A stretch of DNA of 64,000 bases, from the IMG/VR virus record IMGVR_UViG_2571042690_000019, one strand, 5' to 3'. The position numbers and the translations under genes are program-made. This document shows positions 1-64,000 of the stretch, piece after piece (positions within the stretch are counted from its first letter, which is position 1; every line of letters starts with the position of its first letter). Under the pieces are notes generated by a model. That model did not search any database and was not told where the DNA came from. It was given only the letters and a program-made list of their open reading frames with translations. The DNA comes from a virus. Its lineage: Duplodnaviria; Heunggongvirae; Uroviricota; Caudoviricetes.

Positions 1-1914
1 ATGAGTGAGGCAGAAGCCCGCCCGACTAACTTTATCCGTCAGATCATCGATGAAGATCTGGCCAGTGGTAAGCACACCACAGTACACACCCGTTTCCCGC
101 CGGAGCCGAATGGCTATCTGCATATTGGCCATGCGAAATCTATCTGCCTGAACTTCGGGATCGCCCAGGACTATAAAGGCCAGTGCAACCTGCGTTTCGA
201 CGACACTAACCCGGTAAAAGAAGATATCGAGTATGTCGATTCGATCAAAAACGACGTAGAGTGGTTAGGTTTTCACTGGTCTGGTAACGTCCGTTACTCC
301 TCCGATTATTTTGATCAGCTCCACGCCTATGCGATCGAACTGATCAATAAAGGCCTGGCGTACGTTGATGAACTGACGCCGGAACAGATCCGCGAATACC
401 GCGGCACCTTGACGCAGCCGGGTAAAAACAGCCCGTACCGCGATCGCAGCGTTGAAGAGAACCTGGCGCTGTTCGAGAAAATGCGTACCGGCGGTTTTGA
501 AGAAGGTAAAGCCTGCCTGCGTGCGAAAATCGACATGGCTTCGCCGTTTATCGTGATGCGCGATCCGGTGCTGTACCGCATTAAGTTTGCTGAACACCAC
601 CAGACTGGCAACAAGTGGTGCATCTACCCGATGTACGACTTCACCCACTGCATCAGCGATGCGCTGGAAGGTATTACGCACTCTCTGTGTACGCTTGAGT
701 TCCAGGACAACCGTCGTCTGTACGACTGGGTACTGGACAACATCACCATTCCTGTTCACCCGCGCCAGTACGAATTCTCGCGCCTGAATCTGGAATACAC
801 TGTGATGTCCAAGCGTAAGCTGAACCTGCTAATTAAGTTTGCTGAACACCACCAGACTGGCAACAAGTGGTGCATCTACCCGATGTACGACTTCACCCAC
901 TGCATCAGCGATGCGCTGGAAGGTATTACGCACTCTCTGTGTACGCTTGAGTTCCAGGACAACCGTCGTCTGTACGACTGGGTACTGGACAACATCACCA
1001 TTCCTGTTCACCCGCGCCAGTACGAATTCTCGCGCCTGAATCTGGAATACACTGTGATGTCCAAGCGTAAGCTGAACCTGCTGGTGACCGACAAGCACGT
1101 TGAAGGCTGGGATGACCCGCGTATGCCGACCATTTCTGGTCTGCGTCGTCGTGGTTACACTGCGGCTTCTATTCGTGAGTTCTGCAAACGCATTGGTGTG
1201 ACCAAGCAGGACAACACCATTGAGATGGCGTCACTGGAATCCTGCATCCGTGAAGATCTCAACGAAAATGCGCCGCGCGCAATGGCGGTTATCGATCCGG
1301 TGAAACTGGTTATCGAAAACTACCAGGGCGAAGGCGAAATGGTTACCATGCCGAACCATCCGAATAAACCGGAAATGGGCAGCCGTCAGGTGCCATTTAG
1401 CGGTGAGATTTGGATCGATCGCGCCGATTTCCGCGAAGAAGCTAACAAGCAGTACAAACGTCTGGTGCTGGGTAAAGAAGTGCGTCTGCGTAATGCTTAC
1501 GTCATTAAGGCAGAACGCGTGGAGAAAGATGCCGAAGGCAATATCACCACCATCTTCTGTACTTATGACGCCGACACCTTAAGCAAAGATCCGGCAGATG
1601 GTCGTAAAGTGAAAGGCGTTATTCACTGGGTGAGCGCGGCACATGCGCTGCCGGTTGAAATCCGCCTGTACGATCGTCTGTTCAGCGTGCCGAACCCAGG
1701 TGCTGCGGATGATTTCCTGTCGGTGATTAACCCGGAATCGCTGGTGATCAAACAGGGTTTTGCTGAACCGTCGCTGAAAGAAGCGGTAGCGGGTAAAGCA
1801 TTCCAGTTTGAGCGTGAAGGTTATTTCTGCCTCGACAGCCGCCATTCTACGGCGGAAAAACCGGTATTTAACCGCACCGTTGGGCTGCGTGATACCTGGG
1901 CGAAGTTAGGTTAA
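1..1914 (+). CDS. glnS: glutamine--tRNA ligase (GlnRS) carrying an in-frame 84-codon internal tandem duplication
   Basis: 637-aa ORF; class I aaRS HIGH-type motif (PNGYLHIGH) and VMSKR motif; E. coli GlnRS-like throughout but about 83 aa longer than the canonical ~554 aa because the block IKFAEHH...KRKLNLL occurs twice. Confidence 0.92.
580..1083. repeat. exact tandem duplication, 2 x 252 bp, inside glnS coding sequence
   Basis: nt 580-831 and 832-1083 are identical apart from the junction base; ORF-track peptides 587..787 and 839..1039 are identical. Confidence 0.9.
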
Positions 1915-1937
1915 TAGGTATTTCGCCACATAAAAAA

Positions 1938-1966
1938 GTAAACGCCGCTACTGCGGCGTTTTTTAC
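1938..1966. terminator. bidirectional Rho-independent terminator between glnS and the phage methyltransferase gene
   Basis: CGCCGC-TACT-GCGGCG hairpin flanked by an A-run upstream and T-run downstream. Confidence 0.6.
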
Positions 1967-4257
1967 TTCATTATTGCAATTATATCGTTAGCAACTACAC
2001 GTTTTGACGCCTTGCAGGACACCGACCGTCTGGCTGCCATATGATGTACTTTAAACCCGTTTCCTTCATATAGTTCACGGATGTTTGGCGCACCACTATT
2101 TGTTATCACTACCTTAGCGCCGCGCTGGTGGGCTTCCACCAATAGAGATACCAGCCGTTTCTGTTCGTCGAAACGGAAGCTATTTCCTGAATAACTGGTA
2201 AACCCTTCTGTATCCGGCAGCGGTTCATACGGCGGATCGCAAAAAATCACATCGCCTTCACCAGCCGCCTCGATGACGCCAGCAAAGTCACCTGATACAA
2301 AGGACGTGTTTTTGAGTACGTCATCAGCCAAAAATGCCTCCATCTCTGCATGTGGGAAGTAGGGCGCTTTGTATTTGCCATACCCCACGTTGAACTCGCC
2401 ATTTTGGTTGTACCGCGTTACGCCATTAAAACAGTGCCGATTAAGGTACAAAAAGGCGGCAGCATGATGTAGCTGGTCATACTCTCCTCTGTTAAATGCC
2501 TCACGCACTTCGAGGTAAGCGTCAGCGTTGTTGTAATTTTGGAAAAAACTATATGACAGCGTGACGAGCGAATGTCCTTCTCGCTGCAATGTCTGATAGA
2601 AGTTAATCAGGTCACCGTTAATATCATTAAGCAGGTTGTGGCGAAATCCTGCATTCGTAAATACAGAACCGCCACCAACGAACGGTTCTATTAACCGCTT
2701 GCCGTGTGGTAGATGCTCAAGCACTGTAGGCAACTCTGAGAATTTACCGCCTACCCATTTGAAGATCGGACGCTCATATTCATCCGGAGTCCGGAGTTTT
2801 CTTGTGTAGGTAATGGTATTTATTTTTTTTGGCTGTTTAGCTTCCACAGTCGCAAGAATGCGACACCCAATCCATTGCATAACAGGAACTGCCATGCTGT
2901 TGCCAATCGCTTTGTAACGCGGCCCGTCAGCAGCGAGCATCGCGGCCTCTTCTTCGCTTAAATCTGGATAGTGATTGCGAAGGTATGCCAGTTCATCTGA
3001 GGAAATTGTTTTACGCTTTTCCGTAGGGATCAACGTATGCCCATCAGGAAAACCTTGCAGCCTTTCACATTCGACAGGGGTAAGACGGCGGACAGCTACT
3101 TCTGCGTTTCTTACTTCATAGCAAACGGCTGTTGGATTTTGAGCCATTAGAGATGGTGAAGTATTCTTAGTTGCAGCATGTTGTGTACCGCTCATACGCT
3201 CAGGAAAAGCTAATGTAACAAGATGCTCATGGCTTTCTTGCTCACGCGCCCGCAATGTACCATGCCCCTCTGACCAAAAACCTGCTCCTGTGCTGCTAAA
3301 AACGGCAAGGTCAGTGGCATCTTTAAAGTCTCTTGCCTTTACTGTCGATGCGGTTTCATCGTCAATATATTCCCCAAATGCCGCCATCCTGAAAGCGTTT
3401 ACGGCTTTCGTCGATTTCATACCGGGGGGCATGTCAGCGTGTAGGCATGGATTTAGGCTTTCGCCACTGATTGCAGCGCCATTTGCAATAATGGCGGAAG
3501 CGATTTCCTTCTTTTTTCGGCTCGGCGCAATATTCCGGCGCACGCCTTCGAACTCAAAAAGTATCGTTGCGGGATCGAGGTCTGTTCGAGCACTTGCGAC
3601 AACAAACACGCGTCGGCGTCGTTGCGCCACTCCGAAGTATTGGGCATCAAGGATTCTCCAGGCCACTTTTCGCTGCGGTCCATAAATACAACCACACTGC
3701 GGCCACTTTGGAGCATGGCAACTGGTTTTGACATCCCACCGCCAGAACGCGTTACTTTTTCGCGATTCAGGTCGAGCACCTGGTTCGAATGGCGCATCTT
3801 CTCCAGCCAATCCGGCAAGGAAACATCCGAAGGCGTTATCTGCCGATGACAAGACTCCTGGGACATTTTCCCAGACGATAACGGCTGGTTTGAGAAATGA
3901 CTCAGCCCGTTTGTCGTCAATTGCATTTGCAAGCTCCACATACTTTAAAGTTAGCGCGCCACGCTCATCATCAAGCCCACCACGTAATCCAGCGATACTG
4001 AATGCCTGACAAGGTGTTCCCCCGACGAGCACATCAGGGGATTCGATTTCCCCAGCCAGGACTTTTTTGGCAAGTTTTGTCATATCGCCAAGGTTGGCGA
4101 CATGGGGCCAGCGGTGCGCAAGAACGGCAGATGGAAAAGGCTCGATTTCAGCAAACCACGCCGGACGCATACCCAACGGTTCCCAGGCAATGCTCGCTGC
4201 TTCAATTCCACTGCAAACTGAACCATATCTAAGGTTAACGTTCTGCTTCACCACCAA
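1963..4257 (-). CDS. dmt: bifunctional DNA methyltransferase: N-terminal C5-cytosine MTase fused to C-terminal Dam-like N6-adenine MTase
   Basis: N-terminal part has [12 protein letters not shown] (PC motif), ENVPG and C-terminal RLQGFPD C5-MTase motifs; C-terminal ~280 aa align with E. coli Dam ([19 protein letters not shown]). Symbol by analogy to the P1 hrdC-dmt pair; domain order relative to P1 Dmt not verified. Confidence 0.8.
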
Positions 4258-5140
4258 CGGCCTCCACTAGCGAAGTGAACATCGCGGATAATTCAGCAGT
4301 AAACAGGATAAAGTCAGCGTCAAATCGTTGCGCAACATCCTCTCGATCAATATCGTCGTTCTGGTCGTACAATTCGTCGCTGAACGACAAAGCCTTGATA
4401 CTCATATCGTCATTCAGTCTGAAAAATGCACGGTCTTGCCAGTTAACCGCAACTGTGGTTGCAACCTTACCAGCTTCTATATGACTCATGATCTCGTCGG
4501 ATAGCAGGTCCACTTTTTTGCAGCGGACCGCGCCGCCATCATCAAGCAATGCTTTTAAGGTCGCTTCCTCACCGGCACGGAAACCGTTCGGGAAGCCATT
4601 TTTAATCCAGCCAGTGATGGTCAGTTCTAATGGGTCTTTCGGAGAGAAGGGGACAACGGGCAAGCTGCCAAGCGATTTCCGTAACAAAGCCAGCTGATCC
4701 TCTGCTTTTTTAGCACTGCTGGCCTCGACAAAAACCAGATGATTGCTTCGGTCTATCAGGATTTTAGCTACTGATTTTCTCGTGAAAGCGCGAGGAAGAA
4801 GAGAGTGAAGCACTTCATCCTTCAGCGAATCTTTTTCGGTCTTCTTCAGCTTTCTGTCTTGCTCTTCTTCAAGTTTCAGGATTTTTTTCTGTAACTCTTC
4901 TTTGAGTACTTGAGAAGGTAGGATTTTTTCCTCTCGTTTATGCTGCATCAGAAGAAAACCCTGGTATTCATGGGTGAGGTTGTCGCCAAGAACGGGGGTC
5001 CAACCAGCTTTAGCCATATCCTGAGAACCGCATGGGGTAAACACAAACTTGCTAAGGGCTGCATTTACTTCTGCAGTATCCCAGCTAACTTCGCGTGAAA
5101 GACGATAGATGAAGATATTTTTGAAAGCGACTGATCTCAT
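4235..5140 (-). CDS. rdgC: RdgC-like recombination-associated protein (phage homolog)
   Basis: 301 aa, colinear similarity to E. coli RdgC ([60 protein letters not shown]). Confidence 0.88.
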
Positions 5141-5147
5141 GTCTCAC

Positions 5148-5191
5148 CATTTGTGTTAGAAAATACATATTAATTATCTAACACAAATGGG
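5148..5191. promoter_or_regulatory. inverted pair of operator-like motifs (14-bp perfect inverted repeat CCATTTGTGTTAGA / TCTAACACAAATGG, 16-bp spacer) upstream of the rdgC-dmt operon
   Basis: perfect inverted repeat read directly; each arm carries the TCTAACA core of the dispersed motif. Confidence 0.5.
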
Positions 5192-5199
5192 TGCATTTT

Positions 5200-5853
5200 C
5201 TATCCTTTCTTGAAATCGAAGTTGCCAGCAGTGGCCTGAAAGGTTCCCCCAGCCTTGAAAGCTATGTCCCCGTTAGCGGTGACAGCTATATTTTCCCCAT
5301 TAACATTGATGTTGTTGGCTGATTTGACGTTAACACTCCCTCCTGCATTCACGATTACATCAGCCGGACCAATGATATATATCTGCCCGGACTCATTCAT
5401 GCCAATCCTTGAGCCTGCTGCCGTATTGGCAATTTCATAGCCGCCACCAGCAGTTCGTACTTCAAGAATATTGTTGCGGTGAATAACGAAGTCTTTCGTT
5501 GCTGAGATTTGGGGGCGGGGAGGTGCTCCATCTACTTCCGGCGGCGTCCAGCCGTTGCCTTTGCCAGATGCTTCTGGTGCAACGTTTGGAATTCCTCCCG
5601 GTGCATCCTGAGCGGCACCAACTATCATTGGGCGTCTGGTGTCTATTCGACCGTTAACATCTAAATAAGGAAACTCTACCCAGACCAGGTCACCTTTGAC
5701 TGTAGGTACAAAAGCGTTCCCGATGGGTAACTGGTATTCCGCCCAGGGTAGATCGTCATCAGGAACGCCATTCCAGTCAGGTAAAACACGGACTTGAGCA
5801 CGCATAAGCCCTGCCGGGTGCACAGTTCCAACAATTTGCGCTCTACGCTTCAT
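5200..5853 (-). CDS. hypothetical protein, glycine-rich C-terminal repeats
   Basis: 217-aa ORF in an operon of four stop/start-coupled genes; no family recognised. Confidence 0.55.
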   Translation of the reverse strand: MKRRAQIVGTVHPAGLMRAQVRVLPDWNGVPDDDLPWAEYQLPIGNAFVPTVKGDLVWVEFPYLDVNGRIDTRRPMIVGAAQDAPGGIPNVAPEASGKGNGWTPPEVDGAPPRPQISATKDFVIHRNNILEVRTAGGGYEIANTAAGSRIGMNESGQIYIIGPADVIVNAGGSVNVKSANNINVNGENIAVTANGDIAFKAGGTFQATAGNFDFKKG

Positions 5854-6830
5854 TTGTTAGGCACTCCCAATATCATTCGTGTTGTGTAGCCTACGCGGTC
5901 CTCAAAGTGCGCAACATTTTTTACTATCAGCTTACGGGGCATTGATTCATCAATGCGGTTTTCCTGGTCATAGCGGTATACGATAATCTCTATTACCATC
6001 CCCGGTTTTATATCAGGATTGCCTGCGACTTCTATATCCATTTTGGGGACGAGAGACAGCTGCATATTGCGAAGAGTTTCCATATCAGAGTCGGATATAT
6101 AACGTACTGGGAGTGAGCTATCGCCATATTCGACGTAGCCATCGGTCATGGAATACCCAACAAAACGATATTGATTCTTTGCTGTTGTCGCATGTTCCTG
6201 TTGGAGTAGGCGCATTTTGGACAAAGTGTATTCTGCTTTAGGGTTATTCCCCTCGTAGGTAAATGATGGCGTTTGCTTCATCAGATCAGCCAGGGTGTAA
6301 AAGTTAAATTCCCCCCGGCATACCCAACATAATGCACCTTTGTCTCGCGCTATCTCCGAAAGCATTTTTGACGGTTTGTCACCGGCATTCAGATGATATG
6401 TAACTGCGCGTTTTAGCACGCTGCTGGTAATTTTAAGCTTGCCGGAATATGCCTTGAATATAGCGTCTGGTGTTTTGTTGGTATGTAAATTTGTGCGCGG
6501 GGAGGGGATCTTAAACCTGCGCACGTCTTCACTGACAGCAATAACGGTAACAACATCACCAGCCAGCATTGCAGACGTAACAAAGAAATCTGTTTTAAAA
6601 GTGCCTGCATTACCGTTTGGATCGCCCATTTCAGCCACCAGCGATGCACCGTATTTGGCTTTCCAGTCATCAATTACGGTGCCGGTAGCGTCATGAATTT
6701 CCAGTTTTAGCAAAGGGGCTTTGAGGCTGGTTTTTTCTACATATACTGCGGTAAAAATCCAGTCTCGTGGCACTTTGTTATCGTTAATGAGCACTGACTG
6801 TAGAAAATATTGTTGTAACTCCTGGGCCAC
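5850..6830 (-). CDS. hypothetical phage protein
   Basis: 326-aa ORF, start overlaps upstream stop. Confidence 0.55.
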   Translation of the reverse strand: MAQELQQYFLQSVLINDNKVPRDWIFTAVYVEKTSLKAPLLKLEIHDATGTVIDDWKAKYGASLVAEMGDPNGNAGTFKTDFFVTSAMLAGDVVTVIAVSEDVRRFKIPSPRTNLHTNKTPDAIFKAYSGKLKITSSVLKRAVTYHLNAGDKPSKMLSEIARDKGALCWVCRGEFNFYTLADLMKQTPSFTYEGNNPKAEYTLSKMRLLQQEHATTAKNQYRFVGYSMTDGYVEYGDSSLPVRYISDSDMETLRNMQLSLVPKMDIEVAGNPDIKPGMVIEIIVYRYDQENRIDESMPRKLIVKNVAHFEDRVGYTTRMILGVPNK

Positions 6831-6833
6831 TTA

Positions 6834-7601
6834 TCACCCCATAGATATCGAGGTTTCGGTAATAATACGTTTTGCGTCCAACTCCCATGCTGTGATCACG
6901 TCTGCAATCACACTTATCGGCGCTTGTGTGGCATAAATACGCTCTTCTCCAATTGGTGCTGAAACATCCGTAAAGCCGACTTCTTTGGCATCCTGTATCG
7001 AGCAAATCAGCGGGACCGGAACACGAACAAGGTGAGTGGTTGCTTCAAATTGTGTACCTGTCATCAGGCGAAGCCGTGCGCCCAGCGAATTACACATCAG
7101 ACTCATGGTCGCTTTATCAGTTGCCATTAACGTAACGTCATACGTCAGAATGGCCTGGGTGTATTCCAGTTCTGCTAAAGGCATTCCGGTATCCGGTTCG
7201 CAAAAACTGGCTACTTTTTTGCGGTCAATCTGCTGATCATCGTTGATATAATTGATATCCATAGTGCGTGAGATATTGACCAGGGGGAGAGCATCCCGGT
7301 TAATGTTCTGGTTTTCAGGTTTTCTCCCTTGCCCGGCATTTGCGCGACGAACTGCTTTAAGAAACTCGATCGCATTGTCGAAACGGGCCACATAGACACG
7401 CTCTGCTGGTGGACGATTCAAGAATGACGCAAAGCGTTTTTCTTCCGGCGCGGGGGCCACCAGTAAGATATCAGAAAAAATGTTGCTGATTAGCGTCGCA
7501 AACGCGTTATCCACGTTTTCAAAGCCCGTGGTCTGGAATTTTCCTGTGCGTGAGGTTTGCCATTCACCTGTTCGCGCCAGGAGGGTTTTATTTGAAGTCA
7601 T
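6834..7601 (-). CDS. hypothetical phage protein
   Basis: 255-aa ORF in the same operon. Confidence 0.55.
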   Translation of the reverse strand: MTSNKTLLARTGEWQTSRTGKFQTTGFENVDNAFATLISNIFSDILLVAPAPEEKRFASFLNRPPAERVYVARFDNAIEFLKAVRRANAGQGRKPENQNINRDALPLVNISRTMDINYINDDQQIDRKKVASFCEPDTGMPLAELEYTQAILTYDVTLMATDKATMSLMCNSLGARLRLMTGTQFEATTHLVRVPVPLICSIQDAKEVGFTDVSAPIGEERIYATQAPISVIADVITAWELDAKRIITETSISMG

Positions 7602-8401
7602 TCGATCACTCCGTTTTGAGTCGTATCAAAATTCCTGGCTGGTATGCAGTAGTAAAGCGAACCAACATGCTGTGTGCCGTAGCTAAAAATACGGTGCACG
7701 TACCACCAGCGGCGGGCTACGCCGTTTACCATCTCTTCATTCCATTCAAGAATTGAGCCGACGGGGACGTTATTTGCTGCAATACGCAGAATCAGAACAT
7801 CATCGGTTAAGCCATCCTGCTCACCGTCTGCGTCAATCGCATGGAAAGAGTCACGCCCGTCCGGGTTATCCAGCACATAAACGATTTCAGGTTCCTGGTA
7901 AGTCAGTTCGCGTTGGTTGTTATCCAGTTCAGTGAATGACTCTTCTCCTGTTTCGTCGCTGACTACCCCATATGTGCCAACATCTGGTCGATATAAGAGA
8001 GCCTGAAACGCGTCTGGGCTGGATTCAATAATCAGCATCCAGTCTGCGCGGATTTGGTCGTTAAAGGCTTTATGCCCGTTATAGCGTGCTTTTAACTGTG
8101 GAGTCGGTTCTCTGCCAGCCAGGGAAGATGGAAGTATGGCTATATCTGATTCGCCAGCATCCGGAGTAAGGCCACCGTTGCTATCAGCAAAATTATCATG
8201 GCTATCAGCTTTGGCGGCGGGTTGCTCTTCCAGAATGCTGAATGAATCCGAACCGGTATTGCCATGTTCCGGCGCGCCTCCTGCATTCGCTTCAATCGGC
8301 GCTGGCGTTTCTCTCTGCGTGCTGTCATGTTCTGACTCCTTACTTGCCAGGTTTGCATCGTCAGCAAACCATTCGTCAAAACGGCCCATAAGCATCCTCA
8401 A
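7598..8401 (-). CDS. hypothetical acidic phage protein
   Basis: 267-aa ORF, Asp/Glu-rich N-terminal half. Confidence 0.55.
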   Translation of the reverse strand: MRMLMGRFDEWFADDANLASKESEHDSTQRETPAPIEANAGGAPEHGNTGSDSFSILEEQPAAKADSHDNFADSNGGLTPDAGESDIAILPSSLAGREPTPQLKARYNGHKAFNDQIRADWMLIIESSPDAFQALLYRPDVGTYGVVSDETGEESFTELDNNQRELTYQEPEIVYVLDNPDGRDSFHAIDADGEQDGLTDDVLILRIAANNVPVGSILEWNEEMVNGVARRWWYVHRIFSYGTQHVGSLYYCIPARNFDTTQNGVIE

Positions 8402-8485
8402 AGGTCGATCTGTCAGGTATCGAAAGGAAGATTTTCGGGAGATTGTGATTTTGGATGAAGGAGGGGGAATTCATAAAATGCACTT

Positions 8486-8506
8486 GCGCACAGTGCAACG
8501 GTGCGC
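8486..8506. promoter_or_regulatory. possible HigA operator palindrome (GCGCAC-N9-GTGCGC) upstream of higB
   Basis: inverted repeat about 45 bp upstream of the higB start codon. Confidence 0.25.
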
Positions 8507-8551
8507 TATAGTTATGGCATTCGGTAATCATCACGGAGGATCAAATGACTA

Positions 8552-8854
8552 ATGACCAAAAAAATTAACATAAAGGATTTCAGGGATGCGTGGCTTGATG
8601 ATTTTTTTGAATTTTCAACACCACATAGAAAGATACCTCCTGATATTCATATGACATTGTCACGGAAGTTGGACATTATCAATGCCGCAACTACCTGTAA
8701 GGATTTAAGATCACCACCAGGTAATCGGTATGAGGAACTGTCAGGGAAGCTAAATGGCTATTCATCAGTAAGGGTGAATAAGCAATATAGGTTAATTTTT
8801 AAGTGGGTTAACGGAAAGGCCGAGGACTTGTATCTCGACCCTCACAAATACTAA
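8552..8854 (+). CDS. higB: type II toxin HigB (RelE/ParE superfamily)
   Basis: 100 aa; PPGNRYEELSGKLNGYSSVRVNKQYRLIF matches the HigB killer family; toxin gene precedes antitoxin as in higBA. Confidence 0.82.
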   Translation: MTKKINIKDFRDAWLDDFFEFSTPHRKIPPDIHMTLSRKLDIINAATTCKDLRSPPGNRYEELSGKLNGYSSVRVNKQYRLIFKWVNGKAEDLYLDPHKY

Positions 8855-8924
8855 AACAGATACCCGGTTACGGACCGGGTTCTGACCAGAGTCCACTTAA
8901 TACGCACGCTAGTAAGGGCAAAAA

Positions 8925-9263
8925 ATGAAACAGGCAACCAGAAAACCGACGACCGTAGGTGATATCCTGCTGTACGAATACCTGGAGCCGTTAGAGCTGA
9001 AGATCAACGAGTTAGCAGAAATACTTCATGTTCATCGTAACACCGTAAGCGCTCTTGTTAATAACAATCGTAAGCTAACGATGGATATGGCATATCGCCT
9101 GGCAAAAGCATTCGATACTTCTGTAGATTTTTGGATTAATCTTCAGACCGCAGTAGATCTGTGGGAAGTCGAAAATGATATGCGCGTCCAGGAAGAGTTA
9201 AGTCGTATCAATACTGCTGAAAAATTTATTTCTCAGCGGAACCTGAATAAAAAAGCAGCCTGA
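8925..9263 (+). CDS. higA: type II antitoxin HigA (XRE-family HTH)
   Basis: 112 aa; HTH segment LKINELAEILHVHRNTVSALVNNNRKLTMDMAYRLAKAFDTSVDFWINLQ typical of HigA/VapI. Confidence 0.82.
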   Translation: MKQATRKPTTVGDILLYEYLEPLELKINELAEILHVHRNTVSALVNNNRKLTMDMAYRLAKAFDTSVDFWINLQTAVDLWEVENDMRVQEELSRINTAEKFISQRNLNKKAA

Positions 9264-9286
9264 TATAGTAAAACACATACAAAAAG

Positions 9287-9314
9287 CCCACTTAGCAAGT
9301 GGGCTTTCCTTTGT
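9287..9314 (+). terminator. Rho-independent terminator after higA
   Basis: GCCCACT-TAGCA-AGTGGGC hairpin followed by TTTCCTTTG. Confidence 0.6.
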
Positions 9315-9319
9315 AATTA

Positions 9320-9520
9320 ATGAACATTAAACCTATCCGTACAGAACAAGATTATGAGGCCGCACTGCGTGCGGTCGAACCGATGTTCGATAACGAACCG
9401 GAAATGAATACTCCGGAAGGTGATTTCTTTGAGGTTATGAGTCTTCTCATTGAGGAGTACGAGAAGAAACATTACCCAATTCAACCACCATCACCTGTTG
9501 AATCTTTTAACTATCCATAA
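9320..9520 (+). pseudogene. 3'-truncated XRE-family antitoxin-like gene (N-terminal domain only)
   Basis: 66 aa resembling the N-terminal part of HTH antitoxins (TEQDYEAAL..., NTPEGDFFEVMSLLIEEYEKKHYPI) but ending before any HTH domain, exactly where the low-GC gene begins. Confidence 0.4.
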
Positions 9521-9541
9521 TAAAAGTAATCAGGATAAGCT

Positions 9542-10270
9542 ATGATGTCAGAAAAAGTTAAAGATAATCCGTCTATAAATGAAACAGAACTAAAATCATT
9601 TTCTGAAATAATAAAAGATAAAATATTTAACAAGGTTTTTGCATATGTTGTCATTTCTTTTCTAATTTTTAACTGGAAGGATATTTTAATTATATTAAAG
9701 TCAAAGGACGACATCCTATATACATTATCTATTGTTTCTGTTGGTGGTAATGTCCCGTTCATTGATAATTGGATTGTATCCCCGTGGGTTTATCACGTTG
9801 TAATCCCATTTATTTATGGAGTATTTGCATCTGTGTTAGCTCCTGTTCTCACACTGAAGATATCTAAGCTAACAAGTAAATTATACACTGAAATAAGATA
9901 TTTAGATGAAGTTGCTGATTATGATAAAAGAATAGAATTGCAAAGAAAGAAAACAAAGTTAAATCAAGCAACCAATGACGCTAAATATTCAAAACAAATC
10001 TTAGATGAAAATGAAAATAAACTTAATGACTTGGTTACGAAACAGCGAGAAATTTGTGGCGCGATAAAACTATTGCATACTGATGTTGGCAGTATTATTG
10101 AACTATATAAAAATAAGGGGGTTAGCATTGAATCTCCGCAAGATTTATGTGATTTTATAGTCGCTATAAAAAGCACATCATTCTATAATGATGACAAGCA
10201 TTTTAATAAATTGGTGTCTGATATTTCCAGTTTGTTTGATAATACTGGAATTGATCTTTCAAAAAAATGA
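9542..10270 (+). CDS. low-GC hypothetical membrane protein (two predicted TM helices plus C-terminal coiled-coil region)
   Basis: 242-aa ORF with AGGA RBS, own terminator; visibly AT-rich versus flanks; hydrophobic segments VFAYVVISFLIFNW and VYHVVIPFIYGVFASVLAPVLTL. Confidence 0.65.
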   Translation: MMSEKVKDNPSINETELKSFSEIIKDKIFNKVFAYVVISFLIFNWKDILIILKSKDDILYTLSIVSVGGNVPFIDNWIVSPWVYHVVIPFIYGVFASVLAPVLTLKISKLTSKLYTEIRYLDEVADYDKRIELQRKKTKLNQATNDAKYSKQILDENENKLNDLVTKQREICGAIKLLHTDVGSIIELYKNKGVSIESPQDLCDFIVAIKSTSFYNDDKHFNKLVSDISSLFDNTGIDLSKK

Positions 10271-10276
10271 AAGCCC

Positions 10277-10316
10277 AGCATAAACTACTAGGCTATGTGT
10301 GGTTTATGCTTTTTTT
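10277..10316. terminator. bidirectional Rho-independent terminator
   Basis: AGCATAAAC...GTTTATGCT hairpin followed by TTTTTT; lies between convergent genes. Confidence 0.55.
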
Positions 10317-11497
10317 ACATACTCCATGAACATTTTTTCAGCTTGTGCTGGTGGTGTTCCAGCCATGACAAGCGCATCAATGAACGCCTGCTTCTTCAGT
10401 GCGAACTGATCGGCAAGGCGTTGCTGAAGCTCCTTGTTTTTCTGTTTCTCACGTTGCAAGGCCGCTTCTTTTGCTGCCGCCCGTTTTTTCTGTGCATCTG
10501 ACAACTTTCTGGCCTTGGTCAATTGGTCACGTAGTTTGTCGATCTTGCCGTTGTCCTTTGCCAGTTTTGTACTTAAAGCTGCCTGGCGCTTCTGATAGAG
10601 CCTCCATTCGCGTTTGGCGGCTTCAACGTTCGTTTTACTGCTACGATTGCGATTAAACTCCTTCTCGTCTTCTTTTGAGAAGTGTTTGGTTGTACGGCGG
10701 CGATCGTCACCAAATGCAATTTGCGTTGCAGCCTTTTGTAGCGCACGAGCAATACTCATTTGCCAACTGGCGGACTGTAACCGCGTCATTGAGTGGATCA
10801 CGTGTTTACAGGCGACGCCTTGCAGCTTCGGGTTGCGAACTTTTGGATAGGCGTATTCTTTTGGCGGTGCCAGGGCAAAGTTACCCGCAGTGGCGATGTA
10901 ACGATACCAGTATTGATGACGACCACAGTCACAATCGAAAGACACTCGCCCGGCGCACAGTGATTTAGTGATTTTGAGAGCTGATTTATCGTCTTCTGCG
11001 ATGTCATCAACCATCTGATCCCATTCTTCAAAGCGTATCCGGACGATATGGTGCTGGTGGACGGATATATCCGATGCTTCTACGCGGATATTAATCACAT
11101 TGTGGCGAAGAGATACGGGTGTAGCTCTTTTGATACCAGATCCGTCATCCACGGCGTTATTTGCACGCTTAATATCGATTGCCTGGCTGGATGCCACCAG
11201 CTGGGCGTATGTGATGCCAGCCGTCTTGCTGTCATATTTTTCGCGCGTTTTACTCCGTAGCTTTTCGAAACCTTTCAGGTCGTCTCGCGTGAAGAACGTG
11301 CCGCCTTTTTTCTTCCCTAACTTGAGAATATCTTCGGCGGATTTGTTCCTCAGTCTACCTGGCGTCAGCGTCCGGTGAGCTTGTCGGCGCTTACGGGTTT
11401 GTTCTTTCCTGATAAGGTCGAATAAACGCGTGAAGTCCTTAGAGGACAGGCCGTCAGTGATATAGCGCCCGTCCTGGTTTTTCAGGAAATCAGGCAT
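10304..11497 (-). CDS. hypothetical protein with SWIM-type zinc-finger-like motif and Lys/Arg-rich coiled-coil C-terminus
   Basis: 397 aa; CxC-x(n)-CxH pattern (FDCDCGRH ... VACKHVIH). Confidence 0.6.
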   Translation of the reverse strand: MPDFLKNQDGRYITDGLSSKDFTRLFDLIRKEQTRKRRQAHRTLTPGRLRNKSAEDILKLGKKKGGTFFTRDDLKGFEKLRSKTREKYDSKTAGITYAQLVASSQAIDIKRANNAVDDGSGIKRATPVSLRHNVINIRVEASDISVHQHHIVRIRFEEWDQMVDDIAEDDKSALKITKSLCAGRVSFDCDCGRHQYWYRYIATAGNFALAPPKEYAYPKVRNPKLQGVACKHVIHSMTRLQSASWQMSIARALQKAATQIAFGDDRRRTTKHFSKEDEKEFNRNRSSKTNVEAAKREWRLYQKRQAALSTKLAKDNGKIDKLRDQLTKARKLSDAQKKRAAAKEAALQREKQKNKELQQRLADQFALKKQAFIDALVMAGTPPAQAEKMFMEYVKKA

Positions 11498-11819
11498 TTT
11501 CTATCTCCGGTTCCGCGCTTGCGTAATCACGGATCTTGTTCCTCAGCCATGCCACATCAGGAAGAGTTAACGTGGTCCCTGCGGGCATTTCTTCAATTTC
11601 TGACTCATGGCCCACCAGCACCCGGAATACCCAGCGCAAATCTGCATTGCCATACGCCCTGTAGGCTGCAAGGTCTGAACGATATACTTCATCAATCTTT
11701 ATCGTGTACTGGAAATTATCAGAGTGATACTCCGATACCCGCTTAATCATTTCCTGGTGAAACAGCGCACGAAAAATATCGTCTTCAATGTACCTATCGT
11801 CGAGTCTGCTATAGCCCAT
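11490..11819 (-). CDS. hypothetical protein
   Basis: 109-aa ORF whose stop overlaps the start of the SWIM gene. Confidence 0.5.
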   Translation of the reverse strand: MGYSRLDDRYIEDDIFRALFHQEMIKRVSEYHSDNFQYTIKIDEVYRSDLAAYRAYGNADLRWVFRVLVGHESEIEEMPAGTTLTLPDVAWLRNKIRDYASAEPEIENA

Positions 11820-12011
11820 AACAAAGCCTCTCAGTCATAACCTGGGGGAAACTGTATGCAGGGTGTGAAATGCGAGAAACAGACAGGCCACCAGTTCAGG
11901 GGGATGTGGTTCATAAATCCCCTCACTGGTGACAAGTGACTTTCATTAATCTTTATGCGGGGGCCAGCTTCATTTGCTGGCATTAGATTAAAAATCAAAC
12001 GGAGTAAATGA

Positions 12012-12146
12012 CATGGATGTTATCTTCGAATTATTAATGCTAATTGATCTGTTTATGAACGCTTCATTGACCACTCAAATACTCGCGTCAATATTTTTGT
12101 TACTCTTCTACCTGGTATTGAGGGAGTTAACAAAGCTACTAATGTG
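12012..12146 (+). CDS. possible small hydrophobic peptide (44 aa)
   Basis: manually translated MDVIFELLMLIDLFMNASLTTQILASIFLLLFYLVLRELTKLLM; not in ORF track (below length cutoff). Confidence 0.2.
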
Positions 12147-12147
12147 A

Positions 12148-12801
12148 TCAAAGTATCACGGTATCTTCATCAACTTCTTTCCCAGTCAGCGACTTTGGCT
12201 GGGAGGTGCCTGCTTTAACTTTTTCATGCCCAATAATGGACAGGAACGAAGCGAGTATGCCTGTTTTTTGCTCTTTCTCGACTGTACCGGTCATCTGCTC
12301 TACGTAATCCGCACTGGCAACATTGTGGTATACGGTCGCGTAGCAACACAGGATCATCAAAATATGTTCCGGCCTGATATCCTGCCAGTTCACCCGGTAA
12401 ACTTCTTCTCCGTTACCGTTGTATTCGGTGTCAACGATGGAGTCGGGAATTTCGAAAGCACCTTTATTGTTTTGCGGCAGGGATAATAGCTTCTGGAGTT
12501 TTAGCTCTCTGTATCTTTCCATCCCTACGATGATCGCAGCTCTGCCGTCGGCATGACGTGTCTTGAGTGTTACCTGGCTTGCTCCGGTGCCAGCGGAGAT
12601 CGTTGGCGTAATTTCGTCTACCAGCACCTTAAATTTGCTTTTCCGCAGGGCTGCTATAGCTGGAGGAATCTTTTGCTTTTGTTCCAATGCTGACGCGGGA
12701 AGGGGTTTTACTTCGTTAATCACGAGAGCACCGTCTTTCAGTATTGCAGTGAGCATTTGCGGTTTGCTGGTGGTCAGGCTGAATATTGCTATCTTCTCCA
12801 T
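12148..12801 (-). CDS. hypothetical protein
   Basis: ORF 12148..12843; start placed at internal Met (MEKIAIF) downstream of a hairpin. Confidence 0.5.
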   Translation of the reverse strand: MEKIAIFSLTTSKPQMLTAILKDGALVINEVKPLPASALEQKQKIPPAIAALRKSKFKVLVDEITPTISAGTGASQVTLKTRHADGRAAIIVGMERYRELKLQKLLSLPQNNKGAFEIPDSIVDTEYNGNGEEVYRVNWQDIRPEHILMILCCYATVYHNVASADYVEQMTGTVEKEQKTGILASFLSIIGHEKVKAGTSQPKSLTGKEVDEDTVIL

Positions 12802-13069
12802 TGTCCTTCCTCCACGGATGACGGATACAAAAAAAGGCCGCACATGGCGGCCTGCTTTGGCGTTATGACTCCCTACCGCGCTTCGGCTGAAAGTTAATCG
12901 TCAAAAGAACCTTCAACGGGAGCCGTTAGCGCGATGGATTATGTGCAGTTTGTGATTTCCAGAATAGTGTCAACCACTTTTTGAGGATTTTATTATTTGA
13001 CCGAAACTTGGCCTAAATCATGTTGATGTAGTTGATTGTTTTTATAACATAAAACTTCATTTTGTTTAC

Positions 13070-13693
13070 ATGAAGGATGGTGTAGTGAAGTTAAGGGTTT
13101 TAGGGGCCGCGCTCGCGGCTATGTTGGGATGCGTATCTGCTAATACTGCCAATGCAACTGCGTTACCTGCACAATTCAGGGCAGGGCAGCAGGTTATGAA
13201 TAACGCTGTTGGGGATCATTCACAAGCGGCCATTATGGACTTTTGCAAGAGGGAGGGCATTCCATTACGGCCTGTTGGAACTCAGTTTATTGGTAAAACT
13301 GACTTTTGCGTTTTTGCATATACAGCATATCTGACGGACAAAGCTATAACAAAAACAGGTTATTCAACCAAAGATACTCTTTCCAGATTAAGTCAGGGAT
13401 GGCAGCAATTCGAAGTGTATCGCCAGCAAGGATTAGGTGAGTTATTGCAACCACTTTTTATGCTTGCGTTGGTGCCAGAGGGGCAGCAATTTTTGGTTAA
13501 AAAGGGAATGCTTCGCCAAAGTGATATTGCCGGGTTCGATAGCATGATGGCTTATGAGCGCAAACTAACCGAGCAGCGAAATAAAAAACCATCTGCTTCA
13601 TGTGTGCAAAGTAAAACAGCAGAATACAGTGCAGTAGCCGGGCCTTTAGCCAAACAAATGGCAGAGCAATGGTGTAAAAAATACGGGCAATAA
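13070..13693 (+). CDS. hypothetical secreted protein or lipoprotein
   Basis: 207 aa, N-terminal signal-like hydrophobic segment LGAALAAMLGCVSA. Confidence 0.55.
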   Translation: MKDGVVKLRVLGAALAAMLGCVSANTANATALPAQFRAGQQVMNNAVGDHSQAAIMDFCKREGIPLRPVGTQFIGKTDFCVFAYTAYLTDKAITKTGYSTKDTLSRLSQGWQQFEVYRQQGLGELLQPLFMLALVPEGQQFLVKKGMLRQSDIAGFDSMMAYERKLTEQRNKKPSASCVQSKTAEYSAVAGPLAKQMAEQWCKKYGQ

Positions 13694-13713
13694 GTTACGC
13701 AGCGGAGGCAGAA

Positions 13714-14106
13714 TTGAACAGATTGGCTATTGCTTTACTGGCGTCTTTCCCTTTGATCGCGAGCGCCGGAAATTTACAAGTTAAGTGCGGTCGGTTTGAT
13801 ATAAAAATCTATCCAGATGCCATATTTCTGAATGGGAATAAGGTTGATAACGCACACCGAAAAACTGAATCTGACGTAATGAGCTATGTGTTCCAGGAGT
13901 ATGCGGAGATGGGGGGAACTTACACGCTGTACTCGCTGGATGTTCCTTCTCGCGGTGATATGACATTATCCCATCAATGGCAGAACGCCGATGGCGAAGC
14001 TCTGCGCGAGGTTAAAACAGAAAAATGTGGCACTTTCCATTCTTTTAAAGGGAAAGCGCCAAATGTTAAATCTGTGCTTGAAAAACAGCGCGCAGGTGAG
14101 CTTTAA
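13714..14106 (+). CDS. hypothetical secreted protein
   Basis: 130 aa, signal peptide MNRLAIALLASFPLIASA. Confidence 0.55.
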   Translation: MNRLAIALLASFPLIASAGNLQVKCGRFDIKIYPDAIFLNGNKVDNAHRKTESDVMSYVFQEYAEMGGTYTLYSLDVPSRGDMTLSHQWQNADGEALREVKTEKCGTFHSFKGKAPNVKSVLEKQRAGEL

Positions 14107-14414
14107 ACACCTTTAACCACGGAGATGCCGTTCCCTGCACGATAGCTGCGGGGAACGGAATTCTCCATCAGGTCACGAATTACTCCCGCCTCATGTAGTT
14201 CCTCTGTTTCCCAGTATCTGTTTGTCACCAGATCCAGGCTGGCTATGACCTTGTGCCGGTCATTCGGCATAGCCAATTTTTCTGCTATAACCATCAGTGA
14301 AAACTCTTCATCCAGTAGGATTTGATACCAGACTTTTGCCAGTTCCAACTCTCTAATGAGGGTGAAGCGCCGCTCAAGTGTGGCGGCAGAATAAGTGAAA
14401 TCTATTTTTTTCAT
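14103..14414 (-). CDS. hypothetical protein
   Basis: 103-aa ORF. Confidence 0.4.
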   Translation of the reverse strand: MKKIDFTYSAATLERRFTLIRELELAKVWYQILLDEEFSLMVIAEKLAMPNDRHKVIASLDLVTNRYWETEELHEAGVIRDLMENSVPRSYRAGNGISVVKGV

Positions 14415-14473
14415 CGTGCGGATAATCCGATTATTTGGCAGTTAAATCCCCGGCGTCGCCGGGGATGCAGCAT

Positions 14474-15652
14474 TTAACTAACAATCCAGTCCATAGCAAT
14501 AACATCCTCTGGAGCTAAATCAATAGCATGGATTTTCCCGTCACGGATGGTGCGCCAGTGCTTTCGTGATCCACCTTCGGGCCACACCCATATACCTTCA
14601 GGCCAGGAAGAACGACGACACACTGTTGCGTATCCAGTCCTGATCTTCTCTCTGACGGTATGTAGTGACAGATTATCCTTTGGGCTTTCAGGCACAGGAT
14701 GGTGGATTGCCTGAAACATCCCCATCTTTGGATGATACCAGCGTTTATTGCGTGGTTCTGCCTCCGACATCACCTGCTTAAAGGCTTTCCGGAAGGGGGC
14801 ACGTGATCCACCTTCGGGCCACACCCATATACCTTCAGGCCAGGAAGAACGACGACACACTGTTGCGTATCCAGTCCTGATCTTCTCTCTGACGGTATGT
14901 AGTGACAGATTATCCTTTGGGCTTTCAGGCACAGGATGGTGGATTGCCTGAAACATCCCCATCTTTGGATGATACCAGCGTTTATTGCGTGGTTCTGCCT
15001 CCGACATCACCTGCTTAAAGGCTTTCCGGAAGGGGGCCAGGGCCACAATGGAACGTCGCGCAAGCAAACCGTCGGGAGTTAAAAACTCATGCGTATCTGT
15101 GGGGATCCGGTAAGCGTTGACCAGGTTGCGGCATTTGGCTTCAGTCAGGCCGCATTTCGCCGCTAACTGGCGATAGCCAATGTAGCCTTCCGGAATATTG
15201 CCTTTCTTTATTTGCTCGACGGTTTCAGCGACTTTGGTCACTTGTGCCGATACTTCGGCTACCTGGGCATTAACGGCGTTGATCCGGCGTTCATGCTCAA
15301 GATGCATTTGCGCCATTTCAGCCAGAATTTCGGCTTTTGATTTTAACTGTACCCGGGCATTCTCCAGTTCGCGCCAGCGGTCCACCAGCCGGGCGGTGAA
15401 TTCGGGAGAGAGCTGCGCGACGACGACAATACTATCGCGCTTGCCTTGCTCGCCTTCGAAGAAATAGGCTTTTGTGTATTTATTAGGGCTAAGTGATTGA
15501 TTATTCTCAACTGTAGCCAATGGCGTATGTTGGATAACTCCTTTAGCAACAAGTCTTTCGATGCTGCGTTTAACATCAGAGTGACGACTTCCCACCAGTT
15601 CCGCGATCTCAATGCTGGTCATTGTCGCTTTTTGAGAGATGGACAGATTCAT
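14474..15652 (-). CDS. phage antirepressor-like protein (Rha/Ant family) fused to a C-terminal domain; contains a 79-codon in-frame tandem duplication
   Basis: N-terminal SIEIAELVGSRHSDVKRSIERL and central region homologous to ORF 54851..55558; C-terminus homologous to separate ORF 54654..54854. Confidence 0.7.
   Translation of the reverse strand: MNLSISQKATMTSIEIAELVGSRHSDVKRSIERLVAKGVIQHTPLATVENNQSLSPNKYTKAYFFEGEQGKRDSIVVVAQLSPEFTARLVDRWRELENARVQLKSKAEILAEMAQMHLEHERRINAVNAQVAEVSAQVTKVAETVEQIKKGNIPEGYIGYRQLAAKCGLTEAKCRNLVNAYRIPTDTHEFLTPDGLLARRSIVALAPFRKAFKQVMSEAEPRNKRWYHPKMGMFQAIHHPVPESPKDNLSLHTVREKIRTGYATVCRRSSWPEGIWVWPEGGSRAPFRKAFKQVMSEAEPRNKRWYHPKMGMFQAIHHPVPESPKDNLSLHTVREKIRTGYATVCRRSSWPEGIWVWPEGGSRKHWRTIRDGKIHAIDLAPEDVIAMDWIVS
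14565..15038. repeat. exact tandem duplication, 2 x 237 bp, inside the antirepressor gene
   Basis: two consecutive identical 237-nt units; peptide APFRKAFKQV...WPEGGSR repeated twice in the ORF. Confidence 0.9.
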
Positions 15653-15867
15653 CAGTGCACCTCCACGCAGTTCATTGGCAGATTCCAGTAATTGAGGATC
15701 TCCATCGCATCAAGAGTGAAGCGAGCAGCAAAAATGCAGGGTTCTTCGGGAAGGTATGAGCGCGCCTCTGCTTCGGTAGCAGCCATTACGCAGATATAAA
15801 GGTGTTTTTGGCAGGAATAGAAACGCCAGATAAATTCAGAATGAGTTGGGGTAGGGATAGTAGCCAT
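15652..15867 (-). CDS. small protein upstream of antirepressor (position of P1 icd)
   Basis: 71 aa, strong AAGGAGG RBS, stop overlaps antirepressor start; paralog of ORF 55558..55782. Confidence 0.55.
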   Translation of the reverse strand: MATIPTPTHSEFIWRFYSCQKHLYICVMAATEAEARSYLPEEPCIFAARFTLDAMEILNYWNLPMNCVEVH

Positions 15868-16183
15868 ATTGGCAGCCTCCTTTGACTAAGTTAAGGAGCT
15901 ACCGCGTGAGGTTCCAATCTCAATGGCGGTAGCACTGACTGGGTTGGAACTACCGGCGTCAAAGGGAACCGGCCTGCCTTTCGGCAGCCCAGCCAGCACT
16001 ACCATTGATCTCTGAGCTAAACGCTAAGTATGGCTGTGCGATGGCATGACACAAAAAAAGACGCGTTCGGCGTCTGTGTCGCCTTTGACATTATCCGGGG
16101 TTCCAATCCCGGCACCCGTTTTTCTAAGGTGCCGTAGAAATATACCCCACGATAATGCCATGGCGCAACAGTCAGTATTTTAT

Positions 16184-16350
16184 GCTTTGGCGGATTTCTT
16201 CCGGGCTTGCTTGCAGGCGTAGGCCATTGCTTTAGCTTTCACTTCATCCAGCTTCCCGGTGATCACTTCTTTTCCGAGAGTGACAAACCAGTCATAGCAA
16301 CCGCCAGTAATGTTCTTGATTTGAAAGTTGAGGTAGCGAACAGTCATTTT
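16184..16350 (-). CDS. possible small protein (55 aa)
   Basis: manual translation MTVRYLNFQIKNITGGCYDWFVTLGKEVITGKLDEVKAKAMAYACKQARKKSAKA with upstream GGGGG RBS-like run. Confidence 0.25.
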
Positions 16351-16667
16351 GACACCCCCAGCGCGAGTAAAGAATGCAGATTATCGCGTGAGTGGTGGAC
16401 GACGAGTGATGGGAAAAGACTGTAGTTGTTCATAGTGTAGTGACTCCTTGCTTTCGGAGCCGCCATTGACTGTTCCACGGTCTGGTGGCGGCGCAATAAA
16501 GGCTGGAACACCGTGAGTCAACGGGGGCTTTTCAGCCACCTATATTGCACCGCCATAGGTATAGCGGCGGCAATAATACGAAAAACTAAACAGTTTGTCT
16601 CAAAAAGTTGACCGGTGTGCCAATCGGTAGTGAATGTACATCGGGGAAATTTACAATTCAACTTAAA

Positions 16668-16682
16668 ATGTTAGAAAACTAA
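16668..16682 (-). promoter_or_regulatory. operator-like motif TTAGTTTTCTAACAT
   Basis: member of dispersed conserved motif family. Confidence 0.4.
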
Positions 16683-17257
16683 TTTATCAATTCAATCGCC
16701 ATCTGATACAACGCCATTTCATCGGCATTGTGCCGTATGAAATCTGCTTTTCCGCCTATTTTTCCATCAGCATGAACAGGGACCAGCCAGGGATATTGTT
16801 CTCGGACCTCGGCTGGCGCTGCGTACTGGTGGTGCCATTTACACAAAGGGAGGACATATTTATGCGCGTTCTCTGCCGTTCTCCCGAAGATATGGTGCAG
16901 GGATACTACTGGGCTATGTTGCCCGTGAATATGGCAGGCAATGCAGGGGAGAGTACCGATAGCGGTCTGTATCCGGCGTTCATCGGCTGTGAGTGATCTG
17001 CCCTTCAGGCCGCGTGACGTGCGTGTTTTTTTGGGCGGAGCGGATACAGCTTTATCTTTTCTCCGCTGTTCATATTGCTTTGCTTTTTCAATTTTCTTTT
17101 GCCGATATTCAGGCGATGCGGCTTTTTCTCTCGCTCGCTGCTGCTGGCGTTGAGCTTGTTGAAGGCGCTTTGCCCTTTGTTCCTCTCGCCAGGCCGGGTC
17201 AGCCAATTTTTGCATGGCTTTTTGTCTCTGTTTCTCCCAATAACTCTGTTTCTGCAT
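16679..17257 (-). CDS. ref: Ref-like HNH-type protein (basic disordered N-terminus plus His/Cys-rich C-terminal domain)
   Basis: 192 aa; N-terminal 95 aa Lys/Arg/Gln-rich; C-terminal LPCIACHIHGQH...LHHIFGR...CKWHHQ; matches the described architecture of P1 Ref, no sequence alignment available. Confidence 0.5.
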   Translation of the reverse strand: MQKQSYWEKQRQKAMQKLADPAWREEQRAKRLQQAQRQQQRAREKAASPEYRQKKIEKAKQYEQRRKDKAVSAPPKKTRTSRGLKGRSLTADERRIQTAIGTLPCIACHIHGQHSPVVSLHHIFGRTAENAHKYVLPLCKWHHQYAAPAEVREQYPWLVPVHADGKIGGKADFIRHNADEMALYQMAIELIN

Positions 17258-17323
17258 GATGGCAGTCTCTTACTTTTCAACGATTTTTCTATGATTGATC
17301 AAAATGGTTAGATATTCAAAATT

Positions 17324-17337
17324 GATTTTCTAACATA
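17324..17337 (+). promoter_or_regulatory. operator-like motif GATTTTCTAACATA between divergent ref and plus-strand operon
   Basis: dispersed conserved motif followed by TAATAT. Confidence 0.45.
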
Positions 17338-17374
17338 AAACATTAATATCATTCCTGATAACTGTTTGGAGGAC

Positions 17375-17530
17375 ATGATGCTTATAGCTTTAAGTGCGAT
17401 CCACCAGCCATCTGTGAATGAGATTGGCCTGTTCTATGTGTTGGTTTTCGGGGCGTTGGCGCTACTTGAGCTTGGTATTGAGCTTTTCGCAGTGCTTATG
17501 TTTTGCGTCACGATTCTGGGGAAATTTTGA
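17375..17530 (+). CDS. small hydrophobic protein (51 aa)
   Basis: GGAGG RBS 4 nt upstream of ATG; MMLIALSAIHQPSVNEIGLFYVLVFGALALLELGIELFAVLMFCVTILGKF; stop overlaps next start (ATGA-type). Confidence 0.4.
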   Translation: MMLIALSAIHQPSVNEIGLFYVLVFGALALLELGIELFAVLMFCVTILGKF

Positions 17531-18153
17531 TGGTGAAACGTGTTTTGAAAATTTACATCGCGGGGCCGATGACTGGTTATCCAGATTACAACCGTGCGGC
17601 GTTTAATGCGAAAGCGAGCGAGCTGATGTCTGAAGGGCATATCGTTCTGAATCCAGCTGTGTTACCTGGTGGCCTTTGCCAGAGTGAATACATGGATATT
17701 TGCCTGGCAATGGTGCGTTCTGCTGATGCGATCTATCTGCTCAATCAATGGGAAGAATCGGTTGGTGCTCGCGCAGAGCACGCGCTGGCTGAAAAGCTGG
17801 GGCTGACTGTAATTTATGAGTCACAAACCAACATTGAATGCCAGGTTGCTCCGCATATTTACCGTGAACTGGTAAATGCGTTACGTGATGTTGCTATTGA
17901 ATGTCACGGCACGGATCAGCTTCGCGCCCGCTTAAGCAAAACCCTTTCCAGTTACCTGTCTTTGGCTGAAGGATACAACCTCCGGCAGCGGAGAATGGTC
18001 AAATTAATCACGCGTTTATCTCAATCCCTGGCAAATGCCGAACCAACTAATCCGCTACCTAATGACGCAATGAATTACCTGAAGTCATGCGGCGTTGTTT
18101 CTGAAGATGCAGTTCGTTTTGTGGAGTTTATGTCTCAGAGGATGTCAGCGTGA
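17530..18153 (+). CDS. nucleoside 2-deoxyribosyltransferase-like (DUF4406-type) protein
   Basis: KIYIAGPMTGYPDYNR motif; C-terminal module shared with ORF 26096..27712. Confidence 0.5.
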   Translation: MVKRVLKIYIAGPMTGYPDYNRAAFNAKASELMSEGHIVLNPAVLPGGLCQSEYMDICLAMVRSADAIYLLNQWEESVGARAEHALAEKLGLTVIYESQTNIECQVAPHIYRELVNALRDVAIECHGTDQLRARLSKTLSSYLSLAEGYNLRQRRMVKLITRLSQSLANAEPTNPLPNDAMNYLKSCGVVSEDAVRFVEFMSQRMSA

Positions 18154-18467
18154 GCTGGCGGGGATGGGGAAGGGCGGAAATCATGATACTCCGCCAGTGC
18201 GCCGGGACTATGACAGTCGTGAGTATTGGGAGGCTGATCGGGCGTACCGGTAGTGCTGTCAGAACCAAAGCGCGGCAACTGCGGATCTGCATGATTCTGA
18301 AAGGAGACTTTCACCCGTCAGCCAAATACCGGCAGGGCGATATAGAACTGGCACGGCAGCTTCATCGGTGTGGTGTTCCCCGCCGTGAGATCGCAGAAAA
18401 ACTCGAAATGCCCTTGAGCATGATTAATCAGTACGTTTATTTCGAAAGGAGAGTACATGAAGTCTGA
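18150..18467 (+). CDS. hypothetical HTH-like protein
   Basis: 105-aa ORF, start overlaps upstream stop. Confidence 0.45.
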   Translation: MSWRGWGRAEIMILRQCAGTMTVVSIGRLIGRTGSAVRTKARQLRICMILKGDFHPSAKYRQGDIELARQLHRCGVPRREIAEKLEMPLSMINQYVYFERRVHEV

Positions 18468-18960
18468 AGGTTTAACGCCAGCACAACTGGCAGAGCGTAA
18501 CGCTGAGTATGTAACGGAAATTTCCCGACTTGAGAAAGAACGCTCGGCGCTGGCGGCGGAGAATGAACTGGCTCGTAAGGCAGTTCAGGCATTCTGCGAT
18601 GTTGTTGGCGACAACACCGAGGTTATCGCTGAGGAGGTTGGGCGAGATGGCGTTCTGGTTATTTTGGAGGCCATGAAGGCAACAGGAAATATGCCAGCCA
18701 CCGATGCTTTCCTGGCTGAAATTCGTGCGGAGGCTCGCAACGAGGGGATTAACTATACCGCAAGCCGTCTTGCTGCTGCTTTCAACCACGGATTTATCAA
18801 TAAGTCTTTACGTGAAGTTTTCGACGTTACACGCATGATTCTGTCAGCGAAAGAAGAGTTGGCTAATGAACCGCACCCGATTGATGGCCTGTCCGGTGAA
18901 TATGCGGAGAAATCCCTTGAAGAATGGGCGGAACAGATTCGCAAAGGAGCTGACAAGTGA
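18457..18960 (+). CDS. Ea22-like (ead/Ea22 family) phage protein
   Basis: ALAAENELARK and ATDAFLAEIRAEARNEG signature segments shared with four paralogs. Confidence 0.65.
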   Translation: MKSEGLTPAQLAERNAEYVTEISRLEKERSALAAENELARKAVQAFCDVVGDNTEVIAEEVGRDGVLVILEAMKATGNMPATDAFLAEIRAEARNEGINYTASRLAAAFNHGFINKSLREVFDVTRMILSAKEELANEPHPIDGLSGEYAEKSLEEWAEQIRKGADK

Positions 18961-19367
18961 AGAAGATGATTTTTGTCGCGGCATTGTTGGTGAATATCCA
19001 ACAAGTGCATGCTTCAGCAGCTATTGTAGCCTCTACCGCCGCGACTACGGCTGCTGTAGCTGCTGCGAACTCTGCGAATATCGCAAACCAACAGGCACAG
19101 CGTGCTGCTAATGCATCAGCCAGCGTTCACTCAATCACCATTAAGAGCAGTAAGCAAAATCTGGGATTCATAACGTGCGGCACGCGTTCTAATGAAGCTG
19201 TAGGTTCACTTGGATGTACGGTATATGGGGGTAGTGAGAATAGAGAAATTCCATGGAAAACGTGGCCCGGATACGTTCTTGGCTCGAAGCTCCCGGCCAG
19301 TTATGAAGTAAACGCCGTATCGTTTGATCACTATAACGGCGTGGCAACGGTCTATTTTGCATATTGA
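18957..19367 (+). CDS. hypothetical secreted protein
   Basis: 136 aa, N-terminal signal-like MKKMIFVAALLVNIQQVHA. Confidence 0.5.
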   Translation: MKKMIFVAALLVNIQQVHASAAIVASTAATTAAVAAANSANIANQQAQRAANASASVHSITIKSSKQNLGFITCGTRSNEAVGSLGCTVYGGSENREIPWKTWPGYVLGSKLPASYEVNAVSFDHYNGVATVYFAY

Positions 19368-20161
19368 GGCTCCGCATGAAATTCTCCAAATTTTCTGAGT
19401 TGGTGAATCGTATTTTGTCCAACAACCACAGCCATCGTCGCGATATGGATGTAACGATCGTTGTTCATTCGCCTGGCAGCATTGGTTCAACACCCTCAGT
19501 TGAGGTTCAGTCAATTCACGCTGGTTTTGATTGGGATTCCGGGAAAGTGCTGATTTTCCCAGCACAGCCACTGACCACGCTAACACCAGAACAGATTACT
19601 GATATTACTGATAGTGTGCGCAAAGGTCAGTCCTGGCACGCATATCAGGAATACAAGAAGCATAAAGAGCAGTTGGAAAAATTATCGATTGAACTTGATA
19701 CCGCAAAACAGCGCATTGCAGAGCTGGAGGGTAATCGCGCGGCGCTGGCTGCGGAGAATGCGAGACTGAAGGCGATATGTGAGGATCGCCGCACGTTCAT
19801 TATGAATGGCGTGCAGCTTGGTTTTATCAAGGTGCCAACAGTGGAAATAGATCCAGCTCTTGAAACAATTCGTATCGCCCTATCACCACAAAAAACCACT
19901 CCTGCGACCGACACTTTCCTAGATGAAGTGAAGACTGAAGCACGCAAGGAGGGCGCTTACTTTGTGGCGAATAGAATGCTGGCTGCCTGGGAAGCTGGTT
20001 TTATTGATGATACTGCGAAGAACGCCGCGGATATTGCCCGGATGATTCTTACCTCTACTGAGTTTATGGCTAATGCGCGGGAAGGCGATTTTGACCGCTC
20101 ATTCTCTGATGGTGTTCTCGAAGATATCGCTGAACAGCTTCGCAAAGGAGGCAGCCAGTGA
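19364..20161 (+). CDS. Ea22-like phage protein
   Basis: 265 aa; ALAAENARLK, ATDTFLDEVKTEARKEG. Confidence 0.65.
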   Translation: MRLRMKFSKFSELVNRILSNNHSHRRDMDVTIVVHSPGSIGSTPSVEVQSIHAGFDWDSGKVLIFPAQPLTTLTPEQITDITDSVRKGQSWHAYQEYKKHKEQLEKLSIELDTAKQRIAELEGNRAALAAENARLKAICEDRRTFIMNGVQLGFIKVPTVEIDPALETIRIALSPQKTTPATDTFLDEVKTEARKEGAYFVANRMLAAWEAGFIDDTAKNAADIARMILTSTEFMANAREGDFDRSFSDGVLEDIAEQLRKGGSQ

Positions 20162-20799
20162 GCGAGCTTTACTATCAGACGTTACGTGAACGTTTTTCAC
20201 CGAAACCAGCGCCTAAATGCTCTGTTTGTGGCGAGGAAATGTCAATGCAGCGCATATCTGGATCACATGTTGTTTATGCCTGTTCCGGCATGGAGGACGA
20301 CGGATGCTTCAAAACTGGACGAACTTATGCTGACGAGCATTACAAAAAATCGCGCATAACAGTAGTTGATGATAGCGATCCTGATGTGATTGAACTGCTG
20401 GAAGAGAACATGGAGATGGCTCTAACGCTTGAGAAGCTGCGTGTTGAGCTGGAGGCTGCTAAACAGCGTATTGCCGAATATGAAAGCAATTGCGGGGCGA
20501 TGGTGGCGGAATGCCAAAGCAAAAAAGCAGCTCTTGAGGCAATTCTTAGCCATTGCCCAATTAATCATCCAGATATAGACATCGCATGTATAGCGAACAT
20601 CGCTCATAACGAATTAGGCGGGGCGAAAAGCACTACATCTAAGGCATACCTTGTAGAAATACAGGCACAAGGGGTGGAGGCATTCGCTTTGACGATGCGC
20701 GATACCGGAGATGATCCATTTTTTGATTCCGTTGCTTCTGCTTGCGCGGATGCAGCTGATAGGTTCGCTGCCCAGCTTCGAAAAGGAGGCAAACAGTGA
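20158..20799 (+). CDS. Ea22-like phage protein
   Basis: 213 aa; N-terminal MSELYYQTLRER and C-terminal AEQLRKGGKQ shared with paralogs. Confidence 0.6.
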   Translation: MSELYYQTLRERFSPKPAPKCSVCGEEMSMQRISGSHVVYACSGMEDDGCFKTGRTYADEHYKKSRITVVDDSDPDVIELLEENMEMALTLEKLRVELEAAKQRIAEYESNCGAMVAECQSKKAALEAILSHCPINHPDIDIACIANIAHNELGGAKSTTSKAYLVEIQAQGVEAFALTMRDTGDDPFFDSVASACADAADRFAAQLRKGGKQ

Positions 20800-21044
20800 G
20801 TAATACCGCACGACTACAGCTTGGTTTTTTACCGCTATCAAAAACCATCGTGTTGGCAAAAATGCGTGACTTAGGGGATGGAACAAAACGTCGTGTCGGC
20901 AATGATCGCGGTCGTGATGTAACCAACGAGGCCGCACAACTCGTTTGGCATCTAGTCATGGCTGAAGGCGGTGAAATTAATTGGGAGCTGGATGATGGTT
21001 CTCGCATGGTATTAAAGGCAGAAAAGCAGGAGCCACCACAGTGA
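20796..21044 (+). CDS. hypothetical protein
   Basis: 82-aa ORF, translationally coupled. Confidence 0.4.
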   Translation: MSNTARLQLGFLPLSKTIVLAKMRDLGDGTKRRVGNDRGRDVTNEAAQLVWHLVMAEGGEINWELDDGSRMVLKAEKQEPPQ

Positions 21045-21334
21045 ATATCGACACCACGATAACGATTGATACGGCCCTAAATACCGGTCTGGCACTTCTC
21101 GGTTGGCTTTACATCATGTCCAGTACATGGCGATGGCTGGGTTCCATTTTCCTGAAACAGTGGAAAAAACGGCGCAAACAGGAATTACGCCAGAAGGCAT
21201 TAGAAGCGTTCTATGACGCATTTGAACTTAGCCGCATTGAACCAGGCACAACAGCCAGGATAGCGACAAAAGGCGACCTGATGATAGTGATGTTCCGACA
21301 GGAGAAAGCAAATGGCAGCAAAGCGAATGACTAA
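21041..21334 (+). CDS. hypothetical small membrane protein
   Basis: 97 aa with one hydrophobic helix. Confidence 0.45.
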   Translation: MNIDTTITIDTALNTGLALLGWLYIMSSTWRWLGSIFLKQWKKRRKQELRQKALEAFYDAFELSRIEPGTTARIATKGDLMIVMFRQEKANGSKAND

Positions 21335-21536
21335 TCGCGAACTTGTTGATGCCGCGATTGAACTTGCTGGCGATTTTTATTCCATGATGGGGTACACGCA
21401 TCGCCCCGGCTTCAAATATTGGGAGTCTCCGCACCCGCAAGAGCAACGGGTATTTCAAATGGCCTGTCGCGCTTTTGAAGTTATTCGCGGTTCTGATGTG
21501 ATGGACGCGGTTGCTGATTTGGAGGATGAAGAGTGA
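21312..21536 (+). CDS. hypothetical protein
   Basis: 74-aa ORF. Confidence 0.4.
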   Translation: MAAKRMTNRELVDAAIELAGDFYSMMGYTHRPGFKYWESPHPQEQRVFQMACRAFEVIRGSDVMDAVADLEDEE

Positions 21537-21844
21537 ACACAATTAAAGAAATGCCGGTAGAACGTGATGAATATGGCTGCTGGACACATCCGGAGTATGA
21601 AAAGTTTTGCGCAGGTCGTGAATATATATCCACTGAGGAATTTGACGCCTGGATGAAGGAAAATAATCTTCAGTGGACTATTCGCAGTATGGATGAAGAT
21701 GATTTTGGTCTGGACGCAGCTGGTCCCGATATTGCCGCCTGGGAACCGGAGCGACCAGAGGGTGAAGGCTGGTTTGTTGGCTCTATTCATGACACTGAAG
21801 ATGGTCCGGTTTGTATCTGGCTGCGGGAGAAGGTTGCCGCATGA
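21533..21844 (+). CDS. hypothetical protein
   Basis: 103-aa ORF. Confidence 0.45.
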
Positions 21845-22533
21845 TCCAGGCTATGCATGAAATGAATTTATATAGCCGTATTGATGGTTCTGGCTACAGA
21901 AACATATGGGTTGTTGGTGATCTGCATGGTTGCTACACCAGACTGATGTCCGAACTCCATCGTGTGGATTTTGACCCGACGCAGGATTTACTGATATCGG
22001 TTGGCGACCTTATCGATCGCGGTACTGAAAATGTCGAATGTCTGGAACTATTGCAGATGCCCTGGTTCAGGGCAGTAATGGGGAACCATGAGCGGTTGAT
22101 GCTTGATGCGTTAAGTCCTGATGGCAACGTGAATAACTGGCTAATGAATGGCGGACAATGGTTCTTCATGCTGGACACTGATCAGGAAATATTAGCCAAG
22201 GCGCTGGTGGAGCTGGTAAAGCGTCTGCCATATATCATTGAGTTGAACACCGGGCATGAAACTATCGTTATAGCCCATGCCGACTATCCAGGTGGAGAGT
22301 ACCAGTTCGGTAAGGATGTGTCGTTTTTTGATGTTGTCTGGTCGCGCAGTCGCGTCGGTGATTCGATAGATGGCATTGGTGGAGAAATCACAGGCGCAGA
22401 TCGCTTTATCTTTGGGCACACACCGGTACGAAGACCAAAAGCATACTGGAATCAGCACTACATAGACACGGGCGCGGTTTTTTGCGGAAATCTGACGCTA
22501 ATGCAGGTGAAGGGAGGGCAGCTTAAAGTCTGA
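21841..22533 (+). CDS. Ser/Thr protein phosphatase (metallophosphatase, lambda PPase-like)
   Basis: GDLHGC, GDLIDRG, GNHE motifs; start placed at internal Met overlapping upstream stop. Confidence 0.85.
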
Positions 22534-22576
22534 TCAAATCATTTACGCACTCAAAATGCGTTAGAACATTGATTTT

Positions 22577-22590
22577 AGTTTTCTAACATA
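22577..22590 (+). promoter_or_regulatory. operator-like motif AGTTTTCTAACATA with partial inverted copy just upstream
   Basis: dispersed conserved motif about 40 bp upstream of gene 22631. Confidence 0.45.
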
Positions 22591-22630
22591 TTATTTTACC
22601 GCTCGGAACAAAACAGAGTCGGTATACATT

Positions 22631-23626
22631 ATGAGTGCAATAATCACACCTCATTTCGTGAACGGAGCTGGTGTGGCTGTCTTTCCGGTAGACAAGCCCA
22701 CCAGTAACTACATTGGCGCAGGCCGCCGTTTCATTATCTCCCCACTTCCGCGTGAACAGGCTGAAAACACGCCAGATGGCGTAGTGGATCTGAACTATTC
22801 GCTGGTTGCCAACCAGTCTCTGAAACCGTTTTTTCAAAGCGAGCGCGTATTTAACGCGTTGGGCGGTGAAGATTCGCTTGTTCATTGGGTAAGTTCCAAT
22901 ATCCACGATTGCCAGGCGCACGATAAGCGCGATTGCAGCCACCAGCTAACCACTCATTTCTATAACGGCTCTGCCGTTCGCCTGTGCTGGAAGCATGATG
23001 CGGAATACATGATGAAGGGGTACAGCAAGCTGGACGACCAGTTATCCCTGAATCGTGCCAACTGGGTTATGAACTGGGCTGCGAGCGAGTTAAAACTACC
23101 GCCAGAACGCGATCTGAGCATGGTTGAACTCACTTTTTGGGCCATTCGCCGGAATCTGAAAGATGAGCTGCCAGATGAAGCCGGTCGCATTGCATTTTGT
23201 CAGCCAAAAACTGAAATCCCTACCGGTACGCTGAAAGAATCAGATATCACCTGGGAGCACAGTACCCGCGAGCTGGTGGACATAACCGCAGAGCAGATCG
23301 TCAACCTGTCTGTAGATGAGGATTCCGGCCTGCTTTATATGCGCCGACCAAAAGCGGTCCTCGGTAAAAGCCCGGCTTATCTCCGGTTTGTGGTTTCTCG
23401 TCCGTGCATCGGATGCGGTGGCAAAGTTAACCACCCGTTCATGTACCGCGCCCGCTCGTTAAACGAACACGACCGCTGGGCTGTTCCTCTTTGCGATGAC
23501 TGCGCCAGAAGCGCAGAAAACGATGTCCGGGCATGGGAAAAAGCACATGGCATACGCCTTTACGTAGCCGCTAACCAGCTTTTTGACTTCGCCATCGAGC
23601 GCGGAGTGATCACTTTCAATAACTGA
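22631..23626 (+). CDS. DUF968-like phage protein with C-terminal Cys/His zinc-binding region
   Basis: 331 aa; RPCIGCGG...HDRWAVPLCDDCA. Confidence 0.5.
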   Translation: MSAIITPHFVNGAGVAVFPVDKPTSNYIGAGRRFIISPLPREQAENTPDGVVDLNYSLVANQSLKPFFQSERVFNALGGEDSLVHWVSSNIHDCQAHDKRDCSHQLTTHFYNGSAVRLCWKHDAEYMMKGYSKLDDQLSLNRANWVMNWAASELKLPPERDLSMVELTFWAIRRNLKDELPDEAGRIAFCQPKTEIPTGTLKESDITWEHSTRELVDITAEQIVNLSVDEDSGLLYMRRPKAVLGKSPAYLRFVVSRPCIGCGGKVNHPFMYRARSLNEHDRWAVPLCDDCARSAENDVRAWEKAHGIRLYVAANQLFDFAIERGVITFNN

Positions 23627-23630
23627 TGAG

Positions 23631-24332
23631 GTGGATCAAAAAATGAAAGAACGCGGGATGATTTTTAACGATGAGATGGTCAGGGCCATCCTCGAAGGAA
23701 GGAAGACGCAGACTCGCCGACCTGTAAAAAATGTCAGGGCCGATAACTGCCTGGTTATCCGTAAACCGACAAAGAAACGCAATGGTATCTATACCCACGT
23801 TATGGATGCACCTGAACATGGTTTATGCCCGTTCGGTAACGTTGGTGATCGCATATGGGTCCGTGAGGCGTGGGCGATATTAGGCAATGAGGATGGTTGC
23901 AGTGTGGACTGGAACGACAACCTTTGTCGTGGCGATGAGAAGAACGCAGCAAGGATTTATCGGGCCAGTTGTGAGCAAAAGCCGGGTGATTACGGCTTGT
24001 GGTCGATACCCGATGATGCCGACTGGAAACCTCACACTGTGAATGAAAAATTTGATGGCGGGTGGTGTCCATCAATTCACATGCCGCGCTGGGCATCGCG
24101 CATTCTTCTGGAAATTACCAACGTGCGCGTTGAGCGGTTGAACGATATCAGCGAATGCGATGCAAGGGCTGAGGGCGCACCAACAGAATCGACCCTCATT
24201 GGCGATAAGCATTACCCAAGTTTCCGTAGCCTATGGAAATCAATTTATGGCGAAGATAGTTGGAACGCTAATCCTTGGGTGTGGGTAATCGAGTTTAAGC
24301 GTATTCAGGGGGCAACCAGTGAGCAAAATTAA
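23631..24332 (+). CDS. hypothetical phage protein (ASCH-like N-terminus)
   Basis: MIFNDEMVRAILEGRKTQTRRP segment; no alignment available. Confidence 0.45.
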   Translation: MDQKMKERGMIFNDEMVRAILEGRKTQTRRPVKNVRADNCLVIRKPTKKRNGIYTHVMDAPEHGLCPFGNVGDRIWVREAWAILGNEDGCSVDWNDNLCRGDEKNAARIYRASCEQKPGDYGLWSIPDDADWKPHTVNEKFDGGWCPSIHMPRWASRILLEITNVRVERLNDISECDARAEGAPTESTLIGDKHYPSFRSLWKSIYGEDSWNANPWVWVIEFKRIQGATSEQN

Positions 24333-24377
24333 CTATCAAGAACTGCGCGAGGCGGCGGAACAGGCAACGCAAGATGA

Positions 24378-24911
24378 ATGGGTAGCATATATTTTGCCGG
24401 TCATAACGGCATTTATCCTGCGCGCACGTCTGAGGGTAGGCATTGCGGATACTTTATTGACTGGCCTGGCGTCTGTCAGGGGCGGGAGAGCATCAGCATG
24501 AGCATCAGAACCTACGCAGTGAATTGCAATGACGCATGGCTAAACACCGAAGGTGATGACATCTCCGGCTCATACGTTAAGTACAAAGACCATCAGGAAG
24601 TGGTTGCCGCTCTTGAGGCCAGGTGCGCGGCGCTGGCAGCGGAGAATGCGGCGCTTAAACAGTCGGAGAAGGAATTTAATAACTTCTGTCGTCAGGAGTA
24701 CTACGGTTGGGAGGACAACTTCACGGAAACCCCAGCTACCGACGCTCTCCTGGCTGAAGTACGTGCGCAGGGGGTGGATATGGCTCGTAACGCGATGATT
24801 GATTTTGTTGATGGTGAAGTTGGGCCAAACAAGAACGTTCCGGGGCTGATTAGAGGCGCAGAGATATGCGTAAGTATTGCTGAACAGCTTCGCGAAGGAG
24901 GCAACCAGTGA
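24378..24911 (+). CDS. Ea22-like phage protein (N-terminus possibly supplied by frame-shifted ORF 24319..24501)
   Basis: ALAAENAALKQ and ATDALLAEVRAQGV segments; ORF 24319 begins with canonical MSKINYQELRE but is in another frame. Confidence 0.5.
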   Translation: MGSIYFAGHNGIYPARTSEGRHCGYFIDWPGVCQGRESISMSIRTYAVNCNDAWLNTEGDDISGSYVKYKDHQEVVAALEARCAALAAENAALKQSEKEFNNFCRQEYYGWEDNFTETPATDALLAEVRAQGVDMARNAMIDFVDGEVGPNKNVPGLIRGAEICVSIAEQLREGGNQ

Positions 24912-25354
24912 GCAAGATTGATTATCAAAAGCTTCGTGAAATCGCTGAAAAAACAAAAATTGCTGGTGAAGCACCTGTAATGCCTTTCGATCAGCGAATT
25001 AATGCGCTTAACGATTTTATGAAGCACTTTTCGCCAGATATCGCGCTGGCATTGTTGGATGAACGGGAAAGAAACCAGCAATACATCAAACGCCGCGACC
25101 AGGAGAACGAGGATATTGCGCTAACGGTAGGGAAGTTGCGCGTTGAGCTTGAGGCAGAAAAACAGCGGGCAAAGGATCTGTTTATGGAAAATGCTCGGCT
25201 TAAGTCAGGTATAGCCGGTCTGATACACCTCGGTATTCGATATGCAGATGTTGATGTCATGAAAATTGCTGGAGATGCCCAGCTTTCTACCCCATGCACT
25301 GACAGCATCATAAACAGCATTGCAACAGGCATTCGCATCAACGGAGGTGAGTAG
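24908..25354 (+). CDS. Ea22-like phage protein
   Basis: 148 aa; MSKIDYQKLREIAEKTK N-terminus. Confidence 0.55.
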   Translation: MSKIDYQKLREIAEKTKIAGEAPVMPFDQRINALNDFMKHFSPDIALALLDERERNQQYIKRRDQENEDIALTVGKLRVELEAEKQRAKDLFMENARLKSGIAGLIHLGIRYADVDVMKIAGDAQLSTPCTDSIINSIATGIRINGGE

Positions 25355-25526
25355 TGCGTGTGGCATGTATTGGCTTGTTACCGTACCCGACTCGTTTTTG
25401 GGCTTCTGCGCTAATTGCAAAGCCGTATGTCCTGATGGCTGACAACATCATCCCGGCACCAAAGCGCCGCCATACCGGTATTGCAGCGGCACGACGAGCA
25501 GCAAAGAGACGCAGGAGAGCAAAGCG

Positions 25527-25703
25527 ATGAAAAACCGTAAGGCAAAACGACTTTTTTTACAGCGACCTGTGCGTGTGGTGGAGCTGGTTATTAGCAACCA
25601 TAAGATAGCGGTACTCCATCCATTTGGTCAGGTGGCTTTTGCCGCAAAGCGTAAGCCTACTGCGTCACAGAACAGGCGGAAGAAAGGGTACGCTGTAAGA
25701 TGA
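25527..25703 (+). CDS. small basic protein (58 aa), paralog of next gene
   Basis: manual translation MKNRKAKRLFLQRPVRV...; stop overlaps next ATG. Confidence 0.3.
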   Translation: MKNRKAKRLFLQRPVRVVELVISNHKIAVLHPFGQVAFAAKRKPTASQNRRKKGYAVR

Positions 25704-25888
25704 AAAACCGTAAAGCAAAGATTCTGTTAGTTCGTAGAAACGCTCCTGGCGTCTGGCAGTGGGTGAGACTCAGCAACCGACGGATGGGGTTGATGAAATA
25801 TTACGGGATGATGGATTGTGGTTTTTGCAAAAAGCCCAGCGCGGCGCAAAACCGCTGGAAAAACCACTTGCGCACTAAAGGAGAGTGA
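25700..25888 (+). CDS. small basic protein (62 aa)
   Basis: MKNRKAKILLVRRNAPG...; shares first 7 residues with preceding ORF. Confidence 0.4.
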   Translation: MKNRKAKILLVRRNAPGVWQWVRLSNRRMGLMKYYGMMDCGFCKKPSAAQNRWKNHLRTKGE

Positions 25889-25889
25889 T

Positions 25890-26099
25890 ATGGCTATTGC
25901 CGCAAGTTACACAATGCATCTCTATTGTGACTGCCGCCAGTGTACGGAAGGTGTATATCCAGTGCCAGACTTCGGTGAGTATATAGGTACGTCATGGGCT
26001 GGCTGTGCAAAAGAGGCGCGCAAGGATGGCTGGCGAATAAGCAAAGACAAAACGCGTGCTTTTGCGCCCGGGCATAAAGTTTTGAGGATTAACAAATGA
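25890..26099 (+). CDS. small Cys-rich hypothetical protein
   Basis: MAIAASYTMHLYCDCRQC...; start chosen to avoid overlap with upstream ORF. Confidence 0.45.
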   Translation: MAIAASYTMHLYCDCRQCTEGVYPVPDFGEYIGTSWAGCAKEARKDGWRISKDKTRAFAPGHKVLRINK

Positions 26100-27712
26100 C
26101 CACTATTACCAGAGAACAAGCTCTGAAAATTATTGAGGCAGCCGATGAGGTTATTAGTGCGCTTGCCGGAACTAACGAGGATGTTCACCCTGGTAGCGAT
26201 AACATGCTACGCCTGTGGGATGACCTGAATGACCGTTACGCGCCGCCGGAAGTTGTGCGTGAGCTGGCACGAATTGCACTGGCATCGCTGGAAGCAGAAC
26301 CAGTTAAACGAGTTAACTCAGATCAGATGCGCCGAGTCTGCTTAGAAGCTAATCGCCATTTAGATAAATATGACGCGATGGCGAAAGAGGTAAATAAGTT
26401 GCTTGGACGCATCGCCCCGCCAGCACCGGTAGTGCCTGAAGAAGCAACTCCGGAAAACGTAGAAATGCTCTCTGGCTATGTTTCAACGTACAAATTAACC
26501 GATAGCGAGCGCGATATTGCTGCCGAAATATGGAACGCCTGCCGCGCCGCCATGCTTCAGTCCGGAAACTTTCGGGAAAACAAGAATTCGTCAACCAATA
26601 ATTTTCGGGAAATCGCGGAAACGTCAACCAGCTATCCGGCAATTCCTAGTGAGGTGTTGTCCGCAATCCTGAAGGTTGCCAGGATTCGTGCCGATTTCGA
26701 TGATTTTGACGGTGACAGGCGAGGTATCGGTGATTGTCTGGATGAGGCCGAGCAAGAGCTTATCGTTACCATTAACAAATATGCCAGTCAGTTGGCAGCA
26801 GAACCGATAGCGGCTAATGACGTTCGAGAGCAGCAGACAGCCGTTCCGCCAGTTCCAGAAATACAGGCTGATGTCGCGCAAGCAATTGAAAATCTCAAGC
26901 AGAAGTTAGTGGAATGCAATCGCTATAACTACTGCGCAGATGCAGTTAAAGGCGTAGAGGATGCCAGCCGCGTCTTGGCACTCCAAAATCAAAATATGTC
27001 AGCACCGGTAACGCCGGAGGCCATTGAAAACGCAATTGAATATATCCGCAGTATCGCTTTTCACATCGATGAAGACGATTACCACGGCAAGCATATTGCG
27101 TATTTCATGCGACAAGCATTGGCCTGGCTGGAAGGGCATTCATGCAGCGACGACAGGCTGGGTAAGGCCGACAATCAACCCGCATCTGGTAACCAGGCTG
27201 CCGAATCCAATCGCGGTAATGAGTGGACCGGCAATCCTGATATTGATAACGCCATCATCATGCTCGACCGCATAGATACGGCGGAAAGTTGCGATGATGA
27301 CCGTATTGAGGCCGTTAAGGCTGTGTTGCGTAGACTGGCAGGCAACTATCCGGATATTCCGGATAGTTCGGTGCCAGCGCCAGGAAAGGGCGTCACCGGT
27401 GAACGTATCCGCATTAAGCCGCATGTTTATCGCGAACTGGTTAACCGTCTCCACGATACAGCGATCAAGTGTGCTGGCACCCAGCAATTACGAGAAAGAA
27501 TTAGCCGTGTTTTGGGCGACGTTATTACACCAGATCATCATAAACAAGCCGAGAAAAGTGGCCTGGAAAGGTGTCGCCTTGAGGCGGCATTAAACATTAA
27601 GCCGGGGCATACGCTTGGCATTATTGATGCACTATTGGTTCATAAGATGGCCAGGGCTTTATTGCCGCTGGTGGCTGAAAAGCATGAGGTGGACCATGCC
27701 AACGAAAGCTGA
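26096..27712 (+). CDS. hypothetical phage protein, 538 aa
   Basis: long ORF; C-terminal segment HVYRELVNRLHDTAIKCAGTQQLRERIS homologous to C-terminus of ORF 17530..18153. Confidence 0.6.
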   Translation: MTTITREQALKIIEAADEVISALAGTNEDVHPGSDNMLRLWDDLNDRYAPPEVVRELARIALASLEAEPVKRVNSDQMRRVCLEANRHLDKYDAMAKEVNKLLGRIAPPAPVVPEEATPENVEMLSGYVSTYKLTDSERDIAAEIWNACRAAMLQSGNFRENKNSSTNNFREIAETSTSYPAIPSEVLSAILKVARIRADFDDFDGDRRGIGDCLDEAEQELIVTINKYASQLAAEPIAANDVREQQTAVPPVPEIQADVAQAIENLKQKLVECNRYNYCADAVKGVEDASRVLALQNQNMSAPVTPEAIENAIEYIRSIAFHIDEDDYHGKHIAYFMRQALAWLEGHSCSDDRLGKADNQPASGNQAAESNRGNEWTGNPDIDNAIIMLDRIDTAESCDDDRIEAVKAVLRRLAGNYPDIPDSSVPAPGKGVTGERIRIKPHVYRELVNRLHDTAIKCAGTQQLRERISRVLGDVITPDHHKQAEKSGLERCRLEAALNIKPGHTLGIIDALLVHKMARALLPLVAEKHEVDHANES

Positions 27713-27980
27713 ATTACAGGTGCGCGTAGATGAGCTTGAAAAAGAGAACGCGAGCCTCAAAAAAATGCTGTCGCGGGCGGAAAGGGAATTATCAGGCAAA
27801 TTATTGCCAGAAGAACTGCCACCAGCAGATATACCTGATCGAGTGTCCTGGTGGATGAAGTATTTCCGTGCACCGTGGGAGGCGTTTTGGTGCTACGACC
27901 ATCGCAGATGGTGTGATGAACTTGATAGCAATTTTCCCTACTTTGCGGAAGGGAACACCTGCCCTCAATGCAGGGGATAG
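27696..27980 (+). CDS. hypothetical protein with coiled coil and C-terminal CxxC
   Basis: start at internal Met MPTKAELQVRVDELEKE. Confidence 0.4.
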   Translation: MPTKAELQVRVDELEKENASLKKMLSRAERELSGKLLPEELPPADIPDRVSWWMKYFRAPWEAFWCYDHRRWCDELDSNFPYFAEGNTCPQCRG

Positions 27981-28347
27981 CATTTGACGAAATCGATCAC
28001 CCTATCCTGAACTTCAGAAAGAAGGTCTTTTTCACGCGCCAGGACGTCAGGATATTGACGTTCTGGCCTTACCAGATGCCGGAGCTTCCCATTAAGCAGA
28101 ATGGCCTCAGAAAACACTTTTACGCTGTGCTTTATCCCCTCTGTTTCACTTTTCAGCGTCAAAATAAAGCGCAATTGCTTATTAGCCTGATTCGGATTCA
28201 ATACACGAATTTGCAGTTCGTCTATGCTGTTTCGCAATGGGATTGATGCCACCACACTGGTGCAGTCTCTGATTGTCTGAATTGAACGGCTAACATTGAG
28301 AACGTTATTGTGCATGTGCCTGATCCACTAACTCCTGGAGGTTTCTT

Positions 28348-28599
28348 GTGTCAGATCGAAATATAGCAGCTAAAAGCCAGGAAGAGCGAGACAAGGTGAA
28401 CGTAGACCTTGCCGCCAGCGGCGTTGCTTACAAAGAACGGCTGAATATACCTGTGATTGCAGAGCAGGTGGCCCGTGAGCAACCGGAAAACCTGCGCGCC
28501 TATTTCATGGAACGGCTACGGCACTACCGGCAGTTAAGCCTCCAGTTGCCAAAAGGGAGCGATCCGGTGTATCAGAACGAGGATGCACCAAAAAAATAA
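28348..28599 (+). CDS. hypothetical protein
   Basis: 83-aa ORF. Confidence 0.4.
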
Positions 28600-28684
28600 C
28601 GGCAAGATGGGGGAGAAATGTGATTAGCCCCCAGCGTGGCGCGCCTACAAACCCCGCTTTCACAAACTATGCCTTTTCAATGTA

Positions 28685-28704
28685 TACTGTATGAATAAAC
28701 AGTA
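28685..28704. promoter_or_regulatory. LexA (SOS) box upstream of humD
   Basis: TACTGTATGAATAAACAGTA fits CTGT-N8-ACAG consensus, ~20 bp before the humD start. Confidence 0.7.
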
Positions 28705-28722
28705 TCATTGAGGTAAAACGCT

Positions 28723-29112
28723 ATGGGCTTCCCTTCTCCTGCGGCGGATTATGTTGAAAGCCGAATTTCTCTTGATCAGCAGATAATTAGACATCCTTCA
28801 GCGACCTACTTCATGCGGGCAGCTGATAGCCATCACCGTGAGGGAATATTGCAGGGTGCTTTGCTGGTGGTTGATTCCTCGCTTACTCCGGTTGATGGTT
28901 CTCTGCTTGTGTGCGCTATGGAGGGTGAATATCGCATAAAGAGATACAGGAAGTATCCGCGCCAGCACCTGGAGGACTTAAGCACCGGGAAGAAAGAGGC
29001 GTTACCAGTAGATGACGATGGATACACGGGCAGTAATGCTGTTTTTGGTGTGATCACTCATGTCATCAATGATGCCCGAAGTGGGGAATTTGATGATTGT
29101 CCGGTTATTTAA
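28723..29112 (+). CDS. humD: UmuD'-like protein (S24 peptidase fold, N-terminal arm absent)
   Basis: 129 aa beginning GFPSPAADYVE, i.e. at the position following the UmuD Cys-Gly cleavage site; strong similarity to E. coli UmuD core. Confidence 0.8.
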   Translation: MGFPSPAADYVESRISLDQQIIRHPSATYFMRAADSHHREGILQGALLVVDSSLTPVDGSLLVCAMEGEYRIKRYRKYPRQHLEDLSTGKKEALPVDDDGYTGSNAVFGVITHVINDARSGEFDDCPVI

Positions 29113-29184
29113 GCTGCAAAGTGCTGGTGCTTTATGCCTGTGAAGTTTATAATTGTGTACACATAACGAGTACACGAGGTGTTT

Positions 29185-29406
29185 ATGCAATCCATTAACT
29201 TCCGTACCGCGCGTGGCAACCTTTCTGAAGTGCTCAACAATGTTGAAGCCGGGGAAGAGGTTGAAATCACCCGCAGAGGCCGTGAGCCAGCAGTAATTGT
29301 CAGCAAGGCTACTTTTGAAGCCTACAAAAAAGCGGCGCTGGATGCCGAATTTGCATCCCTGTTTGACACCCTGGACTCCACCAACAAGGAACTGGTTAAC
29401 CGATAA
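29185..29406 (+). CDS. phd: antitoxin Phd
   Basis: [49 protein letters not shown] matches P1 Phd as I recall it. Confidence 0.9.
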
Positions 29407-29786
29407 TGAGGCATATATCACCGGAAGAACTTATTGCGCTTCATGATGCGAATATAAGCCGCTACGGCGGCCTGCCGGGAATGTCAGATCCGGGTAGGGC
29501 AGAGGCCATTATCGGGAGAGTTCAGGCCAGAGTTGCCTACGAAGAGATCACCGACCTTTTCGAAGTCTCCGCCACCTACCTGGTGGCTACGGCGAGAGGG
29601 CATATATTCAATGATGCCAATAAGCGTACCGCGCTAAACAGTGCGCTGCTATTTCTACGCCGTAACGGTATACAGGTATATGATTCTCCCGTGCTGGTGG
29701 AACTTGCGGTGGGGGCCGCAACTGGTGAAATCCCCGTATCTTCAGTAGCGGAAAAACTACGTGAATTATTTGGTTCCAATATTTGA
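29406..29786 (+). CDS. doc: toxin Doc (Fic-fold)
   Basis: [39 protein letters not shown]... matches P1 Doc; ATGA overlap with phd. Confidence 0.9.
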
Positions 29787-29788
29787 AA

Positions 29789-29816
29789 AGAAGCCCGCTC
29801 AACCAGGCGGGCTTCC
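29789..29816. terminator. bidirectional terminator hairpin between convergent doc and minus-strand operon
   Basis: AAGCCCGC-N8-GCGGGCTT hairpin. Confidence 0.5.
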
Positions 29817-29821
29817 TACTA

Positions 29822-30916
29822 TCACTCAATGATTTTTTCTGCTGTCAGCCAGCTAATTTCTTGCCTGTCTTTCGGCGGTTTTAGCATGTGGGCGTATTCA
29901 GCGACATTCTCCCACGAAATTGTTTTTGCCCACTCAACGATAGCATTGTGATCTGCAGTGAAGAGTGGAATGGTGTGCGATTTCAACCATTCTAATGTCG
30001 TGACGCCATGTTTTTTGGCGTGGTGCTGCGCATGATGCCGGGCTATCACTCGTAATGGTATTGTCCATTCACTACCATCAGGCATCGAAAAGCGCATTGT
30101 CTTCGGCATATCTGATTCAAGAACAGCCTCCCTAATACCAGGGAACTCACCAAGAATCATACGACGATAGTCATCACTATTTCGCCCGCCATACCTTTCG
30201 GCAAAATGATCAAGATATTCTTGGGTAATAAATGGTGAATCCTCCGCACTCAGCTTAATGGCTTTATATACACCACTCGGATTATCTTCAGCTAAAGCAC
30301 GTCCATGATGTGAATCATAAAAAAAGCCTATTTCCTCTGGTGACGGAATTGAAGTGAGCAATATGCGTGAATCACCACTAGTCATGCTTGCCCACACAAT
30401 GCTGTATGCCTGATCGCTGATATGTGCGGAATCCACAATAATGAATAAAAGATGGTCGGCGTAGTGACCTGCAATGCTATCTTCATAGTTAAGGCGGAAG
30501 TTACAAAAGCACATTCCCCAAAATTCATTGAACATCAGACCGCTATCACCGACCTTAAAATACTCAATGATAAAAGGTTGTTTTTTCAGCAATGCCTCCC
30601 AACATTGCCACACATATGCAACAATTCCTCTTTTGCAAACATTTGATTTTGGATAAACAATTACTGTCCGGGAATCAGGATACATAATCGTATAAAGGGT
30701 ACTAATAACAGCAAGCACTTGCGGTCGTCCGATCCCATACGGAGTGGTGACAGTAGCTTTTGCATTATTGGGCTGTATAGCTTCAACAATTTGTTGTTGC
30801 TGGTGGCTTAAATCAATATCAAACAATTCTTTTGCTGCCAGTACCCAATTGTCTTTATATTTCTCCACCAGCGACAGCCAGCGCGGATCTTTATAAATAT
30901 TGCTCTTAGTCGCCAT
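29822..30916 (-). CDS. terminase large-subunit ATPase-domain paralog with substituted Walker A and Walker B motifs (predicted inactive)
   Basis: aligns with PacB-like ORF 36005..37513 over ~270 aa (DPRW, SHQQQQI, FYDSHH, EYGGR); Walker A GHGTGKS replaced by PYGIGRP, Walker B LDEAS replaced by VDSAH; nuclease domain absent. Confidence 0.7.
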   Translation of the reverse strand: MATKSNIYKDPRWLSLVEKYKDNWVLAAKELFDIDLSHQQQQIVEAIQPNNAKATVTTPYGIGRPQVLAVISTLYTIMYPDSRTVIVYPKSNVCKRGIVAYVWQCWEALLKKQPFIIEYFKVGDSGLMFNEFWGMCFCNFRLNYEDSIAGHYADHLLFIIVDSAHISDQAYSIVWASMTSGDSRILLTSIPSPEEIGFFYDSHHGRALAEDNPSGVYKAIKLSAEDSPFITQEYLDHFAERYGGRNSDDYRRMILGEFPGIREAVLESDMPKTMRFSMPDGSEWTIPLRVIARHHAQHHAKKHGVTTLEWLKSHTIPLFTADHNAIVEWAKTISWENVAEYAHMLKPPKDRQEISWLTAEKIIE

Positions 30917-31673
30917 CTGCCACTTCCTTAACTTCTTCTTTGGCCTGTTCTGCAATCGCCGCACGGCATTTCGCCCTGGCTGTAGCGATTGCTTCAGCTC
31001 GCACATCGTCTGGAATCGTTGACGTGATATACATATCCAGTTCTTCGGCACGGAATACTGTTTGGTCCAGATATTCGCGTAGCATCCAGGTAAATTCGAA
31101 ATCACACGCGATAATCTCTGCGCTACCTTCTGCACCATTTGGGAAATGAATAAATGCCTGTTTAGCCAAACCGATAACACGACATGCGGTTGCCAAAACA
31201 GCGACAACCAGGTTTACATTTTCACACGCTACGGGCTGGTTAACGCCGGAGATTACTCCATTTAACTGTCGGTTATATGGAAGGTAGTTTGAGATGCGTT
31301 CTACGCGCCATGTGCCAGTCAGGCTGCCATTTTTAAATATAATTGGTGTAACGGATAGCCCAAGCTCGCGTATAAGTCGTTGCGCTATAGCAGGATCATT
31401 AAACAGGTCTAATGCTACACATTCGAAAGACTGCGCAAGGGCAAACAGTTCTTCCAGAGAGTAGTCTTTGCCCCTGGCGGTGATGTAACGACGAACGCCG
31501 CTGTCTGCATCACTCCATATAGCTACGCCATGCTCTTCATTCAGCTCTTCATTAAAGCCGAGATACGTCATGATAGTGCGTTCAATCGTGTCAAACGGCA
31601 GTGACATGTCGGCGTTAACAGCCACCAGCAGGCCATTACGCAAGCGGTATTGAATTGTTTTAGTGCTTTCCAT
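30906..31673 (-). CDS. hypothetical protein
   Basis: 255-aa ORF immediately upstream of the terminase paralog. Confidence 0.55.
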   Translation of the reverse strand: MESTKTIQYRLRNGLLVAVNADMSLPFDTIERTIMTYLGFNEELNEEHGVAIWSDADSGVRRYITARGKDYSLEELFALAQSFECVALDLFNDPAIAQRLIRELGLSVTPIIFKNGSLTGTWRVERISNYLPYNRQLNGVISGVNQPVACENVNLVVAVLATACRVIGLAKQAFIHFPNGAEGSAEIIACDFEFTWMLREYLDQTVFRAEELDMYITSTIPDDVRAEAIATARAKCRAAIAEQAKEEVKEVADGD

Positions 31674-31679
31674 GTCAAA

Positions 31680-32120
31680 TCACTCCACAACAAACCAGTC
31701 ACAGGCCAGCAGGTCGCCAACTGAAGGCACCCACGGAACAACTACACCTTGTGCATTTTTTAAGGCGAAATAAGCACCATACGGAACGAGGTCGCCGGGG
31801 AAATATCCCTTAATGGCTTCCATTCGTGCCGGGTACTGTCCTTCAGGAACCAGCCAGCAGAATTGGTTTTCGCCGTTCCACCCGCGTCGAGCAACTTTCT
31901 TGCCTTCCTTCAGCCACATCAGCGCGTCTGAAAAGTCGGCTGCTTCAAGGTCGATTTCTTCTTGCTGGGTGGTGATGCCACCAGCAGAAATAGTTACGCT
32001 CCCGGTAAGATTAATCATCACGCCGTTGTCATCCGTAATGATGACCGTGGTTCCATTTTTTTTGTGAGCTTTGTATTTGGGACGGAACTTAAAAAGCTCT
32101 TTCGTTGCCATGTTATTCAT
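31680..32120 (-). CDS. DUF2829-like phage protein
   Basis: ALMWLKEGKKVARRGWNG segment; paralogous to C-terminal half of ORF 39767..40342. Confidence 0.5.
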   Translation of the reverse strand: MNNMATKELFKFRPKYKAHKKNGTTVIITDDNGVMINLTGSVTISAGGITTQQEEIDLEAADFSDALMWLKEGKKVARRGWNGENQFCWLVPEGQYPARMEAIKGYFPGDLVPYGAYFALKNAQGVVVPWVPSVGDLLACDWFVVE

Positions 32121-32134
32121 AGTCTTTTCTCTGC

Positions 32135-32629
32135 TTATAACTTTTCGTACTGAAGCGGTGAACGCTTAATTTCAAAGTGGCCTTCCGATGTGCTACCAAA
32201 GCCACCAGCACCACGCTCCGTTTCGTTGAGTTCCTCAACCTCGACTAGTGAGACTTGTTCAACACGCTCAAAAATTCCTTGCATGACAGCCATTCCAGGC
32301 TTGAGACAAACGCCTTCCCCGCCTGGATCAGTAATCAGTTTTGCCATGATTTCGCCGCGATAATCGGAGTCGATAATTCCTACGCAGTTAGCCAGGCGAG
32401 TATGTTTTTTGCAGCCCAATCCTGATCGCGGATAGAGTTTCAGACACCAGCCGGGCGGGATCTCCATAGCCAGTCCGGTATACACCCACCAGCTTGAGGA
32501 AATTGCACCATTGCTATCGACGCATGGTTTTATTTCAACAGCCTCAAAATCCATCGCCGCCGATCCGGAGGTGGCATAAGCTGGAAGTTTTGCTGCCGGA
32601 TGTAGGCGTTTCACTTTTACGTAAATCAT
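32135..32629 (-). CDS. dut: dUTP diphosphatase (trimeric dUTPase)
   Basis: GIIDSDYRGEI and RGAGGFGSTS motifs. Confidence 0.85.
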   Translation of the reverse strand: MIYVKVKRLHPAAKLPAYATSGSAAMDFEAVEIKPCVDSNGAISSSWWVYTGLAMEIPPGWCLKLYPRSGLGCKKHTRLANCVGIIDSDYRGEIMAKLITDPGGEGVCLKPGMAVMQGIFERVEQVSLVEVEELNETERGAGGFGSTSEGHFEIKRSPLQYEKL

Positions 32630-33102
32630 TGTTTTTTAGCTCTCTGCGTGAAGGTGTAAACCCGACGTTTGATATGTGGAACGGTAGGAACAGGAAGACA
32701 GGAACTTTCAATAACTCCTTGCTCCTCCAGCGATCGCACCGCCCGCAAGAACTGCGACGTGTCGCCGCCAAACTGGCGGGCATAGGTGCTGCCGTTATGA
32801 AGTATTTGAGCTATTACCCGAGCTTTTGTCTGGCTGTCACGATATGCGAATAGCCGCACGGCCTCTTCTGGCGCAATCGCTAACTGATAGCCTTTCCCGG
32901 CACGGTGTCGAATGAATCCATGCGCCAGTAGGTTTTTGAGTTCGTTACGAGTGCGAACAGATCCGTAACCCAGGAAGTGTGGATTGATAACGACTGGCTT
33001 AAACCATTCCGTAGGTGCTTTAGCTAATAGAGCTAACAGCTTCCCGGATAATTCTGGATAGGAAGACGGGTAACAATTCAGAGATGGGTAATAAGTTTTC
33101 AC
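32626..33102 (-). CDS. hypothetical protein, possible winged-helix regulator
   Basis: 158-aa ORF. Confidence 0.45.
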   Translation of the reverse strand: MKTYYPSLNCYPSSYPELSGKLLALLAKAPTEWFKPVVINPHFLGYGSVRTRNELKNLLAHGFIRHRAGKGYQLAIAPEEAVRLFAYRDSQTKARVIAQILHNGSTYARQFGGDTSQFLRAVRSLEEQGVIESSCLPVPTVPHIKRRVYTFTQRAKKQ

Positions 33103-33443
33103 CGACGCCCCCTTGCAGGATATCGACCGGCATTAGTATCCGGTGCAATAAAGCCGGTAGTGGGGCGAGTGAAAGCGAGATTAATCTTCTCGACCATAGT
33201 GCGATAATTTTCCTGATAGTGGGCCAGGAGTTTTTCGGCGGCAATGATGGTTACTTTCCGGACGTAGCTTTCTGCTTCCTCCAGATTTCGCCAGTTTTTT
33301 TCGAGGGTAAACACAGGGACGGCCTCAAGCCCGGTCATGATGCCGAACACAACGACAGCATGACTGTTCTTAACACCAGCGGCGAAGGTTACGGTGTAAC
33401 CATCCACCTTGAAGCGTCTTGATTCCGTGATTTGACTCTGCAA
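33099..33443 (-). CDS. hypothetical protein
   Basis: 114-aa ORF, first gene downstream of the recombinase. Confidence 0.45.
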   Translation of the reverse strand: MQSQITESRRFKVDGYTVTFAAGVKNSHAVVVFGIMTGLEAVPVFTLEKNWRNLEEAESYVRKVTIIAAEKLLAHYQENYRTMVEKINLAFTRPTTGFIAPDTNAGRYPARGRR

Positions 33444-33516
33444 AGCACCCTCCTAAATAGGCGAGGGTACTTTACAGCAAAGGCGTTAATCTAAAAAGAT
33501 GTGTTAGAATTTTAAT

Positions 33517-34545
33517 TTACGAATCCATCAGGCGGCTATTAGCCCCCACAGACACGCCGCCACGGCGAAGATACCGCATAAGTGTTTCCGGTTTCTTCCA
33601 GGTTCCTTCCTGCATGATCTCCACCATAGACACCTGCTTTTCAGCCATATCAATAGCGGCCCCGACGCGTGCACTATGCCCAGTCCACGTCCGGTATCTT
33701 CCTTTGTTTGGCGTAGCATCTCTTTTATTCAGCAACACCCAGGCGTCGCTGAATATTTTCTCCATTGCAGGTGCAGTAAGGGGCGTTGTCGTAATCCTGG
33801 CCTTATTGCTACGGTGTATCGGCGGGAACAGCACCGCGTCAGGATGTTCACGAAGCCCGGAAACATCCAGCCAGTCATTCAGCACAGCAGTAGTGCGACG
33901 GGAAAGCACCTTATCAAGCCCGGCGGCGGTCGTTATTGTCTTCGTGTGTGAAATATGTAGCGTGACAGTGTCACCTGTTTGGTCCAGATCTCCTACACGA
34001 ATACGCGAGATTTCCGACATACGCATCAGCGTATTGTATGCAACAAAGAGAAAAGCCCGGTTGCGCTGGTCCACCAGCCGTTCTGACCTGGACAGCAGGA
34101 CGTCGAGCAGTTTCAGGTCGTCCCACCGCAACGGTATAGCCTGGCCTGTTCGCTCGCCTTTTTCCGTTGCCGCTTCACGCCGGATGCGCCGCATGGCCAG
34201 AGACACACTTTTATCGTCCGACAGCGGCGGGAGGCCACATTGCGAAAGCAGCATGTTAAGCATGGCATAGTGCTTATCAATGGTGGTCGAAGCCAGATCA
34301 GCATCATGCAGCTGAAGAAAATACTCGCGGGCCATCTCTGGTGAGATCGGGAACCAGGCGAGCTGGCGAGCGTGACACCATCTCGCCCAGGAGTGAAACA
34401 CTAACCGGAGATCGCGCAAAGTATTCGGCGCGTAAGCCCCCTGGTCATTCATGAACCGCATAAAGTTTTCTGCGGCCTCCTGGTACTCTTTGCCAATGTT
34501 GCGCAGAAAACCACCGGAGCTGCCAGAGATAATTAATTTACTCAT
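33517..34545 (-). CDS. dre: Cre-family tyrosine site-specific recombinase (Dre-like)
   Basis: 342 aa colinear with Cre; catalytic-region match GHSARVGAA...GTW...RYLRR (His, Arg, Trp, Tyr positions conserved); adjacent site matches the D6 rox sequence as I recall it. Confidence 0.8.
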   Translation of the reverse strand: MSKLIISGSSGGFLRNIGKEYQEAAENFMRFMNDQGAYAPNTLRDLRLVFHSWARWCHARQLAWFPISPEMAREYFLQLHDADLASTTIDKHYAMLNMLLSQCGLPPLSDDKSVSLAMRRIRREAATEKGERTGQAIPLRWDDLKLLDVLLSRSERLVDQRNRAFLFVAYNTLMRMSEISRIRVGDLDQTGDTVTLHISHTKTITTAAGLDKVLSRRTTAVLNDWLDVSGLREHPDAVLFPPIHRSNKARITTTPLTAPAMEKIFSDAWVLLNKRDATPNKGRYRTWTGHSARVGAAIDMAEKQVSMVEIMQEGTWKKPETLMRYLRRGGVSVGANSRLMDS

Positions 34546-34697
34546 GAAACTATTTAACCTCTATATACAGATGACGCTACGCGAAAAATATAAAAATGAC
34601 AGGGTAGCTATAAGTTAATTTTCAAGATTCAAGCCTTTGATCCGAGGCACGTATTTTCAGTGATGTCAACACTGATCATCTACCCATGATTATAGCC

Positions 34698-34729
34698 TAA
34701 CTTTAAATAATGCCAATTATTTAAAGTTA
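34698..34729. promoter_or_regulatory. lox-like recombination site (rox-type): TAACTTTAAATAAT-GCCA-ATTATTTAAAGTTA
   Basis: perfect 14-bp inverted repeat with asymmetric 4-bp centre; outer TAACTT...AAGTTA shared with loxP; ~150 bp upstream of the recombinase start. Confidence 0.75.
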
Positions 34730-34910
34730 TAAAATGCCGATTTTTTTTAATCCATCATAGATTGATGATGACCAGTAACACGTTGCCTTCATGGTCTTTA
34801 ATTTGCGAAGTGTGGTTTCTACGGTTGGTTTTCTAAAATTGATGACAAAAAATCACAGTTCGATCCTTTACTCACTCTGTTATTCGACATAAATTTGTCA
34901 TAGTAATTTT

Positions 34911-34925
34911 ATGTTAGAAAACTAA
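34911..34925 (-). promoter_or_regulatory. operator-like motif TTAGTTTTCTAACAT immediately upstream of gene 34940
   Basis: dispersed conserved motif 15-29 bp before ATG. Confidence 0.45.
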
Positions 34926-34939
34926 ATCGAGTAGGAATA

Positions 34940-35977
34940 ATGAGTAAGAAGTCGATCGAGAAAGAGTACAAACGGTTCCTGCAAACCGCTGAACGGTGGA
35001 AAGAGCTGGTGGTCGCAAACTCTGTTTTCCATGATACCAGTTATGCTGGCGAGGAATTCCGCCATGTTGCATTAACGCATGACCAAAACATATTAGAAGA
35101 AGCTGAAAAATGTCTTGCTGAATGGAAAGCCTTCGTTGACATGTGCCGCGATGCCGACGGCAAAGCGTCGAACATTGTTGAGTCTGTATATTCTCCGATC
35201 CCATTCATCATTGAGGACACCAATCAAAGCACGCATGTCGTTGTGCAAAGCGCTACAACAACACGTACATTTACACGTGAACAATTGCTAAAAAAATACG
35301 ACAAAATCATAAAGAAAAGCCTTAAAAATAGGGTTTTTTCTCAAATCGTAGGTGATCTTGAAGAAGAACAGCGCTTCTTTGAAGCTGAGCCTGAAGGCGA
35401 GATCTACCGGGCGCGTAAAGAGGCATATACAGATGTTGTGCTGACAACAAACATCGAAGGCAGCAATGCCCTTTCTCGCTTTAGAGTTGGCGCACATGGT
35501 GCATTGGTTTTCGCAAGACTACCGAAGACAACGATCCCCGTTGTCAATAATGTTGGTGAACGCCGGAGCATTACAATTTATTCTGGCGTCGAATCGGTAC
35601 CTTGCAGCCTTCTCGGCGATTTTAACTTATATCGTGTTCGTGACCTGGAAAAACACCAGCCAAGCTATGTTGCGAAGTCGTACATCTTAAGGAACATCGA
35701 TATTCGCAATGAAAGCCTTAAGCAGAAATCCGCTAAGATGCTGGAGGATGCCGATCCGGCTATTCGCCATATCATTGAGCGTAAGATACGTACATCACGT
35801 GAAGCAATGGCAAGGCTGGATAAAATGGATCTGGAATTGTTAGACGTAATGATGGCCTCTGGAGACGACCTGACCGGCATTAAACTGAATGAAGCTCGTA
35901 AAAAATACGGCAAAGCAATCGAAGAACGTTACGGATACACATTCCCCCAAACGCAGTACGCCGCGAAGCTCTGGTAA
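34940..35977 (+). CDS. hypothetical protein at the position of the P1 immunity repressor c1 (between pacB and the lox site)
   Basis: 345-aa ORF with RBS; functional call is by synteny only, no sequence similarity to C1 could be confirmed. Confidence 0.55.
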   Translation: MSKKSIEKEYKRFLQTAERWKELVVANSVFHDTSYAGEEFRHVALTHDQNILEEAEKCLAEWKAFVDMCRDADGKASNIVESVYSPIPFIIEDTNQSTHVVVQSATTTRTFTREQLLKKYDKIIKKSLKNRVFSQIVGDLEEEQRFFEAEPEGEIYRARKEAYTDVVLTTNIEGSNALSRFRVGAHGALVFARLPKTTIPVVNNVGERRSITIYSGVESVPCSLLGDFNLYRVRDLEKHQPSYVAKSYILRNIDIRNESLKQKSAKMLEDADPAIRHIIERKIRTSREAMARLDKMDLELLDVMMASGDDLTGIKLNEARKKYGKAIEERYGYTFPQTQYAAKLW

Positions 35978-35986
35978 TCACAACCG

Positions 35987-36010
35987 GCCCCGCATCGCGG
36001 GGCTTTATAT
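35987..36010. terminator. bidirectional terminator between convergent genes
   Basis: GCCCCGC-ATC-GCGGGGC hairpin followed by TTTATAT. Confidence 0.6.
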
Positions 36011-37513
36011 ATCCAGATCCGGCATTTCGATATCCGCCAGAACCTGATCTCGGAAAGTTGCCATTTCGGCACCAATATCTTCATTAGCAGGCACATAGTC
36101 CACCAGCATAGTGAAGCAGTAGGTATCCCATCGGTCAGGCGATTTGATGTTTAGCTTTTGCCGCATGTGCTCTTTGCGCATCATCGCCATTTTCCCTTCT
36201 TCATTCAGTAAAAAGGGGATTTTTGACGCTTGCTCTGCCGTTTTAGGGTCACTGTCTATCCGCATACGCCCTGACTTTATGGCATCACGCGCCATAATGT
36301 TTGCGTAGGCACGCTGATTAACAAATCGCTCCCTGTCTTTGTTCGCAAACATGGGTTTTCCCCACCGAATACGTACCGGGTTCGCACCACGACGCACCAA
36401 CTGCGCACACGTATCAGAACCAAAACCATCAGCATCAACCGCGATTGTTATATTCGGGTATTTTTCCGGCGTACATTCGTTATATATGAAGTCAGCAAAG
36501 GCCAATGGGTCCATAGTGCCAGGCATCTCCATTACCTTAAAGTTAACAACGCGCCGCTTATCCCTGTGACCTGATACCTTGCAGATGTTGAGGACCGACT
36601 TATCTCGCCCATTACCAACGTCAGCCGTTGCCACCCATCCCCAGTTTTTCTCCAACAACACCTTGCGGCGAGCAGAGCGATCGCATTCATCACGACCAAG
36701 CAAATAGCCGTTAATTTCTCGTGGGAACTGACCAAGCACCTTGACCATGTACTCAATAGAATCGCGCCCACCATATTCCAGAAGCTTCTCCTTGATGAAT
36801 TGTGGTGTGACGAACGGTGATTCTTCCGAGTTAAGAACAATTGCTGTCCAGATCCCTTTCGGGTTGTCTGGGGTTTTTGCTCGAGAATGGTGCGAATCGT
36901 AGAAATAACCACTTGGCCTTGTTGGCTGGGATAGCATCAACATCCGGTTATCTTCTTCAGTAAGAGCACCGGTCATTACGCCGATCGCCTTATCAGATAT
37001 ACCAGATGCTTCATCCAGAATTAGAAGCAAATGTGCCGCGTGTTCCCCCGCCAGCGCTTCTTCGTTGCCGAGTCGATAACCTTTGCAGAGAACTTCCCAA
37101 ATCCCCTTACGGGAGCGCTCATAAAACATGGTGTCAGAGAGGACAAAATAGGTCTGCAACCACCCATGACGCTTAACTGCATTCGCCCAATACTGTTTAA
37201 CGTATTTGAATACGCCTGTTTTTACCTGGCCTATCTTGTTAGCAACAATGATGACACGGGCATCGGGGAACAGGATCATAAAAATCAACAGCAACATCGC
37301 GGTAAGGGACGACTTCCCCGTTCCGTGTCCGGACGTGACGGTCGTCCTACTCCCCGTTTCCTGCACTGACTGAATGATCTGCTGCTGCTGGTGGGAGGGG
37401 AACATCCCAAAAATATCGACTACAGCCTGGGTAAAGTTGTAGCGGTATTTGATTACCATATCGCGCCAGCGTGGATCGCTGGTGACGCATTTAATCTTGC
37501 GCCCGCCAGCCAT
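36005..37513 (-). CDS. pacB: terminase large subunit (PacB-like)
   Basis: Walker A SGHGTGKS, Walker B LLILDEAS, C-terminal nuclease-like DADGFGSD; start overlaps upstream stop. Confidence 0.75.
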   Translation of the reverse strand: MAGGRKIKCVTSDPRWRDMVIKYRYNFTQAVVDIFGMFPSHQQQQIIQSVQETGSRTTVTSGHGTGKSSLTAMLLLIFMILFPDARVIIVANKIGQVKTGVFKYVKQYWANAVKRHGWLQTYFVLSDTMFYERSRKGIWEVLCKGYRLGNEEALAGEHAAHLLLILDEASGISDKAIGVMTGALTEEDNRMLMLSQPTRPSGYFYDSHHSRAKTPDNPKGIWTAIVLNSEESPFVTPQFIKEKLLEYGGRDSIEYMVKVLGQFPREINGYLLGRDECDRSARRKVLLEKNWGWVATADVGNGRDKSVLNICKVSGHRDKRRVVNFKVMEMPGTMDPLAFADFIYNECTPEKYPNITIAVDADGFGSDTCAQLVRRGANPVRIRWGKPMFANKDRERFVNQRAYANIMARDAIKSGRMRIDSDPKTAEQASKIPFLLNEEGKMAMMRKEHMRQKLNIKSPDRWDTYCFTMLVDYVPANEDIGAEMATFRDQVLADIEMPDLDI

Positions 37514-38877
37514 TAATCATCCTCCGGCGGTTCTATCGCGATATCATCATCTCCGGCGTCATACCCTGCATCAGATGCATCATAATCACCGTAAATTTCA
37601 GCCGTTGCCGAAGGGTCAATATCCAGCTCTTCGTCGTTGGCCTCGAATTCTCCAGCTTTACGCTCGCCATTGCGGTCGTAATCTCCGCACCCCAATTCTT
37701 CAACAATGGTTGCCACATCCGCCCGGCGCTCTGCCAGCCATTGCGGATGGTTAGCCTGAAGCGTTGCAAACTCCCTTGCCTCTTTGTCCAGCTGTTCATC
37801 ATCAACATCATTGACGTCAGAAACAGGTGGTTCGAGAAGAGTGATAGCTTTCGCCGCGCGCGCCGCGAGGATAGCCGGGACGCTGACACCCTGGCGCTCG
37901 ATGTATTCAGCAACACCGATATCATCCAGTTCCTCGCGCTCACGCATACGTATAGCGGCGGCGATAACTCTGGCTGCGCGTGCGTCAGCGCCAATGCGAT
38001 ATTCAATCTCTTTGCCACGCTGTTCGGCCTGTAGGCGTGCTAATTCGAGTTTTTCTCTGGCCTCAGCCTCTTTGAATGCTTGCTGGCGAGCGCTCTGACG
38101 AAGCTTTTCATCCCCCTGTCGCAGCTTTTGTTCGGACTGATATATAGCTGCCAACCTACTGATAAAATCATTCATGTAGTAGGCCGCGTCACTGATTAGA
38201 CCGAGAAGGCGCTGCCCAGGGTGCATTCCTTCTGGCTCTTTATCGCCCAAGGCGTCTATTTCCGCCTGTAGACGTTCGGCCTCCTGATCAACAATGCTTT
38301 GATACTGAAGTGCGCGCTCTTGCGCCATTTGAATTGCTAACCGCAGGTGTTCTTCTGCGCCGTTCTTCATCATATCGCGAGCCACATTCGTAGTTGGCAA
38401 TGTGGCACGCTGCACAGCACCGTCAGGGATCATTGCAGAAGATCCCTCAATTTTTGGGGCGTTTTTATCTTCTTCGGGGATCATTTTCGCCATTTTTTCG
38501 CGCAATGATCTCCTGACAGATTCTTTTATCTCATTGTTATTATTTGAATTATTTTCATGATCCGAAGTTTTCTTTCTCGGCATACTTCGGAAAGAACCTG
38601 CGCCCTGCGAATTGTCAATTTCTGTAAATTTTGTTTTTTCTGCACCCTCTTCCAGCTTTTTTGTTGCTCTTCCCGCCCGTTTTTTTTCAGGTGATTTGGT
38701 GCTTTTTTTTGTTGTCTTTACCTGCGACCGCACCTCATTTTTTTTCATATTGAGATGCTTTCTGGCTGTATTGAAGCTAAGGCCATGCTCCTCACAGTAT
38801 TCCTTTACAGTGATCCCTTTTTCTTCACGCAACGCTATAAAGCGGGCGCGGTGCTCCTCCCAATTAACCAGACTCAT
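37513..38877 (-). CDS. pacA: terminase small subunit-like protein (PacA-like), acidic C-terminus
   Basis: 454 aa directly upstream of and coupled to large terminase; N-terminal HTH-like segment; synteny pacA-pacB-c1-lox-recombinase. Confidence 0.5.
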   Translation of the reverse strand: MSLVNWEEHRARFIALREEKGITVKEYCEEHGLSFNTARKHLNMKKNEVRSQVKTTKKSTKSPEKKRAGRATKKLEEGAEKTKFTEIDNSQGAGSFRSMPRKKTSDHENNSNNNNEIKESVRRSLREKMAKMIPEEDKNAPKIEGSSAMIPDGAVQRATLPTTNVARDMMKNGAEEHLRLAIQMAQERALQYQSIVDQEAERLQAEIDALGDKEPEGMHPGQRLLGLISDAAYYMNDFISRLAAIYQSEQKLRQGDEKLRQSARQQAFKEAEAREKLELARLQAEQRGKEIEYRIGADARAARVIAAAIRMREREELDDIGVAEYIERQGVSVPAILAARAAKAITLLEPPVSDVNDVDDEQLDKEAREFATLQANHPQWLAERRADVATIVEELGCGDYDRNGERKAGEFEANDEELDIDPSATAEIYGDYDASDAGYDAGDDDIAIEPPEDD

Positions 38878-39266
38878 AAAGCAACACCACGCTTTTTAAC
38901 GGCGGCATTCCACAGCTTATTCGCCATGTCCACCAGCTCTCGTTGCTCTTTTCGCGCCTGTTCGACTGATTTCCTGCTACAGTTTTTAACCAGTAAACTG
39001 CCATATTCAGGGGTTCGCCCACGCACCTTGAACTGATATCCGTTCAGGCCATGCAACCAGTATTTTCGTGGGTAAACACGATCATCAAGCTCACAGATTG
39101 CCCTGCTTGAACGAACAAAATGACGAATGATGTTAGTTACACTTACTCGTGAAACATGGAGATGAGGGTATTTTTCTTTGGCGAGAGTGGTAATTTCAGT
39201 GACTGTCAGATAGCAGTCAGCCCTGATCATGATATCCGCAATTTCTGCGCTGCTGATTTGTTCCAT
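38874..39266 (-). CDS. hypothetical protein, possible late-gene activator (Lpa-like) by position
   Basis: 130-aa ORF coupled to pacA start; function inferred from P1 gene order only. Confidence 0.35.
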   Translation of the reverse strand: MEQISSAEIADIMIRADCYLTVTEITTLAKEKYPHLHVSRVSVTNIIRHFVRSSRAICELDDRVYPRKYWLHGLNGYQFKVRGRTPEYGSLLVKNCSRKSVEQARKEQRELVDMANKLWNAAVKKRGVAL

Positions 39267-39374
39267 TAATCCCCCGGGCAGGAAATGACCGAGGGGATGA
39301 TAATGAGAATGTTAAAACTGTATAGACTGGTAAAAAGATGATTGTATTAGAAAATTAATACTAAATATCTAATG

Positions 39375-39767
39375 CTACCAGCGAGACAAACGAACAACAT
39401 GTTTCACTTTTGCGATCCACTGTCCGCGATAACTATTGATTACGGCCTGTGCCAGCTTCAAATTGGCTTCAAAATCAGCCTTACTACCATCAGACTCCAC
39501 CAGCATTCCTCCATCTATTTCTGGTAAACATAGATAATCCTGCTCAACCTGCAGCGGCATTGATGGCTCTCTGAATGGGGTTACTTGCTCTGCTTTCCAG
39601 CGAAATCTAACCCTTATCCCCCTGGTGGTCATTACTAGATAGCCTGTTATAGTGCTTTTATGGCCCACATCAGTACGCGTGGCATTGCATGACACGATCT
39701 TACAGTTAGCGATAGACCACTCCATATTGGTGGCCTGTTGAGTGCTTAATTTGGTAGTCCCGTACAT
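39375..39767 (-). CDS. hypothetical protein
   Basis: 130-aa ORF. Confidence 0.45.
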   Translation of the reverse strand: MYGTTKLSTQQATNMEWSIANCKIVSCNATRTDVGHKSTITGYLVMTTRGIRVRFRWKAEQVTPFREPSMPLQVEQDYLCLPEIDGGMLVESDGSKADFEANLKLAQAVINSYRGQWIAKVKHVVRLSRW

Positions 39768-40342
39768 CAGAAAGCCTCCCAGTCAGTCGCGATAATATCC
39801 ACACCAGTTGCAAACCAGTCTGTCTGCGCCTGTAAATCCCCATTCATCATTACCAGGCGAGGCATCACCATCACATCGCACCCTTCCACAATATCGAATG
39901 CCTCTTCCGGCAAGAATTCGAAGAGCTTTTCTTTGCTGCCAATACTGCCACGGAACATCGATATATAGCTCCCTTTGGGCCATGATGTCCGCCGGGCATC
40001 AAGCCCTTTCATCATCCAGTAAAAAGCCGAGGAAAAAGGGATATTCTTTTTGCCAATGATTACATTATTCGCTTCTGTGTACTTCAGGAACTTAACTAAC
40101 CTTACCATTGACTCGGATAACGCAACGTATGGCTCATGATTGATTGCTGACACGCTTACACCGTGCAATCCAACGCTTACCACTGTCATATCGCCGCTCT
40201 GTGCGGTTTCGATATTGACGCCTTTGCGAACTAATGAGGCGTAAAGTTCCTCTCGCTTTTGGGTCCAGCGTTCCCGCTTCCCTATGAAGTCACTCAAAAT
40301 GAGATCTTCTTCTGCATATGCGTTATCGTTCGCCATTAACAT
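39767..40342 (-). CDS. DUF2829-like phage protein
   Basis: AFYWMMKGLDARRTSWPKGSYI segment. Confidence 0.5.
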   Translation of the reverse strand: MLMANDNAYAEEDLILSDFIGKRERWTQKREELYASLVRKGVNIETAQSGDMTVVSVGLHGVSVSAINHEPYVALSESMVRLVKFLKYTEANNVIIGKKNIPFSSAFYWMMKGLDARRTSWPKGSYISMFRGSIGSKEKLFEFLPEEAFDIVEGCDVMVMPRLVMMNGDLQAQTDWFATGVDIIATDWEAF

Positions 40343-40796
40343 AACGTCTCCTTTTTACACGCGCGACCATCTCTCGGTTAAACCGATAGAGATGTCGAAA
40401 CTTCGTATTAATTAAGGGTTACAGCCTGAGCGGCTATATGATGAATTGAAAGGAGTTGTGGCGGTGGTGCCTCCACCTGCCAGGTCAGCCACGCCCGGCG
40501 ACGACACTTATCAGAACCTCAATGAATGAAAATGGCTTCGTCACGAGCGCATAGCCGCAATTACCACAACGGAAACGGCGCTCGCGTTAATTAAACGCCT
40601 TTTCCTGTTGTGCGCCGTACTCTTCCGGCTGTCACACCGAATCGCCAGGATGGTGAGTCCTCGGTCCGACGATATGAACGGGGCTTGCACATTCCGGCTA
40701 CCTGGTTTGTTGCCTGAGCTAGGGGAAAAGGTAACCCCTTTAACGTCACCAGACCGCTAACGACGCATGTGCCAGACGCCGTGTTACAACCAAATA

Positions 40797-40872
40797 TGGT
40801 GGCCCCTACCGGACTTGAACCGGTGACCGTGCGATTATGAGTCGCCAGCTCTAACCACTGAGCTAAGGGGCC
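40797..40872 (-). tRNA. tRNA-Ile (anticodon CAU, ileX-like) or tRNA-Met
   Basis: GGCCCCTTAGCTCAGTGGTTAGAGC...CTCATAA...GGTTCAAGTCC...GGGGCCACCA; cloverleaf folds; near-identical to E. coli ileX as recalled. Confidence 0.75.
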
Positions 40873-40881
40873 AATTAGTTT

Positions 40882-40995
40882 TTATTTTCGACGCCTGAGA
40901 TTCTTCGCTACTTGTTCTACTCCGTATACGATCACAAGCAGAAATAGCAAAGACCATCCAGGGTTCTTATCAATATACGTCCAAAAATCCATCAT
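40882..40995 (-). CDS. possible small membrane peptide (36 aa)
   Basis: manual translation MMDFWTYIDKNPGWSLLFLLVIVYGVEQVAKNLRRRK; ATGA overlap with upstream ORF. Confidence 0.25.
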   Translation of the reverse strand: MMDFWTYIDKNPGWSLLFLLVIVYGVEQVAKNLRRRK

Positions 40996-41156
40996 GAGTT
41001 CCTGAACGCAGCTTTAATAATCGGCAATAGCAATACCACAGCTACTGAAACCAGTGCCCCATCAGCCAACACCGACATCACTTTGCTGGTGAAATCCACC
41101 AGCACGGACAAAACGAGAAAACCAATGGCGCACGCAATACGCGCCTTGCCAATCAT
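40992..41156 (-). CDS. possible small membrane peptide (52 aa)
   Basis: manual translation MIGKARIACAIGFLVLSVLVDFTSKVMSVLADGALVSVAVVLLPIIKAAFRNS; TAATG overlap with TerB-like gene stop. Confidence 0.35.
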   Translation of the reverse strand: MIGKARIACAIGFLVLSVLVDFTSKVMSVLADGALVSVAVVLLLPIIKAAFRNS

Positions 41157-41590
41157 TACAGATAATCTTCCACACGAAGGCCCAAACGACGGCCTACTTC
41201 TTCCAGTACTTTGTGTTCTGCTGGCTCGATTTCACCGTCCGCTTCTGCAATCGTCAGCATGTTAACGAATACTTCTTCCGCTTCTTTTGGATCATTTTTG
41301 ATATCTTCAATTTCGCGAAGGATATTCATGCGACCAACACGGAAACCAGCTTCCAGTTGCTCAGTAAAACGGGTGATTGTTGCGGTAATTTCGTTGCCAA
41401 AATGACTTAAGCGAGGATTAGAGCGGACAAGCTGATCAAGTTTCGCTGTTTCTTCCTTTTCGATTTCACCATCTGCGGCAGACACCAACAAACAGCCACC
41501 GATAATGGCCTCCATCAGATCGCGATTCTCAACCCTTTTCAGCTCTACTTTTGCTGAAGCGACTTTCTTACCGAAAAATTTACCGAACAT
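41156..41590 (-). CDS. TerB-like protein (tellurite-resistance TerB fold; P1 tciA-like)
   Basis: 144 aa with repeated ADGEIE-type acidic motifs; located in the tRNA cluster as tciA is in P1. Confidence 0.5.
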   Translation of the reverse strand: MFGKFFGKKVASAKVELKRVENRDLMEAIIGGCLLVSAADGEIEKEETAKLDQLVRSNPRLSHFGNEITATITRFTEQLEAGFRVGRMNILREIEDIKNDPKEAEEVFVNMLTIAEADGEIEPAEHKVLEEVGRRLGLRVEDYL

Positions 41591-41857
41591 TGGTTATCCC
41601 TCAATAAACATGACGTATTTATTAGGTTGCGGTGCCTGGTGCCTCCAGGTGACGTTAACCAGTTAACAATTAACGCCGGGATGTTTGACTTAACCACTAA
41701 GGAGGATTGTTTTAACTGTTCCGCGTGCGCATAGCCGCATTCACCGCAATGGTAAGAGCACTTGGCTGGCTGGGCGGCGATGACGCCTGTACGCATTTGG
41801 TGATCCGGTTCTGCTTCCGGCATTCGCTTAATTAGCCAAATACTCTTAACGTTGCAC

Positions 41858-41944
41858 TGGCGGAGAGTAATGGAATCGAACCATCATCGCTTGCGCAATG
41901 GGACGGTTTTCAAGACCGTTTGAGCACCATGCTCCCTACTCTCC
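41858..41944 (-). tRNA. tRNA-like gene, possibly tRNA-Ser (anticodon UGA), non-canonical A8
   Basis: 7-bp acceptor stem, anticodon arm ACGGT-CTTGAAA-ACCGT similar to E. coli serT, long variable arm, TTCGATT T-loop, 3' CCA; D-arm atypical. Confidence 0.35.
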
Positions 41945-42277
41945 AGTGATTGTGATGGTCGGTGCTGAACTCCGACACAGGGTTGTAGCAAGCCCCGCAA
42001 AGCGCGCACTACTGTAGTTGCGGCACATCAGCCTGTGCATTCACCACAATGTTGAGAACACTGGTTGTCACGCTGCAACGCAACATTTATTCGTAGATTG
42101 GGATATGACCCCGTTACGCCAGTGTTCTCAACGTTATAGTGCCGGTTACGGTTCCGGCCAGGCCTCTTCCTCAACGGGGTGTTCTCCATACGGACTACCG
42201 TTTATTGGTCGTTCCTGCGGTTTATGTTGTGAAGCCAGATGCTTATCTTCTGGTTGCTTCAAAGAGCTGCACTTCAT

Positions 42278-42345
42278 CACAACGGTAAGAGCACTCGATG
42301 CATTTAAGCCAAGCCCCATAAGGGAGAATGCCCTTACCTGTTGTG
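42278..42345. repeat. conserved-stem hairpin element (CACAACGGTAAGAGCAC ... GCCCTTACCTGTTGTG)
   Basis: imperfect inverted repeat sharing stem consensus with elements at 42474..42560 and 42917..42991. Confidence 0.5.
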
Positions 42346-42473
42346 TTGTGATGACCGGTGCTGATCTCCGGCTTGCGGTTATTTCAGACTCTCACGGGCG
42401 TTTAATTGCCCCGCCGAACAGCTCTTTTCCGCAATAGCTGCAATGTCTTTCGCGCATCAGCCTGCGCATTCAT

Positions 42474-42560
42474 CACAACGGTAAGGGTACTTCGTAGGGA
42501 TTCGAACCCTCTGCCAAGCTCGGCGATCTCCGACGTCGCAAAATACCCTTACCTGTTGTG
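42474..42560. repeat. conserved-stem hairpin element enclosing a tRNA-like T-arm fragment (GGGATTCGAACCC)
   Basis: CACAACGGTAAGGGTAC ... TACCCTTACCTGTTGTG inverted repeat, immediately downstream of tRNA-Thr on the minus strand. Confidence 0.5.
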
Positions 42561-42561
42561 C

Positions 42562-42637
42562 TGGTGCCGATTAACGGACTCGAACCGCTGACATCCTGCT
42601 TACAAGGCAGGCGCTCTACCAACTGAGCTAAACCGGC
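42562..42637 (-). tRNA. tRNA-Thr (anticodon UGU)
   Basis: GCCGGTTTAGCTCAGTTGGTAGAGC...CTTGTAA...GGTTCGAGTCC...CGGCACCA cloverleaf. Confidence 0.8.
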
Positions 42638-42639
42638 AT

Positions 42640-42715
42640 TGGCGATGGTGGATGGATTTGAACCATCGACCCGTTGATTAACAGTCAACCGCTCTAACCG
42701 CTGAGCTACACCATC
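42640..42715 (-). tRNA. tRNA-Asn (anticodon GUU)
   Basis: GATGGTGTAGCTCAGCGGTTAGAGC...CTGTTAA...GGTTCAAATCC...CACCATCGCCA cloverleaf. Confidence 0.8.
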
Positions 42716-42916
42716 ACTTGCCGGGTACGTCTCCGGCGAGGGCTTCCACCTCCGTATGCTTTTCGGCGCACCGCGCCCTGGGTGCAATTCGGTAACAGGG
42801 GATGCACAACCCTGGCTTCCAGCGTGATTAGCGCCTTCAGCATGACGGGATATACCCGTAGTAGGATGTTATCCCAGAAAGCCATTAACCAATGGCTGTT
42901 ACGCGGGAGGGACGTA

Positions 42917-42991
42917 ACAGGTAAGGGCGCTGACCAGAAAGACCTGACCCTTCTCATTCATCTGGTTAATCACACCAGCGCCCTTGCCTGT
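42917..42991. repeat. conserved-stem hairpin element (ACAGGTAAGGGCGCTG ... CAGCGCCCTTGCCTGT)
   Basis: 16-bp near-perfect inverted repeat with GGTAAGGG core. Confidence 0.5.
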
Positions 42992-43210
42992 TATGCCTCC
43001 CCGTTCCCTAATACACAGACGGGGACACTCTGCGGTCGATTTTTTGACGGGGGACGACTCATACCCCGTGGCGTCAGGCTTCTTAGGCCGCTACCATCAT
43101 CAGATCATCGTTTGCATTTACTTTAATGGTCGGGTTCTAAACCGCCGCAAAGTCGCTAACCATGACGAAAACCCTAAAAAAGCCCACCCGAAGATGGGCA
43201 AATACGCTAC

Positions 43211-43287
43211 ATCTCACACAAGAAAGAAGCCGACTGCCTGAGCTGGATTCACTTTCAAATGCCCGCTGAAAGGGATCACAAGTCGGC
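43211..43287. repeat. long perfect hairpin (15-bp arms AGAAAGAAGCCGACT / AGTCGGCTTCTTTCT) in non-coding region
   Basis: inverted repeat read directly; no supporting ORF in the surrounding 1.2 kb. Confidence 0.5.
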
Positions 43288-43517
43288 TTCTTTCTTGATG
43301 CGGCACTCTCTCCGCCCGTCACCGCTCTGTCTCGGTTGTCGCGTTTGCCACGCCAGCCGTAACGAGGTTTAAAGTCTTTGCACGTTTCCATCACTCGACT
43401 GCCGTCTGTGGCTGTTCGTTGCAGCGGGGGTGCCTCCCCCTGGGGATATCCCCGGCCTTACCCCATTCTTTCAAGACACAATGCAAGGCCACATCCGCAT
43501 AGGTGCATTACCGCAAC

Positions 43518-43572
43518 ATTAAGGAGACTCAGGGCAAAAGGTAACCGCCACAAAAATCCCTATGCCTCCTTA
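43518..43572. repeat. long perfect hairpin (13-bp arms CAACATTAAGGAG / CTCCTTAATGTTG)
   Basis: inverted repeat read directly. Confidence 0.5.
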
Positions 43573-43934
43573 ATGTTGAAGATGTGCATTGATGATTAGA
43601 TGCAGCATGTACCGTTACTCTCTGCCGGACCATCATCAATGAACACCTTAAAAAGACCTTCCGTGGCTCAACATGTATTGTCGTTTACTCCGCAAAGTGC
43701 TCTCTCTGAAACCACTTTCCGCACTAAACCTGTTGAACTTTGGTCTGCTCGGTGCCAAAGCGTGCTCTTGGTTTACTATACTTTTCTAACACTTTAATTT
43801 GTTAATTGCTGGTGGGCATACAATAACCAATAAGTGACTATCAAGCCCAGCAAGCGAAACGTGGGTACCGCCCACCAGCAAGGAAAATTCTATGTTAAGT
43901 CATCTTCACAATCAATACATTCAAATTGTGATTT

Positions 43935-43948
43935 TAGATTTCTAACAC
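43935..43948 (+). promoter_or_regulatory. operator-like motif AGATTTCTAACACA
   Basis: dispersed conserved motif at 3' side of gene 43950..45158. Confidence 0.4.
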
Positions 43949-43949
43949 A

Positions 43950-45158
43950 TTATTTCCCGTAAAGATCTTCTACACCCCCATTCTTCTTATCCCATTCGTT
44001 CGCCCATACCCGGCAAGCGTCAATGATTTCCTGACGACGATCTCCTTGCATGAACGGAATGCTTTCATGGAAACAGCTTGGAATGCAGGCCACACTGAAT
44101 ACAGTATCAAACTCCGTCTGCTTGATTGCCTCCAGCGTCTCCGGACGCATTTTTAATTCATCGATTGGCGCATCCTTAGAGTCCATAATCCGGCGATATA
44201 AGCGCGGAAAATCCGTCTCCAGGTACGCCATAATTTTATCTGCGAGACATTCGTCTATGTCGGTATTCCAGTCCTTTTCGAAGCCCGGCAGGCGATAGTA
44301 AAGCGGCGTTCCCCATACCGATGGGATCACATCCATCGTTAACAGGCGATTAGTTCTGATTTGTTGATGGTAATTAGCCGTCAGCAGTGCTTCGCCACGC
44401 TGCCCAGTTTCCGCAACCAGGCTGTGCGGATACTCATGGATGTAGGCAATGGCATCCCTTCCATCATACATAAGTGGAAATGTCTCTGGTCTTTGTCCCA
44501 TGCCACAAGCACGGTTCAGATCGTGACCAAGCTGTGAACACTCTCGCTTTAATGTTTCGATAATGCTCTGCGCTGTAGCCAACTTTTTACGCAGTGTGAC
44601 GCCTTCGCCTTGATAATCAATGCATTGCTGATTGAGCTTGGTTAAACGCTCTTTTAGTTCCCGGCGCTCTCTTTTCAGCGTGCGGTTATCCTTCTCCGCA
44701 ACATCCAGCCGCTTTGTCAGGCTTGGCGGATAGTCTTTTTTGTAACGGTTCAAATCGGCTTCGGCAGATTTACGCAGTGTATTTGCCTGTTCAAGACGCG
44801 CTTCCAGATTGCCGATCTCATTACGCATATTCGCGGCAAATTGATTAACTGCATCGCCCAGGCTTTCAACTGTCGCTGATACGCCTGTGACTTGTGAAAA
44901 ACGGATCAAGCCATCATTAACGGCTTGTTGGTATTCCTCAAACTGATCCACCAGCTTATTGTAATCAACTGCCCCATCATCAAGCAGCTTGTTGATTTCC
45001 GCCACTAGGTTATCTGTAGTGGCAATGACACTCTCGTGCAGTCGCTTTGACAGGTCATCACCCGGATTCCGTTTCTGTATAAGAGCGATTTGTGTGCGCA
45101 GCGTTTCAATTGCTGTCGAGATAATTTCCAGATTAGAAGTATCAGTGTGTTGACTCAT
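43950..45158 (-). CDS. hypothetical protein, N-terminal coiled coil, C-terminal globular domain
   Basis: 402-aa ORF flanked on both sides by operator-like motifs. Confidence 0.6.
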   Translation of the reverse strand: MSQHTDTSNLEIISTAIETLRTQIALIQKRNPGDDLSKRLHESVIATTDNLVAEINKLLDDGAVDYNKLVDQFEEYQQAVNDGLIRFSQVTGVSATVESLGDAVNQFAANMRNEIGNLEARLEQANTLRKSAEADLNRYKKDYPPSLTKRLDVAEKDNRTLKRERRELKERLTKLNQQCIDYQGEGVTLRKKLATAQSIIETLKRECSQLGHDLNRACGMGQRPETFPLMYDGRDAIAYIHEYPHSLVAETGQRGEALLTANYHQQIRTNRLLTMDVIPSVWGTPLYYRLPGFEKDWNTDIDECLADKIMAYLETDFPRLYRRIMDSKDAPIDELKMRPETLEAIKQTEFDTVFSVACIPSCFHESIPFMQGDRRQEIIDACRVWANEWDKKNGGVEDLYGK

Positions 45159-45183
45159 TGCTATTCCCGTTACTTTGTTAAAT

Positions 45184-45198
45184 TATTTTTCTAACATA
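45184..45198 (+). promoter_or_regulatory. operator-like motif TATTTTTCTAACATA
   Basis: dispersed conserved motif ~30 bp upstream of gene start at 45158. Confidence 0.45.
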
Positions 45199-45240
45199 TA
45201 TTATTAGTTTGATGACAGTATCGAAAGATGCAATAAACAA

Positions 45241-45266
45241 AAAACCCGCTAATTGGCGGGTTTTTA
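45241..45266. terminator. bidirectional Rho-independent terminator
   Basis: AAAACCCGC-TAATTG-GCGGGTTTTT. Confidence 0.6.
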
Positions 45267-45271
45267 TGCAA

Positions 45272-45586
45272 TTACTGTGTTGCAGCCTGATAAATAAGAT
45301 ACGCGATAAATACAGGTACGATGGCCAATTGCAGCAATGAAAGTAGCCTCATTACTGTTATTGGGGTAACTCCATCCACGTATTGTTTCTCTGACATTTT
45401 CCCGAACCAACTAACCGACAACAGTGCCGAGTTTTCCCCCAATTCCAGCTCTCTGAGAGCTTCACGGATTAACGGCGCTGTCACAGCCTTAACCGGTGTG
45501 CTCAACGTGATACTCCGCGTCCTCCCCGCATCGTCAGCGAACGCCAGACTCACATAATATTTTTTGCTCAATGTACAAACTCCCAA
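45272..45586 (-). CDS. hypothetical protein with C-terminal transmembrane segment
   Basis: 104-aa ORF. Confidence 0.45.
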   Translation of the reverse strand: MGVCTLSKKYYVSLAFADDAGRTRSITLSTPVKAVTAPLIREALRELELGENSALLSVSWFGKMSEKQYVDGVTPITVMRLLSLLQLAIVPVFIAYLIYQAATQ

Positions 45587-45768
45587 TCATCAGCGCTTGC
45601 ACTTTCCGGGGTTATGTGAACCTTATCGCCAGTAACAATATTGCGAGCTTCAAAACTTCCATTGATACGTTTCGAGATCTCAATACATAGAGCCTGCTGC
45701 CATGAGCGACGACGAGCGATAGCATTAGTTCCTGCAGGGATAAGTTCTGCCACGTTAAGTAACCGCAA
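45568..45768 (-). CDS. hypothetical small protein
   Basis: 66-aa ORF, weak support. Confidence 0.3.
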   Translation of the reverse strand: MRLLNVAELIPAGTNAIARRRSWQQALCIEISKRINGSFEARNIVTGDKVHITPESASADDWEFVH

Positions 45769-45782
45769 AACGATTTCTCCGT

Positions 45783-46277
45783 TTAATCAAGACAAACATA
45801 CTCCGTGATAGCTTTTATGGCTTCAGCGGCACTGCGCGCCTCAAAGCAGTAGTAACCGGCTTCTGTGAGGCGAGTCATCCAGACGAGTTGTTCGGGAGTC
45901 AGGCGATTTCTCCCATGTTTCATCTCAATGCGCATTCCGTGGTATCCCCCACAAGCAAGGTCTATAGAAAGATCGGGATATCCCTTCTTTTGGCCCTCTG
46001 CCACCATTTTTATTGCCGTCCTTATGCCTCGCAGGCCACCGTTTGGAGTGGCGTGAGTATGCTCATACACATAACGCATATTGCGATACATCCAGTCCAG
46101 GACGCGAACCTGCTCGTAATGCTCATGGTTCCTTTTGATTAGATCTGGGTTTTTCTCCAGTTCTCTAAGAGCTGCGGCATGTGGGGATGTTTCAGAATAT
46201 TCACTGCGACGCCTTCTCTTTCGCGCTATTTTTCTAACACACCCATTGATAGTAAATATGCGAAATAATAACAACAA
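45783..46277 (-). CDS. VRR-NUC-like nuclease domain protein (true start probably downstream of 46277)
   Basis: GYPDLSIDLACGGYHGMRIEMKHG pattern; operator-like motif lies within the first codons of the longest ORF. Confidence 0.45.
   Translation of the reverse strand: MLLLFRIFTINGCVRKIARKRRRRSEYSETSPHAAALRELEKNPDLIKRNHEHYEQVRVLDWMYRNMRYVYEHTHATPNGGLRGIRTAIKMVAEGQKKGYPDLSIDLACGGYHGMRIEMKHGRNRLTPEQLVWMTRLTEAGYYCFEARSAAEAIKAITEYVCLD
46228..46242 (+). promoter_or_regulatory. operator-like motif TATTTTTCTAACACA
   Basis: dispersed conserved motif. Confidence 0.4.
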
Positions 46278-46413
46278 CGTTAGATTTGTAAAACAAGAGA
46301 GATACTACTCAAGGATGGTCTATATGCAACAGGTCGGATTTGCTTTTAGAGTAAAGAGTGACCTTAATCAACAAGGAGGGTAAATCGCATGGCATTTACC
46401 CAACCTGTTATTT

Positions 46414-46674
46414 TTAAAGGGTTATTTTATCCTGTTCGGATAATTCTTTGATTGTCTTGTCGATTGCGATCAACCAACCTTCATAGGTTAAATCATCAAC
46501 AAGTTCTACCAACTTATCATCGGTGTGAGGAAAGTATATCCAGCTCCAGTTCGCAGGGTTTTCTGCTTTTCGCAGCGTAAAAACCTTCTTGTATCGGTGG
46601 AACTCAAGGATATACCCCTTCGATATGGAATATTCCTTTAGGTCTTCGACCGTAAACCTACGATTCTTTCGCAT
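46414..46674 (-). CDS. hypothetical protein
   Basis: 86-aa ORF. Confidence 0.45.
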   Translation of the reverse strand: MRKNRRFTVEDLKEYSISKGYILEFHRYKKVFTLRKAENPANWSWIYFPHTDDKLVELVDDLTYEGWLIAIDKTIKELSEQDKITL

Positions 46675-46676
46675 GG

Positions 46677-47111
46677 CTACCCCATAATTCGATATTTCTC
46701 TATAGACTCGTCGTAACTTGTGTACACGTATGGCTCTGTATCATCGGCATAAGGTGCGACTTCCAGAGCATGAACAGGATTGTTTACCGCGTCATTTTCC
46801 AGGCGATCGCTCGAATACAGATGCCCAGCCAAAACCGTAAGCGCCGGGCGACTCATTTTGTAGATCTCTGCCACATCACTATCTACAACTTGTCCAAATG
46901 ATATGTCGCCGCGCTCCAGCAATAACGTTTTAAGCGCAGGCCACCACGGCCCATAAAGGTGATAAAGCTGTGGATCTCGTTTCAGCCTTTCCACCATGCC
47001 ATTCAGATATGCATCCAGAAACGCCTCTTCACTCCTGCCATTGAGCGCCTGCGGCAAAATGTCCTCAAGGTAGGATTCCGTCGGTTTTACAGTGTCAATT
47101 AATGTCGTCAT
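46677..47111 (-). CDS. hypothetical protein
   Basis: 144-aa ORF downstream of the giant gene. Confidence 0.5.
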   Translation of the reverse strand: MTTLIDTVKPTESYLEDILPQALNGRSEEAFLDAYLNGMVERLKRDPQLYHLYGPWWPALKTLLLERGDISFGQVVDSDVAEIYKMSRPALTVLAGHLYSSDRLENDAVNNPVHALEVAPYADDTEPYVYTSYDESIEKYRIMG

Positions 47112-47147
47112 TCAAATTCGGCCCCAGTTGGGGCCGCTCCTTATCTG

Positions 47148-50100
47148 TTAGGCCGCATCGGCGATTATTTTACGCAGTTCATCTACCGAGTAACGCGTAG
47201 ATACCATCCATGCAGGACGGTCAAAGTTCACATCAGCAACCGGGTTTGCTTCAAAATTCCAGAAACGTCCGCCAATCTTCTTAATCGCGTCTTTGGCGTT
47301 CCGTATTGTCGAGGAACCTGGTTGGTCGGCAATGAGATAAACCGCGCCAACGTCCTCGCTGACGCTCCACCAGCGCCCGCGAACACGCGCCTTAGCGCGA
47401 ATCGGCTTATCATTAACCACAATGATATAGTCATCATTCGCCGCTTCATCAGCTCTGGCTTCAGCCACTGCCGCCTGCTCTTCTCTTTTGCTTTCAGCCT
47501 GCTCAAGCCTTTCCGCGATCTCTGATTCAGTGGCCCCGCCGTTTTTCAGCGATACATAGTCCTGCCACGTTGCCGATTTGAGCGTATCCGGCAACTCATT
47601 CACATAGTCGCCGTCTTTCAACTCACGGGCGCGGCGGGTAGCCATTTCTACCAGGCGATTAACAGAAACAGCATCAGCAAAATCGTCCTTACTAATGTGT
47701 TTTTCATCAAATGCATTGATGACAGCCCCCACCTTAATCCACTGTGCTGCCGGTGATTCCAGGGGGTTATCAGCCTGAACAATGGCGAGTTTCGCTCCAT
47801 CTACCCCATTATTCGCCAGCTGTTCCAATGCCGCCCATCCATCTGCATCACTGAGTGATTTATATTGCTCAAACAATGCATCGCGCCAGGCCACCAGCGC
47901 AGAACGTGTTTTTTCGATCTTCGCCTTAATTTTCGCGATCTTGACCTGATTAAACATCCGTTCAATATCATCGATATTGCTAAAGGCTTTCATCCTGCCC
48001 TGGAATAAACGGTATGCCAGCACGGTCCTCCAGAATGATTCCAGACCTTCTCCGGACGGTTTGCGGAACAAGCTAAGAATATCTTCAGAAGTGACTTTAT
48101 TAAGCGAACGACCTGACAGACCACGCCCAGCCATCCAGTTTTCGAACTCATGGGCAACATCATCCATCGTTGCCTGTGCGCCCCATGCCTGCATTCCCTG
48201 GGTGTAATCATACCCATACAATGCCTGGAGGAATCCCTCGCCGTCCACGATATTCAGCGGGTTATCACTGGCTTGTATTTTTGCCACTTCACGCTTCAGC
48301 GCCTCGTCGTTGCCATCAGGATATATCCATCGCTCAGGTGCTATATCCGATGCTCGCCCGATTTTTTGGCCTATCACGCCATCATAGGCCGATGACAGCG
48401 CGATCTGACCATCATCTGTGCGATATGCCCAGTATTTAATAGCTGACCCACCGCCCCATGCATTACCAGGTTTACCAGCAATAACATTCATTACCCCATT
48501 GCGAATAGCATCATAGAACTGATCGCGAGTAAGTATTGTTGATAGCTGGTGGCACTGAACACCACGCGCAGCCGTTGCGCGCGATTCAGCTACCCCCTCT
48601 TCAAAAGTTACCGCTTCAATCACAGAGTCAAACGGCAATGTAACGATTGACCCCGGTGCTCGAGCGTAACGACTTGCTCTATCCAGCCAGGCGATACGGC
48701 AGAGGTATTGTGCTTTTTCACCGTCAATTTTTTCCACCCGGACAATCGCTGTTGTTTCGCGATCATCAATGACTGCACGGTAATAACTACCTTTATGCAA
48801 CAGGATATTCTTGTCAGTGCGCATATATTCCTGTGGGTTCTGAATAACATCGATACTGATATCCAGCACACCAGACTTAATAGCGCGCTCCACATCACCA
48901 CGAGAGCGTTTCATTATGGTATCCGCGTCTTTTGCCCTGGTGATCGCAAACCGCAGCACCCGCGCACGTTTTCTGTAGCTACTCAACTGCTCAAGCGCGT
49001 ATTTTTGCCCATTCCTGTTCGTACCCGCTTTTATCAGGTCGTCAAGATTGCGCTGGTAATACTCTATCTGTTCCATCGCGCTTTTCAGTTCTGTCTCCAT
49101 CATGCCGATATCTTTTCCGGCGGCGTTTGCCGCTTTCAGGTAGATATCGAGAGCATTGTTGGCCTCGCGCTGTGCTTTCAGTTTCAGACGTTCTTCACGC
49201 TCTTGCGCCTGGCGAGCCATGATTGCGCGGCGTTCTTCCGGGTTTGCCGCCAGCATAATGGCGCGTTCATCAGCATCATCCGCATCACCATTGGCGATCT
49301 CTGACATGTCGGATGTCATCACCATCTTGATCCAGTCTTTCTTACGTTTCAGCGTATCCAGACGGAAGTCGTCGAATGTGCCTTTGCCACAATAGTAGTG
49401 AACATTGACCTTTTCTTGCGGTGAACCTACGCGCGCACCGCGCCCATTTCGTTGGTCGATACTGGCTGGTGTCCAGGGTAGTGTCAGGTGGTGGATATCG
49501 GTTGTCCCGATGTGCAGGTTAATACCTACTTCAGCCTTCTTGTTACAGATTATGATGCGCGTGCGACCTTCGTTATAGTCGGCGGCAATACCTTCCATGC
49601 CCTCAAGGCCAGCATCATTTTTAGCGGAGAGATAATCCTCATATTGGGCAAGTTTGCTGTAGTAGGTTTCCCATGTCCCTTCTTTGTATTCACCGTTTTT
49701 GTTTGGAGTAGGTTCGGTCGGCTTATTCACCTTCTTCAGCTTGATGCCACCAGCCTGGCTAACTGTCGTCGCATTGATAATGCCAATCTCCTGCTCCGGC
49801 ATTTGCAGTGCACTGGCGATAATACGGCGCAGCTTCTGGTGCTGGGCTTTTTCATCAATAAAGACGATCTGCTTACCGTTCTTCAGACCTTCACGAAGAT
49901 TTTCGATCAGCGCGGCATACTTCGGCGGGATGGGGTGCGACACCTGCTGCATATCAATGCCGGCAGCCGCAATGGCCTTCAGTATTTCAGCTTCCAGTTC
50001 AATGCTGGCACGTATTTCAACATGCGTCGGATGTTCACTAAAAGCGGTCTTCACTACCTTGCTGGTACGCGTACTGACCAGCCCGCCAGCGCCGTCTTCC

Positions 50101-53100
50101 TCGGCCTCATCAACATCATCTGCCACTTTACCGCCAGCTACTTTTGGCAAGGCATCAGCAATAGCTTTTACCTGGTCTGCAAGCTCAACGGGGAACTGGA
50201 ATGTAATCGCACTGGCATACAGATCCGGGTCTATAGCAACCTTATCCATGTCACGGATGATGGAGAAGATGAAATCATCCGGTTTGTCGTTAGTGATATG
50301 CCCGTTTTCATCGACTGTCAGCTCATCATTGCGACTTAACTCCTGAGCACGCTTACGAAGCTCTTCATAAGCAGTCTCCTGCTCCCCTGTCATCGGGATC
50401 TGCAAGGTGTTCTCGATGATGTCGGGAATTTTAACCGTCGCTCCGACATCTGCAGCAGTCTTCAGAGTGGTCCAACGATGGAAAATACCACGCAGGCCGT
50501 CAAGGTTCTGGAAGCCCACCAGCCCCTGCTTCTCTTCCACTTCCCCGGAAATTTTCTGGACCTGAACTGTGGCTGTTTTGCCAAACACACGAACGAAATC
50601 ATCAGGCGTAATGATGCCCATACGCATCCACTCTTCCTGCGGAATGACAGTAGACAGCATGTTGAAGGCATCAATCGGACTGTTCACCAGCGGTGTTGCC
50701 GTCAGCATGACTACACCACGCCCGTTGTTGCGTTTCATCATGTACGCAGCTTTTACAGCCATGTCGCGGGCCATCTTGGATACTGCCGGGTTAGGCAAAT
50801 ATGCCAGTTGTCCCGCTTCACGCCCGGCATTAAAGGAGTTGCGGTAATTATGCCCCTCGTCGGCAATCACGCTATCGAAGTTCATATCCTCAAAGTACGG
50901 GATATTCTGCTTCTTCGTTGTACCGGTATTCGCGGCCTGATCCTTAATCTTGTTCTTCTTCTGCGCATCACGGTGTTTACCGGACGCCAGGTCAAGACGC
51001 CCCATTTCCACAGCATTAAAGACAGCTTGCTGTGAGTTCTCCTCGATGGTTTTTTCTCGTAGCGGGATAGACGCGAATTGTTCTTTTGTCATGATGACCG
51101 TTCGCCAATTTGACGACGGGATCATGTTCATACGCTGAACGATAACGGCGCTGGCGGACTCTTTCACAACATTTCTGGTAAGAGGCTGCCCGTTACTGTC
51201 GAGGCGTGGTTCGCCATTTTCATCAAGCACCGGCGCGGTCAGAATATTTCCGCTGTCATCACGAACTTCATCCAAACCGATAAACATCATATTGGCGAAG
51301 GCATCAGCACTGTAGAAACTCTGTGCCTCGTGATACCAGTTCTGATAAACCGCCTTCGGAACAACAATACACGTGCGTTTAGTGCGACCTGTTTCGAAGT
51401 TATACGCCTCAAGCGCAAGCGCGGTCGTGGTTTTACCCAGCCCGGTACCAAATCCCATGATGCCGCGCCCATCTTCTGACAAGCGCCGAACTTCTTCATT
51501 CTGATAAGTAAGAGGAATGCGCTTTCCACTAAGCCCTTCCAGGCCAAGCGGTGCGTCAGAATGCGTGAACGGAATGAAACCATTGAATGCGTCGTTATAC
51601 TCGCGGGCTATCTGATCAGCCTGCGGGTGAGTGCGTAACCAGTCGTTAAAACTAACTTCCAGTTGAGCAATTTTATCCAGGTACTCGTTAGCGTTCTGCC
51701 CACGCGGTTTAACACCGTTCAGGTAGTTTTCTAACTGGTTCAGGAAGCCGTCTTTATTGTTGGCCTTCTTGAACTCATTCCCGTTTTTGCCGTTTACGGT
51801 TCGTAGCTGATAGCCGGTAAATACACCGTCCTTACCTTCGTAATCGTCCGGAGATACCAGAATGCCATCGACGACCTTCAGATCAGGTTCAGTGTACTTA
51901 AACTCGTCATAGCCCTGCTCTGCCAGGAACTCTTTTATCAAGCGGCGATCCAGCCAGCGGGCATTCAGATTAACGGTGACTTTATTTAGTGGCGTGAAAA
52001 TACGTTTCTCTTCGATTTTCGCCAACTGACGCTCAAAGTTCGCTTTCTGCTCACCTGTTGACGCATCACGCCAGCCCATCAGCAATGCTGTTTTGGTTGC
52101 AATATCGCCGCTGGTGGCGCGGTCCATCGGCAGCAGGCAGCCATACCCATCAATAGCGATATCATCAAATTTCGCCAGGTATTCAAGGGCCGCGTCGTCG
52201 TCCTCTGGCAGTTCACCAGCAAACGCCTCACGAAAGTCTCCCAGCGTTATAGGATTAAGGGCTACATCACTGAAAAGATGTGCTATCACTTGTTCAGGAC
52301 GTGTAAAGTCAATACCGGCAGCACCATCCGTTACATCAAGTCGCCCTGCCAGAAGGTCAGAAGTGGAACCATCCTGTTTCACATTGCCAGTGAACGTCAT
52401 CCAGTTTTTAGCGCCAGCTTCAGCAAGCCCATTCAGCTTAATGGCGTGCGGTGGTCCATACTTCGCAACTTCTGCTGCCGCCAGGCGGGATGCATCTGCC
52501 AGTTTGTCATCAACGTTCACACCCAGGTTACGCAAATCAAGTGCCTTGTTGATCAACTGACCTATCAGCGCACCGCGCATAACGCGCTCCCTGTCTTTTT
52601 CTCGCTGCTTGCCAGCAAAGCGAATCATTGCTGCCACTTCATCACTGACAACCGATGGATAGTCGGACGCGATCGCCGATATCTGGTCCCATGACAAAGC
52701 CAGAATCCCGTTTGTTGACTGGAACGCGATCTGCAGATCGCCAAACGTCGAAACACCATATCGACTTACATCAAGCGCGGAGGATTTGGTTGTCGTGTCC
52801 TTAACCCATTTCAGACCATCAAACTCATGCCAGATACCGCCTACAAGGCGTTTATCGCCCACTTTCGCGCCCTGCCATGCCTGAGTAGTTACGCCGAGCA
52901 AATCCCAATTGATGCGACTATCAAAGCGACGAGATAGCGCGGTTTTCATCGACTCATTGGATACACGACCGTCTTTTTTCACCACCAAGGTATTGCGGAA
53001 GCTGGTACGTTCCATGTCGCCGTAAACAAATCGCTTCCCTTCGGTTGTAAACCATTTTCCTTTGAGGAAGGTATCCCAAAGGACGTTTGCCGATTTGAGT

Positions 53101-53984
53101 GTTGAATCATCCGTGTCGGGGATCATCTCCAGGAAGGTTTCCGGGTGTTTACGCAATACCCATACGTCCACCACGGTATCTGTACCGGATTCGCTGAACG
53201 TACCAGAAGGCATACGATGTGCGCCCAAAAATTCCGCTTTACGGCTGACTTTATCGCGCAATTTTTTATATTTCGCACCATCGGTCATGCCATTCGGCAC
53301 CACCAATACGATAAGCCCACCAGGTTTAACCTTGTCGATCGTGCGCAGCACAAAGTAATTGCCAACGTTCTTCTCGTTTGCATATGCCGGATCAAGCCCG
53401 GCGACACCGGAACGCCCTTCACCAAACGGTACGTTACCAACAGCGTGATCATACATTGCGTCTTTCGCCGCCAGCGCCTCAAACGCCCCGATATTCACAT
53501 CGTCTTCCGGGTGCAAAAGCTGGTTTATTCGACCGGAAATCTGAGACAGTTCGGCGCTGGTCATTATCATGCCCTGCCGTTTTGTCTCCTGGAAAATACC
53601 TGTGCCCGCTGATGGTTCCAGTACGTGCCCGCCATCAATACCGTAGTCAGCAAACAGATCCCATATACCTTCAGCCATAAACTGTGGCGTGTAGTATTCG
53701 TATTGGCTGCCCTCACCATCTGTCAGGCCGCCTTCACCGGTATACCCGGCAAGAATCTGACGTTGTTCGTCAGTTAATTTCGCCCCATCGAAGCCGGGCG
53801 GAAGGGAATTAAGAAGATTTACTGCGGCATTATTTGCTGCCCGGCGTGTTTTCTGAATACTGACGCCATCGGCTTTCCTGACGCCAAAGGTCGCAACAGC
53901 ACGTAATTTATGCAACCGACTAACAATTTCAATCAGTTCGCCTAAGCTGGAGGCTTCACTGATTGAATGAAGTAGTTTGTCCAA
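47148..53984 (-). CDS. darB: giant multidomain protein: N-terminal N6-adenine methyltransferase-like region plus SF2 DExH helicase (DarB-like antirestriction protein)
   Basis: 2278 aa; helicase motif I GFGTGLGKT and motif II ADEGHNYRN; N-terminal MTase-like NVPFGEG; size matches P1 DarB (~2255 aa). Confidence 0.7.
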   Translation of the reverse strand: MDKLLHSISEASSLGELIEIVSRLHKLRAVATFGVRKADGVSIQKTRRAANNAAVNLLNSLPPGFDGAKLTDEQRQILAGYTGEGGLTDGEGSQYEYYTPQFMAEGIWDLFADYGIDGGHVLEPSAGTGIFQETKRQGMIMTSAELSQISGRINQLLHPEDDVNIGAFEALAAKDAMYDHAVGNVPFGEGRSGVAGLDPAYANEKNVGNYFVLRTIDKVKPGGLIVLVVPNGMTDGAKYKKLRDKVSRKAEFLGAHRMPSGTFSESGTDTVVDVWVLRKHPETFLEMIPDTDDSTLKSANVLWDTFLKGKWFTTEGKRFVYGDMERTSFRNTLVVKKDGRVSNESMKTALSRRFDSRINWDLLGVTTQAWQGAKVGDKRLVGGIWHEFDGLKWVKDTTTKSSALDVSRYGVSTFGDLQIAFQSTNGILALSWDQISAIASDYPSVVSDEVAAMIRFAGKQREKDRERVMRGALIGQLINKALDLRNLGVNVDDKLADASRLAAAEVAKYGPPHAIKLNGLAEAGAKNWMTFTGNVKQDGSTSDLLAGRLDVTDGAAGIDFTRPEQVIAHLFSDVALNPITLGDFREAFAGELPEDDDAALEYLAKFDDIAIDGYGCLLPMDRATSGDIATKTALLMGWRDASTGEQKANFERQLAKIEEKRIFTPLNKVTVNLNARWLDRRLIKEFLAEQGYDEFKYTEPDLKVVDGILVSPDDYEGKDGVFTGYQLRTVNGKNGNEFKKANNKDGFLNQLENYLNGVKPRGQNANEYLDKIAQLEVSFNDWLRTHPQADQIAREYNDAFNGFIPFTHSDAPLGLEGLSGKRIPLTYQNEEVRRLSEDGRGIMGFGTGLGKTTTALALEAYNFETGRTKRTCIVVPKAVYQNWYHEAQSFYSADAFANMMFIGLDEVRDDSGNILTAPVLDENGEPRLDSNGQPLTRNVVKESASAVIVQRMNMIPSSNWRTVIMTKEQFASIPLREKTIEENSQQAVFNAVEMGRLDLASGKHRDAQKKNKIKDQAANTGTTKKQNIPYFEDMNFDSVIADEGHNYRNSFNAGREAGQLAYLPNPAVSKMARDMAVKAAYMMKRNNGRGVVMLTATPLVNSPIDAFNMLSTVIPQEEWMRMGIITPDDFVRVFGKTATVQVQKISGEVEEKQGLVGFQNLDGLRGIFHRWTTLKTAADVGATVKIPDIIENTLQIPMTGEQETAYEELRKRAQELSRNDELTVDENGHITNDKPDDFIFSIIRDMDKVAIDPDLYASAITFQFPVELADQVKAIADALPKVAGGKVADDVDEAEEDGAGGLVSTRTSKVVKTAFSEHPTHVEIRASIELEAEILKAIAAAGIDMQQVSHPIPPKYAALIENLREGLKNGKQIVFIDEKAQHQKLRRIIASALQMPEQEIGIINATTVSQAGGIKLKKVNKPTEPTPNKNGEYKEGTWETYYSKLAQYEDYLSAKNDAGLEGMEGIAADYNEGRTRIIICNKKAEVGINLHIGTTDIHHLTLPWTPASIDQRNGRGARVGSPQEKVNVHYYCGKGTFDDFRLDTLKRKKDWIKMVMTSDMSEIANGDADDADERAIMLAANPEERRAIMARQAQEREERLKLKAQREANNALDIYLKAANAAGKDIGMMETELKSAMEQIEYYQRNLDDLIKAGTNRNGQKYALEQLSSYRKRARVLRFAITRAKDADTIMKRSRGDVERAIKSGVLDISIDVIQNPQEYMRTDKNILLHKGSYYRAVIDDRETTAIVRVEKIDGEKAQYLCRIAWLDRASRYARAPGSIVTLPFDSVIEAVTFEEGVAESRATAARGVQCHQLSTILTRDQFYDAIRNGVMNVIAGKPGNAWGGGSAIKYWAYRTDDGQIALSSAYDGVIGQKIGRASDIAPERWIYPDGNDEALKREVAKIQASDNPLNIVDGEGFLQALYGYDYTQGMQAWGAQATMDDVAHEFENWMAGRGLSGRSLNKVTSEDILSLFRKPSGEGLESFWRTVLAYRLFQGRMKAFSNIDDIERMFNQVKIAKIKAKIEKTRSALVAWRDALFEQYKSLSDADGWAALEQLANNGVDGAKLAIVQADNPLESPAAQWIKVGAVINAFDEKHISKDDFADAVSVNRLVEMATRRARELKDGDYVNELPDTLKSATWQDYVSLKNGGATESEIAERLEQAESKREEQAAVAEARADEAANDDYIIVVNDKPIRAKARVRGRWWSVSEDVGAVYLIADQPGSSTIRNAKDAIKKIGGRFWNFEANPVADVNFDRPAWMVSTRYSVDELRKIIADAA

Positions 53985-54135
53985 AGGATTTCCCCCTCTA
54001 AACCGTAAAAAATTCCGCTATGCGGTACGGTTGAGAGGGTATGGAGAATGTTATTTTCAGGGGGACGATACTACCGTCAAAATCACATACTCCCCATAGT
54101 TTGCCTACTTATTAACCCATGACCGGGGGAAAAAT

Positions 54136-54621
54136 ATGGCAAACATTGAACCTCGCTGGCTAATTGAAGCCCGTAAGCACATTGGCCTGACTGAAATAAA
54201 AGGCGCTAAACACAACCCTGAAATCGTTCAGTTCTGGCGCGACATCAAGCGCGGCGGAATTAAAGACGATGAAACGCCGTGGTGCGCAGCATTTGTCGGT
54301 GCAATGCTGGAACGTGTAGGCATCCGCTCAACAAGATTTGAGTCGGCAAAATCCTATCTGGATTGGGGCGAGAAATTAGATACACCGGCATACGGATGTA
54401 TCGTTGTATTTACCCGCGTAGGCGGTGGGCACGTAGGCTTCGTTGTCGGACGCCGCGCCAATGGCGATCTGCTTGTCTTGGGTGGGAACCAGGGGGATGC
54501 GGTAAATATTCGCGCATTCCCAACATCAAGAGTGTCTGGCTATCGCTGGCCTGCTGGCGAACCACGCAATACCGCTCTGTTACCAGTCGGAGACGCAGCA
54601 ACCTCAACTAATGAGGCATGA
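54136..54621 (+). CDS. hypothetical protein, possible CHAP/NlpC-P60-like hydrolase (TIGR02594-type)
   Basis: 161 aa with conserved Cys (ETPWCAAFVG) and His (GGGHVGFVVG) spaced as in CHAP-like domains. Confidence 0.45.
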   Translation: MANIEPRWLIEARKHIGLTEIKGAKHNPEIVQFWRDIKRGGIKDDETPWCAAFVGAMLERVGIRSTRFESAKSYLDWGEKLDTPAYGCIVVFTRVGGGHVGFVVGRRANGDLLVLGGNQGDAVNIRAFPTSRVSGYRWPAGEPRNTALLPVGDAATSTNEA

Positions 54622-54650
54622 AAAAAGCCCCGGCCTGGCCGGGGCATCAC
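54621..54650. terminator. terminator hairpin (GCCCCGG-CCTGG-CCGGGGC) with A-run upstream, T-run on minus strand
   Basis: ends the minus-strand antirepressor operon. Confidence 0.55.
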
Positions 54651-54653
54651 GCT

Positions 54654-54854
54654 TCAAGTCACGATCCAATCATTACCGACTATATCAGCCGTCGATAAAT
54701 CAACTTCCCGGATCTGGAGTCCATTAATACAAAACCATCCGGTAGTAGAGTAATTATCAGGCCAGGCCCATACACCAACACTCCATGCTTTACGGCGGCA
54801 CACTTCAGCCTGTCCTTCCCTGATTTTTTTTACCGCCTGCATGATGTCCATCAC
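54654..54854 (-). CDS. small protein homologous to the C-terminal domain of antirepressor 14474..15652
   Basis: CRRKAWSVGVWAWPDN...DWIVT aligns with CRRSSWPEGIWVWPEG...DWIVS. Confidence 0.5.
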   Translation of the reverse strand: MMDIMQAVKKIREGQAEVCRRKAWSVGVWAWPDNYSTTGWFCINGLQIREVDLSTADIVGNDWIVT

Positions 54855-55558
54855 TCACCTCCCCAACCGATCACCTGGAATTGCCCCATTTTGGGGTGAT
54901 ACCAGCGTTTTCCTCGGTGTTCAGCCTCCGACATCATCCGGTTAAAAGAATTCATGAAGGGAGATAAGGCCACGATGGAACGACGCGACAATACCCCCTC
55001 TGGAGTTAAAAACTCATGTGTATCGGTGGGAATCCGGAAAGCGTTAACCAGGTTGCGGCATTTGGCTTCGGTCAGGCCACATTTCGCCGCCAGCTGGCGG
55101 TAGCCAATGTAACCTTCCGGCATATTGCCCTTCTTGATTTGCTCGACGGTTTCAGCGACCTGGCTAACCTTTGACTCAACAGCATGAAGCCGCTTTTGCT
55201 GCTGAACTGCATTTGCAGCCATTGCGGCGATCATCTCTATTTCGGTCAACGGCTGGCGTACTTGTTCTTCCAGTTCGCGCCAGCGGTCCACCAGCCGGGC
55301 AGTAAACTCAGGACAAAGCTGTGCGACTACAATGATACTGTCTCGTTTGCCTTGCTCGTCGCTAAATCGGAACACCTGAATTAATCGAGAACGCCCCATT
55401 ACATCTATTTTTGGTTCATCCTCAATTTGAGGACGAACAATAACGCCGGATTCGGCTAATGTTTCAATGGTACGCTTCACATTGTCATGACGTTTTCCCA
55501 CCAGCTCCGCGATCTCAATGCTGGTCATTGATGGCTTTTCAAGAATGCAGATATCCAT
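54851..55558 (-). CDS. phage antirepressor-like protein (Rha/Ant family)
   Basis: MTSIEIAELVGKRHDNVKRTIETL and central region homologous to 14474..15652; start set at internal Met overlapping upstream stop. Confidence 0.65.
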   Translation of the reverse strand: MDICILEKPSMTSIEIAELVGKRHDNVKRTIETLAESGVIVRPQIEDEPKIDVMGRSRLIQVFRFSDEQGKRDSIIVVAQLCPEFTARLVDRWRELEEQVRQPLTEIEMIAAMAANAVQQQKRLHAVESKVSQVAETVEQIKKGNMPEGYIGYRQLAAKCGLTEAKCRNLVNAFRIPTDTHEFLTPEGVLSRRSIVALSPFMNSFNRMMSEAEHRGKRWYHPKMGQFQVIGWGGE

Positions 55559-55782
55559 CAGTGTGCCTCCGCAATGCCGGGATTGGTAATATTGCGATAC
55601 CAAGGATTAGTGTTTGGTTGTGGGGAAGTAGAGAAACGACCAGTAAGAACACCATGCTGATCAGGGATCAGAGAACGGGCTTCTTTTTCGGTTGCGGCAA
55701 TTGCGAAGTGATCGCAGTGTTTTTGCAGGGAGTGGAAACGCCAGATGAATTCTGGACGTGAGCAAGGATTGGCATTAACCAT
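55558..55782 (-). CDS. small protein upstream of antirepressor (paralog of 15652..15867)
   Basis: shared EFIWRF..S.QKH...AATE.EARS segments. Confidence 0.5.
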   Translation of the reverse strand: MVNANPCSRPEFIWRFHSLQKHCDHFAIAATEKEARSLIPDQHGVLTGRFSTSPQPNTNPWYRNITNPGIAEAH

Positions 55783-56128
55783 AGTTACGGCCTCACTAAC
55801 AGGTTTAACAACCTGCTACCCGCTGTCAAACAGGTGGCAGGACGTGACAGGGTTGACAGACTGGCGTTAGTGAAACCAGCAGGCCGAAGCCTCCCCATCA
55901 CGCCCCACCATAATTCGGGCGTAACGTGGTTTACGGACACAAAAATACCGCAATATCGGAAATCTGCGGTTGTCCGCACTAACATTCAGGCTGTCAAACC
56001 TGGTCGCAGAATTTGCTACGACGGCATGAATATAAGCCTGAAAACATGGAAGATCAACTAAAAATTTCAGCAATGGATGACTTCAGTCGATGATGCAGAT
56101 CATACATTCCGATTTAGAAACAGCAAAT

Positions 56129-56143
56129 TAATTTTCTAACATA
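56129..56143 (+). promoter_or_regulatory. operator-like motif TAATTTTCTAACATA
   Basis: dispersed conserved motif. Confidence 0.4.
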
Positions 56144-56195
56144 AATCATCGAGCGGGCATTTTCCGATCATTGGGATGCTTTGTAGACACACAGG

Positions 56196-57158
56196 TCATC
56201 CCCTAAAGCCCGCCGGGATTGACCAATCCTCACGGTCAAATTCAGACCGATAGCCACGCTGTTTCATCAGGTCAAAGGCTTCACCAATGGTTGCACACCC
56301 CTGGGAGCCAGAATAATCCATTGAGAAATCCAGGGCACTGGATTGTTTAGGCTTATTCACTGCGGTAGCGGCACTACGTATCCATGCAAATTTTTTTGCC
56401 AGCTTTTCAGCGGTACGATACAGAGCCTGCCGTTTTGCGTGCCCCTCGTCTGAACGACGCTTTGCAGCTCTCGCTTTTGCCGCCGCCAGGCAGTGGTTGG
56501 TATGTTCTTCCCTGATTACTGGTTTTTTATCCAGCACCCCATTATCCGCTTGAGAACTATCTGCTGGTGAAGCCTTTGGCTGAACCGCGCATGATCTTTC
56601 TCTTCTTTTTGCTATAGAGTGACTCTTATTTTCTATTGGCTGTTCATTTTGAACATGGGGGGGCTTGTTCAATTTGAACAGGGGGTTCCCAGTTTCAAAA
56701 AAATAACGAACCTTTGAAATCAACTGCTTAACCAGTTTTGTGGCGTTGGCAAATTTGATGCCCTGCTTACCCCCTATCTCCATTGCTACATGAATGAAGT
56801 GGAGAAATTGTGTCGTAAACCGATATACGTTACACACCTGGGCATTGTTATTCGCTACCTGATGTTGCTTAACAAGCATTCCGCACTTCGTCGCTTCAGC
56901 AAATGCCCTGCGCACAGTAGAAATACTGCGTCCTGTAATCTCGGACATATCAGCATATGAGCGACGGATCATGTATTCATCGGTAGCCCCTGCCAGGTTG
57001 GCGAACTCGGCAATAATGGCGCTATGTGAAGGGGAAAGAAGACCGCTATGACGGGCAAAAAAACTCAACTGATGACCTTTGATTTTTTTGTGGTATTCAG
57101 TGTTGTTTTTATACTCAGAAGTGTTGAAAGTTACTGAAACTGAATTTAAAATACTCAC
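56196..57158 (-). CDS. putative replication-initiation-type protein with HTH (RepL-like)
   Basis: 320 aa; HTH-like MSEITGRSISTVRRAFAEATKCGML; operator-like motif ~170 bp upstream. Confidence 0.4.
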   Translation of the reverse strand: MSILNSVSVTFNTSEYKNNTEYHKKIKGHQLSFFARHSGLLSPSHSAIIAEFANLAGATDEYMIRRSYADMSEITGRSISTVRRAFAEATKCGMLVKQHQVANNNAQVCNVYRFTTQFLHFIHVAMEIGGKQGIKFANATKLVKQLISKVRYFFETGNPLFKLNKPPHVQNEQPIENKSHSIAKRRERSCAVQPKASPADSSQADNGVLDKKPVIREEHTNHCLAAAKARAAKRRSDEGHAKRQALYRTAEKLAKKFAWIRSAATAVNKPKQSSALDFSMDYSGSQGCATIGEAFDLMKQRGYRSEFDREDWSIPAGFRG

Positions 57159-57330
57159 CAGATAGTTCCGTGAAAAAATCTATCTACCGTATAAATCTAT
57201 GCCAGTGGATTTATACACCAAAAAGCCGCTTCTCAGCGGCTTTTGCTTTTTTTGGCAGTCGCTACCGGAGCAGTGACCGCGATCCTACTCGATCCCATCC
57301 ACCAGGATCAACAGTGTATATAAATACACT

Positions 57331-57343
57331 ATGTTAGAAATTT
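57331..57343 (-). promoter_or_regulatory. operator-like motif AAATTTCTAACAT upstream of RepL-like gene
   Basis: dispersed conserved motif. Confidence 0.45.
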
Positions 57344-57358
57344 AACTTAACAAGGCGA

Positions 57359-58357
57359 TCACCCCCTTCTGGAAACGAAGAGTAACGGGGTGGTGTTTTT
57401 GTTCTCCTTCGGTGATAACTCTGGTTCTTTCTTGCCTGATACCGGTAAGCCATAAGTAGCATTTGCCCCAAGAGATTCAAGCATCGCAGCCACTATGCGG
57501 GCATCATCTTCAGACTGCATACGGCAGAGCGCCCGGCGCTGTTCTGCGCTGATAAAAACAGGCATTTCCTGGATAGCGTCACGCAAAATCCGGCGGCATT
57601 GCTTTGCATTTTCCCCCTGGCTTTCCATCATCGCTGTTTGAGCGCGCAGCTTATCTCGAAGCTGTATGTTTTCCACTTCAAGGAGCATCAATTCTGATTC
57701 CAGGGCTTCACGATGTGCAGATTCGAGCATGGCTTGCTGATTTTTCATTGCCGAAAAGTGGTGAACCAGATCCGTAGCAGCGTTATCGGTAAAACCTTGT
57801 TCGATAAGTGCTGCATGAATAGCCGCATCGCGCTCTTCTGCTGATTCAAGCATCAGGCTTTTCTTGTCGAGGCTGATATAGTTAGGCACAGTTACGTAAT
57901 CAAAGCCGTGGAAAGACTTTACCAGGGATACCGATGAATCTGGACCAGATGTAGCCCACGACCAACCACCAGCACCAGAATTAATCATGCCCTGAACAAT
58001 ACGCCCGGTGTCTGTATCCAGTATTTCCTGCGTATGAGTAACAATGCCGTTGTCGTCAATCGAAATGTCGATAGTCCTGTTTGACGGCACGTTCTCCAAT
58101 ACAACAGGCTTCCCATCTACCATCACAACAGAGACTTCCGGCAAGTTCAGGCTTTTCGTTTTGTTATAGTGCATCGCCCGGCGACCATGACCGTAATAAC
58201 CATACATCTCACCCAGCGCGATACGCTCTTTTGTTTCTGGCGAGTTGAATGTGTCTCGTACCGACTGAATGACGTAATTTCGGTTGTTCTGCGGTGTGTG
58301 TTTGCGGATTTTCTCTACCAGGGAGAAGCGATCCGTAACAGTATTCAGTGATTGCAT
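57359..58357 (-). CDS. hypothetical phage protein
   Basis: 332-aa ORF, C-terminal coiled coil. Confidence 0.55.
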   Translation of the reverse strand: MQSLNTVTDRFSLVEKIRKHTPQNNRNYVIQSVRDTFNSPETKERIALGEMYGYYGHGRRAMHYNKTKSLNLPEVSVVMVDGKPVVLENVPSNRTIDISIDDNGIVTHTQEILDTDTGRIVQGMINSGAGGWSWATSGPDSSVSLVKSFHGFDYVTVPNYISLDKKSLMLESAEERDAAIHAALIEQGFTDNAATDLVHHFSAMKNQQAMLESAHREALESELMLLEVENIQLRDKLRAQTAMMESQGENAKQCRRILRDAIQEMPVFISAEQRRALCRMQSEDDARIVAAMLESLGANATYGLPVSGKKEPELSPKENKNTTPLLFVSRRG

Positions 58358-58370
58358 TATTTCCCTCCGG

Positions 58371-60053
58371 TTAATTGCTCATCACAAATTTTGCAAAGTT
58401 TATTAACTGTTCTGGCGTCCAGTTTTCCGGATCGTCACCGGACGACAACGGCGCGGATTCGTACATACCATGCTCGTTGTTTTGCTCTGATTCATTCGCC
58501 TTAAACTCTTTGATCATGGTGTTGAGAGTGTCATCGTCGATGTGCAACTGCTCAGTGAACAGATAACGCATAAACGCGTCGCTACCAGCCAGTTTCGGGT
58601 TGTTCTGGATCTGGTCCATAATTTGGGAGATGACAGCAACAAAGTTGGCGCGTGCATCCAGTTCTCGGTTTTCCTCTTCCTGGATAGCAGTGTTCATTGA
58701 GTTGAATTGCACGTCATAAGGGCGGTTTGTTTCGGTGTAAACCTTGCCGTATTTATAAGCGAGGTGAATGTCCAGAAGCCGATAAATAGTTCGCTGGGCG
58801 GCCTGTCTGATCCAGTTCGCACGCAATGCAGCCTGGATAGCAGTTTGCTGCCAGCCGCCTTCTCCAAGCCCTCCGCTCATCTGATCAGCCCAGCCAAGCA
58901 TTGTTGCGTCAATGCCGAGGCTTGCAGCAAGCTGCCGGAGGTGAAACATAACGTCTTCGATACCACTGATATCTGCGGGTATGGATTGCGTATCAATGGT
59001 GATGCCGTTCTTCCCGTCTCCCATAACAGGTATCAGATGGTTAAGCACAGTCGGAATAGCGTTGGCATTAATCGACCTTTGCGCCACCAGGTCACTATGA
59101 CGCTTCAATGCCTGGCTGACGCCACGCGTATAGTTCGCCGCATTAACCGGGTCCAGTGTGTTCGTCGTAAGAGCAATCAGGCGGTCAATTTTGGCTGCAT
59201 TATTTCGCGTTGATTTCAGCGCGGCGAGCGAAGCACATAAATTAAGGTAAGGTTCATAGCTGTATTCCAGGAATGAAGTTCCGTAATTCTGCGTCTCCAT
59301 TAACGGCTTATCAGCCTGATCACTTAACAGTGAGTACCCTTTTGTGCCGTAGCTAACCGGAATAACTTTATGCTGTGGCGTCCAATAGGGATTTTTCATG
59401 GAAACCAGATTCCACGGTTCGGTTATTACTCTGCGCAAACTATGCGTATCCAGAATGTAATCACCACTGAAACCTACCAGCTGGCTACCACGATAAAACT
59501 CCTGGACGAAGTGTGGCAGAGTGTAATAACTGGACTCAATGCCTGTTATCCCCCTGCCCTGTTCAGCATAAGGTCGGACATAAGACACCCCAAAGATAGC
59601 CATAATCATGGCCCATGAAGGAAGTCCGTCATTAATCATCGCCCCCAAATCAGCGGTTAACTCTTCACATCTACTTACTGCCTCGGCATCGGAACCATCC
59701 TTTGGCGAAAGGATGAATGCTTGTCCGGTTTTTTTTGAAGGCGCAAGCGCATGTGCAATGTGAATGTTTAAAGCCGTCGAGATAGTCGGGCTTTTAGCCA
59801 TCGTTTCCAGGATGTTGTACTTTTGCAGGCGCTCGCCGGGCAGTTCAGCGGATAAAGAAATTGAATCTGCTGCACTCGTCATGCCATCGCTGTTGCTCCC
59901 CAGTATACCTGGACGTAAAGCAGACAGGCCGGAACGAGCAACGACACTATGCCCGCTCGTAAAAACGACCGGATCGGCGGGCGTAACATCACCACCGTTG
60001 AAGGCTTTCTTCAATGCTGACAGAAAGCCTTTGTTTTTGTCTTTCGTTGCCAT
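58371..60053 (-). CDS. hypothetical phage protein
   Basis: 560-aa ORF with acidic C-terminus; size and composition compatible with a portal protein but no motif confirmed. Confidence 0.55.
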   Translation of the reverse strand: MATKDKNKGFLSALKKAFNGGDVTPADPVVFTSGHSVVARSGLSALRPGILGSNSDGMTSAADSISLSAELPGERLQKYNILETMAKSPTISTALNIHIAHALAPSKKTGQAFILSPKDGSDAEAVSRCEELTADLGAMINDGLPSWAMIMAIFGVSYVRPYAEQGRGITGIESSYYTLPHFVQEFYRGSQLVGFSGDYILDTHSLRRVITEPWNLVSMKNPYWTPQHKVIPVSYGTKGYSLLSDQADKPLMETQNYGTSFLEYSYEPYLNLCASLAALKSTRNNAAKIDRLIALTTNTLDPVNAANYTRGVSQALKRHSDLVAQRSINANAIPTVLNHLIPVMGDGKNGITIDTQSIPADISGIEDVMFHLRQLAASLGIDATMLGWADQMSGGLGEGGWQQTAIQAALRANWIRQAAQRTIYRLLDIHLAYKYGKVYTETNRPYDVQFNSMNTAIQEEENRELDARANFVAVISQIMDQIQNNPKLAGSDAFMRYLFTEQLHIDDDTLNTMIKEFKANESEQNNEHGMYESAPLSSGDDPENWTPEQLINFAKFVMSN

Positions 60054-60117
60054 GAATCACCGCAAATTGTTTCCAGTTTTGCGGCAGCATAATCAGTATG
60101 TGATTTCAGCGGTTGGT

Positions 60118-61515
60118 TTAGTTTTCCATACTGCAATTATTTAGAACTGTAGAATTTTCAAACATAGCAAAGTTCAGACCTTTCCCTTCGCCAAATTCAC
60201 CCTCAATTTCATCAGATACAGCAGACAAAATACGACGCAGATCAACATCGCCACCGCCGAACATATCGCCCAATGCCTGTTGTTTATGAGTCAGCTCGTC
60301 GTTGATTTTTTGCGCCATTTTTTTGAATGCGGCCCCCATACGCTTCGCACTGCGATTATTTGCTACGATGAATAGCGCCAATGCCTCAGCTTCCGGTGTA
60401 CTGTCGCCGAATAACCCCCTTTGGGCGATCACTTCTTCAACGGCCTGACCGTTGTCTTTGGCTTCACGTACAAGATTAATTGCTTCCTGGAGTGCTGCTA
60501 TCGCCTGTGTATCCAGGCCATTAACCTGCTCTATACCGTCCACTAAGCCTGTTACTGCGTCATGGTGAGCGTCGCCAGACAGCGACTGCATTTGCGCAAA
60601 ATCGCTGGCTGCCGTATTTAATGCGGTCAGGATATTACGCATTTCCGGATCTGGCTCTTCCGACACCAGCCGAACAAGCCTTTCATCCTTGTACGCTTTG
60701 GCAAAAATTGCATTCTGGATGCGATCGATAAGCTGTTTCGTGGGACGCCCATCGGCAGTAAGCAAGCCTGCCGTCGCTGTATCGCCAATTTCGCGCAAAA
60801 AAGCACGAATAAACGCATCATTGGACCGCGCCAGCAGATTTCCATCATCTGAAGGATTAAATAGCGCCATGACGCTCTCAGTGAGAAATTGCGCATCCGC
60901 ATACGCTTTTTCACTTGCTGCCATCTCTTGCAGATCGCTAATGTTTGAATCGCGGGCAAATTGAGCGCGGTCTACATCTGTGAGTCTTTCTCGCACCAGT
61001 ACGGGCATAGACATTTGCGAAATTTCGTCAGGATTCAGACCAAACTCTTTCGCATGGTCGATCAGGTACTGACGATACTCATCCGCCTGTCCTTGCTCAT
61101 AGGCACGCCAGATACCCATACTCCTTCCGTTGCCGGATTCAACAACGTTGTCCGGACCAACTATCGGCGCTCCGTGGCTGCTCATACCGGAATCCGTTAA
61201 TTGTGCCGGGCGTAAATTAGAGGCAATACGGTTAACCTGGAGTTTGCTGGATAACCGGGTACGATCTCGTGGTTGGAGTTCTTCCGGGAAGGCCGGGTTA
61301 ATCGTACCGTCAAGGTTGTTCGAAATGATCAGACTGCTGGCATCAACGACCTTAAAAGCCGTCTTTACCTCTGCACCTTTGCTGGTGACTACGTAGCTAC
61401 TTCGCCCCAGGCGTGTTTCTTTCCTCTCTAATGAAGAAACCAGAGCAATGACGCTGTTAATATCTGTGGCCCCGGAAAGCGCAGAAGTAACTGATTTGTT
61501 CAAAATACACTCCAA
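60118..61515 (-). CDS. hypothetical phage protein
   Basis: 465-aa ORF. Confidence 0.55.
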   Translation of the reverse strand: MECILNKSVTSALSGATDINSVIALVSSLERKETRLGRSSYVVTSKGAEVKTAFKVVDASSLIISNNLDGTINPAFPEELQPRDRTRLSSKLQVNRIASNLRPAQLTDSGMSSHGAPIVGPDNVVESGNGRSMGIWRAYEQGQADEYRQYLIDHAKEFGLNPDEISQMSMPVLVRERLTDVDRAQFARDSNISDLQEMAASEKAYADAQFLTESVMALFNPSDDGNLLARSNDAFIRAFLREIGDTATAGLLTADGRPTKQLIDRIQNAIFAKAYKDERLVRLVSEEPDPEMRNILTALNTAASDFAQMQSLSGDAHHDAVTGLVDGIEQVNGLDTQAIAALQEAINLVREAKDNGQAVEEVIAQRGLFGDSTPEAEALALFIVANNRSAKRMGAAFKKMAQKINDELTHKQQALGDMFGGGDVDLRRILSAVSDEIEGEFGEGKGLNFAMFENSTVLNNCSMEN

Positions 61516-61597
61516 CTATAGAGAAAGCTGTGAGTGTAAAAAGTGTGTGATTTATGTGAGAACAGATAAGTGAAAGGGGCATTTCAGCCCCTTTTGA

Positions 61598-61966
61598 TTA
61601 CCCGGCATAACCGTTAGCTTTCACCCAGCTTATGGTCTGCTCTTTAGCCTGCTCCAACGTAAGGAACTCGCCAACATAGTTTGAGATCCCACGCAGCGCA
61701 TCAATAAATTCCATTTGTGTGGACTTTGTGAAGACACCGCCCAGGAAGTCAGTCACTATCTTAGGGGCTTCATCTACAACAGGATCAGTCTGTTGTTGCG
61801 GTTCCGCTGCCGGTTGCGCGGCAGTCCCCAGGCCCAATTTCAGCATCACATCAACAATCTGCTTACCAATGGTGACGCGTTGCAATACTGGCGCAGTTTT
61901 CTGCGCCTGCATTAGATCTGATAGCTCTTTACCTAATTTCAGGCGGTCTAAAACAGAGATGGTCAT
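61598..61966 (-). CDS. hypothetical protein
   Basis: 122-aa ORF coupled to upstream gene. Confidence 0.5.
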   Translation of the reverse strand: MTISVLDRLKLGKELSDLMQAQKTAPVLQRVTIGKQIVDVMLKLGLGTAAQPAAEPQQQTDPVVDEAPKIVTDFLGGVFTKSTQMEFIDALRGISNYVGEFLTLEQAKEQTISWVKANGYAG

Positions 61967-63891
61967 TAAGCACCTCCCTGCTGAATTTCAGCCAGAATGT
62001 TGATCAGGTAGTCAACTGCTGCACCAACAGTGGCTTCGTTCTCGTCGTATCGACCTGCACTGATTAGAGCGTTTGCTGCTTCCTGCACATGATCAAGTTC
62101 AGCACTGATGACCGTCAGATCGCGGGATGTAAACTGCTCCGGCACGGATTTCAGGTACTCCAGTGCTTTATCTGCCTCCTGATCAGCTTCACTTGCTGAT
62201 TCACCCGTTTCTTCTGGCTCCTGTTCTGGTGCTGGTTGTGGTTGTGATTCTGGCTCAACCATATGCTCTGTTTTTACTTCGCTTGAATGATTTTGAAGGG
62301 CGTTATACACGTCCATAATGAAAAGGTTCTCCCCATCACTAAGTGGATACGCCACGTTTGGAAACGCTTTGCGGAAAAGAATTTTCACTTGCGCCTTGAA
62401 TGTTTTCAGGTCACTGCCAAACAGGTCCACATAGCCATCAATATGTTTCGACATGCTGGACGCAACCAATTGGTCTGCAAAATCTTTCAGCTCATCTTCA
62501 TCAGGAAGATAGAGCAACTCGTACTGGCTGACTTCTTCATCTGTCAGTTTACGGTCATACGTAATGATACCGTGACGAGCATATTCGTAATACTGATCAG
62601 CCTGGTCAGGACGATCAAGCACGGCTTTATTTCCATCCGGAACAGCACCAACACCAGCCGGGCGAGATTGAAGTGCATAGTGGTATTTACCTACATCTTG
62701 GCTCTCTGGTTGTAATACTGGGTTCGTTTCGGGGTCTGTCTGTGGTAGTTCGGAGTCTTCCAGCTGGCCTGGTAACACATCAACTTTATATTTATCTGCG
62801 TTATGCTCTCGGTAGGCTTTAAGTAATTTGGTTGCAGCATCTGCCAAACTGCCTCCTTTGACAGCACTGGCATCAATACTGAATTTACCTTCAGGTGCTA
62901 CTATCGTAACGAAATTATCACTGCCGGACGTGACATAATTAACTTCAGCGCCATTATCCAGCACTGTTTTTCCGTCAATGGCAAGATTATGTTTTACATG
63001 TCGCAGCTGGTCACTAAACGCTCGTTCTTTCGTTTTTTCACCTTTAGCAGACAACAATTTATCGCGTTTTGCTTGTAATTCCTCGTTGATGGCTTTCTGG
63101 GAATCAAGTTTTTTTTGCATCTCCGTAAGAGCAGCACGCTTTTCAGTCAGCCCACGTTGCGCAACTTCCACCTGATCAATCATTATTGACCGTTCTTCTG
63201 CCAGTTTATCTGCTTCATTGAGATAACTCTCAATATCTGCCTTCATTTTGTCCTGGCGCTCTTTTGCTTTCTTAAATTTTTCGCTGTTACGCTCAATCAA
63301 ATTAGATAGCGCCTGGCATACCTGGCTTAAAGAAACATCTCTCCCACCAATCGGGGCGACAACGTGAGTTACGTTACGCTTATTAAGTAAAAACTGAAAT
63401 GCAACAAGCTCGTCGTTACTCTTTATTTTTGCCCCGTCAGCTGTTGGAGAGTGGAAAATTATGCTTGTAGTCTGCCCGTCAGTAAGCGGTATCTGCGCGG
63501 TCAAAACAGGGATATTAGCTACCCGACGTACACGACCGATAATCGCACCACCAATACAATTACGTCCATTTTCATCGGTCCCAGCTTCATCAGTCCCTGC
63601 CATAATATTCGTACCATTCAGGCCACGATTCAGCGCACGGACGAAAGCTCGCATTGTTTGAGCTAACCGAATTCTGGTTGTAGTTATGGACTCAAACATA
63701 GCTTCGTCAGACACAACCAGAATTTCATTGCCCATATAGGCAAGCTCAATATCTTCTAAGGTCGCCGCCTCAAAAATCAGGTCATCTTCGCTTAATTCTT
63801 CTGAAGACCAGCGACTTGGCATATAGCCGGGGATCGTATCAGCAAAAGTAGACTGAATATTAATTCGTAAAGGATTGTTAATCATGCTCAT
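61966..63891 (-). CDS. hypothetical phage protein (size compatible with DarA-like internal head protein)
   Basis: start moved to ATG with GGAGG RBS (MSMINNPLR); long coiled-coil centre, acidic C-terminus. Confidence 0.55.
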   Translation of the reverse strand: MSMINNPLRINIQSTFADTIPGYMPSRWSSEELSEDDLIFEAATLEDIELAYMGNEILVVSDEAMFESITTTRIRLAQTMRAFVRALNRGLNGTNIMAGTDEAGTDENGRNCIGGAIIGRVRRVANIPVLTAQIPLTDGQTTSIIFHSPTADGAKIKSNDELVAFQFLLNKRNVTHVVAPIGGRDVSLSQVCQALSNLIERNSEKFKKAKERQDKMKADIESYLNEADKLAEERSIMIDQVEVAQRGLTEKRAALTEMQKKLDSQKAINEELQAKRDKLLSAKGEKTKERAFSDQLRHVKHNLAIDGKTVLDNGAEVNYVTSGSDNFVTIVAPEGKFSIDASAVKGGSLADAATKLLKAYREHNADKYKVDVLPGQLEDSELPQTDPETNPVLQPESQDVGKYHYALQSRPAGVGAVPDGNKAVLDRPDQADQYYEYARHGIITYDRKLTDEEVSQYELLYLPDEDELKDFADQLVASSMSKHIDGYVDLFGSDLKTFKAQVKILFRKAFPNVAYPLSDGENLFIMDVYNALQNHSSEVKTEHMVEPESQPQPAPEQEPEETGESASEADQEADKALEYLKSVPEQFTSRDLTVISAELDHVQEAANALISAGRYDENEATVGAAVDYLINILAEIQQGGA

Positions 63892-64000
63892 CCTCCAGGC
63901 GCGCGATTTCTTCTTTAAGAGCACGTGTCTTAGCTACTTCCTGAGACAAGGCAGCTTTAACATTACCCGTATCTTGCATTACTTTGTCTGACTTGCTCTG
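63881..64000 (-). CDS. 3' end of an upstream gene (partial, continues beyond window)
   Basis: open frame from window edge ending ...KEEIARLEDEHD; stop overlaps next start. Confidence 0.35.

Follow-up and report, generated by a model that had tools for sequence, protein, structure and literature searches.

The apparent duplication inside glnS, the gene for glutaminyl-tRNA synthetase (GlnRS), in the 64,000-nt stretch of DNA that we analysed (hereafter the window) is almost certainly a contig overlap that was left unmerged at a scaffold join. Judged from the sequences compared below, the true glnS holds the segment once; a GlnRS with an 84-residue insertion is absent here, and the feature is a case of scaffold-join duplication, which is well known as a class. 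A sequence-only reading of the same DNA had described a tandem duplication and had named a very recent event, an assembly artefact or an engineered change as its possible source. It is the assembly artefact that is borne out, by an ambiguity code (N) at both of the junctions found, by the occurrence of the same build twice and by the single copy carried in relatives.

Anatomy of the repeat in glnS

The open reading frame (ORF) of glnS as deposited occupies positions 1..1914 of the window on the plus strand. It starts at the glnS ATG, which is the window start, stays open throughout and encodes 637 residues, in which residues 194-277 are identical to residues 278-361. TRF, run on the window, returned a single array at 580-1082 (period 252, 2.0 copies, 100 % matches, score 1006), and a repeat search gave two arms on the plus strand, 580..830 and 832..1082, each of 251 nt, 100 % identical (251/251) and with a start-to-start spacing of 252. 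The equality x[i]=x[i+252] is true solely for i=580..830. The DNA of the repeat consists of 251 nt, one odd base and 251 nt again, and the odd base, the A at 831, differs from both base 1083 (G) and base 579 (C). The earlier claim of an exact 252-bp tandem duplication at 580-1083 holds in that a long repeat is there, but its arms are 251 nt long with a spacer base at 831, and the two units cannot be identical over 252 nt, given the mismatch between base 831 (A) and base 1083 (G). The protein repeat nevertheless appears exact, because codon 829-831 is CTA in the window and CTG in all relatives and both encode Leu. A chance origin of an exact 251-nt repeat is impossible, this length being far beyond chance.

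Read as a scaffold join, positions 1..830 (plus strand) are the end of the left scaffold piece, which carries glnS nt 1-830 and is 100 % identical to the ST131 chromosomal allele; its final 251 nt, 580..830, are the first copy of the overlap, base 831 is the placeholder at the join, and 832..1082 are the first 251 nt of the right piece, that is, glnS nt 580-830 a second time. Once the overlap is merged, the gene is 553 codons long.

The principal rival to an unmerged overlap is a genuine, very recent, in-frame duplication of 252 bp in glnS, at which the assembler broke and which the scaffolder rejoined with an N. We consider it very improbable, for reasons given where the evidence is described, although the period is a multiple of 3 and leaves the ORF open, and a cell with another glnS allele could tolerate damage to one copy. 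A genuine duplication would show in reads the copy-to-copy junction ...CTGAACCTGCT-G-ATTAAGTTTGCT..., and the junction string diagnostic of duplicated copies in LAU-EC7 reads is ...AAGCTGAACCTGCTGATTAAGTTTGCT....

Ambiguity codes in the public record

An exact-protein look-up among ~15 billion proteins found the 637-aa product on one contig only, AYNG01000012.1 (542,286 bp; GCA_000506465.2), where it is GenBank ETE32223.1, 'glutaminyl-tRNA synthetase [Escherichia coli LAU-EC7]'; the window corresponds to positions 476,639-540,638 of this contig. Between record and window we found one difference over window positions 1-11,914, an N at 831, and one over positions 4,474-25,652, an N at 14801. The 35,652 nt of the record that were compared (up to window position 25,652) have no further ambiguous base, and each N is the exact centre of a long tandem repeat, of which the 64-kb window has just two, so that at both sites the ambiguity code lies exactly at the junction. 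Both N of AYNG01000012.1 within the compared 35.6 kb read A in the window, and because an N was shown as a base A, the earlier reader missed the tell-tale code. A real duplication junction would have a sequenced base at its boundary, whereas the record has an N there and the A of the window matches neither flank. The 84 extra residues noted earlier are thus present in the ORF as written, as the repetition of residues 194-277, but the join between the copies is an N placeholder and there is no real insertion. As a separate observation, window and public record do not agree letter for letter, and the swap of N for A conceals scaffold joins.

The second repeat, which is separated from the first by ~14 kb and sits in an unrelated gene, spans 14565..15037 on the minus strand and is built of 236 nt (14565-14800), the N at 14801 and again 236 nt (14802-15037). 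Its arms are 100 % identical (236/236), and it is the sole other long tandem repeat in the whole window. It falls within the ORF of a Rha-type antirepressor (14474-15652, minus strand), the length of which goes from 313 to 392 aa. The glnS and antirepressor repeats share an X-N-X build, in which X is 251 and 236 nt, respectively, with zero mismatches, and the appearance of this same build in an unrelated gene speaks against a genuine duplication in glnS. Since neither the junction base was sequenced nor the junction seen elsewhere (see below), and since the X-N-X build recurs, the idea of a very recent event loses its footing.

Relatives carry the segment once

A 60-nt probe across the glnS junction had no match in 5,426 complete E. 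coli genomes or in PLSDB, and a 43-nt exact junction pattern had none in GTDB representative genomes or IMG/VR. The junction of a genuine duplication was therefore found in independent sequence in none of these four collections, and the 637-aa protein was on one contig; that no other assembly or genome has the junction is a further point against such an event. The two phage D6 records have one copy each of the glnS segment, all glnS matches listed span 1748 nt for a 2000-nt query, which corresponds to a single copy, and a 553-aa glnS product is found in 12 draft contigs of the same plasmid lineage. Merging the overlaps restored the sequence of independent genomes at both sites: the merged glnS has 0 differences over nt 1-1358 compared with ST131 strain 81009, and the merged antirepressor site has 0 differences over 3,363 nt compared with an independent assembly (L014). 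From the relatives and the zero-difference merged sites, the single-copy versions are therefore the natural sequences.

The gene is an authentic GlnRS gene. As written, the 637-aa product matches the glnS equivalog TIGR00440 with 1233.5 bits (cut-off 425.8), with the match split into two stretches by the repeat, and one continuous match of canonical length (~553-554 aa) is obtained only after collapse. The HIGH motif is at residue 41; VMSKR is at residue 268 and, in the repeat, once more at 352. Collapsed to its 553 codons, the product resembles E. coli GlnRS (TIGR00440, a class I aminoacyl-tRNA synthetase) in its 553-aa length and in having HIGH and VMSKR, and the sole differences from the ST131 chromosomal GlnRS are D510E and the C-terminus, which reads KLG* here and KVGE* in ST131. 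Unlike E. coli GlnRS, the deposited protein has 637 aa, repeats residues 194-277 and has the plasmid allele at its 3' end. The repeated segment comprises what we take, from GlnRS structure, to be the KMSKS-type loop together with the latter half of the Rossmann fold. A genuine duplication of a segment with the VMSKR loop and half of the Rossmann fold is expected to damage the enzyme, which weighs against it. The earlier concern that an 84-aa insertion would perturb an essential enzyme does not apply here, as the junction is the scaffolder's N and not sequenced DNA.

How an unmerged overlap would have been formed

E. coli LAU-EC7 (WGS AYNG) is an ESBL-producing stool isolate from Lebanon, reported as a draft genome (PMC3931373) dated 2013. 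For this draft, paired MiSeq reads of 250 nt were put through the A5 pipeline, with '101 contigs contained in 77 scaffolds' as the outcome (PMC3931373). In A5, IDBA first makes the contigs; SSPACE then joins them into scaffolds and lengthens them, suspected misassemblies are broken, and a second round of SSPACE scaffolding follows (PMC3441570). The assembly is a scaffolded one, and the overlaps of 251 and 236 nt are at most about one read length, compared with the 250-nt reads. SSPACE would put a single N where the gap is non-positive, and GenBank keeps runs of fewer than 10 N inside a contig. Because the reads were of 250 nt and the scaffolding was that of A5/SSPACE, both repeats are best understood as overlaps between contig ends, roughly as long as one read, that the assembly left unmerged.

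In the sequence of steps that we propose, one piece of the A5 assembly would have ended at glnS nt 830 and the next would have started at glnS nt 580, and the scaffolder would have set the two side by side, leaving the 251-nt overlap unmerged and putting a lone N between them. SSPACE would be the source of this one-base placeholder for a non-positive gap, and the length of the overlap may come from read-length extension of the contig ends. The break itself may be due to the presence of glnS on both the chromosome and a plasmid. The right-hand piece starts at nt 580, directly after nt 579, where the chromosomal and plasmid alleles differ, and the longest stretch common to both alleles starts at nt 580 too (580-722, 143 nt), which suggests that two glnS copies in the genome caused the break. 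An identical process would have taken place 14 kb onward, with a 236-nt overlap. The annotator would then have crossed the N in glnS and produced a 637-aa 'GlnRS'; annotation crossed both joins because CTN (Leu) and CGN are unambiguous codons.

A fixed k-mer size was considered as the source of the overlaps and set aside, given that 251 and 236 fit no one k; 'about one read length' is the better description. We also discarded the possibility that the N-join is the point at which the sequence switches from chromosome to plasmid: both arms are of the chromosomal allele, and the switch is 430-530 nt farther right.

The two sites resemble negative-gap scaffold joins in short-read drafts in having identical, read-length arms around a lone N, in recurring within the record, in being absent from related genomes and in coming from a pipeline with a scaffolder and contig extension. 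They differ from them in nothing substantial; the one oddity is that both instances are in frame and give intact but lengthened proteins. The periods of 252 and 237 are both multiples of 3 and both ORFs stay open, which is a counterpoint to an artefact; if both are artefacts, this is a coincidence, with a chance of ~1 in 9.

A genuine duplication also runs against the behaviour of short-read assemblers, by which a 252-bp tandem is normally collapsed and not written twice, and there is no useful microhomology at its ends (...CTGTACCGC / ATTAAG versus ...AACCTGCT / GGTGAC, the slash marking the boundary). As for a microhomology-mediated duplication, GCTGTACCGC (before copy 1) and GCTGAACCTGCT (before copy 2) are loosely similar, but a crossover between them gives a period of 250 and not 252, and this route was rejected. 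A deliberately engineered insertion in glnS, which had been listed among the options, has nothing for it except the exactness of the copies and can be dismissed as vanishingly improbable, given that the source is the draft genome of a clinical stool isolate, the junction is an N, a second instance lies elsewhere and there is no vector or scar sequence.

Understood as an unmerged overlap, the repeat carries little biological weight, as GlnRS has no real insertion. It does matter for data hygiene: both ETE32223.1 (637 aa) and the 392-aa antirepressor came about because annotation ran across scaffold joins left unmerged.

A glnS gene with two parents

In the record, glnS is preceded by nagE, a D-threonate utilisation island (pdxA2, dtnK) and a DeoR regulator, all chromosomal, and over 3,080 nt this upstream flank together with glnS nt 1-579 has 100 % identity with many ST131-type chromosomes. 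The ST131 chromosomal sequence continues through glnS nt 1-1260, a stretch with 47 differing sites relative to the closest plasmid contigs (L019 and L020). It is followed by 98 nt that are identical in both parents (glnS nt 1261-1358; window 1513..1610, plus strand), within which the allele switches from chromosomal ST131 on the left to the L019/L020 plasmid type on the right. From glnS nt 1359 through 6.4 kb downstream there are 0 differences from L019/L020, and 16 sites within glnS differ from the chromosome. The plasmid-type 3' end of the gene (nt 1359-1662; window 1611..1914, plus strand) ends in ...WAKLG* and is 100 % identical to both L019 and L020. At nt 1260 the chromosomal type has A, and at nt 1359 and 1365 the plasmid type has G and C. 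Measured from the N-join, the switch is 430-530 nt farther right, in a piece that has no interruption. Because the 5' part is chromosomal and the 3' part comes from a family that always carries its own glnS, LAU-EC7 must hold glnS sequence from two replicons.

The designation of the gene as the essential glnS is in this way half right: nt 1-1358 and the upstream flank are the chromosomal ST131 locus, but the last 304 nt and everything downstream are those of a D6-like phage-plasmid. For the same reason, the answer that this is a plasmid copy and hence dispensable was rejected as the main one, since with nt 1-1358 and the flank being chromosomal the gene is not simply an accessory copy.

The glnS alleles of D6-like plasmids are themselves mosaic (L001, L002, L017, L018 and L019-L028 compared with L003 and L005). 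The glnS of pAPEC201603 has the K-12 chromosomal allele at all 12 variable sites in nt 237-663, and the D6 and p702_18_3 alleles have a 5' haplotype different from that of the K-12-like pAPEC201603. These patterns in the alleles suggest that there may have been repeated exchange between plasmid-borne and chromosomal glnS.

The junction between chromosome and phage-plasmid

Within glnS the record joins 476 kb of ST131-type chromosome to 65.6 kb of D6-like DNA. This fusion is probably a second misassembly, the D6-like element being really a free plasmid, and this is the reading we favour. Two routes could have led to it: either IDBA or SSPACE passed from the chromosomal into the plasmid copy through shared sequence, or partial conversion of the plasmid glnS to the host allele had created a repeat at which the scaffold passed from one replicon to the other. 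With the mosaic alleles as a basis, a partly converted plasmid allele would provide a long repeat between the replicons. The D6-type Dam segment is found in 101 of the 5,426 complete E. coli genomes, in all cases on plasmids and never on the chromosome. Likewise, the hybrid glnS occurs in no complete genome (the best match is 99.1 %, on plasmids), and neither does the reciprocal hybrid (best 97.6 %). Contigs of this plasmid lineage from short reads often stop within glnS, at nt 775 (L032), 1366 (L033) and 1303 (L035), and from these ends it is evident that glnS behaves as a chromosome/plasmid repeat for assemblers. Furthermore, the authors of A5 acknowledge that misassembled contigs 'occasionally' come from IDBA (PMC3441570), and the plasmid glnS alleles are visibly mosaic with chromosomal ones. 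Three observations do not sit easily with a misassembly: the switch is inside an uninterrupted piece, away from the N; the shared stretch is 98 nt only, which 250-nt reads should span; and a second contig, unannotated and 503,749 bp long, likewise encodes the collapsed hybrid protein.

It is possible, but in our view doubtful, that LAU-EC7 really has the D6-like phage-plasmid in its chromosome, the plasmid and chromosomal copies of glnS having recombined by one homologous crossover in nt 1261-1358. The mosaic is a clean one of two parents, with 0 differences on each side (ST131 for nt 1-1358; L019/L020 from nt 1359), the same hybrid protein is on the second long contig of 503,749 bp, and 1.66 kb at ~97 % identity suffices for RecA-mediated recombination. 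The record has what a Campbell-type plasmid integration would leave, a hybrid gene that is chromosomal at the 5' end and plasmid at the 3' end, followed by plasmid DNA. Unlike such an integration, it lacks the reciprocal junction, so that one of the two required junctions (the left one) is seen in the record, and no complete genome has a chromosomal D6-like element; the evidence that favours a misassembly counts against integration as a whole. If integration were nevertheless true, the conserved glnS 'moron' of D6-like elements could also provide them with a portable homology arm, both for entering the chromosome and for exchanging alleles with the host.

With ~97 % identity between E. coli chromosomes and D6-like phage-plasmids, glnS repeatedly misleads short-read assembly, and contigs break or jump replicon in it. 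Claims from draft genomes of chromosomal D6-like prophages or of hybrid glnS alleles need read-level support.

A protein of the reciprocal type, with a D6-like N-terminus and a chromosomal C-terminus, is present on 17 contigs of up to 424 kb, one of them in the draft of strain B2C.

The D6-like phage-plasmid DNA

From 1915 to 64000 the window is DNA of a D6-like (P1-related) phage-plasmid, with genes for a methylase, RdgC, tail and baseplate proteins and Ref, four tRNAs, a DarB-like ORF of 2278 aa and RepL; the contig ends 65.6 kb into the ~90-kb element. A glnS 'moron' has been reported for every D6-like genome (PMC6799933). The gene order glnS - dmt - rdgC - baseplate/tail genes is the same as in phage-plasmid D6 and D6-like plasmid prophages, which are relatives of P1, and the DNA identity to D6-like plasmids is 95-100 %. 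The difference is on the other side of glnS: the dmt/rdgC side is present, but upstream there are the chromosomal genes for DeoR, pdxA2 and dtnK, where 12 relatives have the plasmid genes orf61, parA-like, stbB and stbA (in plasmid order stbA-stbB-parA-like-orf61).

Four tRNA genes are encoded at window 40797-42715 on the minus strand (Met-CAT, Ser-TGA, Thr-TGT and Asn-GTT); a tRNA-Gln that would accompany the glnS of the element is absent among these four, and the same four amino-acid specificities have been reported for the D6-like plasmid pYU39_89. In another assembly, a P1/D6-type block (darA, ddrB, repL, darB-like) was found on a chromosome-sized contig of 4.69 Mb (L038; VDAT01000001.1); this may reflect either integration of a P1-like element or a further chimeric assembly. 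Finally, at window 1963-4251 (minus strand) Dcm-type and Dam-type methylase domains (PF00145 and PF02086) are joined in one ORF of 762 aa, whereas in phage D6 the methylase region is annotated as two ORFs, D6_63 and D6_64, and pAPEC201603 has the Dam part as a pseudogene.

Follow-up and report, generated by a model that had tools for sequence, protein, structure and literature searches.

The rdgC-dmt locus of the analysed window, by which we mean the whole stretch of 64,000 nucleotides, is very probably the D6-lineage version of the P1 hrdC-dmt early operon, repressed by a C1-type protein and carrying a recombinant dmt gene. The window is a D6-like phage-plasmid of the P1 family, and sequence comparison shows it to be collinear with phage D6 along its whole length. 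The hrdC-dmt type of module is itself already known, and near-identical copies are annotated in public E. coli plasmids. Over 3.4 kb, the region shows 99.4% identity with E. coli plasmid p702_18_3 (NZ_CP074704), which annotates the two genes as a Dam-family methyltransferase and RdgC and whose products WP_047648400.1 and WP_053919808.1 each differ by three residues from the two proteins of the window; the glnS gene of that plasmid lacks the 252-bp tandem duplication found in the window's glnS. Both operon genes lie on the minus strand, and the locus comprises the following features, listed in the order of transcription, with the repressor gene last:

5173..5202, minus strand, sigma-70-like promoter candidate (-35 TAGAAA at 5202-5197, 18-nt spacer, -10 GATAAT at 5178-5173)
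5147..5190, no strand, bivalent palindromic operator-like site (two inverted motif copies, perfect 14-bp arms, 16-nt spacer)
4235..5140, minus strand, rdgC/hrdC homolog, 301 aa (PF04381, NF001462)
1963..4257, minus strand, dmt, fused C5-cytosine/N6-adenine DNA methyltransferase (single ORF, Pfam, NCBIfam)
2860..4233, minus strand, C5-cytosine methyltransferase domain of Dmt, aa 9-466 (PF00145, TIGR00675, motifs)
4192-4215, minus strand, C5 motif I, CSGIE
3997-4023, minus strand, C5 motif GGTPCQAFS, with PCQ within aa 79-87
3856-3873, minus strand, C5 motif WENVPG, with ENV within aa 129-134
3598-3624, minus strand, C5 motif QRRRRVFVV
3043-3090, minus strand, C5 motif of 16 residues
2881-2910, minus strand, C5 motif of 10 residues
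2776..2859, minus strand, inter-domain linker, aa 467-494 (60-nt identity bins)
1966..2775, minus strand, Dam-type (D12 class) N6-adenine methyltransferase domain, aa 495-764 (PF02086, TIGR00571, motifs)
2743-2763, minus strand, Dam motif FKWVGGK
2659-2688, minus strand, Dam motif of 10 residues
2368-2442, minus strand, Dam DNA-recognition hairpin
2227-2238, minus strand, Dam motif DPPY, aa 674-677
1940..1961, no strand, bidirectional intrinsic terminator (9-bp stem, 6 GC pairs, T-run on each strand)
34940..35977, plus strand, 345-aa homolog of the D6 prophage repressor (phrog_1678, E = 5e-170)

The dmt frame runs for 764 aa from a TTG at 4257 to the TAA at 1963-1965 without an internal stop, with alternative GTG starts at 4254 and 4251; PGAP (RefSeq) places the start of the homolog at the GTG at 4251, which gives 762 aa. 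The sequence-only reading had described one 764-aa protein combining both methyltransferase classes, and this was borne out: Pfam finds PF00145 (E = 7e-37, split into two stretches, of which aa 12-140 scores best) and PF02086 (E = 1e-55, aa 501-745, profile positions 1-252 of 253) in a single uninterrupted frame with no frameshift, and Dmt passes the curated NCBIfam cutoffs of both dcm (TIGR00675, 120.2 bits against 100.65) and dam (TIGR00571, 246.7 bits against 114.85). The motifs named in that reading, PCQ, ENV, QGFPD and DPPY, were all located, QGFPD within aa 390-405. The C5 part contains motifs I, IV (PCQ, with the catalytic Cys), VI (ENV), VIII (QxRxR), IX and X (GNS), and its variable target-recognition region, at roughly aa 246-388, differs in length and sequence among relatives and occurs in several versions even in close ones; the pPSS-10_3 version belongs to a protein of 854 aa. 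The D12 domain is full-length, with FxGxG and DPPY located. It aligns over its full length with E. coli Dam structures (PDB 2G1P and others; E = 8e-57), and KWxGGK, FxGxG, DPPY and most of the DNA-recognition hairpin of the host enzyme (the equivalents of N120, R124 and Y138) are kept, whereas the alignment places the substitutions Y119F, L122V, P134G and R137K in the hairpin of the window, and E. coli Dam carries no C5 fusion. Since Dmt misses the cutoff of the E. coli Dam equivalog NF008152 (234.8 bits against 441), it is a member of the Dam family and not an ortholog of host Dam.

Judged from its identity profile, dmt is a recombinant in which a P1-type C5 module has been joined to a D6-type Dam module. 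In 60-nt bins, the C5 DNA is 90-100% identical to P1 dmt across 2909-4212, mostly 96-98%, while the Dam domain matches D6 orf63, a stand-alone Dam gene, at 94% amino-acid and about 99% nucleotide identity. Between them, the linker at about 2797-2856 is only about 42% identical to P1 and to D6 alike, and this low-identity stretch is the apparent recombination joint. In D6, the same backbone, the same neighbours (glnS, terminator and baseplate gene) and an identical palindrome surround two ORFs where the window has the fused dmt: orf65-orf64-orf63 encode RdgC, a 226-aa phrog_757 protein and the stand-alone Dam. The possibility that orf64 is a diverged C5 domain was rejected, as it shows no similarity to the C5 domain that the window has fused in frame from a P1-type source and has no Pfam hit. 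The PHROG to which orf64 belongs is annotated as DNA methyltransferase.

The likeness to the P1 hrdC-dmt arrangement proposed in the sequence-only reading also holds. Dmt is 85% identical to P1 Dmt (YP_006537.1) over 755 aa, with about 97% identity in the C5 part and only about 70% in the Dam part, which in the window is of the D6 type. The domain order, which that reading had left unverified, is the same in both proteins, the C5 domain of P1 being N-terminal (aa 8-135 onward) and its Dam domain C-terminal (aa 493-725). P1 Dmt has a W adjoining PCQ, where all other sequences compared have G. In P1, dmt likewise lies downstream of, and overlaps, an RdgC-family gene, with a repressor-type operator in the upstream promoter region; JL22 and P7 share the rdgC-then-dmt order, whereas in Cronobacter phage JK004 a single additional gene separates them. 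The P1 operon differs in being uhr-hrdC-dmt, transcribed from Pdmt, with uhr as an extra first gene that the window lacks; its Odmt/Op68 is monovalent, whereas the operator of the window is bivalent, palindromic and of different sequence; and it lies beside a divergent gene, whereas the operon of the window is directly downstream of a co-directional baseplate gene. The uhr gene and the monovalent Op68 of P1 thus amend the earlier description, as do the minus coding strand and an operator that is not of P1 sequence.

Upstream of dmt, the RdgC homolog that had been proposed there covers the PF04381 domain over its full length (E = 6e-102, profile positions 3-298 of 298) and scores 386.5 bits against NF001462 (cutoff 330). 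RdgC is a dsDNA-binding modulator of RecA. The 3' end of rdgC overlaps the dmt start by 17-23 nt, depending on the start codon chosen, and the GGAGG Shine-Dalgarno sequence of dmt (4261-4265) lies inside rdgC. The 5' part of rdgC is about 100% D6-like, while its 3' half is about 70% identical to D6 and about 55% to P1.

In front of the operon, the arms CCATTTGTGTTAGA (5147-5160) and TCTAACACAAATGG (5177-5190) match perfectly, as had been noted from the letters. The accompanying claim that this repeat belongs to a dispersed operator motif stood for the core and failed for the whole: the core TGTTAGAAA occurs 11 times in the window against 0.60 expected (18-fold; none of 100 shuffles reached 11), but the full 14-mer, tried as the dispersed motif, has 4 matches at up to three mismatches against 5.9 expected and is not enriched. 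The palindromic geometry GTTAGA-N16-TCTAA is found at four places, which give 7 strand-hits where 0.03 would be expected. Motif sites precede the homologs of c1, lpa, repL, icd/ant, ref and rdgC-dmt; the site at icd/ant adjoins the C4 RNA and its a1b1 target, and the one upstream of lpa was recovered by the scoring matrix though absent from the set used to build it. An E. marmotae relative has the same motif at equivalent places. Because the core precedes the c1, lpa, repL, icd/ant and ref homologs, the palindrome at 5147-5190 is most likely a D6-type C1 operator, a prediction by analogy. The P1 record gives C1 operators at dmt (Op68) and ban (Op72ab). The P1 genes c1, lpa, repL, icd/ant and ref are likewise under C1 control. 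Both sets of sites are spread over the genome before early and immunity genes, and P1 Oban (Op72ab) likewise consists of two inverted half-sites over a promoter. The half-sites themselves differ (TGTTAGAAAAnTAA in the window, ATTGCTCTAATAAATTT in P1), and so does the geometry, with a 16-nt spacer between cores in the window and 17-mers overlapping by 6 bp in Op72ab. As a candidate, the asymmetric 17-bp P1 consensus was rejected: it has no site at up to three mismatches in the 64 kb and only two at four mismatches, neither near the operon. The palindrome is therefore C1-operator-like by position and is not a sequence member of the P1 C1 operators.

The presumed operator-binding protein is the 345-aa repressor, whose counterpart in D6 is orf1 ('prophage repressor, similar to P1 C1') and has an operator copy at 34908-34930, just upstream of its own gene. 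It scores only 25.9 bits against NF041318 (phage_rep_C1). With a repressor only remotely similar to P1 C1 and an operator unlike the P1 consensus, the label 'C1 operator' rests on positional analogy. The candidate promoter of the operon matches the consensus at 9 of 12 positions, a score that taken by itself is not above chance in the region; its hexamers lie in blocks that divergent relatives keep unchanged or almost unchanged, the first A of TAGAAA being C in three lineages, and its -10 falls within the upstream operator half-site. At the other end, the bidirectional terminator is common to the convergent glnS and dmt genes and begins beside the dmt stop codon. The late promoter annotated inside the P7 gene as 'LPdam2' was considered and set aside, its sequence being unconvincing. 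Since only 59 bp, without a terminator, separate the operon from the upstream baseplate gene, which shares its strand, read-through late transcription could also express the operon.

While the phage persists as a plasmid prophage, both half-sites at 5147-5190 would be occupied by the 345-aa C1-type repressor, and as these half-sites cover the -10 hexamer and start point of the candidate sigma-70 promoter, the operon would not be transcribed. Infection or induction would activate the promoter, yielding a single rdgC-dmt message that ends at the terminator at 1940-1961; translation of dmt is likely coupled to that of rdgC, since both the GGAGG and the start codon of dmt fall within the 3' end of rdgC. 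The Dam domain would methylate the N6 of adenine in GATC, a prediction based on its 70% identity to the Dam part of P1, reported to methylate GATC, and on the full-length match to E. coli Dam. This activity would free phage DNA maturation and pac cutting from dependence on host Dam. For growth in Dam-minus hosts, P1 needs the Dam activity of its dmt, since methylation of pac is required (review PMC12707154); where the host is Dam+, neither hrdC nor dmt of P1 is essential (PMC10695390). The C5 domain is predicted to methylate a cytosine motif set by its variable region, and would act as an orphan, anti-restriction type of modification without a partner nuclease. Literature searches for the cytosine specificity of P1 Dmt found nothing.

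Whether the C5 half works at all bears directly on this proposal. An inactive C5 relic in a protein acting as a Dam methylase only would agree with the P1 and P7 database records, where the C5 activity of P1 Dmt is given only as 'perhaps', with the RefSeq name, which gives the fused protein as a Dam-family enzyme only, with deletions in the variable region of relatives (AR_0119, 718 aa; P7, 672 aa) and with D6, which has no PF00145 domain at the equivalent position. We consider it improbable: none of the six C5 motifs checked is damaged, among them PCQ with its catalytic Cys, ENV, QxRxR and GNS, and relatives keep these motifs unchanged even where aligned identity falls to 59% (47% by tblastn), Cronobacter phage JK004 being an example; changes cluster in the variable region, the pattern to be expected if working enzymes change target, and the score against the dcm model is above its curated cutoff. 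That two separate methylase genes have been read as one by accident, or that the protein supplies the methylase of a restriction-modification system, is extremely improbable. In D6 the position is indeed divided between orf63 (Dam) and orf64, but the latter is unrelated to the C5 domain, and the annotations of several independent plasmids, like those of P1, JL22 and JK004, give a fused protein of the same length. The linker contains no Met, and by ORFs, Pfam and RefSeq annotation no nuclease gene adjoins dmt, its neighbours being glnS, rdgC and baseplate genes. For the sequence of the window, this alternative is refuted by the continuous frame of 764 codons and the lack of a nuclease; with no cognate restriction endonuclease gene beside the methylase, the locus does not qualify as a Type II restriction-modification system. 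A fused Dmt with a functional, orphan C5 domain remains the preferred reading.

A different question is raised by the palindrome, in which the inner 9 bp of each arm and the adjacent AT-rich bases are invariant in eight lineages, while the outer 5 bp covary. The outer bases (CCATT, CCAAT, TTCAA, AAAAC, CAGAAC-type and CCTAA) stay complementary in 39 of 40 cells across the eight lineages, with one to five double changes at each pair and G-U pairs in some cells, and their covariation score is 0.338 against 0.101 in shuffles (none of 500 reached it) and at most 0.162 in slid controls. Contacts specific to the repressor of each lineage were rejected as the main source of this covariation, because those bases do not recur in the remaining operators, whether of the window or of the E. 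marmotae plasmid. Repressor binding does not account for the covariation, which counts against a pure operator reading. The element may instead, or in addition, be a nucleic-acid hairpin, a possibility we regard as doubtful. A stable stem-loop in the RNA reading through from the baseplate/tail genes could mask the ribosome-binding site of rdgC, or could influence RNA processing or stability; RNA initiated at the operon's own promoter would begin within the loop and so escape it. The predicted RNA fold has -23.6 kcal/mol (z = -4.26; reached by none of 200 shuffles), in the window the GG of the rdgC Shine-Dalgarno sequence falls within the 3' arm, and the other three palindromic operators in the window have no extended arms; P1, whose operon is not behind a co-directional late operon, has no such palindrome. 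Against this, the sample is eight sequences in about four lineage groups, template-switch correction of quasi-palindromes can yield complementary arms without selection, Rfam has no family at the palindrome, and masking is at odds with the E. marmotae lineage, where the arm contains no clear Shine-Dalgarno sequence. An intrinsic terminator was ruled out, as no T-run or U-tract follows the stem. A dual-purpose element, at once a bivalent DNA operator and a selected 14-bp RNA hairpin that insulates rdgC-dmt from late expression through a masked ribosome-binding site or directed RNA processing, would have compensatory changes keep the arms complementary beyond the protein-binding core; we rate this combined reading as rather unlikely.

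The preferred reading, a C1-type-repressed rdgC-dmt operon, leaves the covarying palindrome as a small, testable regulatory puzzle, and the derived operator motif offers a usable map of the D6-type immunity regulon. Some D6-like phage-plasmids carry a P1-type fused methylase and not the split D6 arrangement, and this methylase arose by module exchange. The several versions of the C5 variable region fit phage-plasmids that swap methylation specificity to evade host restriction; as such elements often bring resistance genes with them, a swap of this kind could have consequences for their host range.

The rdgC-dmt module is the D6-lineage version of the known P1 hrdC-dmt operon and is already annotated in public plasmids. 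All of its genes are located on the minus strand, and the 3' end of rdgC, the hrdC homolog, runs into the start of dmt, the fused C5-cytosine/N6-adenine methyltransferase gene, with an overlap of 17-23 nt.

Features of the rdgC-dmt module
1940-1961, both strands: predicted terminator hairpin, 9-bp stem, T-run on each strand
1963-4257, minus: dmt, 764 uninterrupted codons from a TTG start
4254 and 4251, minus: in-frame GTG codons after the TTG
4261-4265, minus: GGAGG Shine-Dalgarno of dmt, 6-9 nt from the GTG codons
4235-5140, minus: rdgC, 301 aa
5202-5173, coding strand (minus): sigma-70-like pair, TAGAAA, 18-nt spacer, GATAAT
Dmt N-terminus: PF00145 (C5 methyltransferase), Pfam, E 7e-37, two stretches
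Dmt C-terminus, aa 501-745: PF02086 (D12 N6-adenine methyltransferase), Pfam, E 1e-55

In a near-identical RefSeq homolog of dmt, PGAP places the start at the second GTG, giving 762 aa. The upstream neighbour of rdgC is a homolog of the P1 baseplate gene 5, on the same strand after a 59-bp gap, while the hairpin at 1940-1961 appears to be a terminator common to dmt and the convergent glnS. The sequence-only reading had described one 764-aa protein of both methyltransferase classes behind an RdgC homolog; this observation is confirmed and its interpretation supported, as both classes are present and no frameshift splits the gene. Dmt passed the curated NCBIfam cutoffs for dcm (120.2 bits vs 100.65) and dam (246.7 vs 114.85), and its C5 motifs are complete, comprising CSGIE (I), GGTPCQAFS (IV), WENVPG (VI) and QRRRRVFVV (VIII) as well as IX and X. 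The C-terminal part contains the Dam motifs, including DPPY, and aligns over its full length with E. coli Dam structures (E 8e-57). The gene upstream encodes a complete RdgC (PF04381, E 6e-102; NF001462, 386.5 bits vs a cutoff of 330).

The window is collinear with phage D6, a glnS-carrying plasmid prophage of the P1 family. The nearest record, E. coli plasmid p702_18_3 (99.4% identity over 1900-5300), annotates a 'Dam family site-specific DNA-(adenine-N6)-methyltransferase' and 'RdgC', each three residues different from its window counterpart, and at least 80% of the region is covered in eleven E. coli records. P1 Dmt (754 aa) shares 85% identity with the window protein, and P1 dmt likewise lies behind hrdC and overlaps it, which upholds the proposed likeness. 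The domain order, previously left open, was settled by a domain search on P1 Dmt: C5 extends from aa 8-135 onward and Dam occupies 493-725, as in the window and not reversed. P7, JL22, RCS47 and SJ46 also carry a C5-Dam fusion, as does Cronobacter phage JK004 at 47% identity, where a uhr-sized gene, an rdgC-sized gene and one extra gene precede it.

The plasmid-borne glnS (1-1914) contains a perfect 252-bp in-frame tandem duplication at 580-1082 (2.0 copies at 100% identity), which lengthens the protein by 84 aa, to 637 aa vs 553, and is absent from D6 and p702_18_3 glnS. Against E. coli genomes, a junction-spanning query aligned solely in two disjoint parts. Either a recent mutation or an artefact of assembly could account for the duplication, which probably impairs the enzyme.

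Identity to D6 and P1, computed per 60-nt bin on the gene strand, varies within the module.

Identity along the module
5260 to ~4750: palindrome and 5' half of rdgC, practically the same as D6
~4750 to 4235: 3' half of rdgC, ~70% to D6, ~55% to P1
4212 to 2909: C5 domain, matching P1 dmt at 90-100% (mostly 96-98%)
2856 to 2797: linker, ~42% to both D6 and P1
2796 to 1900: Dam domain plus terminator, matching D6 at ~99%

In D6 the Dam gene orf63 stands alone (94% identity to the window Dam part), and the adjacent 226-aa orf64 has no similarity to the window C5 domain and no Pfam match. Because its C5 part is P1-like and its Dam part D6-like, and because the D6 Dam gene is separate beside an unrelated orf64, the window dmt is, judged by sequence, a natural recombinant of a P1-type C5 module and a D6-type Dam module. 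Since the 3' half of rdgC departs from both phages next to a D6-identical 5' half, a third parental lineage would have contributed this small region. D6 orf64 (D6 3962-4642), which fills the place of the C5 domain and is without counterpart in the window, belongs to phrog_757, annotated 'DNA methyltransferase'.

The C5 variable (target-recognition) region, ~aa 246-388 (window about 3094-3522), differs in length and sequence among close relatives, with at least four versions between invariant flanking catalytic motifs and Dmt lengths of 854, 762 (764 in the window), 718 and 672 aa. Such a pattern points to specificity being exchanged like a cassette or lost. A literature search for the C5 target found no defining paper, and the P1 and P7 database records qualify C5 methylation by Dmt as 'perhaps'. 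The P1 reference (NC_005856) reads VLVWGTPCQ at Dmt codon 74 (window aa 79, 4021-4023), and VLVGGTPCQ is found in the window, JL22, P7, JK004 and four D6-like plasmids; the reference strain thus carries a Gly-to-Trp change three residues ahead of the C5 catalytic Cys. This change could account for the lack of firm evidence that P1 Dmt methylates cytosine. The Dam domain is predicted to methylate GATC. According to a review (PMC12707154), P1 depends on methylated GATC at pac and cannot do without dmt in Dam-minus hosts; hrdC and dmt were non-essential in a normal host by CRISPRi screen (PMC10695390). Because no nuclease gene is adjacent to the module, dmt represents an orphan methylase and not a restriction-modification system. 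Within the pacA homolog, the 5' part packs five GATC sites into about 135 bp (38428-38560), a cluster that recalls the methylation-dependent P1 pac, with hexamers differing from the P1 TGATCA/G repeats.

The operon is preceded by a perfect inverted repeat, CCATTTGTGTTAGA at 5147-5160 with its exact complement at 5177-5190 (14-bp arms, 16-nt spacer), as originally described. Its supposed dispersal holds for the core TGTTAGAAA, with 11 copies vs 0.60 expected (reached in 0/100 shuffles), and not for the full 14-mer. The dispersed consensus is approximately TaTGTTAGAAAAtTAAtTT, and GTTAGA-N16-TCTAA palindromes occur at 5155, 17307, 22560 and 56114 (7 strand-hits vs 0.03 expected). A position-weight scan added the site at 39341, which was outside the matrix-building set. 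Sites were placed by transferring coordinates to the annotated D6 genome.

Putative operator motif sites
5147-5190: palindrome, upstream of rdgC-dmt
17317: upstream of the ref homolog
34908: upstream of the c1 homolog
39341: upstream of the lpa homolog
56123: upstream of the icd/anti-repressor operon, adjoining C4 antisense RNA and its a1b1 target
57328: upstream of the repL homolog

In P1, C1 controls c1, lpa, repL, the icd/ant operon and ref. The P1 record annotates C1 operators at dmt (Op68) and ban (Op72ab), and in an E. marmotae relative with an 80% identical repressor the motif occupies equivalent places. Because the P1 operator consensus is absent across the window and the 345-aa repressor, a homolog of the D6 prophage repressor, bears only a remote likeness to P1 C1 (25.9 bits), the palindrome would work like a C1 operator by analogy, outside the P1 operator sequence family. 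Two separate immI-like regions (15922-16132 and 55830-56035) correspond to the two D6 icd/anti-repressor modules. Both contain a C4 antisense RNA (Rfam RF01695), and each has its own operator copy on the upstream side; one also contains isrK and the other the c4-a1b1 target.

Sigma-70-like matches of the kind found at 5202-5173 are not above chance by themselves. The -10 hexamer is inside a block invariant in eight divergent relatives, and the first A of the -35 is C in three lineages. Since the -10 sits within the upstream operator half-site, bound repressor would occlude it.

Comparison of the palindrome arms across eight distinct lineages revealed no variation in the inner 9 bp of each arm and the adjacent AT-rich bases. 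The next 5 bp outward differ among lineages yet are complementary in 39/40 cells, some as G-U pairs, with one to five double changes per pair and a covariation score of 0.338 vs 0.101 in shuffles (0/500 reach it; slid controls at most 0.162). These outer bases are outside the operator consensus in both the window and E. marmotae, the remaining palindromic operators are without extended arms, and P1 Op68 has no such palindrome. As RNA, the palindrome has a folding energy of -23.6 kcal/mol (z = -4.26), with a 3' arm that overlaps the rdgC Shine-Dalgarno. It is conceivable, and on balance rather doubtful, that the palindrome is also a hairpin acting on transcripts that read through from the late tail operon, which runs in the same direction; transcripts of the rdgC-dmt operon itself would begin in the loop and so escape it. 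Alternatively, the arm complementarity could result from neutral correction of a quasi-palindrome by template switching.

What is mildly new is limited to the mosaic origin of dmt, the diversity of its variable region, the map of D6-type operators derived from the motif and the covariation in the palindrome.

Follow-up and report, generated by a model that had tools for sequence, protein, structure and literature searches.

A 14-mer motif recurs along a 64,000-nucleotide stretch of viral DNA (the window), and its copies raise the question as to whether they form a C1-type operator network, as the first-pass annotation proposed, and how such a network would relate to that of phage P1.

The motif and its distribution

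At 98-99% identity to Escherichia phage D6, a P1-like plasmid prophage, the window belongs to the D6-type class of P1 relatives. The repeated motif is confirmed as real: there are three copies of the 14-mer without mismatches (0.00 expected in dinucleotide-preserving shuffles) and 17 with two or fewer mismatches, which exceeds the shuffle expectation of 2.19 +/- 1.65 (maximum in any shuffle, 7). Its core, TTCTAACA, is present in 12 copies in the window (1.35 expected) and ranks first among non-Chi 8-mers. A strict 20-bp matrix (ANNTTANWTTTCTAACAYA) identifies 13 sites in the window with scores of 18.6-31.6; no other site exceeds 14.4, and shuffled sequence yields 0.2 sites scoring 14 or more. 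The same matrix finds 14 strong sites in D6. The strong sites, more than ten in number, are dispersed from 5151 to 57348 without clustering in one control region. The description of the copies as mostly intergenic is borne out in D6, where 13 of the 14 site centres lie in non-coding DNA in a genome that is 89.8% coding and only ~10% non-coding (binomial P = 1.6e-12).

A profile of 40 sites from four genomes has information spanning positions -9 to +9 around TTCTAACA (A..TTA.WTTTCTAACAYA) without a dyad, and two C's within the core are invariant throughout. The putative operator is thus asymmetric and ~17-20 bp long, as expected for a P1-type C1 network. The first-pass annotation also noted that the motif is usually followed by a -10-like hexamer. 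This holds in so far as TAnnnT/C can be read immediately 3' of TTCTAACA in ~9 of 13 sites, but a generic sigma-70 consensus scan reveals no enrichment in the region (15 found, 18 expected), and promoter assignments at the sites are therefore weak.

Candidate operators and their P1 counterparts

All of the copies in the first-pass annotation are present and lie within 1 nt of where it placed them (Table 1, 14-mers), although it overlooked the strong sites at 33499 and 39342, as well as weaker partners or neighbours at 17303, 22556, 39358, 43775 and 46277. Phage P1 has 22 dispersed operators with an asymmetric 17-bp consensus, and its repL and lpa are under C1 control (PMC8546580). The P1 operators are experimentally defined and annotated in its record as 'phage repressor C1' protein_bind features; those with a positional match here are Odmt, Oref/Omat, Ossb, Oc4, OrepL/Orlf, Oban, O26, OpmgR, Olpa and Oc1. 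The proposed parallel with P1 at rdgC-dmt, ref, the c1-position gene and the RepL-like gene thus corresponds to annotated P1 operators, and extends to places not previously listed: lpa, both c4-icd-ant modules, the tRNA/tci operon, the pmg genes and the post-recombinase operon. The reported match to the P1 consensus at 10 of 14 positions is arithmetically right in the register that aligns TCTAA, and this register and orientation also give the best matrix-to-matrix alignment (13.4, with the next at 10.2).

Table 1. Candidate operators and the presumed repressor gene in the window. Partners in each bivalent operator are offset by exactly 16 bp; scores are from the strict matrix unless stated; L014 and L015 are contigs.
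Feature	Coordinates (strand)	14-mer	Score	Location	P1 counterpart	Retention in relatives
Candidate bivalent operator	5151-5170(-), strong; 5167-5186(+), strong	5152-5165(-); 5172-5185(+)	24.7; 27.7	11-27 bp before hrdC(rdgC)-methylase operon	Odmt	Both halves in Shigella plasmid
Candidate monovalent operator	16666-16685(-)	16667-16680(-)	27.4	3' end of ref; heads orf86-orf85-isrK/c4-icd-ant (immI-1) operon; near C4 RNA 15922-16009(-) and isrK 16054-16132(-)	Omat/Oc4	Core in Shigella
Candidate bivalent operator	17303-17322(-), weak; 17319-17338(+), strong	17324-17337(+)	7.8; 28.5	Between divergent ref(-) and orf88 early operon(+)	Oref	Both halves perfect in Shigella
Candidate bivalent operator	22556-22575(-), weak; 22572-22591(+), strong	22577-22590(+)	14.4; 28.9	40 bp before pdcB-like gene (DUF968)		Shigella and L015
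Candidate monovalent operator	33499-33518(-)		26.3	Directly past dre recombinase gene; 56 bp before orf117-orf116-dut-orf114-isaA operon	Ossb, by position	Orthologues, each in own dialect, in Shigella, L014, Leclercia, Citrobacter and 'Acinetobacter' plasmid
Candidate degenerate operator TTTTCTAAAAT	34822-34841(+)		Under strict threshold; 14.6 with relaxed matrix	~100 bp before c1		Conserved in Shigella; full TTTCTAACA at equivalent place in L014, L015
Candidate operator	34909-34928(-)	34910-34923(-)	28.0	12 bp before c1 start codon, pointing toward rox/dre	Oc1 cluster	Shigella, L014, L015
c1, presumed repressor gene (345 aa)	34940-35977(+)
Candidate bivalent operator	39342-39361(-), strong; 39358-39377(+), weak		26.1; 10.5	76 bp before lpa (late promoter activator)	Olpa	Both halves perfect in Shigella; present in L014
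Weaker site, exact TTCTAACA	43775-43794(+)		13.8	Between pmgS and tRNA genes		Orthologous pair in L014 (16578+, 16703+); sites also in Shigella
Candidate operator	43931-43950(+)	43936-43949(+)	27.1	3' end of pmgS; adjoins promoter-like TTGATT-17-TAGAAT, 43915-43887(-), heading tRNA-tciA-tciB operon (tRNAs on - strand)	Oban, by position (precedes tRNAs and tciABC in P1)
Candidate operator	45180-45199(+)	45185-45198(+)	29.7	10 bp before pmgS, anti-oriented to it; past terminator-like hairpin 45265-45240(-) that follows pmgR	OpmgRa/b	Conserved island amid diverged flanks in Shigella
Candidate operator	46223-46242(+)	46228-46241(+)	18.6	Within annotated 5' end of pmgM	O26	In this stretch only TTTCTAACACA conserved in Shigella
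Weak neighbour site	46277-46296(+)		13.5	Overlaps -35 of 10/12 promoter-like site 46292-46265(-)
Top-scoring candidate operator	56125-56144(+)	56130-56143(+)	31.6	53 bp past repL; ~90 bp before a1b1/c4-icd-ant (immI-2) module; near c4-a1b1 55983-56035(-) and C4 55830-55915(-)	Oc4 and, by position, Orlf
Candidate operator	57329-57348(-)	57330-57343(-)	25.9	171 bp before repL (lytic replication)	OrepL	Shigella

The site immediately upstream of c1 (34909) is a candidate for c1 autoregulation and/or control of leftward transcription. The site at 57329 abuts a perfect palindrome (57313-57330) that is unique in the window and is retained along with the site in the Shigella plasmid.

Four loci contain inverted, overlapping pairs, all with the same 16-bp offset, and the partner sites score within the top 2e-4 of all positions. 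The pairs are divergent, reading TTAGA to TCTAA at ~21 bp centre to centre, the opposite of the P1 Oban and Oc1ab pairs, which are convergent, ~13 bp centre to centre and offset by 11 bp. The fixed spacing suggests that two C1 molecules sit side by side on one face of the DNA. Five sites (43931, 45180, 46223 and 56125, and also 43775) are oriented against their flanking genes, and those at 43931 and 45180 resemble promoters directed antisense to the pmg genes; simple promoter occlusion does not account for these anti-oriented sites and antisense promoter-like sequences.

The c1 gene, putative operator dialects and alternative readings

The product of the c1-position gene is 99.6% identical to D6 gene 1, a 'prophage repressor', and matches P1 C1 by BLASTP (E=1e-8, 21% identity over 268 aa). 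Its gene lies between pacB and dre/rox, and precomputed Pfam assignments record PF27008 (Phage_P7_repressor_C1) for D6-type and P1/P7 C1 alike. By sequence comparison the protein is a genuine, if distant, homologue of C1.

The motif varies with the repressor lineage. In a Shigella plasmid whose C1 is 69.5% identical the core is retained at all 11 orthologous places compared, with site identity of 78.5% and flanking identity of 65.5%, and it is also retained in contigs with C1s of 51% and 44% identity. TTCTAACA is thus kept where C1 is 44-100% identical to the D6 type, whereas relatives with C1s of 30% identity or less, P1 included, have different flanks around a common TCTAA core. Core enrichment was compared in five genomes representing four repressor lineages (P1, D6, Shigella, Leclercia and Citrobacter): P1 has 15 copies of GCTCTAAT (2.3 expected), D6 and Shigella have 12-17 of TTCTAACA (1.3-2.8 expected), and Leclercia and Citrobacter have 8-9 of TTCTAAGG (~2 expected). 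Cores other than a genome's own are at background, except for a mild excess of TTCTAACA in Citrobacter (6, with 2.3 expected). A fifth lineage, plasmid CP060164, has the core ATTCTAAAT, and TCTAA is common to all lineages compared. Leclercia pE1_003 and the Citrobacter plasmid use the dialect ATTCTAAGG. These two and CP060164 share the architecture and TCTAA core of the D6 type; their core-flanking bases differ from it, and their C1s are no more than 30% identical to it. Their sites also occupy the same positions, before c1, past the recombinase gene, and before rdgC, ref, lpa and pmgS-like genes; the CP060164 pairs are convergent, as in P1.

The reading as a C1-type network thus finds support in C1 homology, P1-like positions and lineage-linked change of the motif, and on these sequence grounds we consider it highly probable that the motif is a heteroimmune D6-type operator for the product of gene 34940-35977. 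The network is most likely the expected, apparently unannotated counterpart of the P1 C1 operator network in its own sequence dialect; we infer that C1 is the binding protein and that its binding represses. As the specificity is unlike that of P1, heteroimmunity at the C1 level is to be expected between D6-type and P1-type elements.

We propose that in the plasmid-prophage state C1 would occupy ~13 strong and at least six weak asymmetric sites of ~19 bp (ANNTTANWTTTCTAACAYA), each placed where an early or regulatory transcription unit begins: the hrdC-methylases, ref and the divergent early operon, the pdcB operon, the post-dre operon, c1, lpa, the tRNA-tci operon, pmgS, pmgM-pmgR, the two c4-icd-antirepressor modules, and repL. 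RNA polymerase would meet an occupied site at a weak sigma-70 promoter or shortly beyond it and be blocked there. Lytic replication (repL), the antirepressors and the activator of the late genes, Lpa, would thereby stay silent and the lytic genes off, and C1 would autoregulate its own gene.

It seems unlikely that the sites are instead operators of another phage regulator, such as a second repressor, an antirepressor-linked factor or Lpa. All phage proteins compared, including Lpa, Dre and PmgS, diverge in parallel across the lineages, so that co-variation does not distinguish C1 from other regulators encoded by the phage, and the D6-type circuit, in which no Coi or Lxc was recognised, would differ from that of P1. 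However, the TCTAA core, its register and orientation, and the places of the sites are shared with the experimentally defined P1 C1 operators. The sites lie ahead of lpa, c1, repL and c4 and not of late structural operons, and are therefore not late promoters of the Lpa type; the -22 box of P1 late promoters has another sequence and shows no enrichment in the window.

We regard it as highly improbable that the motif is a shared module of early promoters or the site of a host factor (IHF, Fis or an RNA polymerase element), conserved by promoter descent without a dedicated repressor. The core often lies between TTGnnA and TAnnnT hexamers at sigma-70-like spacing (as at 45175-45204), but within the spacer, where sigma-70 does not read it, and neither the five anti-oriented sites nor the four loci with fixed inverted pairs fit such a module. 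Moreover, the motif varies among phage lineages whose enterobacterial hosts are identical or closely related and have their RNA polymerase and nucleoid proteins in common, and is absent from P1 despite the same host. Although intergenic DNA is AT-rich and the core is flanked by A/T runs, chance clustering of an AT-rich word is refuted by shuffles that never attain the observed counts and by conservation across genomes, both of orthologous positions and of the two invariant C's.

Predicted fold and comparison with known systems

An AlphaFold2 model of the putative D6-type C1 (pLDDT 85.5) has a Tus-like fold, and the replication terminator Tus is the sole PDB match for AlphaFold models of D6-type and P1-type C1; the resemblance extends over most of the chain, with TM-scores of only 0.33-0.46. 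A Pfam scan of the c1 product gave no hits at all, and hence none to the Tus family (PF05472), and a profile search of PDB sequences with C1 did not find Tus; the two have no sequence similarity. Tus, the Escherichia coli replication terminator protein, is a monomer on an asymmetric 23-bp site, and the biochemistry of P1 C1 is consistent with monomer binding. From the asymmetric site, this biochemistry and the predicted fold we infer that C1 binds as a monomer. A more tentative suggestion from the models, which we hold with somewhat less than even confidence, is that the C1s of P1-family phage-plasmids (D6 and P1 types) are structurally related to Tus, acting as monomeric clamps that recognise an asymmetric site by its conserved TCTAA core, with lineage-specific flanks setting immunity specificity. 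If so, Tus would gain a phage-plasmid relative, and the dispersed C1-operator complexes might, besides occluding promoters, obstruct polymerases or helicases in an orientation-dependent manner, which could account for the anti-oriented sites and the inverted pair of sites flanking repL/oriL. Confirmation of the fold would also explain how a single C1 molecule can read a site that lacks symmetry, and would have a bearing on where Tus came from. C1 differs from Tus-Ter as a presumed transcriptional repressor with many sites at promoters; polar fork arrest and the locked-cytosine mechanism are features of Tus-Ter, and for C1 are speculation.

Phage-plasmids of the D6-like and P1-like kinds occur commonly in E. 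coli, Salmonella and Shigella, with ~150 plasmid records carrying a D6-type C1. Knowledge of the D6-type master-repressor operator would define its regulon and predict which co-resident phage-plasmids are immune or heteroimmune. The dialects, with a common TCTAA core and differing flanks, offer natural and probably orthogonal repressor/operator pairs and a test bed for the evolution of DNA-binding specificity.

In both the D6 type and P1/P7 a PF27008 repressor gene lies between pacB and a lox/rox recombinase, and dispersed asymmetric sites, some bivalent, stand ahead of orthologous operons (dmt/hrdC, ref, c4-icd-ant, repL, lpa, tRNA/tci or ban, the pmg genes and c1). The sites here do not match the P1/P7 consensus ATTGCTCTAATAAATTT, as the same immunity specificity would imply, sharing TCTAA alone in the same register and orientation. 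The flanking specificity bases differ (TT..CA in the D6 type, GC..TA in P1), and P1-type operators are therefore absent here and D6-type sites absent in P1: the P1 matrix scores no higher than 12.1 in the window (17-28 for P1's own sites), the P1 core GCTCTAAT is at background (2, with 1.8 expected), and no strong site emerges in P1 under the strict D6 matrix (maximum 15.6). There are ~14 strong sites in the D6 type and 22 in P1, the D6-type repressor has a ~60-aa C-terminal helical extension relative to P1 C1, and there are two c4-icd-ant modules rather than one. A Coi/ImcA/ImcB module was not found in the D6 type; the dre-c1 interval has no ORF of more than 55 aa, hence none of Coi size ahead of c1. 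In the lxc position, the 86-aa ORF that follows ulx has no BLASTP similarity to Lxc. Small fast-evolving proteins may escape such searches; the circuit is probably not a copy of that in P1.

Lambdoid CI/Cro operators are dyad-symmetric, bound by helix-turn-helix dimers and clustered in two control regions. The D6-type system would resemble them in having a prophage repressor that silences lytic promoters and regulates itself, but its sites are asymmetric and scattered genome-wide.

Dispersed operator-like sites in a D6-type genome

The window contains a dispersed, asymmetric motif whose copies are very probably operators of a C1-type repressor. All of the copies listed in the first-pass annotation under the 14-mer AWTTTTCTAACAYA are present, with coordinates within 1 nt, but the list was incomplete and lacked 33499, 39342 and the weak halves of the inverted pairs. 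The motif is also more frequent than expected: the exact 14-mer occurs 3 times (0.00 expected), and there are 17 copies with two or fewer mismatches, against 2.19 ± 1.65 expected and a maximum of 7 in any shuffle. Its 8-mer core TTCTAACA is present in 12 copies (1.35 expected) and is second only to Chi in over-representation. The profile from 40 sites in four genomes, A..TTA.WTTTCTAACAYA, is ~19 bp long without dyad symmetry, and has conserved bases also upstream of the 14-mer. Refining the matrix iteratively with a low threshold slid into AT-rich noise, and a strict 20-bp matrix built from 13 sites was used instead. This places 13 strong sites in the window at scores of 18.6–31.6, with all others at 14.4 or below, and shuffles yield 0.2 sites at scores of 14 or more. 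Chi itself (GCTGGTGG / CCACCAGC) tops all 8-mers of the window in over-representation (44 copies, 3.4 expected), and on the + strand nearly all copies read CCACCAGC, as in every P1-like genome examined.

Escherichia phage D6 (MF356679), a P1-like plasmid prophage, is 98–99% identical to the window, as are ~90 'D6-like' plasmids from E. coli and Salmonella that match it over nearly the full length, and the window gene map consists of D6 genes transferred by BLAST. The methylase region (1963–4257) has one 764-aa ORF in place of D6 dmt and dcm, hrdC (4235–5140) is just 84% identical to D6, and the antirepressor genes share 89–92% identity with it; these stretches are patches of mosaicism, the rest of the genome matching closely. 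In D6 as a whole there are 14 strong sites, of which the one before orf52 falls beyond the window, and the description of the motif as mostly intergenic holds, with 13 of the 14 site centres non-coding in a genome that is 89.8% coding (P=1.6e-12). The network is unannotated in the D6 GenBank record, which includes rox and cix sites and no operators, and it is absent from the literature searched; full-text searches returned no description of D6 operators, and an earlier report in the primary D6 paper is possible.

Site contexts, orientation and promoters

P1 has 22 dispersed operators with an asymmetric 17-bp consensus, and its repL and lpa genes are under C1 control (PMC8546580). Taking as counterparts the features annotated in P1 as 'phage repressor C1' binding, the sites before hrdC(rdgC)-dmt, ref, c1 (the presumed repressor gene) and repL do parallel P1, matching Odmt, Oref/Omat, the Oc1 cluster and OrepL, and further counterparts are found at other sites.

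Operator-like sites (starts, strict matrix) and associated features in the window
Feature	Position	Strand	Gene or unit downstream	P1 counterpart
Inverted pair, both strong	5151/5167	−/+	hrdC-dmt	Odmt
Inverted pair (17319 strong), with 16666	17303/17319	−/+	ref flanks	Oref, Omat
Strong site	16666	−	c4-icd-ant	Oc4
Inverted pair (22572 strong)	22556/22572	−/+
Strong site	33499	−	operon whose last gene is isaA	Ossb
Strong site, with degenerate 34822	34909	−	c1	Oc1 cluster
Inverted pair (39342 strong)	39342/39358	−/+	lpa	Olpa
Strong site	43931	+	tRNA/tci	Oban
Strong site	45180	+	pmgS	OpmgRa/b
Strong site	46223	+	pmgM	O26
Strong site	56125	+	c4-icd-ant	Oc4
Same site, just 3' of repL	56125	+		Orlf
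Strong site	57329	−	repL	OrepL
C4 antisense RNA (Rfam)	15922–16132 (module, with isrK)
C4 antisense RNA (Rfam)	55830–56035 (module, with a1b1)
tRNA gene (ARAGORN, Rfam)	40797–40872	−
tRNA gene (ARAGORN, Rfam)	41858–41944	−
tRNA gene (ARAGORN, Rfam)	42562–42637	−
tRNA gene (ARAGORN, Rfam)	42640–42715	−
Promoter-like, adjoining operator (consensus scan)	43915–43887	−
Promoter-like, adjoining operator (consensus scan)	45175–45204	+
Promoter-like, adjoining operator (consensus scan)	46292–46265	−
Promoter-like, adjoining operator (consensus scan)	39324–39297	−

Sites 16666 and 56125 form the heads of two C4 modules, in each of which icd and an antirepressor gene, not the same one in both, come after the C4 RNA; an a1b1 target and an isrK element (Rfam) lie upstream of the C4 RNAs. 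Downstream of 43931 and 43775 are the four tRNA genes, of CAT-anticodon (Met/Ile2-type), Ser-TGA, Thr and Asn types, with tciA and tciB next; in P1 the bivalent Oban is at the head of the tRNA-tciABC-ban operon. The D6 GenBank record has three tRNAs, placed on the + strand, and leaves the CAT tRNA unannotated. Adjoining the repL operator is a perfect 18-bp palindrome AGTGTATATAAATACACT (57313–57330) that is kept in the Shigella relative. It occurs once in the window and so is no repeated element, and it may serve as another regulatory site at the promoter of lytic replication.

Four loci carry an additional site, in most cases a weaker one, that is offset by exactly 16 bp to the left and sits on the other strand. 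Partner-site scores fall in the top 2e-4 among all positions, no other offset scores, and three of the pairs are perfect in the Shigella relative (TGTTAGAA-N14-TTCTAACA). Eight strong sites are co-oriented with the gene downstream, at 11 to ~200 bp from the start codons; 43931, 45180, 46223 and 56125, plus the weaker 43775, are anti-oriented.

An AT-rich −10-like hexamer was said to follow the motif, and TAnnnT/C follows the core in most sites, often with a TTGnnA hexamer 16 bp upstream of it, but a sigma-70 consensus promoter scan shows no enrichment (15 found, 18 expected). Because these scans are unenriched and promoters are assigned to a few sites only, promoter overlap and occlusion by the operators is something that we infer. 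Good sigma-70-like promoters coincide with two of the operators: TTGTGA-16-CATTAT (43931–43950) and TTGTTA-16-TATATT (45175–45204), aimed antisense to pmgS and pmgR; these could give C1-controlled antisense transcripts, or the operators could simply lie downstream of (−)-strand promoters. Within the scanned 13.5-kb stretch, the best match to the sigma-70 consensus, TTGGCA-16-TATAAT (11/12; 34689–34716, − strand), is at the rox site and is aimed at the recombinase gene dre.

Putative operator dialects and the predicted fold of the presumed repressor

A Shigella dysenteriae plasmid with a C1 69.5% identical has 17 copies of TTCTAACA (1.7–2.6 expected) at the same places, and pairwise alignments show the core intact at 11 of 11 orthologous places, diverged flanks included, with 78.5% identity in sites versus 65.5% in flanks. 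In contigs with C1 51% and 44% identical, TTTCTAACA is retained upstream of c1, lpa and a pdcB-like gene and downstream of the recombinase gene and pmgS. At ~30% C1 identity the word differs, and the core and positions are unchanged: ATTCTAAGG occurs 7 times in Leclercia pE1_003 (0.24 expected) and 6 times in a Citrobacter plasmid (0.33 expected), ATTCTAAAT occurs 9 times in plasmid CP060164 (0.27 expected), and the operator word in P1 is GCTCTAAT. Counting each core in each genome gives an essentially diagonal matrix, the exception being a mild excess of TTCTAACA in Citrobacter (6 versus 2.3 expected), and matrix alignment puts the D6, Leclercia and P1 sites in a common TCTAA register and orientation. 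The P1 matrix finds no operator in the window (best 12.1, versus 17–28 for P1's own operators), and the strict D6 matrix finds no strong site in the P1 genome (maximum 15.6).

Reading the motif as a late-promoter element fails, since the P1 −22 box AAGTGACTT is unrelated to it and unenriched in the window. Co-variation speaks against binding by a host factor; as a C1-specific test it failed, because the divergence of C1 across the lineages is paralleled in Lpa, Dre, PmgS and other proteins, and it therefore does not single out C1. The very probable assignment of the sites to C1 is based on homology with the P1 system. CP060164.1 (loci L012 and L013), labelled Acinetobacter venetianus, is a P1-like plasmid that looks enterobacterial because of its 55% GC, 89 Chi sites, blaCTX-M-3/ISEc9 and TEM-1; the palindrome TGTTTATAAACA, repeated ~16 times around its repA, presumably represents iterons.

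The presumed repressor gene (34940–35977) is gene 1 of the D6 record, named 'prophage repressor, similar to P1 C1'. Its 345-aa product is 21% identical to P1 C1 over 268 residues (E=1e-8), and PF27008 (Phage_P7_repressor_C1) is the precomputed domain for D6-type as well as P1/P7-type proteins. The only PDB match of its AlphaFold model is Tus, the E. coli replication terminator. A separate P1/P7-type model (98% identical to P1 C1; pLDDT 78.3) also matches Tus (E 1e-8 to 5e-8; TM-scores 0.40–0.46, ~315 columns), with the next match at E=0.14; sequence-level searches show no similarity of C1 to Tus or any solved structure. Given the modest TM-scores and the use of predicted structures for both proteins, we regard a fold relationship as likely and unproven. 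Residues R157 and R159 are invariant in the family and lie on a long predicted beta-strand. Tus is a monomer with an asymmetric binding site and P1 C1 is likewise a monomer (biochemical literature of 1988–1995), which is consistent with an asymmetric operator. The Tus site Ter (..TATGTTGTAACTAA..) looks similar to the D6 site read on its opposite strand (..TATGTTAGAAAAnTAA..), a similarity that is not counted as evidence. Full-text searches found no paper mentioning a C1–Tus link; tus is limited to a few clades and is probably a domesticated plasmid gene (Galli et al., PMC6549158). Interest in the system is raised somewhat by its range of operator dialects, all built on an invariant TCTAA core, and by the Tus-like fold predicted for C1.

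Comparison with the P1 circuit

A homologue of lpa, the late promoter activator gene, lies at 38874–39266, but the −22 box of the P1 late-promoter pattern (AAGTGACTT-N4-TAnAAT) occurs 3 times versus 3.0 expected in the window, and D6-type late promoters must therefore rely on a different box. A LexA-box-like sequence ACTGTATGAATAAACAGT (28686–28703) was a 3-mismatch match in a palindrome search; in P1, humD is preceded by a LexA site. Reading the D6 site as its reverse complement would give a P1-like pair geometry, and is rejected on its lower matrix alignment (10.2 versus 13.4) and because it flips the site-to-gene orientation.

The proposal of a C1-type operator network is supported, the network corresponding in the D6 type to that of C1 in P1, with a specificity of its own. 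A search for Coi and Lxc counterparts found none. It differs from P1 in that the window has no Coi-sized ORF upstream of c1, an ORF with no BLASTP similarity to Lxc at the lxc position, an unenriched −22 box, and two immI modules, that is, a duplication relative to P1. The pair geometry differs as well, the bivalent pairs being divergent with a 16-bp offset in the D6 type, whereas those of P1, Oban and Oc1ab, converge at an offset of 11 bp.

What the first reader, a model, noticed from the sequence alone, without database searches (positions are those of the whole stretch)
8402..10316. Accessory islet: HigB/HigA pair, an orphan truncated antitoxin and a low-GC two-TM coiled-coil gene
After an intact higBA with its own terminator comes a 66-codon fragment resembling only the N-terminal domain of an HTH antitoxin, ending where a strongly AT-rich 242-codon gene starts. 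That gene has its own RBS and terminator and encodes two predicted TM helices plus a coiled-coil cytoplasmic tail. The pattern suggests gene replacement inside a TA/defence hotspot; the membrane protein is a candidate abortive-infection or exclusion factor.
Basis: partly seen in the sequence, partly recalled or inferred. Interest (0 to 1): 0.65.

Follow-up and report, generated by a model that had tools for sequence, protein, structure and literature searches.

The report
Cargo slot in a D6-like phage-plasmid
A 1.9-kb insert between two tail genes of a D6-like E. coli phage-plasmid carries an ordinary HigB/HigA toxin-antitoxin pair, the decayed stump of a second antitoxin that lost its toxin, and a very AT-rich, fast-evolving inner-membrane protein from an uncharacterised family, which is probably a prophage add-on acting against competing phages but is untested.

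Summary
The window is a D6-like (P1-related) phage-plasmid. The islet lies antisense between the P1 gene-7 and gene-25 homologues, which are adjacent in P1.

- **higBA:** 8552-9263 is an intact pair (PF05015 toxin, TIGR02607 antitoxin).
- **Stub:** the 66-codon ORF is the N-terminal half of D6 orf72, a 119-aa HigA. Its cognate PF09907 HigB survives in sister plasmids but is absent here. Homology ends at about 9502.
- **Orphan decay:** toxin-less orf72 copies were disrupted three separate ways (nonsense, frameshift, this truncation). None of the 12 loci read with a toxin-linked copy is disrupted.
- **Membrane gene ("mem"):** the 242-codon gene has the lowest GC in the window (0.29, z = -5.6). 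It has two TM helices and one roughly 110-residue helix. No Pfam, NCBIfam, PADLOC, PDB or fold match was found. Only 50 cluster representatives exist among 1.84 billion proteins.
- **Slot:** it is a modular cargo hotspot. mem occurs alone, HigBA occurs alone, and other cargo or near-empty slots occur. mem is therefore a stand-alone moron, not a partner of the antitoxin.
- **Variation:** there are at least 8 allele classes (35-60% identity) between flanks that are mostly 96-100% identical. mem is under purifying selection within the window lineage (pN/pS 0.30).

A defence or exclusion role is plausible but untested. Interest is moderate.

The parts
7598..8401 (-). Left flank: homologue of P1 tail gene 7 (core gene, GC 0.50)
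   Evidence: 99% identical to D6 orf69, annotated 'similar to P1 gene 7'. Directly adjacent to gene 25 in P1 and JK004.
8451..8506 (+). Putative higBA promoter (TTGGAT-17 nt-TAAAAT, 8451-8479) followed by nested palindromes (TGCACT/AGTGCA 8479-8497; GCGCACAGT/ACGGTGCGC 8486-8506). Candidate HigA operator.
   Evidence: Read from the sequence; inverted repeats. Inferred only: the hexamers fall below the threshold of the promoter scan.
8552..8854 (+). higB, RelE-fold toxin, intact
   Evidence: PF05015, E 4.4e-35, profile positions 1-91 of 91. phrog_3066 'toxin of TA system'. Closest solved chain 6F8S_B, E 2.8e-14. 100% identical to D6 orf70.
8925..9263 (+). higA, HTH antitoxin, intact
   Evidence: TIGR02607, E 7.9e-30. 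HTH_3, E 7e-11. 2EBY YbaQ, E 1e-53.
9283..9307 (.). 11-bp-stem hairpin closing the higBA unit; terminator-like on both strands, stronger T-run on the minus strand
   Evidence: It marks the right edge of the PF05015 higBA cassette that replaced the PF09907 higB of variant C.
9320..9520 (+). 66-codon stub of orf72, an orphan HigA antitoxin of the PF09907-partnered kind. Only the N-terminal domain is left. No Shine-Dalgarno sequence. Homology to full-length orf72 ends at about 9502.
   Evidence: PADLOC PD-Lambda-2_B positions 1-65, E 2.5e-16. phrog_10398, a 66-aa family. Full-length orf72 matches E. coli K-12 HigA 5IFG/5YCL, E 8e-8. The SD sequence (GGAG) is present in variant C and lost in types A and B.
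9542..10270 (+). mem: 242-aa inner-membrane protein. N-terminal amphipathic helix, TM1 (about 31-53, invariant N44, near-invariant S39 and W45), short loop with a small helix, TM2 (about 81-108, invariant P89 and P101) continuing into a cytoplasmic helix to residue 191, then two short helices. GC 0.29.
   Evidence: phrog_8191 'unknown function', E 5e-121. No Pfam, NCBIfam or PADLOC hit.
10272..10294 (.). Hairpin between the mem stop and the gene 25 stop. It is part of the swapped cassette: each mem allele class has its own version.
10304..11497 (-). Right flank: homologue of P1 tail gene 25 (core gene, GC 0.49)
   Evidence: 99.5% identical to D6 orf74; 57% to P1 gp25.

Best explanation
**What the islet is.** It is the cargo slot of D6-like phage-plasmids, inserted antisense into the tail operon 26-25|7-24-6. 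It holds independent modules placed side by side.

1. **higBA.** An intact PF05015-type HigB / TIGR02607-type HigA operon. It is most likely a plasmid-addiction or stress module that represses its own promoter.
2. **The stub.** A relic of a second antitoxin, orf72, which is a HigA of the E. coli K-12 kind. Its cognate PF09907 HigB was displaced when module 1 was inserted exactly at the HigB stop codon. The orphan lost its Shine-Dalgarno sequence and has decayed independently in several lineages. In this lineage it was cut at codon about 61 by the recombination that brought in the present mem allele.
3. **mem.** A stand-alone moron that does not depend on either TA module. It encodes an inner-membrane protein with a conserved two-helix membrane module. 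That module carries an invariant mid-membrane Asn and two invariant Pro residues. The rest is a rapidly diverging cytoplasmic coiled-coil and C-terminal part.

**How mem most likely works (inferred).** It is made in the lysogen, oligomerises through the long helix, and protects the carrier cell against other phages or mobile elements at the inner membrane. My preferred mechanism is an abortive-infection-like one: the variable cytoplasmic part senses an intruder, and the conserved polar-lined membrane module then compromises the membrane.

**Confidence by step.**
- Anatomy and history of the islet: about 0.9.
- mem is an independent module: about 0.8.
- Protective (anti-phage or anti-MGE) role of any kind: about 0.45.
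- Triggered-pore version specifically: about 0.25-0.3.

The single confidence value given (0.45) is for the whole statement, including a protective role.
For: **Identity of the element and the slot**
- The region is 99.9% identical to pKY1497_2 and 94% to phage D6.
- Genes 25 and 7 are adjacent in P1 and JK004.

**History of orf72**
- In variant C loci a PF09907 HigB (E 2e-34) stops 3 nt before the orf72 ATG (4 nt stop-to-start spacing) and provides a GGAG Shine-Dalgarno sequence.
- orf72 is 28% identical (E 1e-12) to the 139-aa HigA that pairs with PF09907 HigB in Enterobacter and Klebsiella. It matches solved E. coli HigA at E 8e-8.
- Toxin-less orf72 copies carry a nonsense codon (L022/L065), a frameshift (L027/L068) or the window truncation. 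None of the 12 loci read with a toxin-linked copy (some are the same contig sampled twice) is disrupted. pN/pS is 0.09 for orphan copies and 0.01 for toxin-linked copies.
- The junction at about 9502 is present in exactly the 71 plasmids that carry this mem allele. It is also present in 51 of 5426 complete E. coli genomes, always on plasmids.

**mem is an independent module**
- mem alone fills the slot in L076 and L077.
- HigBA is present without mem in L046, L056, L057 and L079.
- Other cargo occurs: an AlpA-like gene, and a 179-aa unknown protein found alone or after mem.
- In every full-length architecture a terminator-like hairpin separates the antitoxin gene from mem.
- Distant relatives are lone, low-GC genes. 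They sit in prophages on the opposite strand to their neighbours, next to recombinases, or in a chromosomal islet, with no HigA nearby.

**mem is a real, selected gene**
- It is intact in 11 of 11 window-type loci, with pooled pN/pS 0.30 against 0.08-0.09 for the tail genes.
- The family profile recovers it across lineages.

**Cassette-like hypervariability**
- There are at least 8 allele classes at 35-60% identity. Gene 25 is 96-100% identical across the E. coli-type loci, while gene 7 and higB drop to 79% and 89% in one allele class and the flanks of the Enterobacter type are 67-83%.
- Across 9 allele classes, the TM module averages 53% identity, the coiled coil 24% and the C-terminal part 28%.
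- Each allele class brings its own downstream hairpin.

**Conserved polar and Pro residues in the TM helices:**
Against: - There is no functional evidence of any kind. mem has no PADLOC, Pfam or NCBIfam hit and no significant fold match. No paper mentions it.
- No recognised defence system was seen in this slot in any variant. This weakens guilt by association.
- Fast divergence of the coiled coil could be low constraint rather than diversifying selection. I could not test for positive selection because the alleles are too divergent.
- Within the window lineage, selection is purifying.
- No convincing sigma-70 promoter was found for mem, so expression in the lysogen is assumed.
- mem is disrupted in some lineages: frameshifts in L026/L054 and L029/L062, and an insertion in Klebsiella plasmids that PLSDB annotates as IS903B. 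It is therefore dispensable.
- TM1 contains two polar residues after the NW motif. Its membrane topology is predicted, not shown.
Confidence: 0.45

Rival explanations
1. mem is a superinfection-exclusion protein. It blocks genome entry of incoming phage at the inner membrane without killing the cell. Precedents recalled from knowledge, not tested here, are the HK97 gp15 moron in a tail-gene region and T4 Imm.
For: - It is a membrane protein encoded by a moron inside a tail-gene cluster.
- It lies opposite in orientation to the late operon, so it is plausibly expressed in the lysogen.
- It shows allele-for-allele replacement between conserved flanks.
- Relatives sit in the cargo regions of other prophages.
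Against: - The predicted periplasmic loop (54-80, with the DI.YTLS motif) and the TM module are the most conserved parts.
- The variable parts are cytoplasmic. This is the opposite of what is expected for a protein that recognises incoming tail or ejection proteins from outside.
- The invariant mid-membrane Asn and the polar pair are unexplained by this model.
Confidence: 0.2
2. mem is the third component of a tripartite HigB-HigA-mem system, by analogy with PD-lambda-2 or toxin-antitoxin-chaperone systems. The window would then hold a broken system.
For: - In four architectures mem directly follows a PF09907-type HigA (orf72 or the 139-aa HigA).
- The HigB-HigA-mem block also occurs outside phage context on large Klebsiella plasmids.
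- orf72 matches the N-terminal part of PD-Lambda-2_B at E 4e-43. PD-lambda-2 needs a third gene for defence (PMC9519451).
Against: - mem occurs alone in the slot (L076, L077) and in unrelated prophages and chromosomes.
- HigB-HigA occurs in the same slot without mem.
- A terminator-like hairpin separates HigA from mem.
- The most common lineage has neither PF09907 HigB nor an intact orf72, yet keeps mem intact under purifying selection.
- orf72 lacks the peptidase domain of PD-lambda-2 B. mem has no match to any PADLOC model.
Confidence: 0.07
3. mem serves the phage's own cycle, for example as a holin or antiholin-like lysis-timing factor, or as a membrane factor for tail assembly or DNA delivery.
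For: - It is located between tail genes.
- It has two TM helices with polar residues and a charged cytoplasmic tail, which is superficially holin-like.
Against: - It is on the opposite strand to the late operon.
- It is absent from P1, JK004 and some D6-like elements.
- It is frameshifted or insertion-disrupted in several otherwise intact loci.
- It is the GC outlier of the window.
- It is three times larger than class II holins (from knowledge).
- D6-like plasmids carry LydA/LydB lysis genes elsewhere (PMC6799933).
Confidence: 0.1
4. mem is a lysogenic-conversion or membrane-physiology gene unrelated to phage defence, for example in stress tolerance, envelope remodelling or interbacterial competition immunity.
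For: - It has the same moron features as above.
- One relative sits in a chromosomal islet next to an Asr-like gene, with no phage genes in the 10.7-kb locus read.
- No known defence genes neighbour it.
Against: - Cassette-like allele turnover between conserved flanks is more typical of conflict genes.
- Most family members are on phages, phage-plasmids or next to recombinases.
Confidence: 0.15
5. The 242-codon ORF is a non-functional AT-rich spacer ORF.
For: It has extreme AT content and no annotated function.
Against: - Profile-detectable family with invariant residues.
- pN/pS 0.30, with 11 of 11 ORFs intact.
- Confident helical model (pLDDT 80.8).
Confidence: 0.03

Closest known systems
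HigB/HigA of the PF05015 / TIGR02607 kind (solved relatives: GraT/GraA 6F8S; E. coli YbaQ 2EBY; Proteus HigA 4MCX)
   Same: Toxin-first operon. Full-length profile matches for both proteins. An HTH antitoxin. Palindromes overlap the putative promoter. Already annotated as such in D6 and in RefSeq plasmids. Regarded as post-segregational killing in D6-like plasmids (PMC6799933).
   Different: Nothing notable. Activity is untested here.
E. coli K-12 type HigB(PF09907)/HigA (solved 5IFG, 5YCL)
   Same: D6 orf72 aligns over residues 6-112 with K-12 HigA (E 8e-8). In sister plasmids it directly follows a PF09907 HigB.
   Different: The window has no PF09907 toxin. Only residues 1 to about 61 of the antitoxin are left, without the HTH domain and without a Shine-Dalgarno sequence. 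From knowledge of the 5IFG complex, the N-terminal domain is the toxin-binding part and the HTH domain handles dimerisation and DNA binding.
PD-lambda-2 (Vassallo et al. 2022, PMC9519451)
   Same: orf72 and the stub match the N-terminal HigA-like part of PD-Lambda-2_B (E 4e-43 and 2.5e-16). Both are HigB-like plus HigA-like genes followed by a third gene.
   Different: There is no C-terminal peptidase domain. The third gene is unrelated: the paper describes a P4-antitoxin-like protein, whereas mem is a membrane protein. mem is shown here to be independent of the TA genes.
Membrane morons that exclude or abort phages (HK97 gp15, T4 Imm, lambda RexB, 2-TM effectors of CBASS and retrons). From knowledge.
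   Same: A small inner-membrane protein encoded by an accessory gene of a temperate element. It differs in GC from its surroundings and is variably present among relatives.
   Different: No sequence or fold similarity was detected to any of them in PADLOC, Pfam or PDB searches. mem adds a helix of about 110 residues and a variable C-terminal part. No partner sensor gene is conserved.
[quoted passage not shown]
   Same: A fixed position between conserved core genes where unrelated cassettes are exchanged.
   Different: Here the cargo is TA modules, mem, an AlpA-like regulator and a 179-aa unknown protein. None is a recognised defence system.

Membership tests
HigB toxin (Pfam PF05015) | Full-length match to the family profile above the curated cut-off | tested here: met
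   120.5 bits against a cut-off of 27; profile positions 1-91 of 91.
HigBA operon (toxin-first type II TA) | Toxin gene upstream of a cognate HTH HigA antitoxin on the same strand | tested here: met
   higB 8552-8854, then higA 8925-9263. TIGR02607 scores 102.5 bits against a cut-off of 47.7.
HigBA operon (toxin-first type II TA) | mRNA-cleaving toxicity neutralised by the antitoxin | not testable with these tools
   Needs expression assays.
HigA antitoxin of the PF09907-partnered (E. coli K-12) kind: the 66-aa ORF | N-terminal domain homologous to full-length family members | tested here: met
   Identical to D6 orf72 over about 53 residues, 91% over 65. orf72 matches 5IFG HigA at E 8e-8.
HigA antitoxin of the PF09907-partnered (E. 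coli K-12) kind: the 66-aa ORF | C-terminal HTH (HTH_3) DNA-binding domain | tested here: not met
   No Pfam hit for the 66-aa ORF. HTH_3 lies at residues 63-115 of orf72, which are missing here.
HigA antitoxin of the PF09907-partnered (E. coli K-12) kind: the 66-aa ORF | Adjacent cognate PF09907 HigB toxin | tested here: not met
   Absent from the window islet. Present in variant C and F loci.
PD-lambda-2 defence system | Component B = HigA-like domain fused to a C-terminal peptidase; component C related to a P4 antitoxin | tested here: not met
   Only profile positions 1-65 (stub) or 1-119 (orf72) of 402 are matched. No other PD-Lambda-2 model is hit by any islet protein. System description from PMC9519451.
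Any catalogued anti-phage defence protein (PADLOC-DB v2) or curated family (Pfam, NCBIfam): mem | Profile match outside the coiled-coil region | tested here: not met
   No hit for the window protein. Hits of other family members are to SMC-like coiled coils only.
Tripartite TA-plus-accessory system (HigB-HigA-mem) | Obligate co-occurrence of the three genes | tested here: not met
   mem alone (L076, L077); HigBA alone (L046, L056, L057, L079); distant mem relatives without HigA.
Moron (accessory transcription unit inside a phage operon) | Present or absent between otherwise collinear relatives, with deviant base composition | tested here: met
   Genes 25 and 7 are adjacent in P1 and JK004. GC 0.29 against 0.48, z = -5.6.
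Moron (accessory transcription unit inside a phage operon) | Own promoter and terminator | tested here: inconclusive
   A hairpin follows mem. No convincing promoter was found, and the promoter scan is no better than shuffled sequence.
Two-TM tetrameric cation-channel pore (NaK / KcsA-like) | Significant fold match and a conserved selectivity-filter motif | tested here: not met
   These are the top Foldseek PDB hits, but at E 1.4-10, probability 0.14 or less and TM-score 0.3 or less. The loop sequence is not conserved across the family.
Holin | Small membrane protein encoded in the lysis cassette and transcribed late | not tested
   By position and strand it is not in a lysis cassette. Expression timing is unknown.

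The most novel reading that the evidence does not exclude
mem founds a new family of single-gene, membrane-acting anti-phage or anti-MGE proteins. It would have a conserved Asn/Pro-bearing two-helix pore or oligomerisation module coupled to a rapidly replaced cytoplasmic coiled-coil sensor. It would be exchanged as a cassette at a previously undescribed cargo hotspot in the tail operon of D6-like phage-plasmids. A side possibility is that toxin-less orf72, and even its 66-aa toxin-binding stub, acts as an anti-addiction factor against sister plasmids that carry the PF09907 HigB.
Probability: 0.3. Interest if true: 0.6.

Novelty: new member of a known kind. Interest (0 to 1): 0.42.

Why it matters
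**Background.** D6-like phage-plasmids circulate in clinical E. coli, Shigella and Salmonella. About 1.75% of complete E. coli genomes carry the orf72 region. These elements are reported to carry almost no recognised defence systems (bioRxiv 10.1101/2025.09.12.675607).

**If mem is protective**
- This slot would be where these elements hide their anti-phage cargo.
- mem would add a small, easily testable single-gene family to the defence or exclusion catalogue.
- Natural allele series are available for mapping specificity.

**Independent of function**
- The locus is a clean natural example of antitoxin orphaning and decay. A toxin was displaced by another TA cassette. The leftover antitoxin then lost its ribosome-binding site and was destroyed three different ways.
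- RefSeq labels the stub 'helix-turn-helix domain-containing protein', although the HTH domain is exactly what is missing.

Tried and rejected
- **Genome scan:** a scan of GTDB representative genomes for mem relatives found none.
- **Locus search:** the 33-sequence alignment was too divergent to use for locus searching.
- **Word-indexed protein searches:** searches with the single protein, the full alignment and the TM-only alignment returned only 7, 28 and 16 proteins. All are unnamed apart from one 70-aa partial labelled DUF1398.
- **First AlphaFold run:** the 4-sequence run was unusable (pLDDT 54).
- **PDB profile search:** coiled-coil noise only.
- **Rfam:** no RNA family in the islet.
- **JK004 gene_46:** this gene, downstream of a HigB/HigA pair, was tested as a possible mem relative and is not one.
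- **Literature:** the Gilcrease & Casjens D6 genome paper is not held. Accession and PHROG identifiers appear in no paper.
- **P1 late-promoter box:** AAATGACTA occurs at 8543-8551. It has no usable -10 on either strand and about 0.5 chance occurrences are expected in 64 kb, so I dropped it.
- **HTH plus mem as a functional pair:** I first considered this. I rejected it after the unbiased gene-25-anchored survey.
Full report
**1. What the window is and where the finding sits**

The 3.9 kb around the finding is 99.9% identical to E. coli plasmid pKY1497_2 and 94% identical to phage D6. D6 is a P1-related phage-plasmid. The islet (8402-10303, genes on the + strand) lies between two minus-strand tail genes. 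These are the homologues of P1 gene 7 (7598-8401) and P1 gene 25 (10304-11497). In P1 and in Cronobacter phage JK004 these two genes are 3 nt apart. The islet is therefore an antisense insertion into a tail operon.

**2. The observation**

- All ORFs are present as described.
- higB matches PF05015 (E 4e-35) and higA matches TIGR02607 (E 8e-30). The closest solved structures are 6F8S_B and 2EBY.
- A hairpin with an 11-bp stem follows higA at 9283-9307.
- The 66-codon ORF equals the first 53 or so residues of D6 orf72 (119 aa) and then ends. The HTH_3 domain of orf72 (residues 63-115) is gone.
- GC is 0.29 for the 242-codon gene and 0.48 for the window. It is the lowest-GC 729-bp stretch of the 64 kb (z = -5.6).
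- Hydropathy and an AlphaFold model (33 sequences, pLDDT 80.8) agree on the fold. There are two membrane helices (about 31-53 and 81-108). The second runs on as a single helix to residue 191 and is followed by two short helices.
- The claimed 'own terminator' is a hairpin shared with the convergent gene 25. It is imperfect in this allele.

**3. The stub is an orphan antitoxin in decay**

I compared the slot across 30 loci anchored on mem and 38 anchored on gene 25.

- In one architecture (C) a PF09907 HigB toxin (E 2e-34) stops 3 nt before the orf72 start codon (4 nt stop-to-start spacing) and supplies its Shine-Dalgarno sequence.
- orf72 is homologous to the 139-aa HigA that pairs with PF09907 HigB in Enterobacter and Klebsiella (28% identity, E 1e-12). 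It is also homologous to solved E. coli K-12 HigA (E 8e-8).
- In D6 and in the window, that toxin gene has been replaced by the whole PF05015 higBA cassette plus its hairpin. The swap occurs exactly at the HigB stop codon. This leaves orf72 without a toxin and without a ribosome-binding site.
- Toxin-less copies have been destroyed three ways: a nonsense codon (L022/L065), a frameshift (L027/L068), and the window truncation. None of the 12 loci read with a toxin-linked copy is damaged. pN/pS is 0.09 for orphan copies and 0.01 for toxin-linked copies.
- Homology between the window and full-length orf72 alleles ends at about 9502.
- The junction occurs in 71 PLSDB plasmids, exactly the number carrying this mem allele at 90% identity or more. 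It also occurs in 51 of 5426 complete E. coli genomes, always on plasmids.
- The truncation and the arrival of this mem allele therefore look like one event, in what is now the commonest lineage.

**4. The slot is a modular cargo hotspot, and mem is independent of the TA genes**

Contents seen between gene 7 and gene 25:

- PF05015 higBA + orf72 + mem (type A, as in D6).
- The same with the orf72 stub (type B, the window).
- PF09907 HigB + orf72 + mem (type C).
- K-12-type HigB + HigA + mem (type D).
- K-12-type HigBA alone (type E: L046, L079).
- PF09907 HigB + orf72 alone (type F: L056, L057).
- mem alone (L076, L077).
- An AlpA-like gene (L067).
- A 179-aa unknown protein, either alone (L075) or after mem (L027).
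- A near-empty slot (L073).

In the gene-25-anchored sample, mem is present in 26 of 32 informative non-P1 loci, and two of those copies are frameshifted.

In every full-length architecture, a terminator-like hairpin and an AT-rich spacer separate the antitoxin from mem. The window lost these in the truncation.

More distant family members are lone, low-GC genes. One is an opposite-strand gene between replication and Nin-region genes of a Klebsiella prophage. Others sit next to serine recombinases or invertases. One is in a chromosomal islet. None has a HigA neighbour.

This rules out an obligate HigB-HigA-mem system. It makes mem a stand-alone moron.

**5. What mem is**

It belongs to a small family without annotation.

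- An exhaustive profile search of 1.84 billion cluster representatives found 50 proteins at E <= 1e-3.
- It matches phrog_8191, 'unknown function'.
- No Pfam, NCBIfam or PADLOC model matches it. The only hits of relatives are coiled-coil noise.
- Across 33 diverse members, N44, P89 and P101 are invariant. M1, S39 and W45 are nearly so (S54 also in the TM-only alignment). All except M1 lie in or beside the two membrane helices.
- Among nine allele classes, the membrane module averages 53% identity, the coiled coil 24% and the C-terminal part 28%.
- The alleles in the D6 slot differ by 40-65%, while gene 25 is 96-100% identical across the E. coli-type loci. Gene 7 and higB drop to 79% and 89% in one allele class, and the Enterobacter-type flanks are 67-83%. 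Each allele brings its own downstream hairpin and even the last codons of gene 25.
- Within the window lineage, mem is intact in 11 of 11 loci. pN/pS is 0.30, against 0.08-0.09 for tail genes.

**6. Mechanism**

*Shown:* the anatomy, the history of the TA modules, the independence of mem, its cassette-like turnover, and its purifying selection.

*Inferred:* mem is expressed from the prophage and acts at the inner membrane in a conflict with other phages or mobile elements.

I favour an abortive-infection-like triggered membrane lesion. The variable part is cytoplasmic, and the conserved part is a polar-lined membrane module attached to a long oligomerising helix. Entry exclusion is the main rival.

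The evidence is circumstantial. No defence system is recognised anywhere in this slot. No promoter could be assigned. The coiled coil may simply be weakly constrained.

**7. Comparison with what is known, and novelty**

The higBA pair is ordinary and already annotated. It is treated as an addiction module in the literature on D6-like plasmids (PMC6799933).

The stub resembles the HigA-like N-terminus of PD-lambda-2 B. However, the defining peptidase domain and third component of that system (PMC9519451) are absent.

mem has no known relatives. If it is protective, it would be a new family of a known kind: a prophage membrane moron. Papers on D6-like elements do not mention it.

**8. Verdict**

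The defence role remains unproven.

Interest is moderate. The locus is a tidy, testable candidate and a neat case of antitoxin decay, but nothing in it is mechanistically surprising yet.

Noticed in passing
window 7598-11819 (minus strand); hairpins at 10294-10272, 9309-9281, 8880-8862, 8497-8479: The islet splits what is a single late tail operon in P1 (26-25-7-24-6). It also carries four terminator-like hairpins that read on the minus strand. Gene 7 and the genes after it would therefore need their own promoter or anti-termination. A P1 late-promoter '-22 box' 9-mer (AAATGACTA) occurs at 8543-8551, but without a usable -10.
   Followed up: partly
window 11820-12147; L003 5394-5965; also L019, L027, L066-L068, L072: There is a second cargo slot between gene 26 and the mat homologue. 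Some sister plasmids carry another RelE/ParE-family toxin plus a HigA (30% identical to the window HigA) there. In the window this gap is 328 bp with no gene.
   Followed up: partly
L075 5932-6471 (minus strand); L027 5811-6290: A 179-aa protein with no Pfam or PADLOC match is another independent module of the same slot. It occurs alone in L075 and downstream of mem in L027.
   Followed up: partly
L006 3153-5743 (K. pneumoniae pCRE10_1; about 46 Klebsiella plasmids): Large IncFIB Klebsiella plasmids carry the K-12-type HigB-HigA-mem block outside any phage context. mem is split there by an insertion that PLSDB annotates as IS903B in sister plasmids.
   Followed up: partly
L046 4740-5467 (K. 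pneumoniae IncF plasmid; 181 plasmids with gene 25 at 60-80% identity): A remnant of a P1/D6-related phage (genes 26 and 25) is embedded in conjugative Klebsiella plasmids next to ars and lactate-utilisation genes. HigB-HigA abuts gene 25 and no mem is present.
   Followed up: no
window 15922-16132 and 55830-56035: There are two copies of the C4 antisense RNA. One is next to an isrK-like sRNA and the other is next to its a1/b1 target (Rfam gathering-score hits). This suggests two immI-like regulatory regions in the window.
   Followed up: no
window 40800-40872, 42565-42637, 42643-42715 (minus strand): Three tRNA genes (Rfam), as in P1-group phages.
   Followed up: no
window 9320-9520 in RefSeq records: RefSeq annotates the 66-aa stub as 'helix-turn-helix domain-containing protein', although the HTH domain is exactly the part that is missing. 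PHROGs holds it as a separate 66-aa family (phrog_10398).
   Followed up: yes
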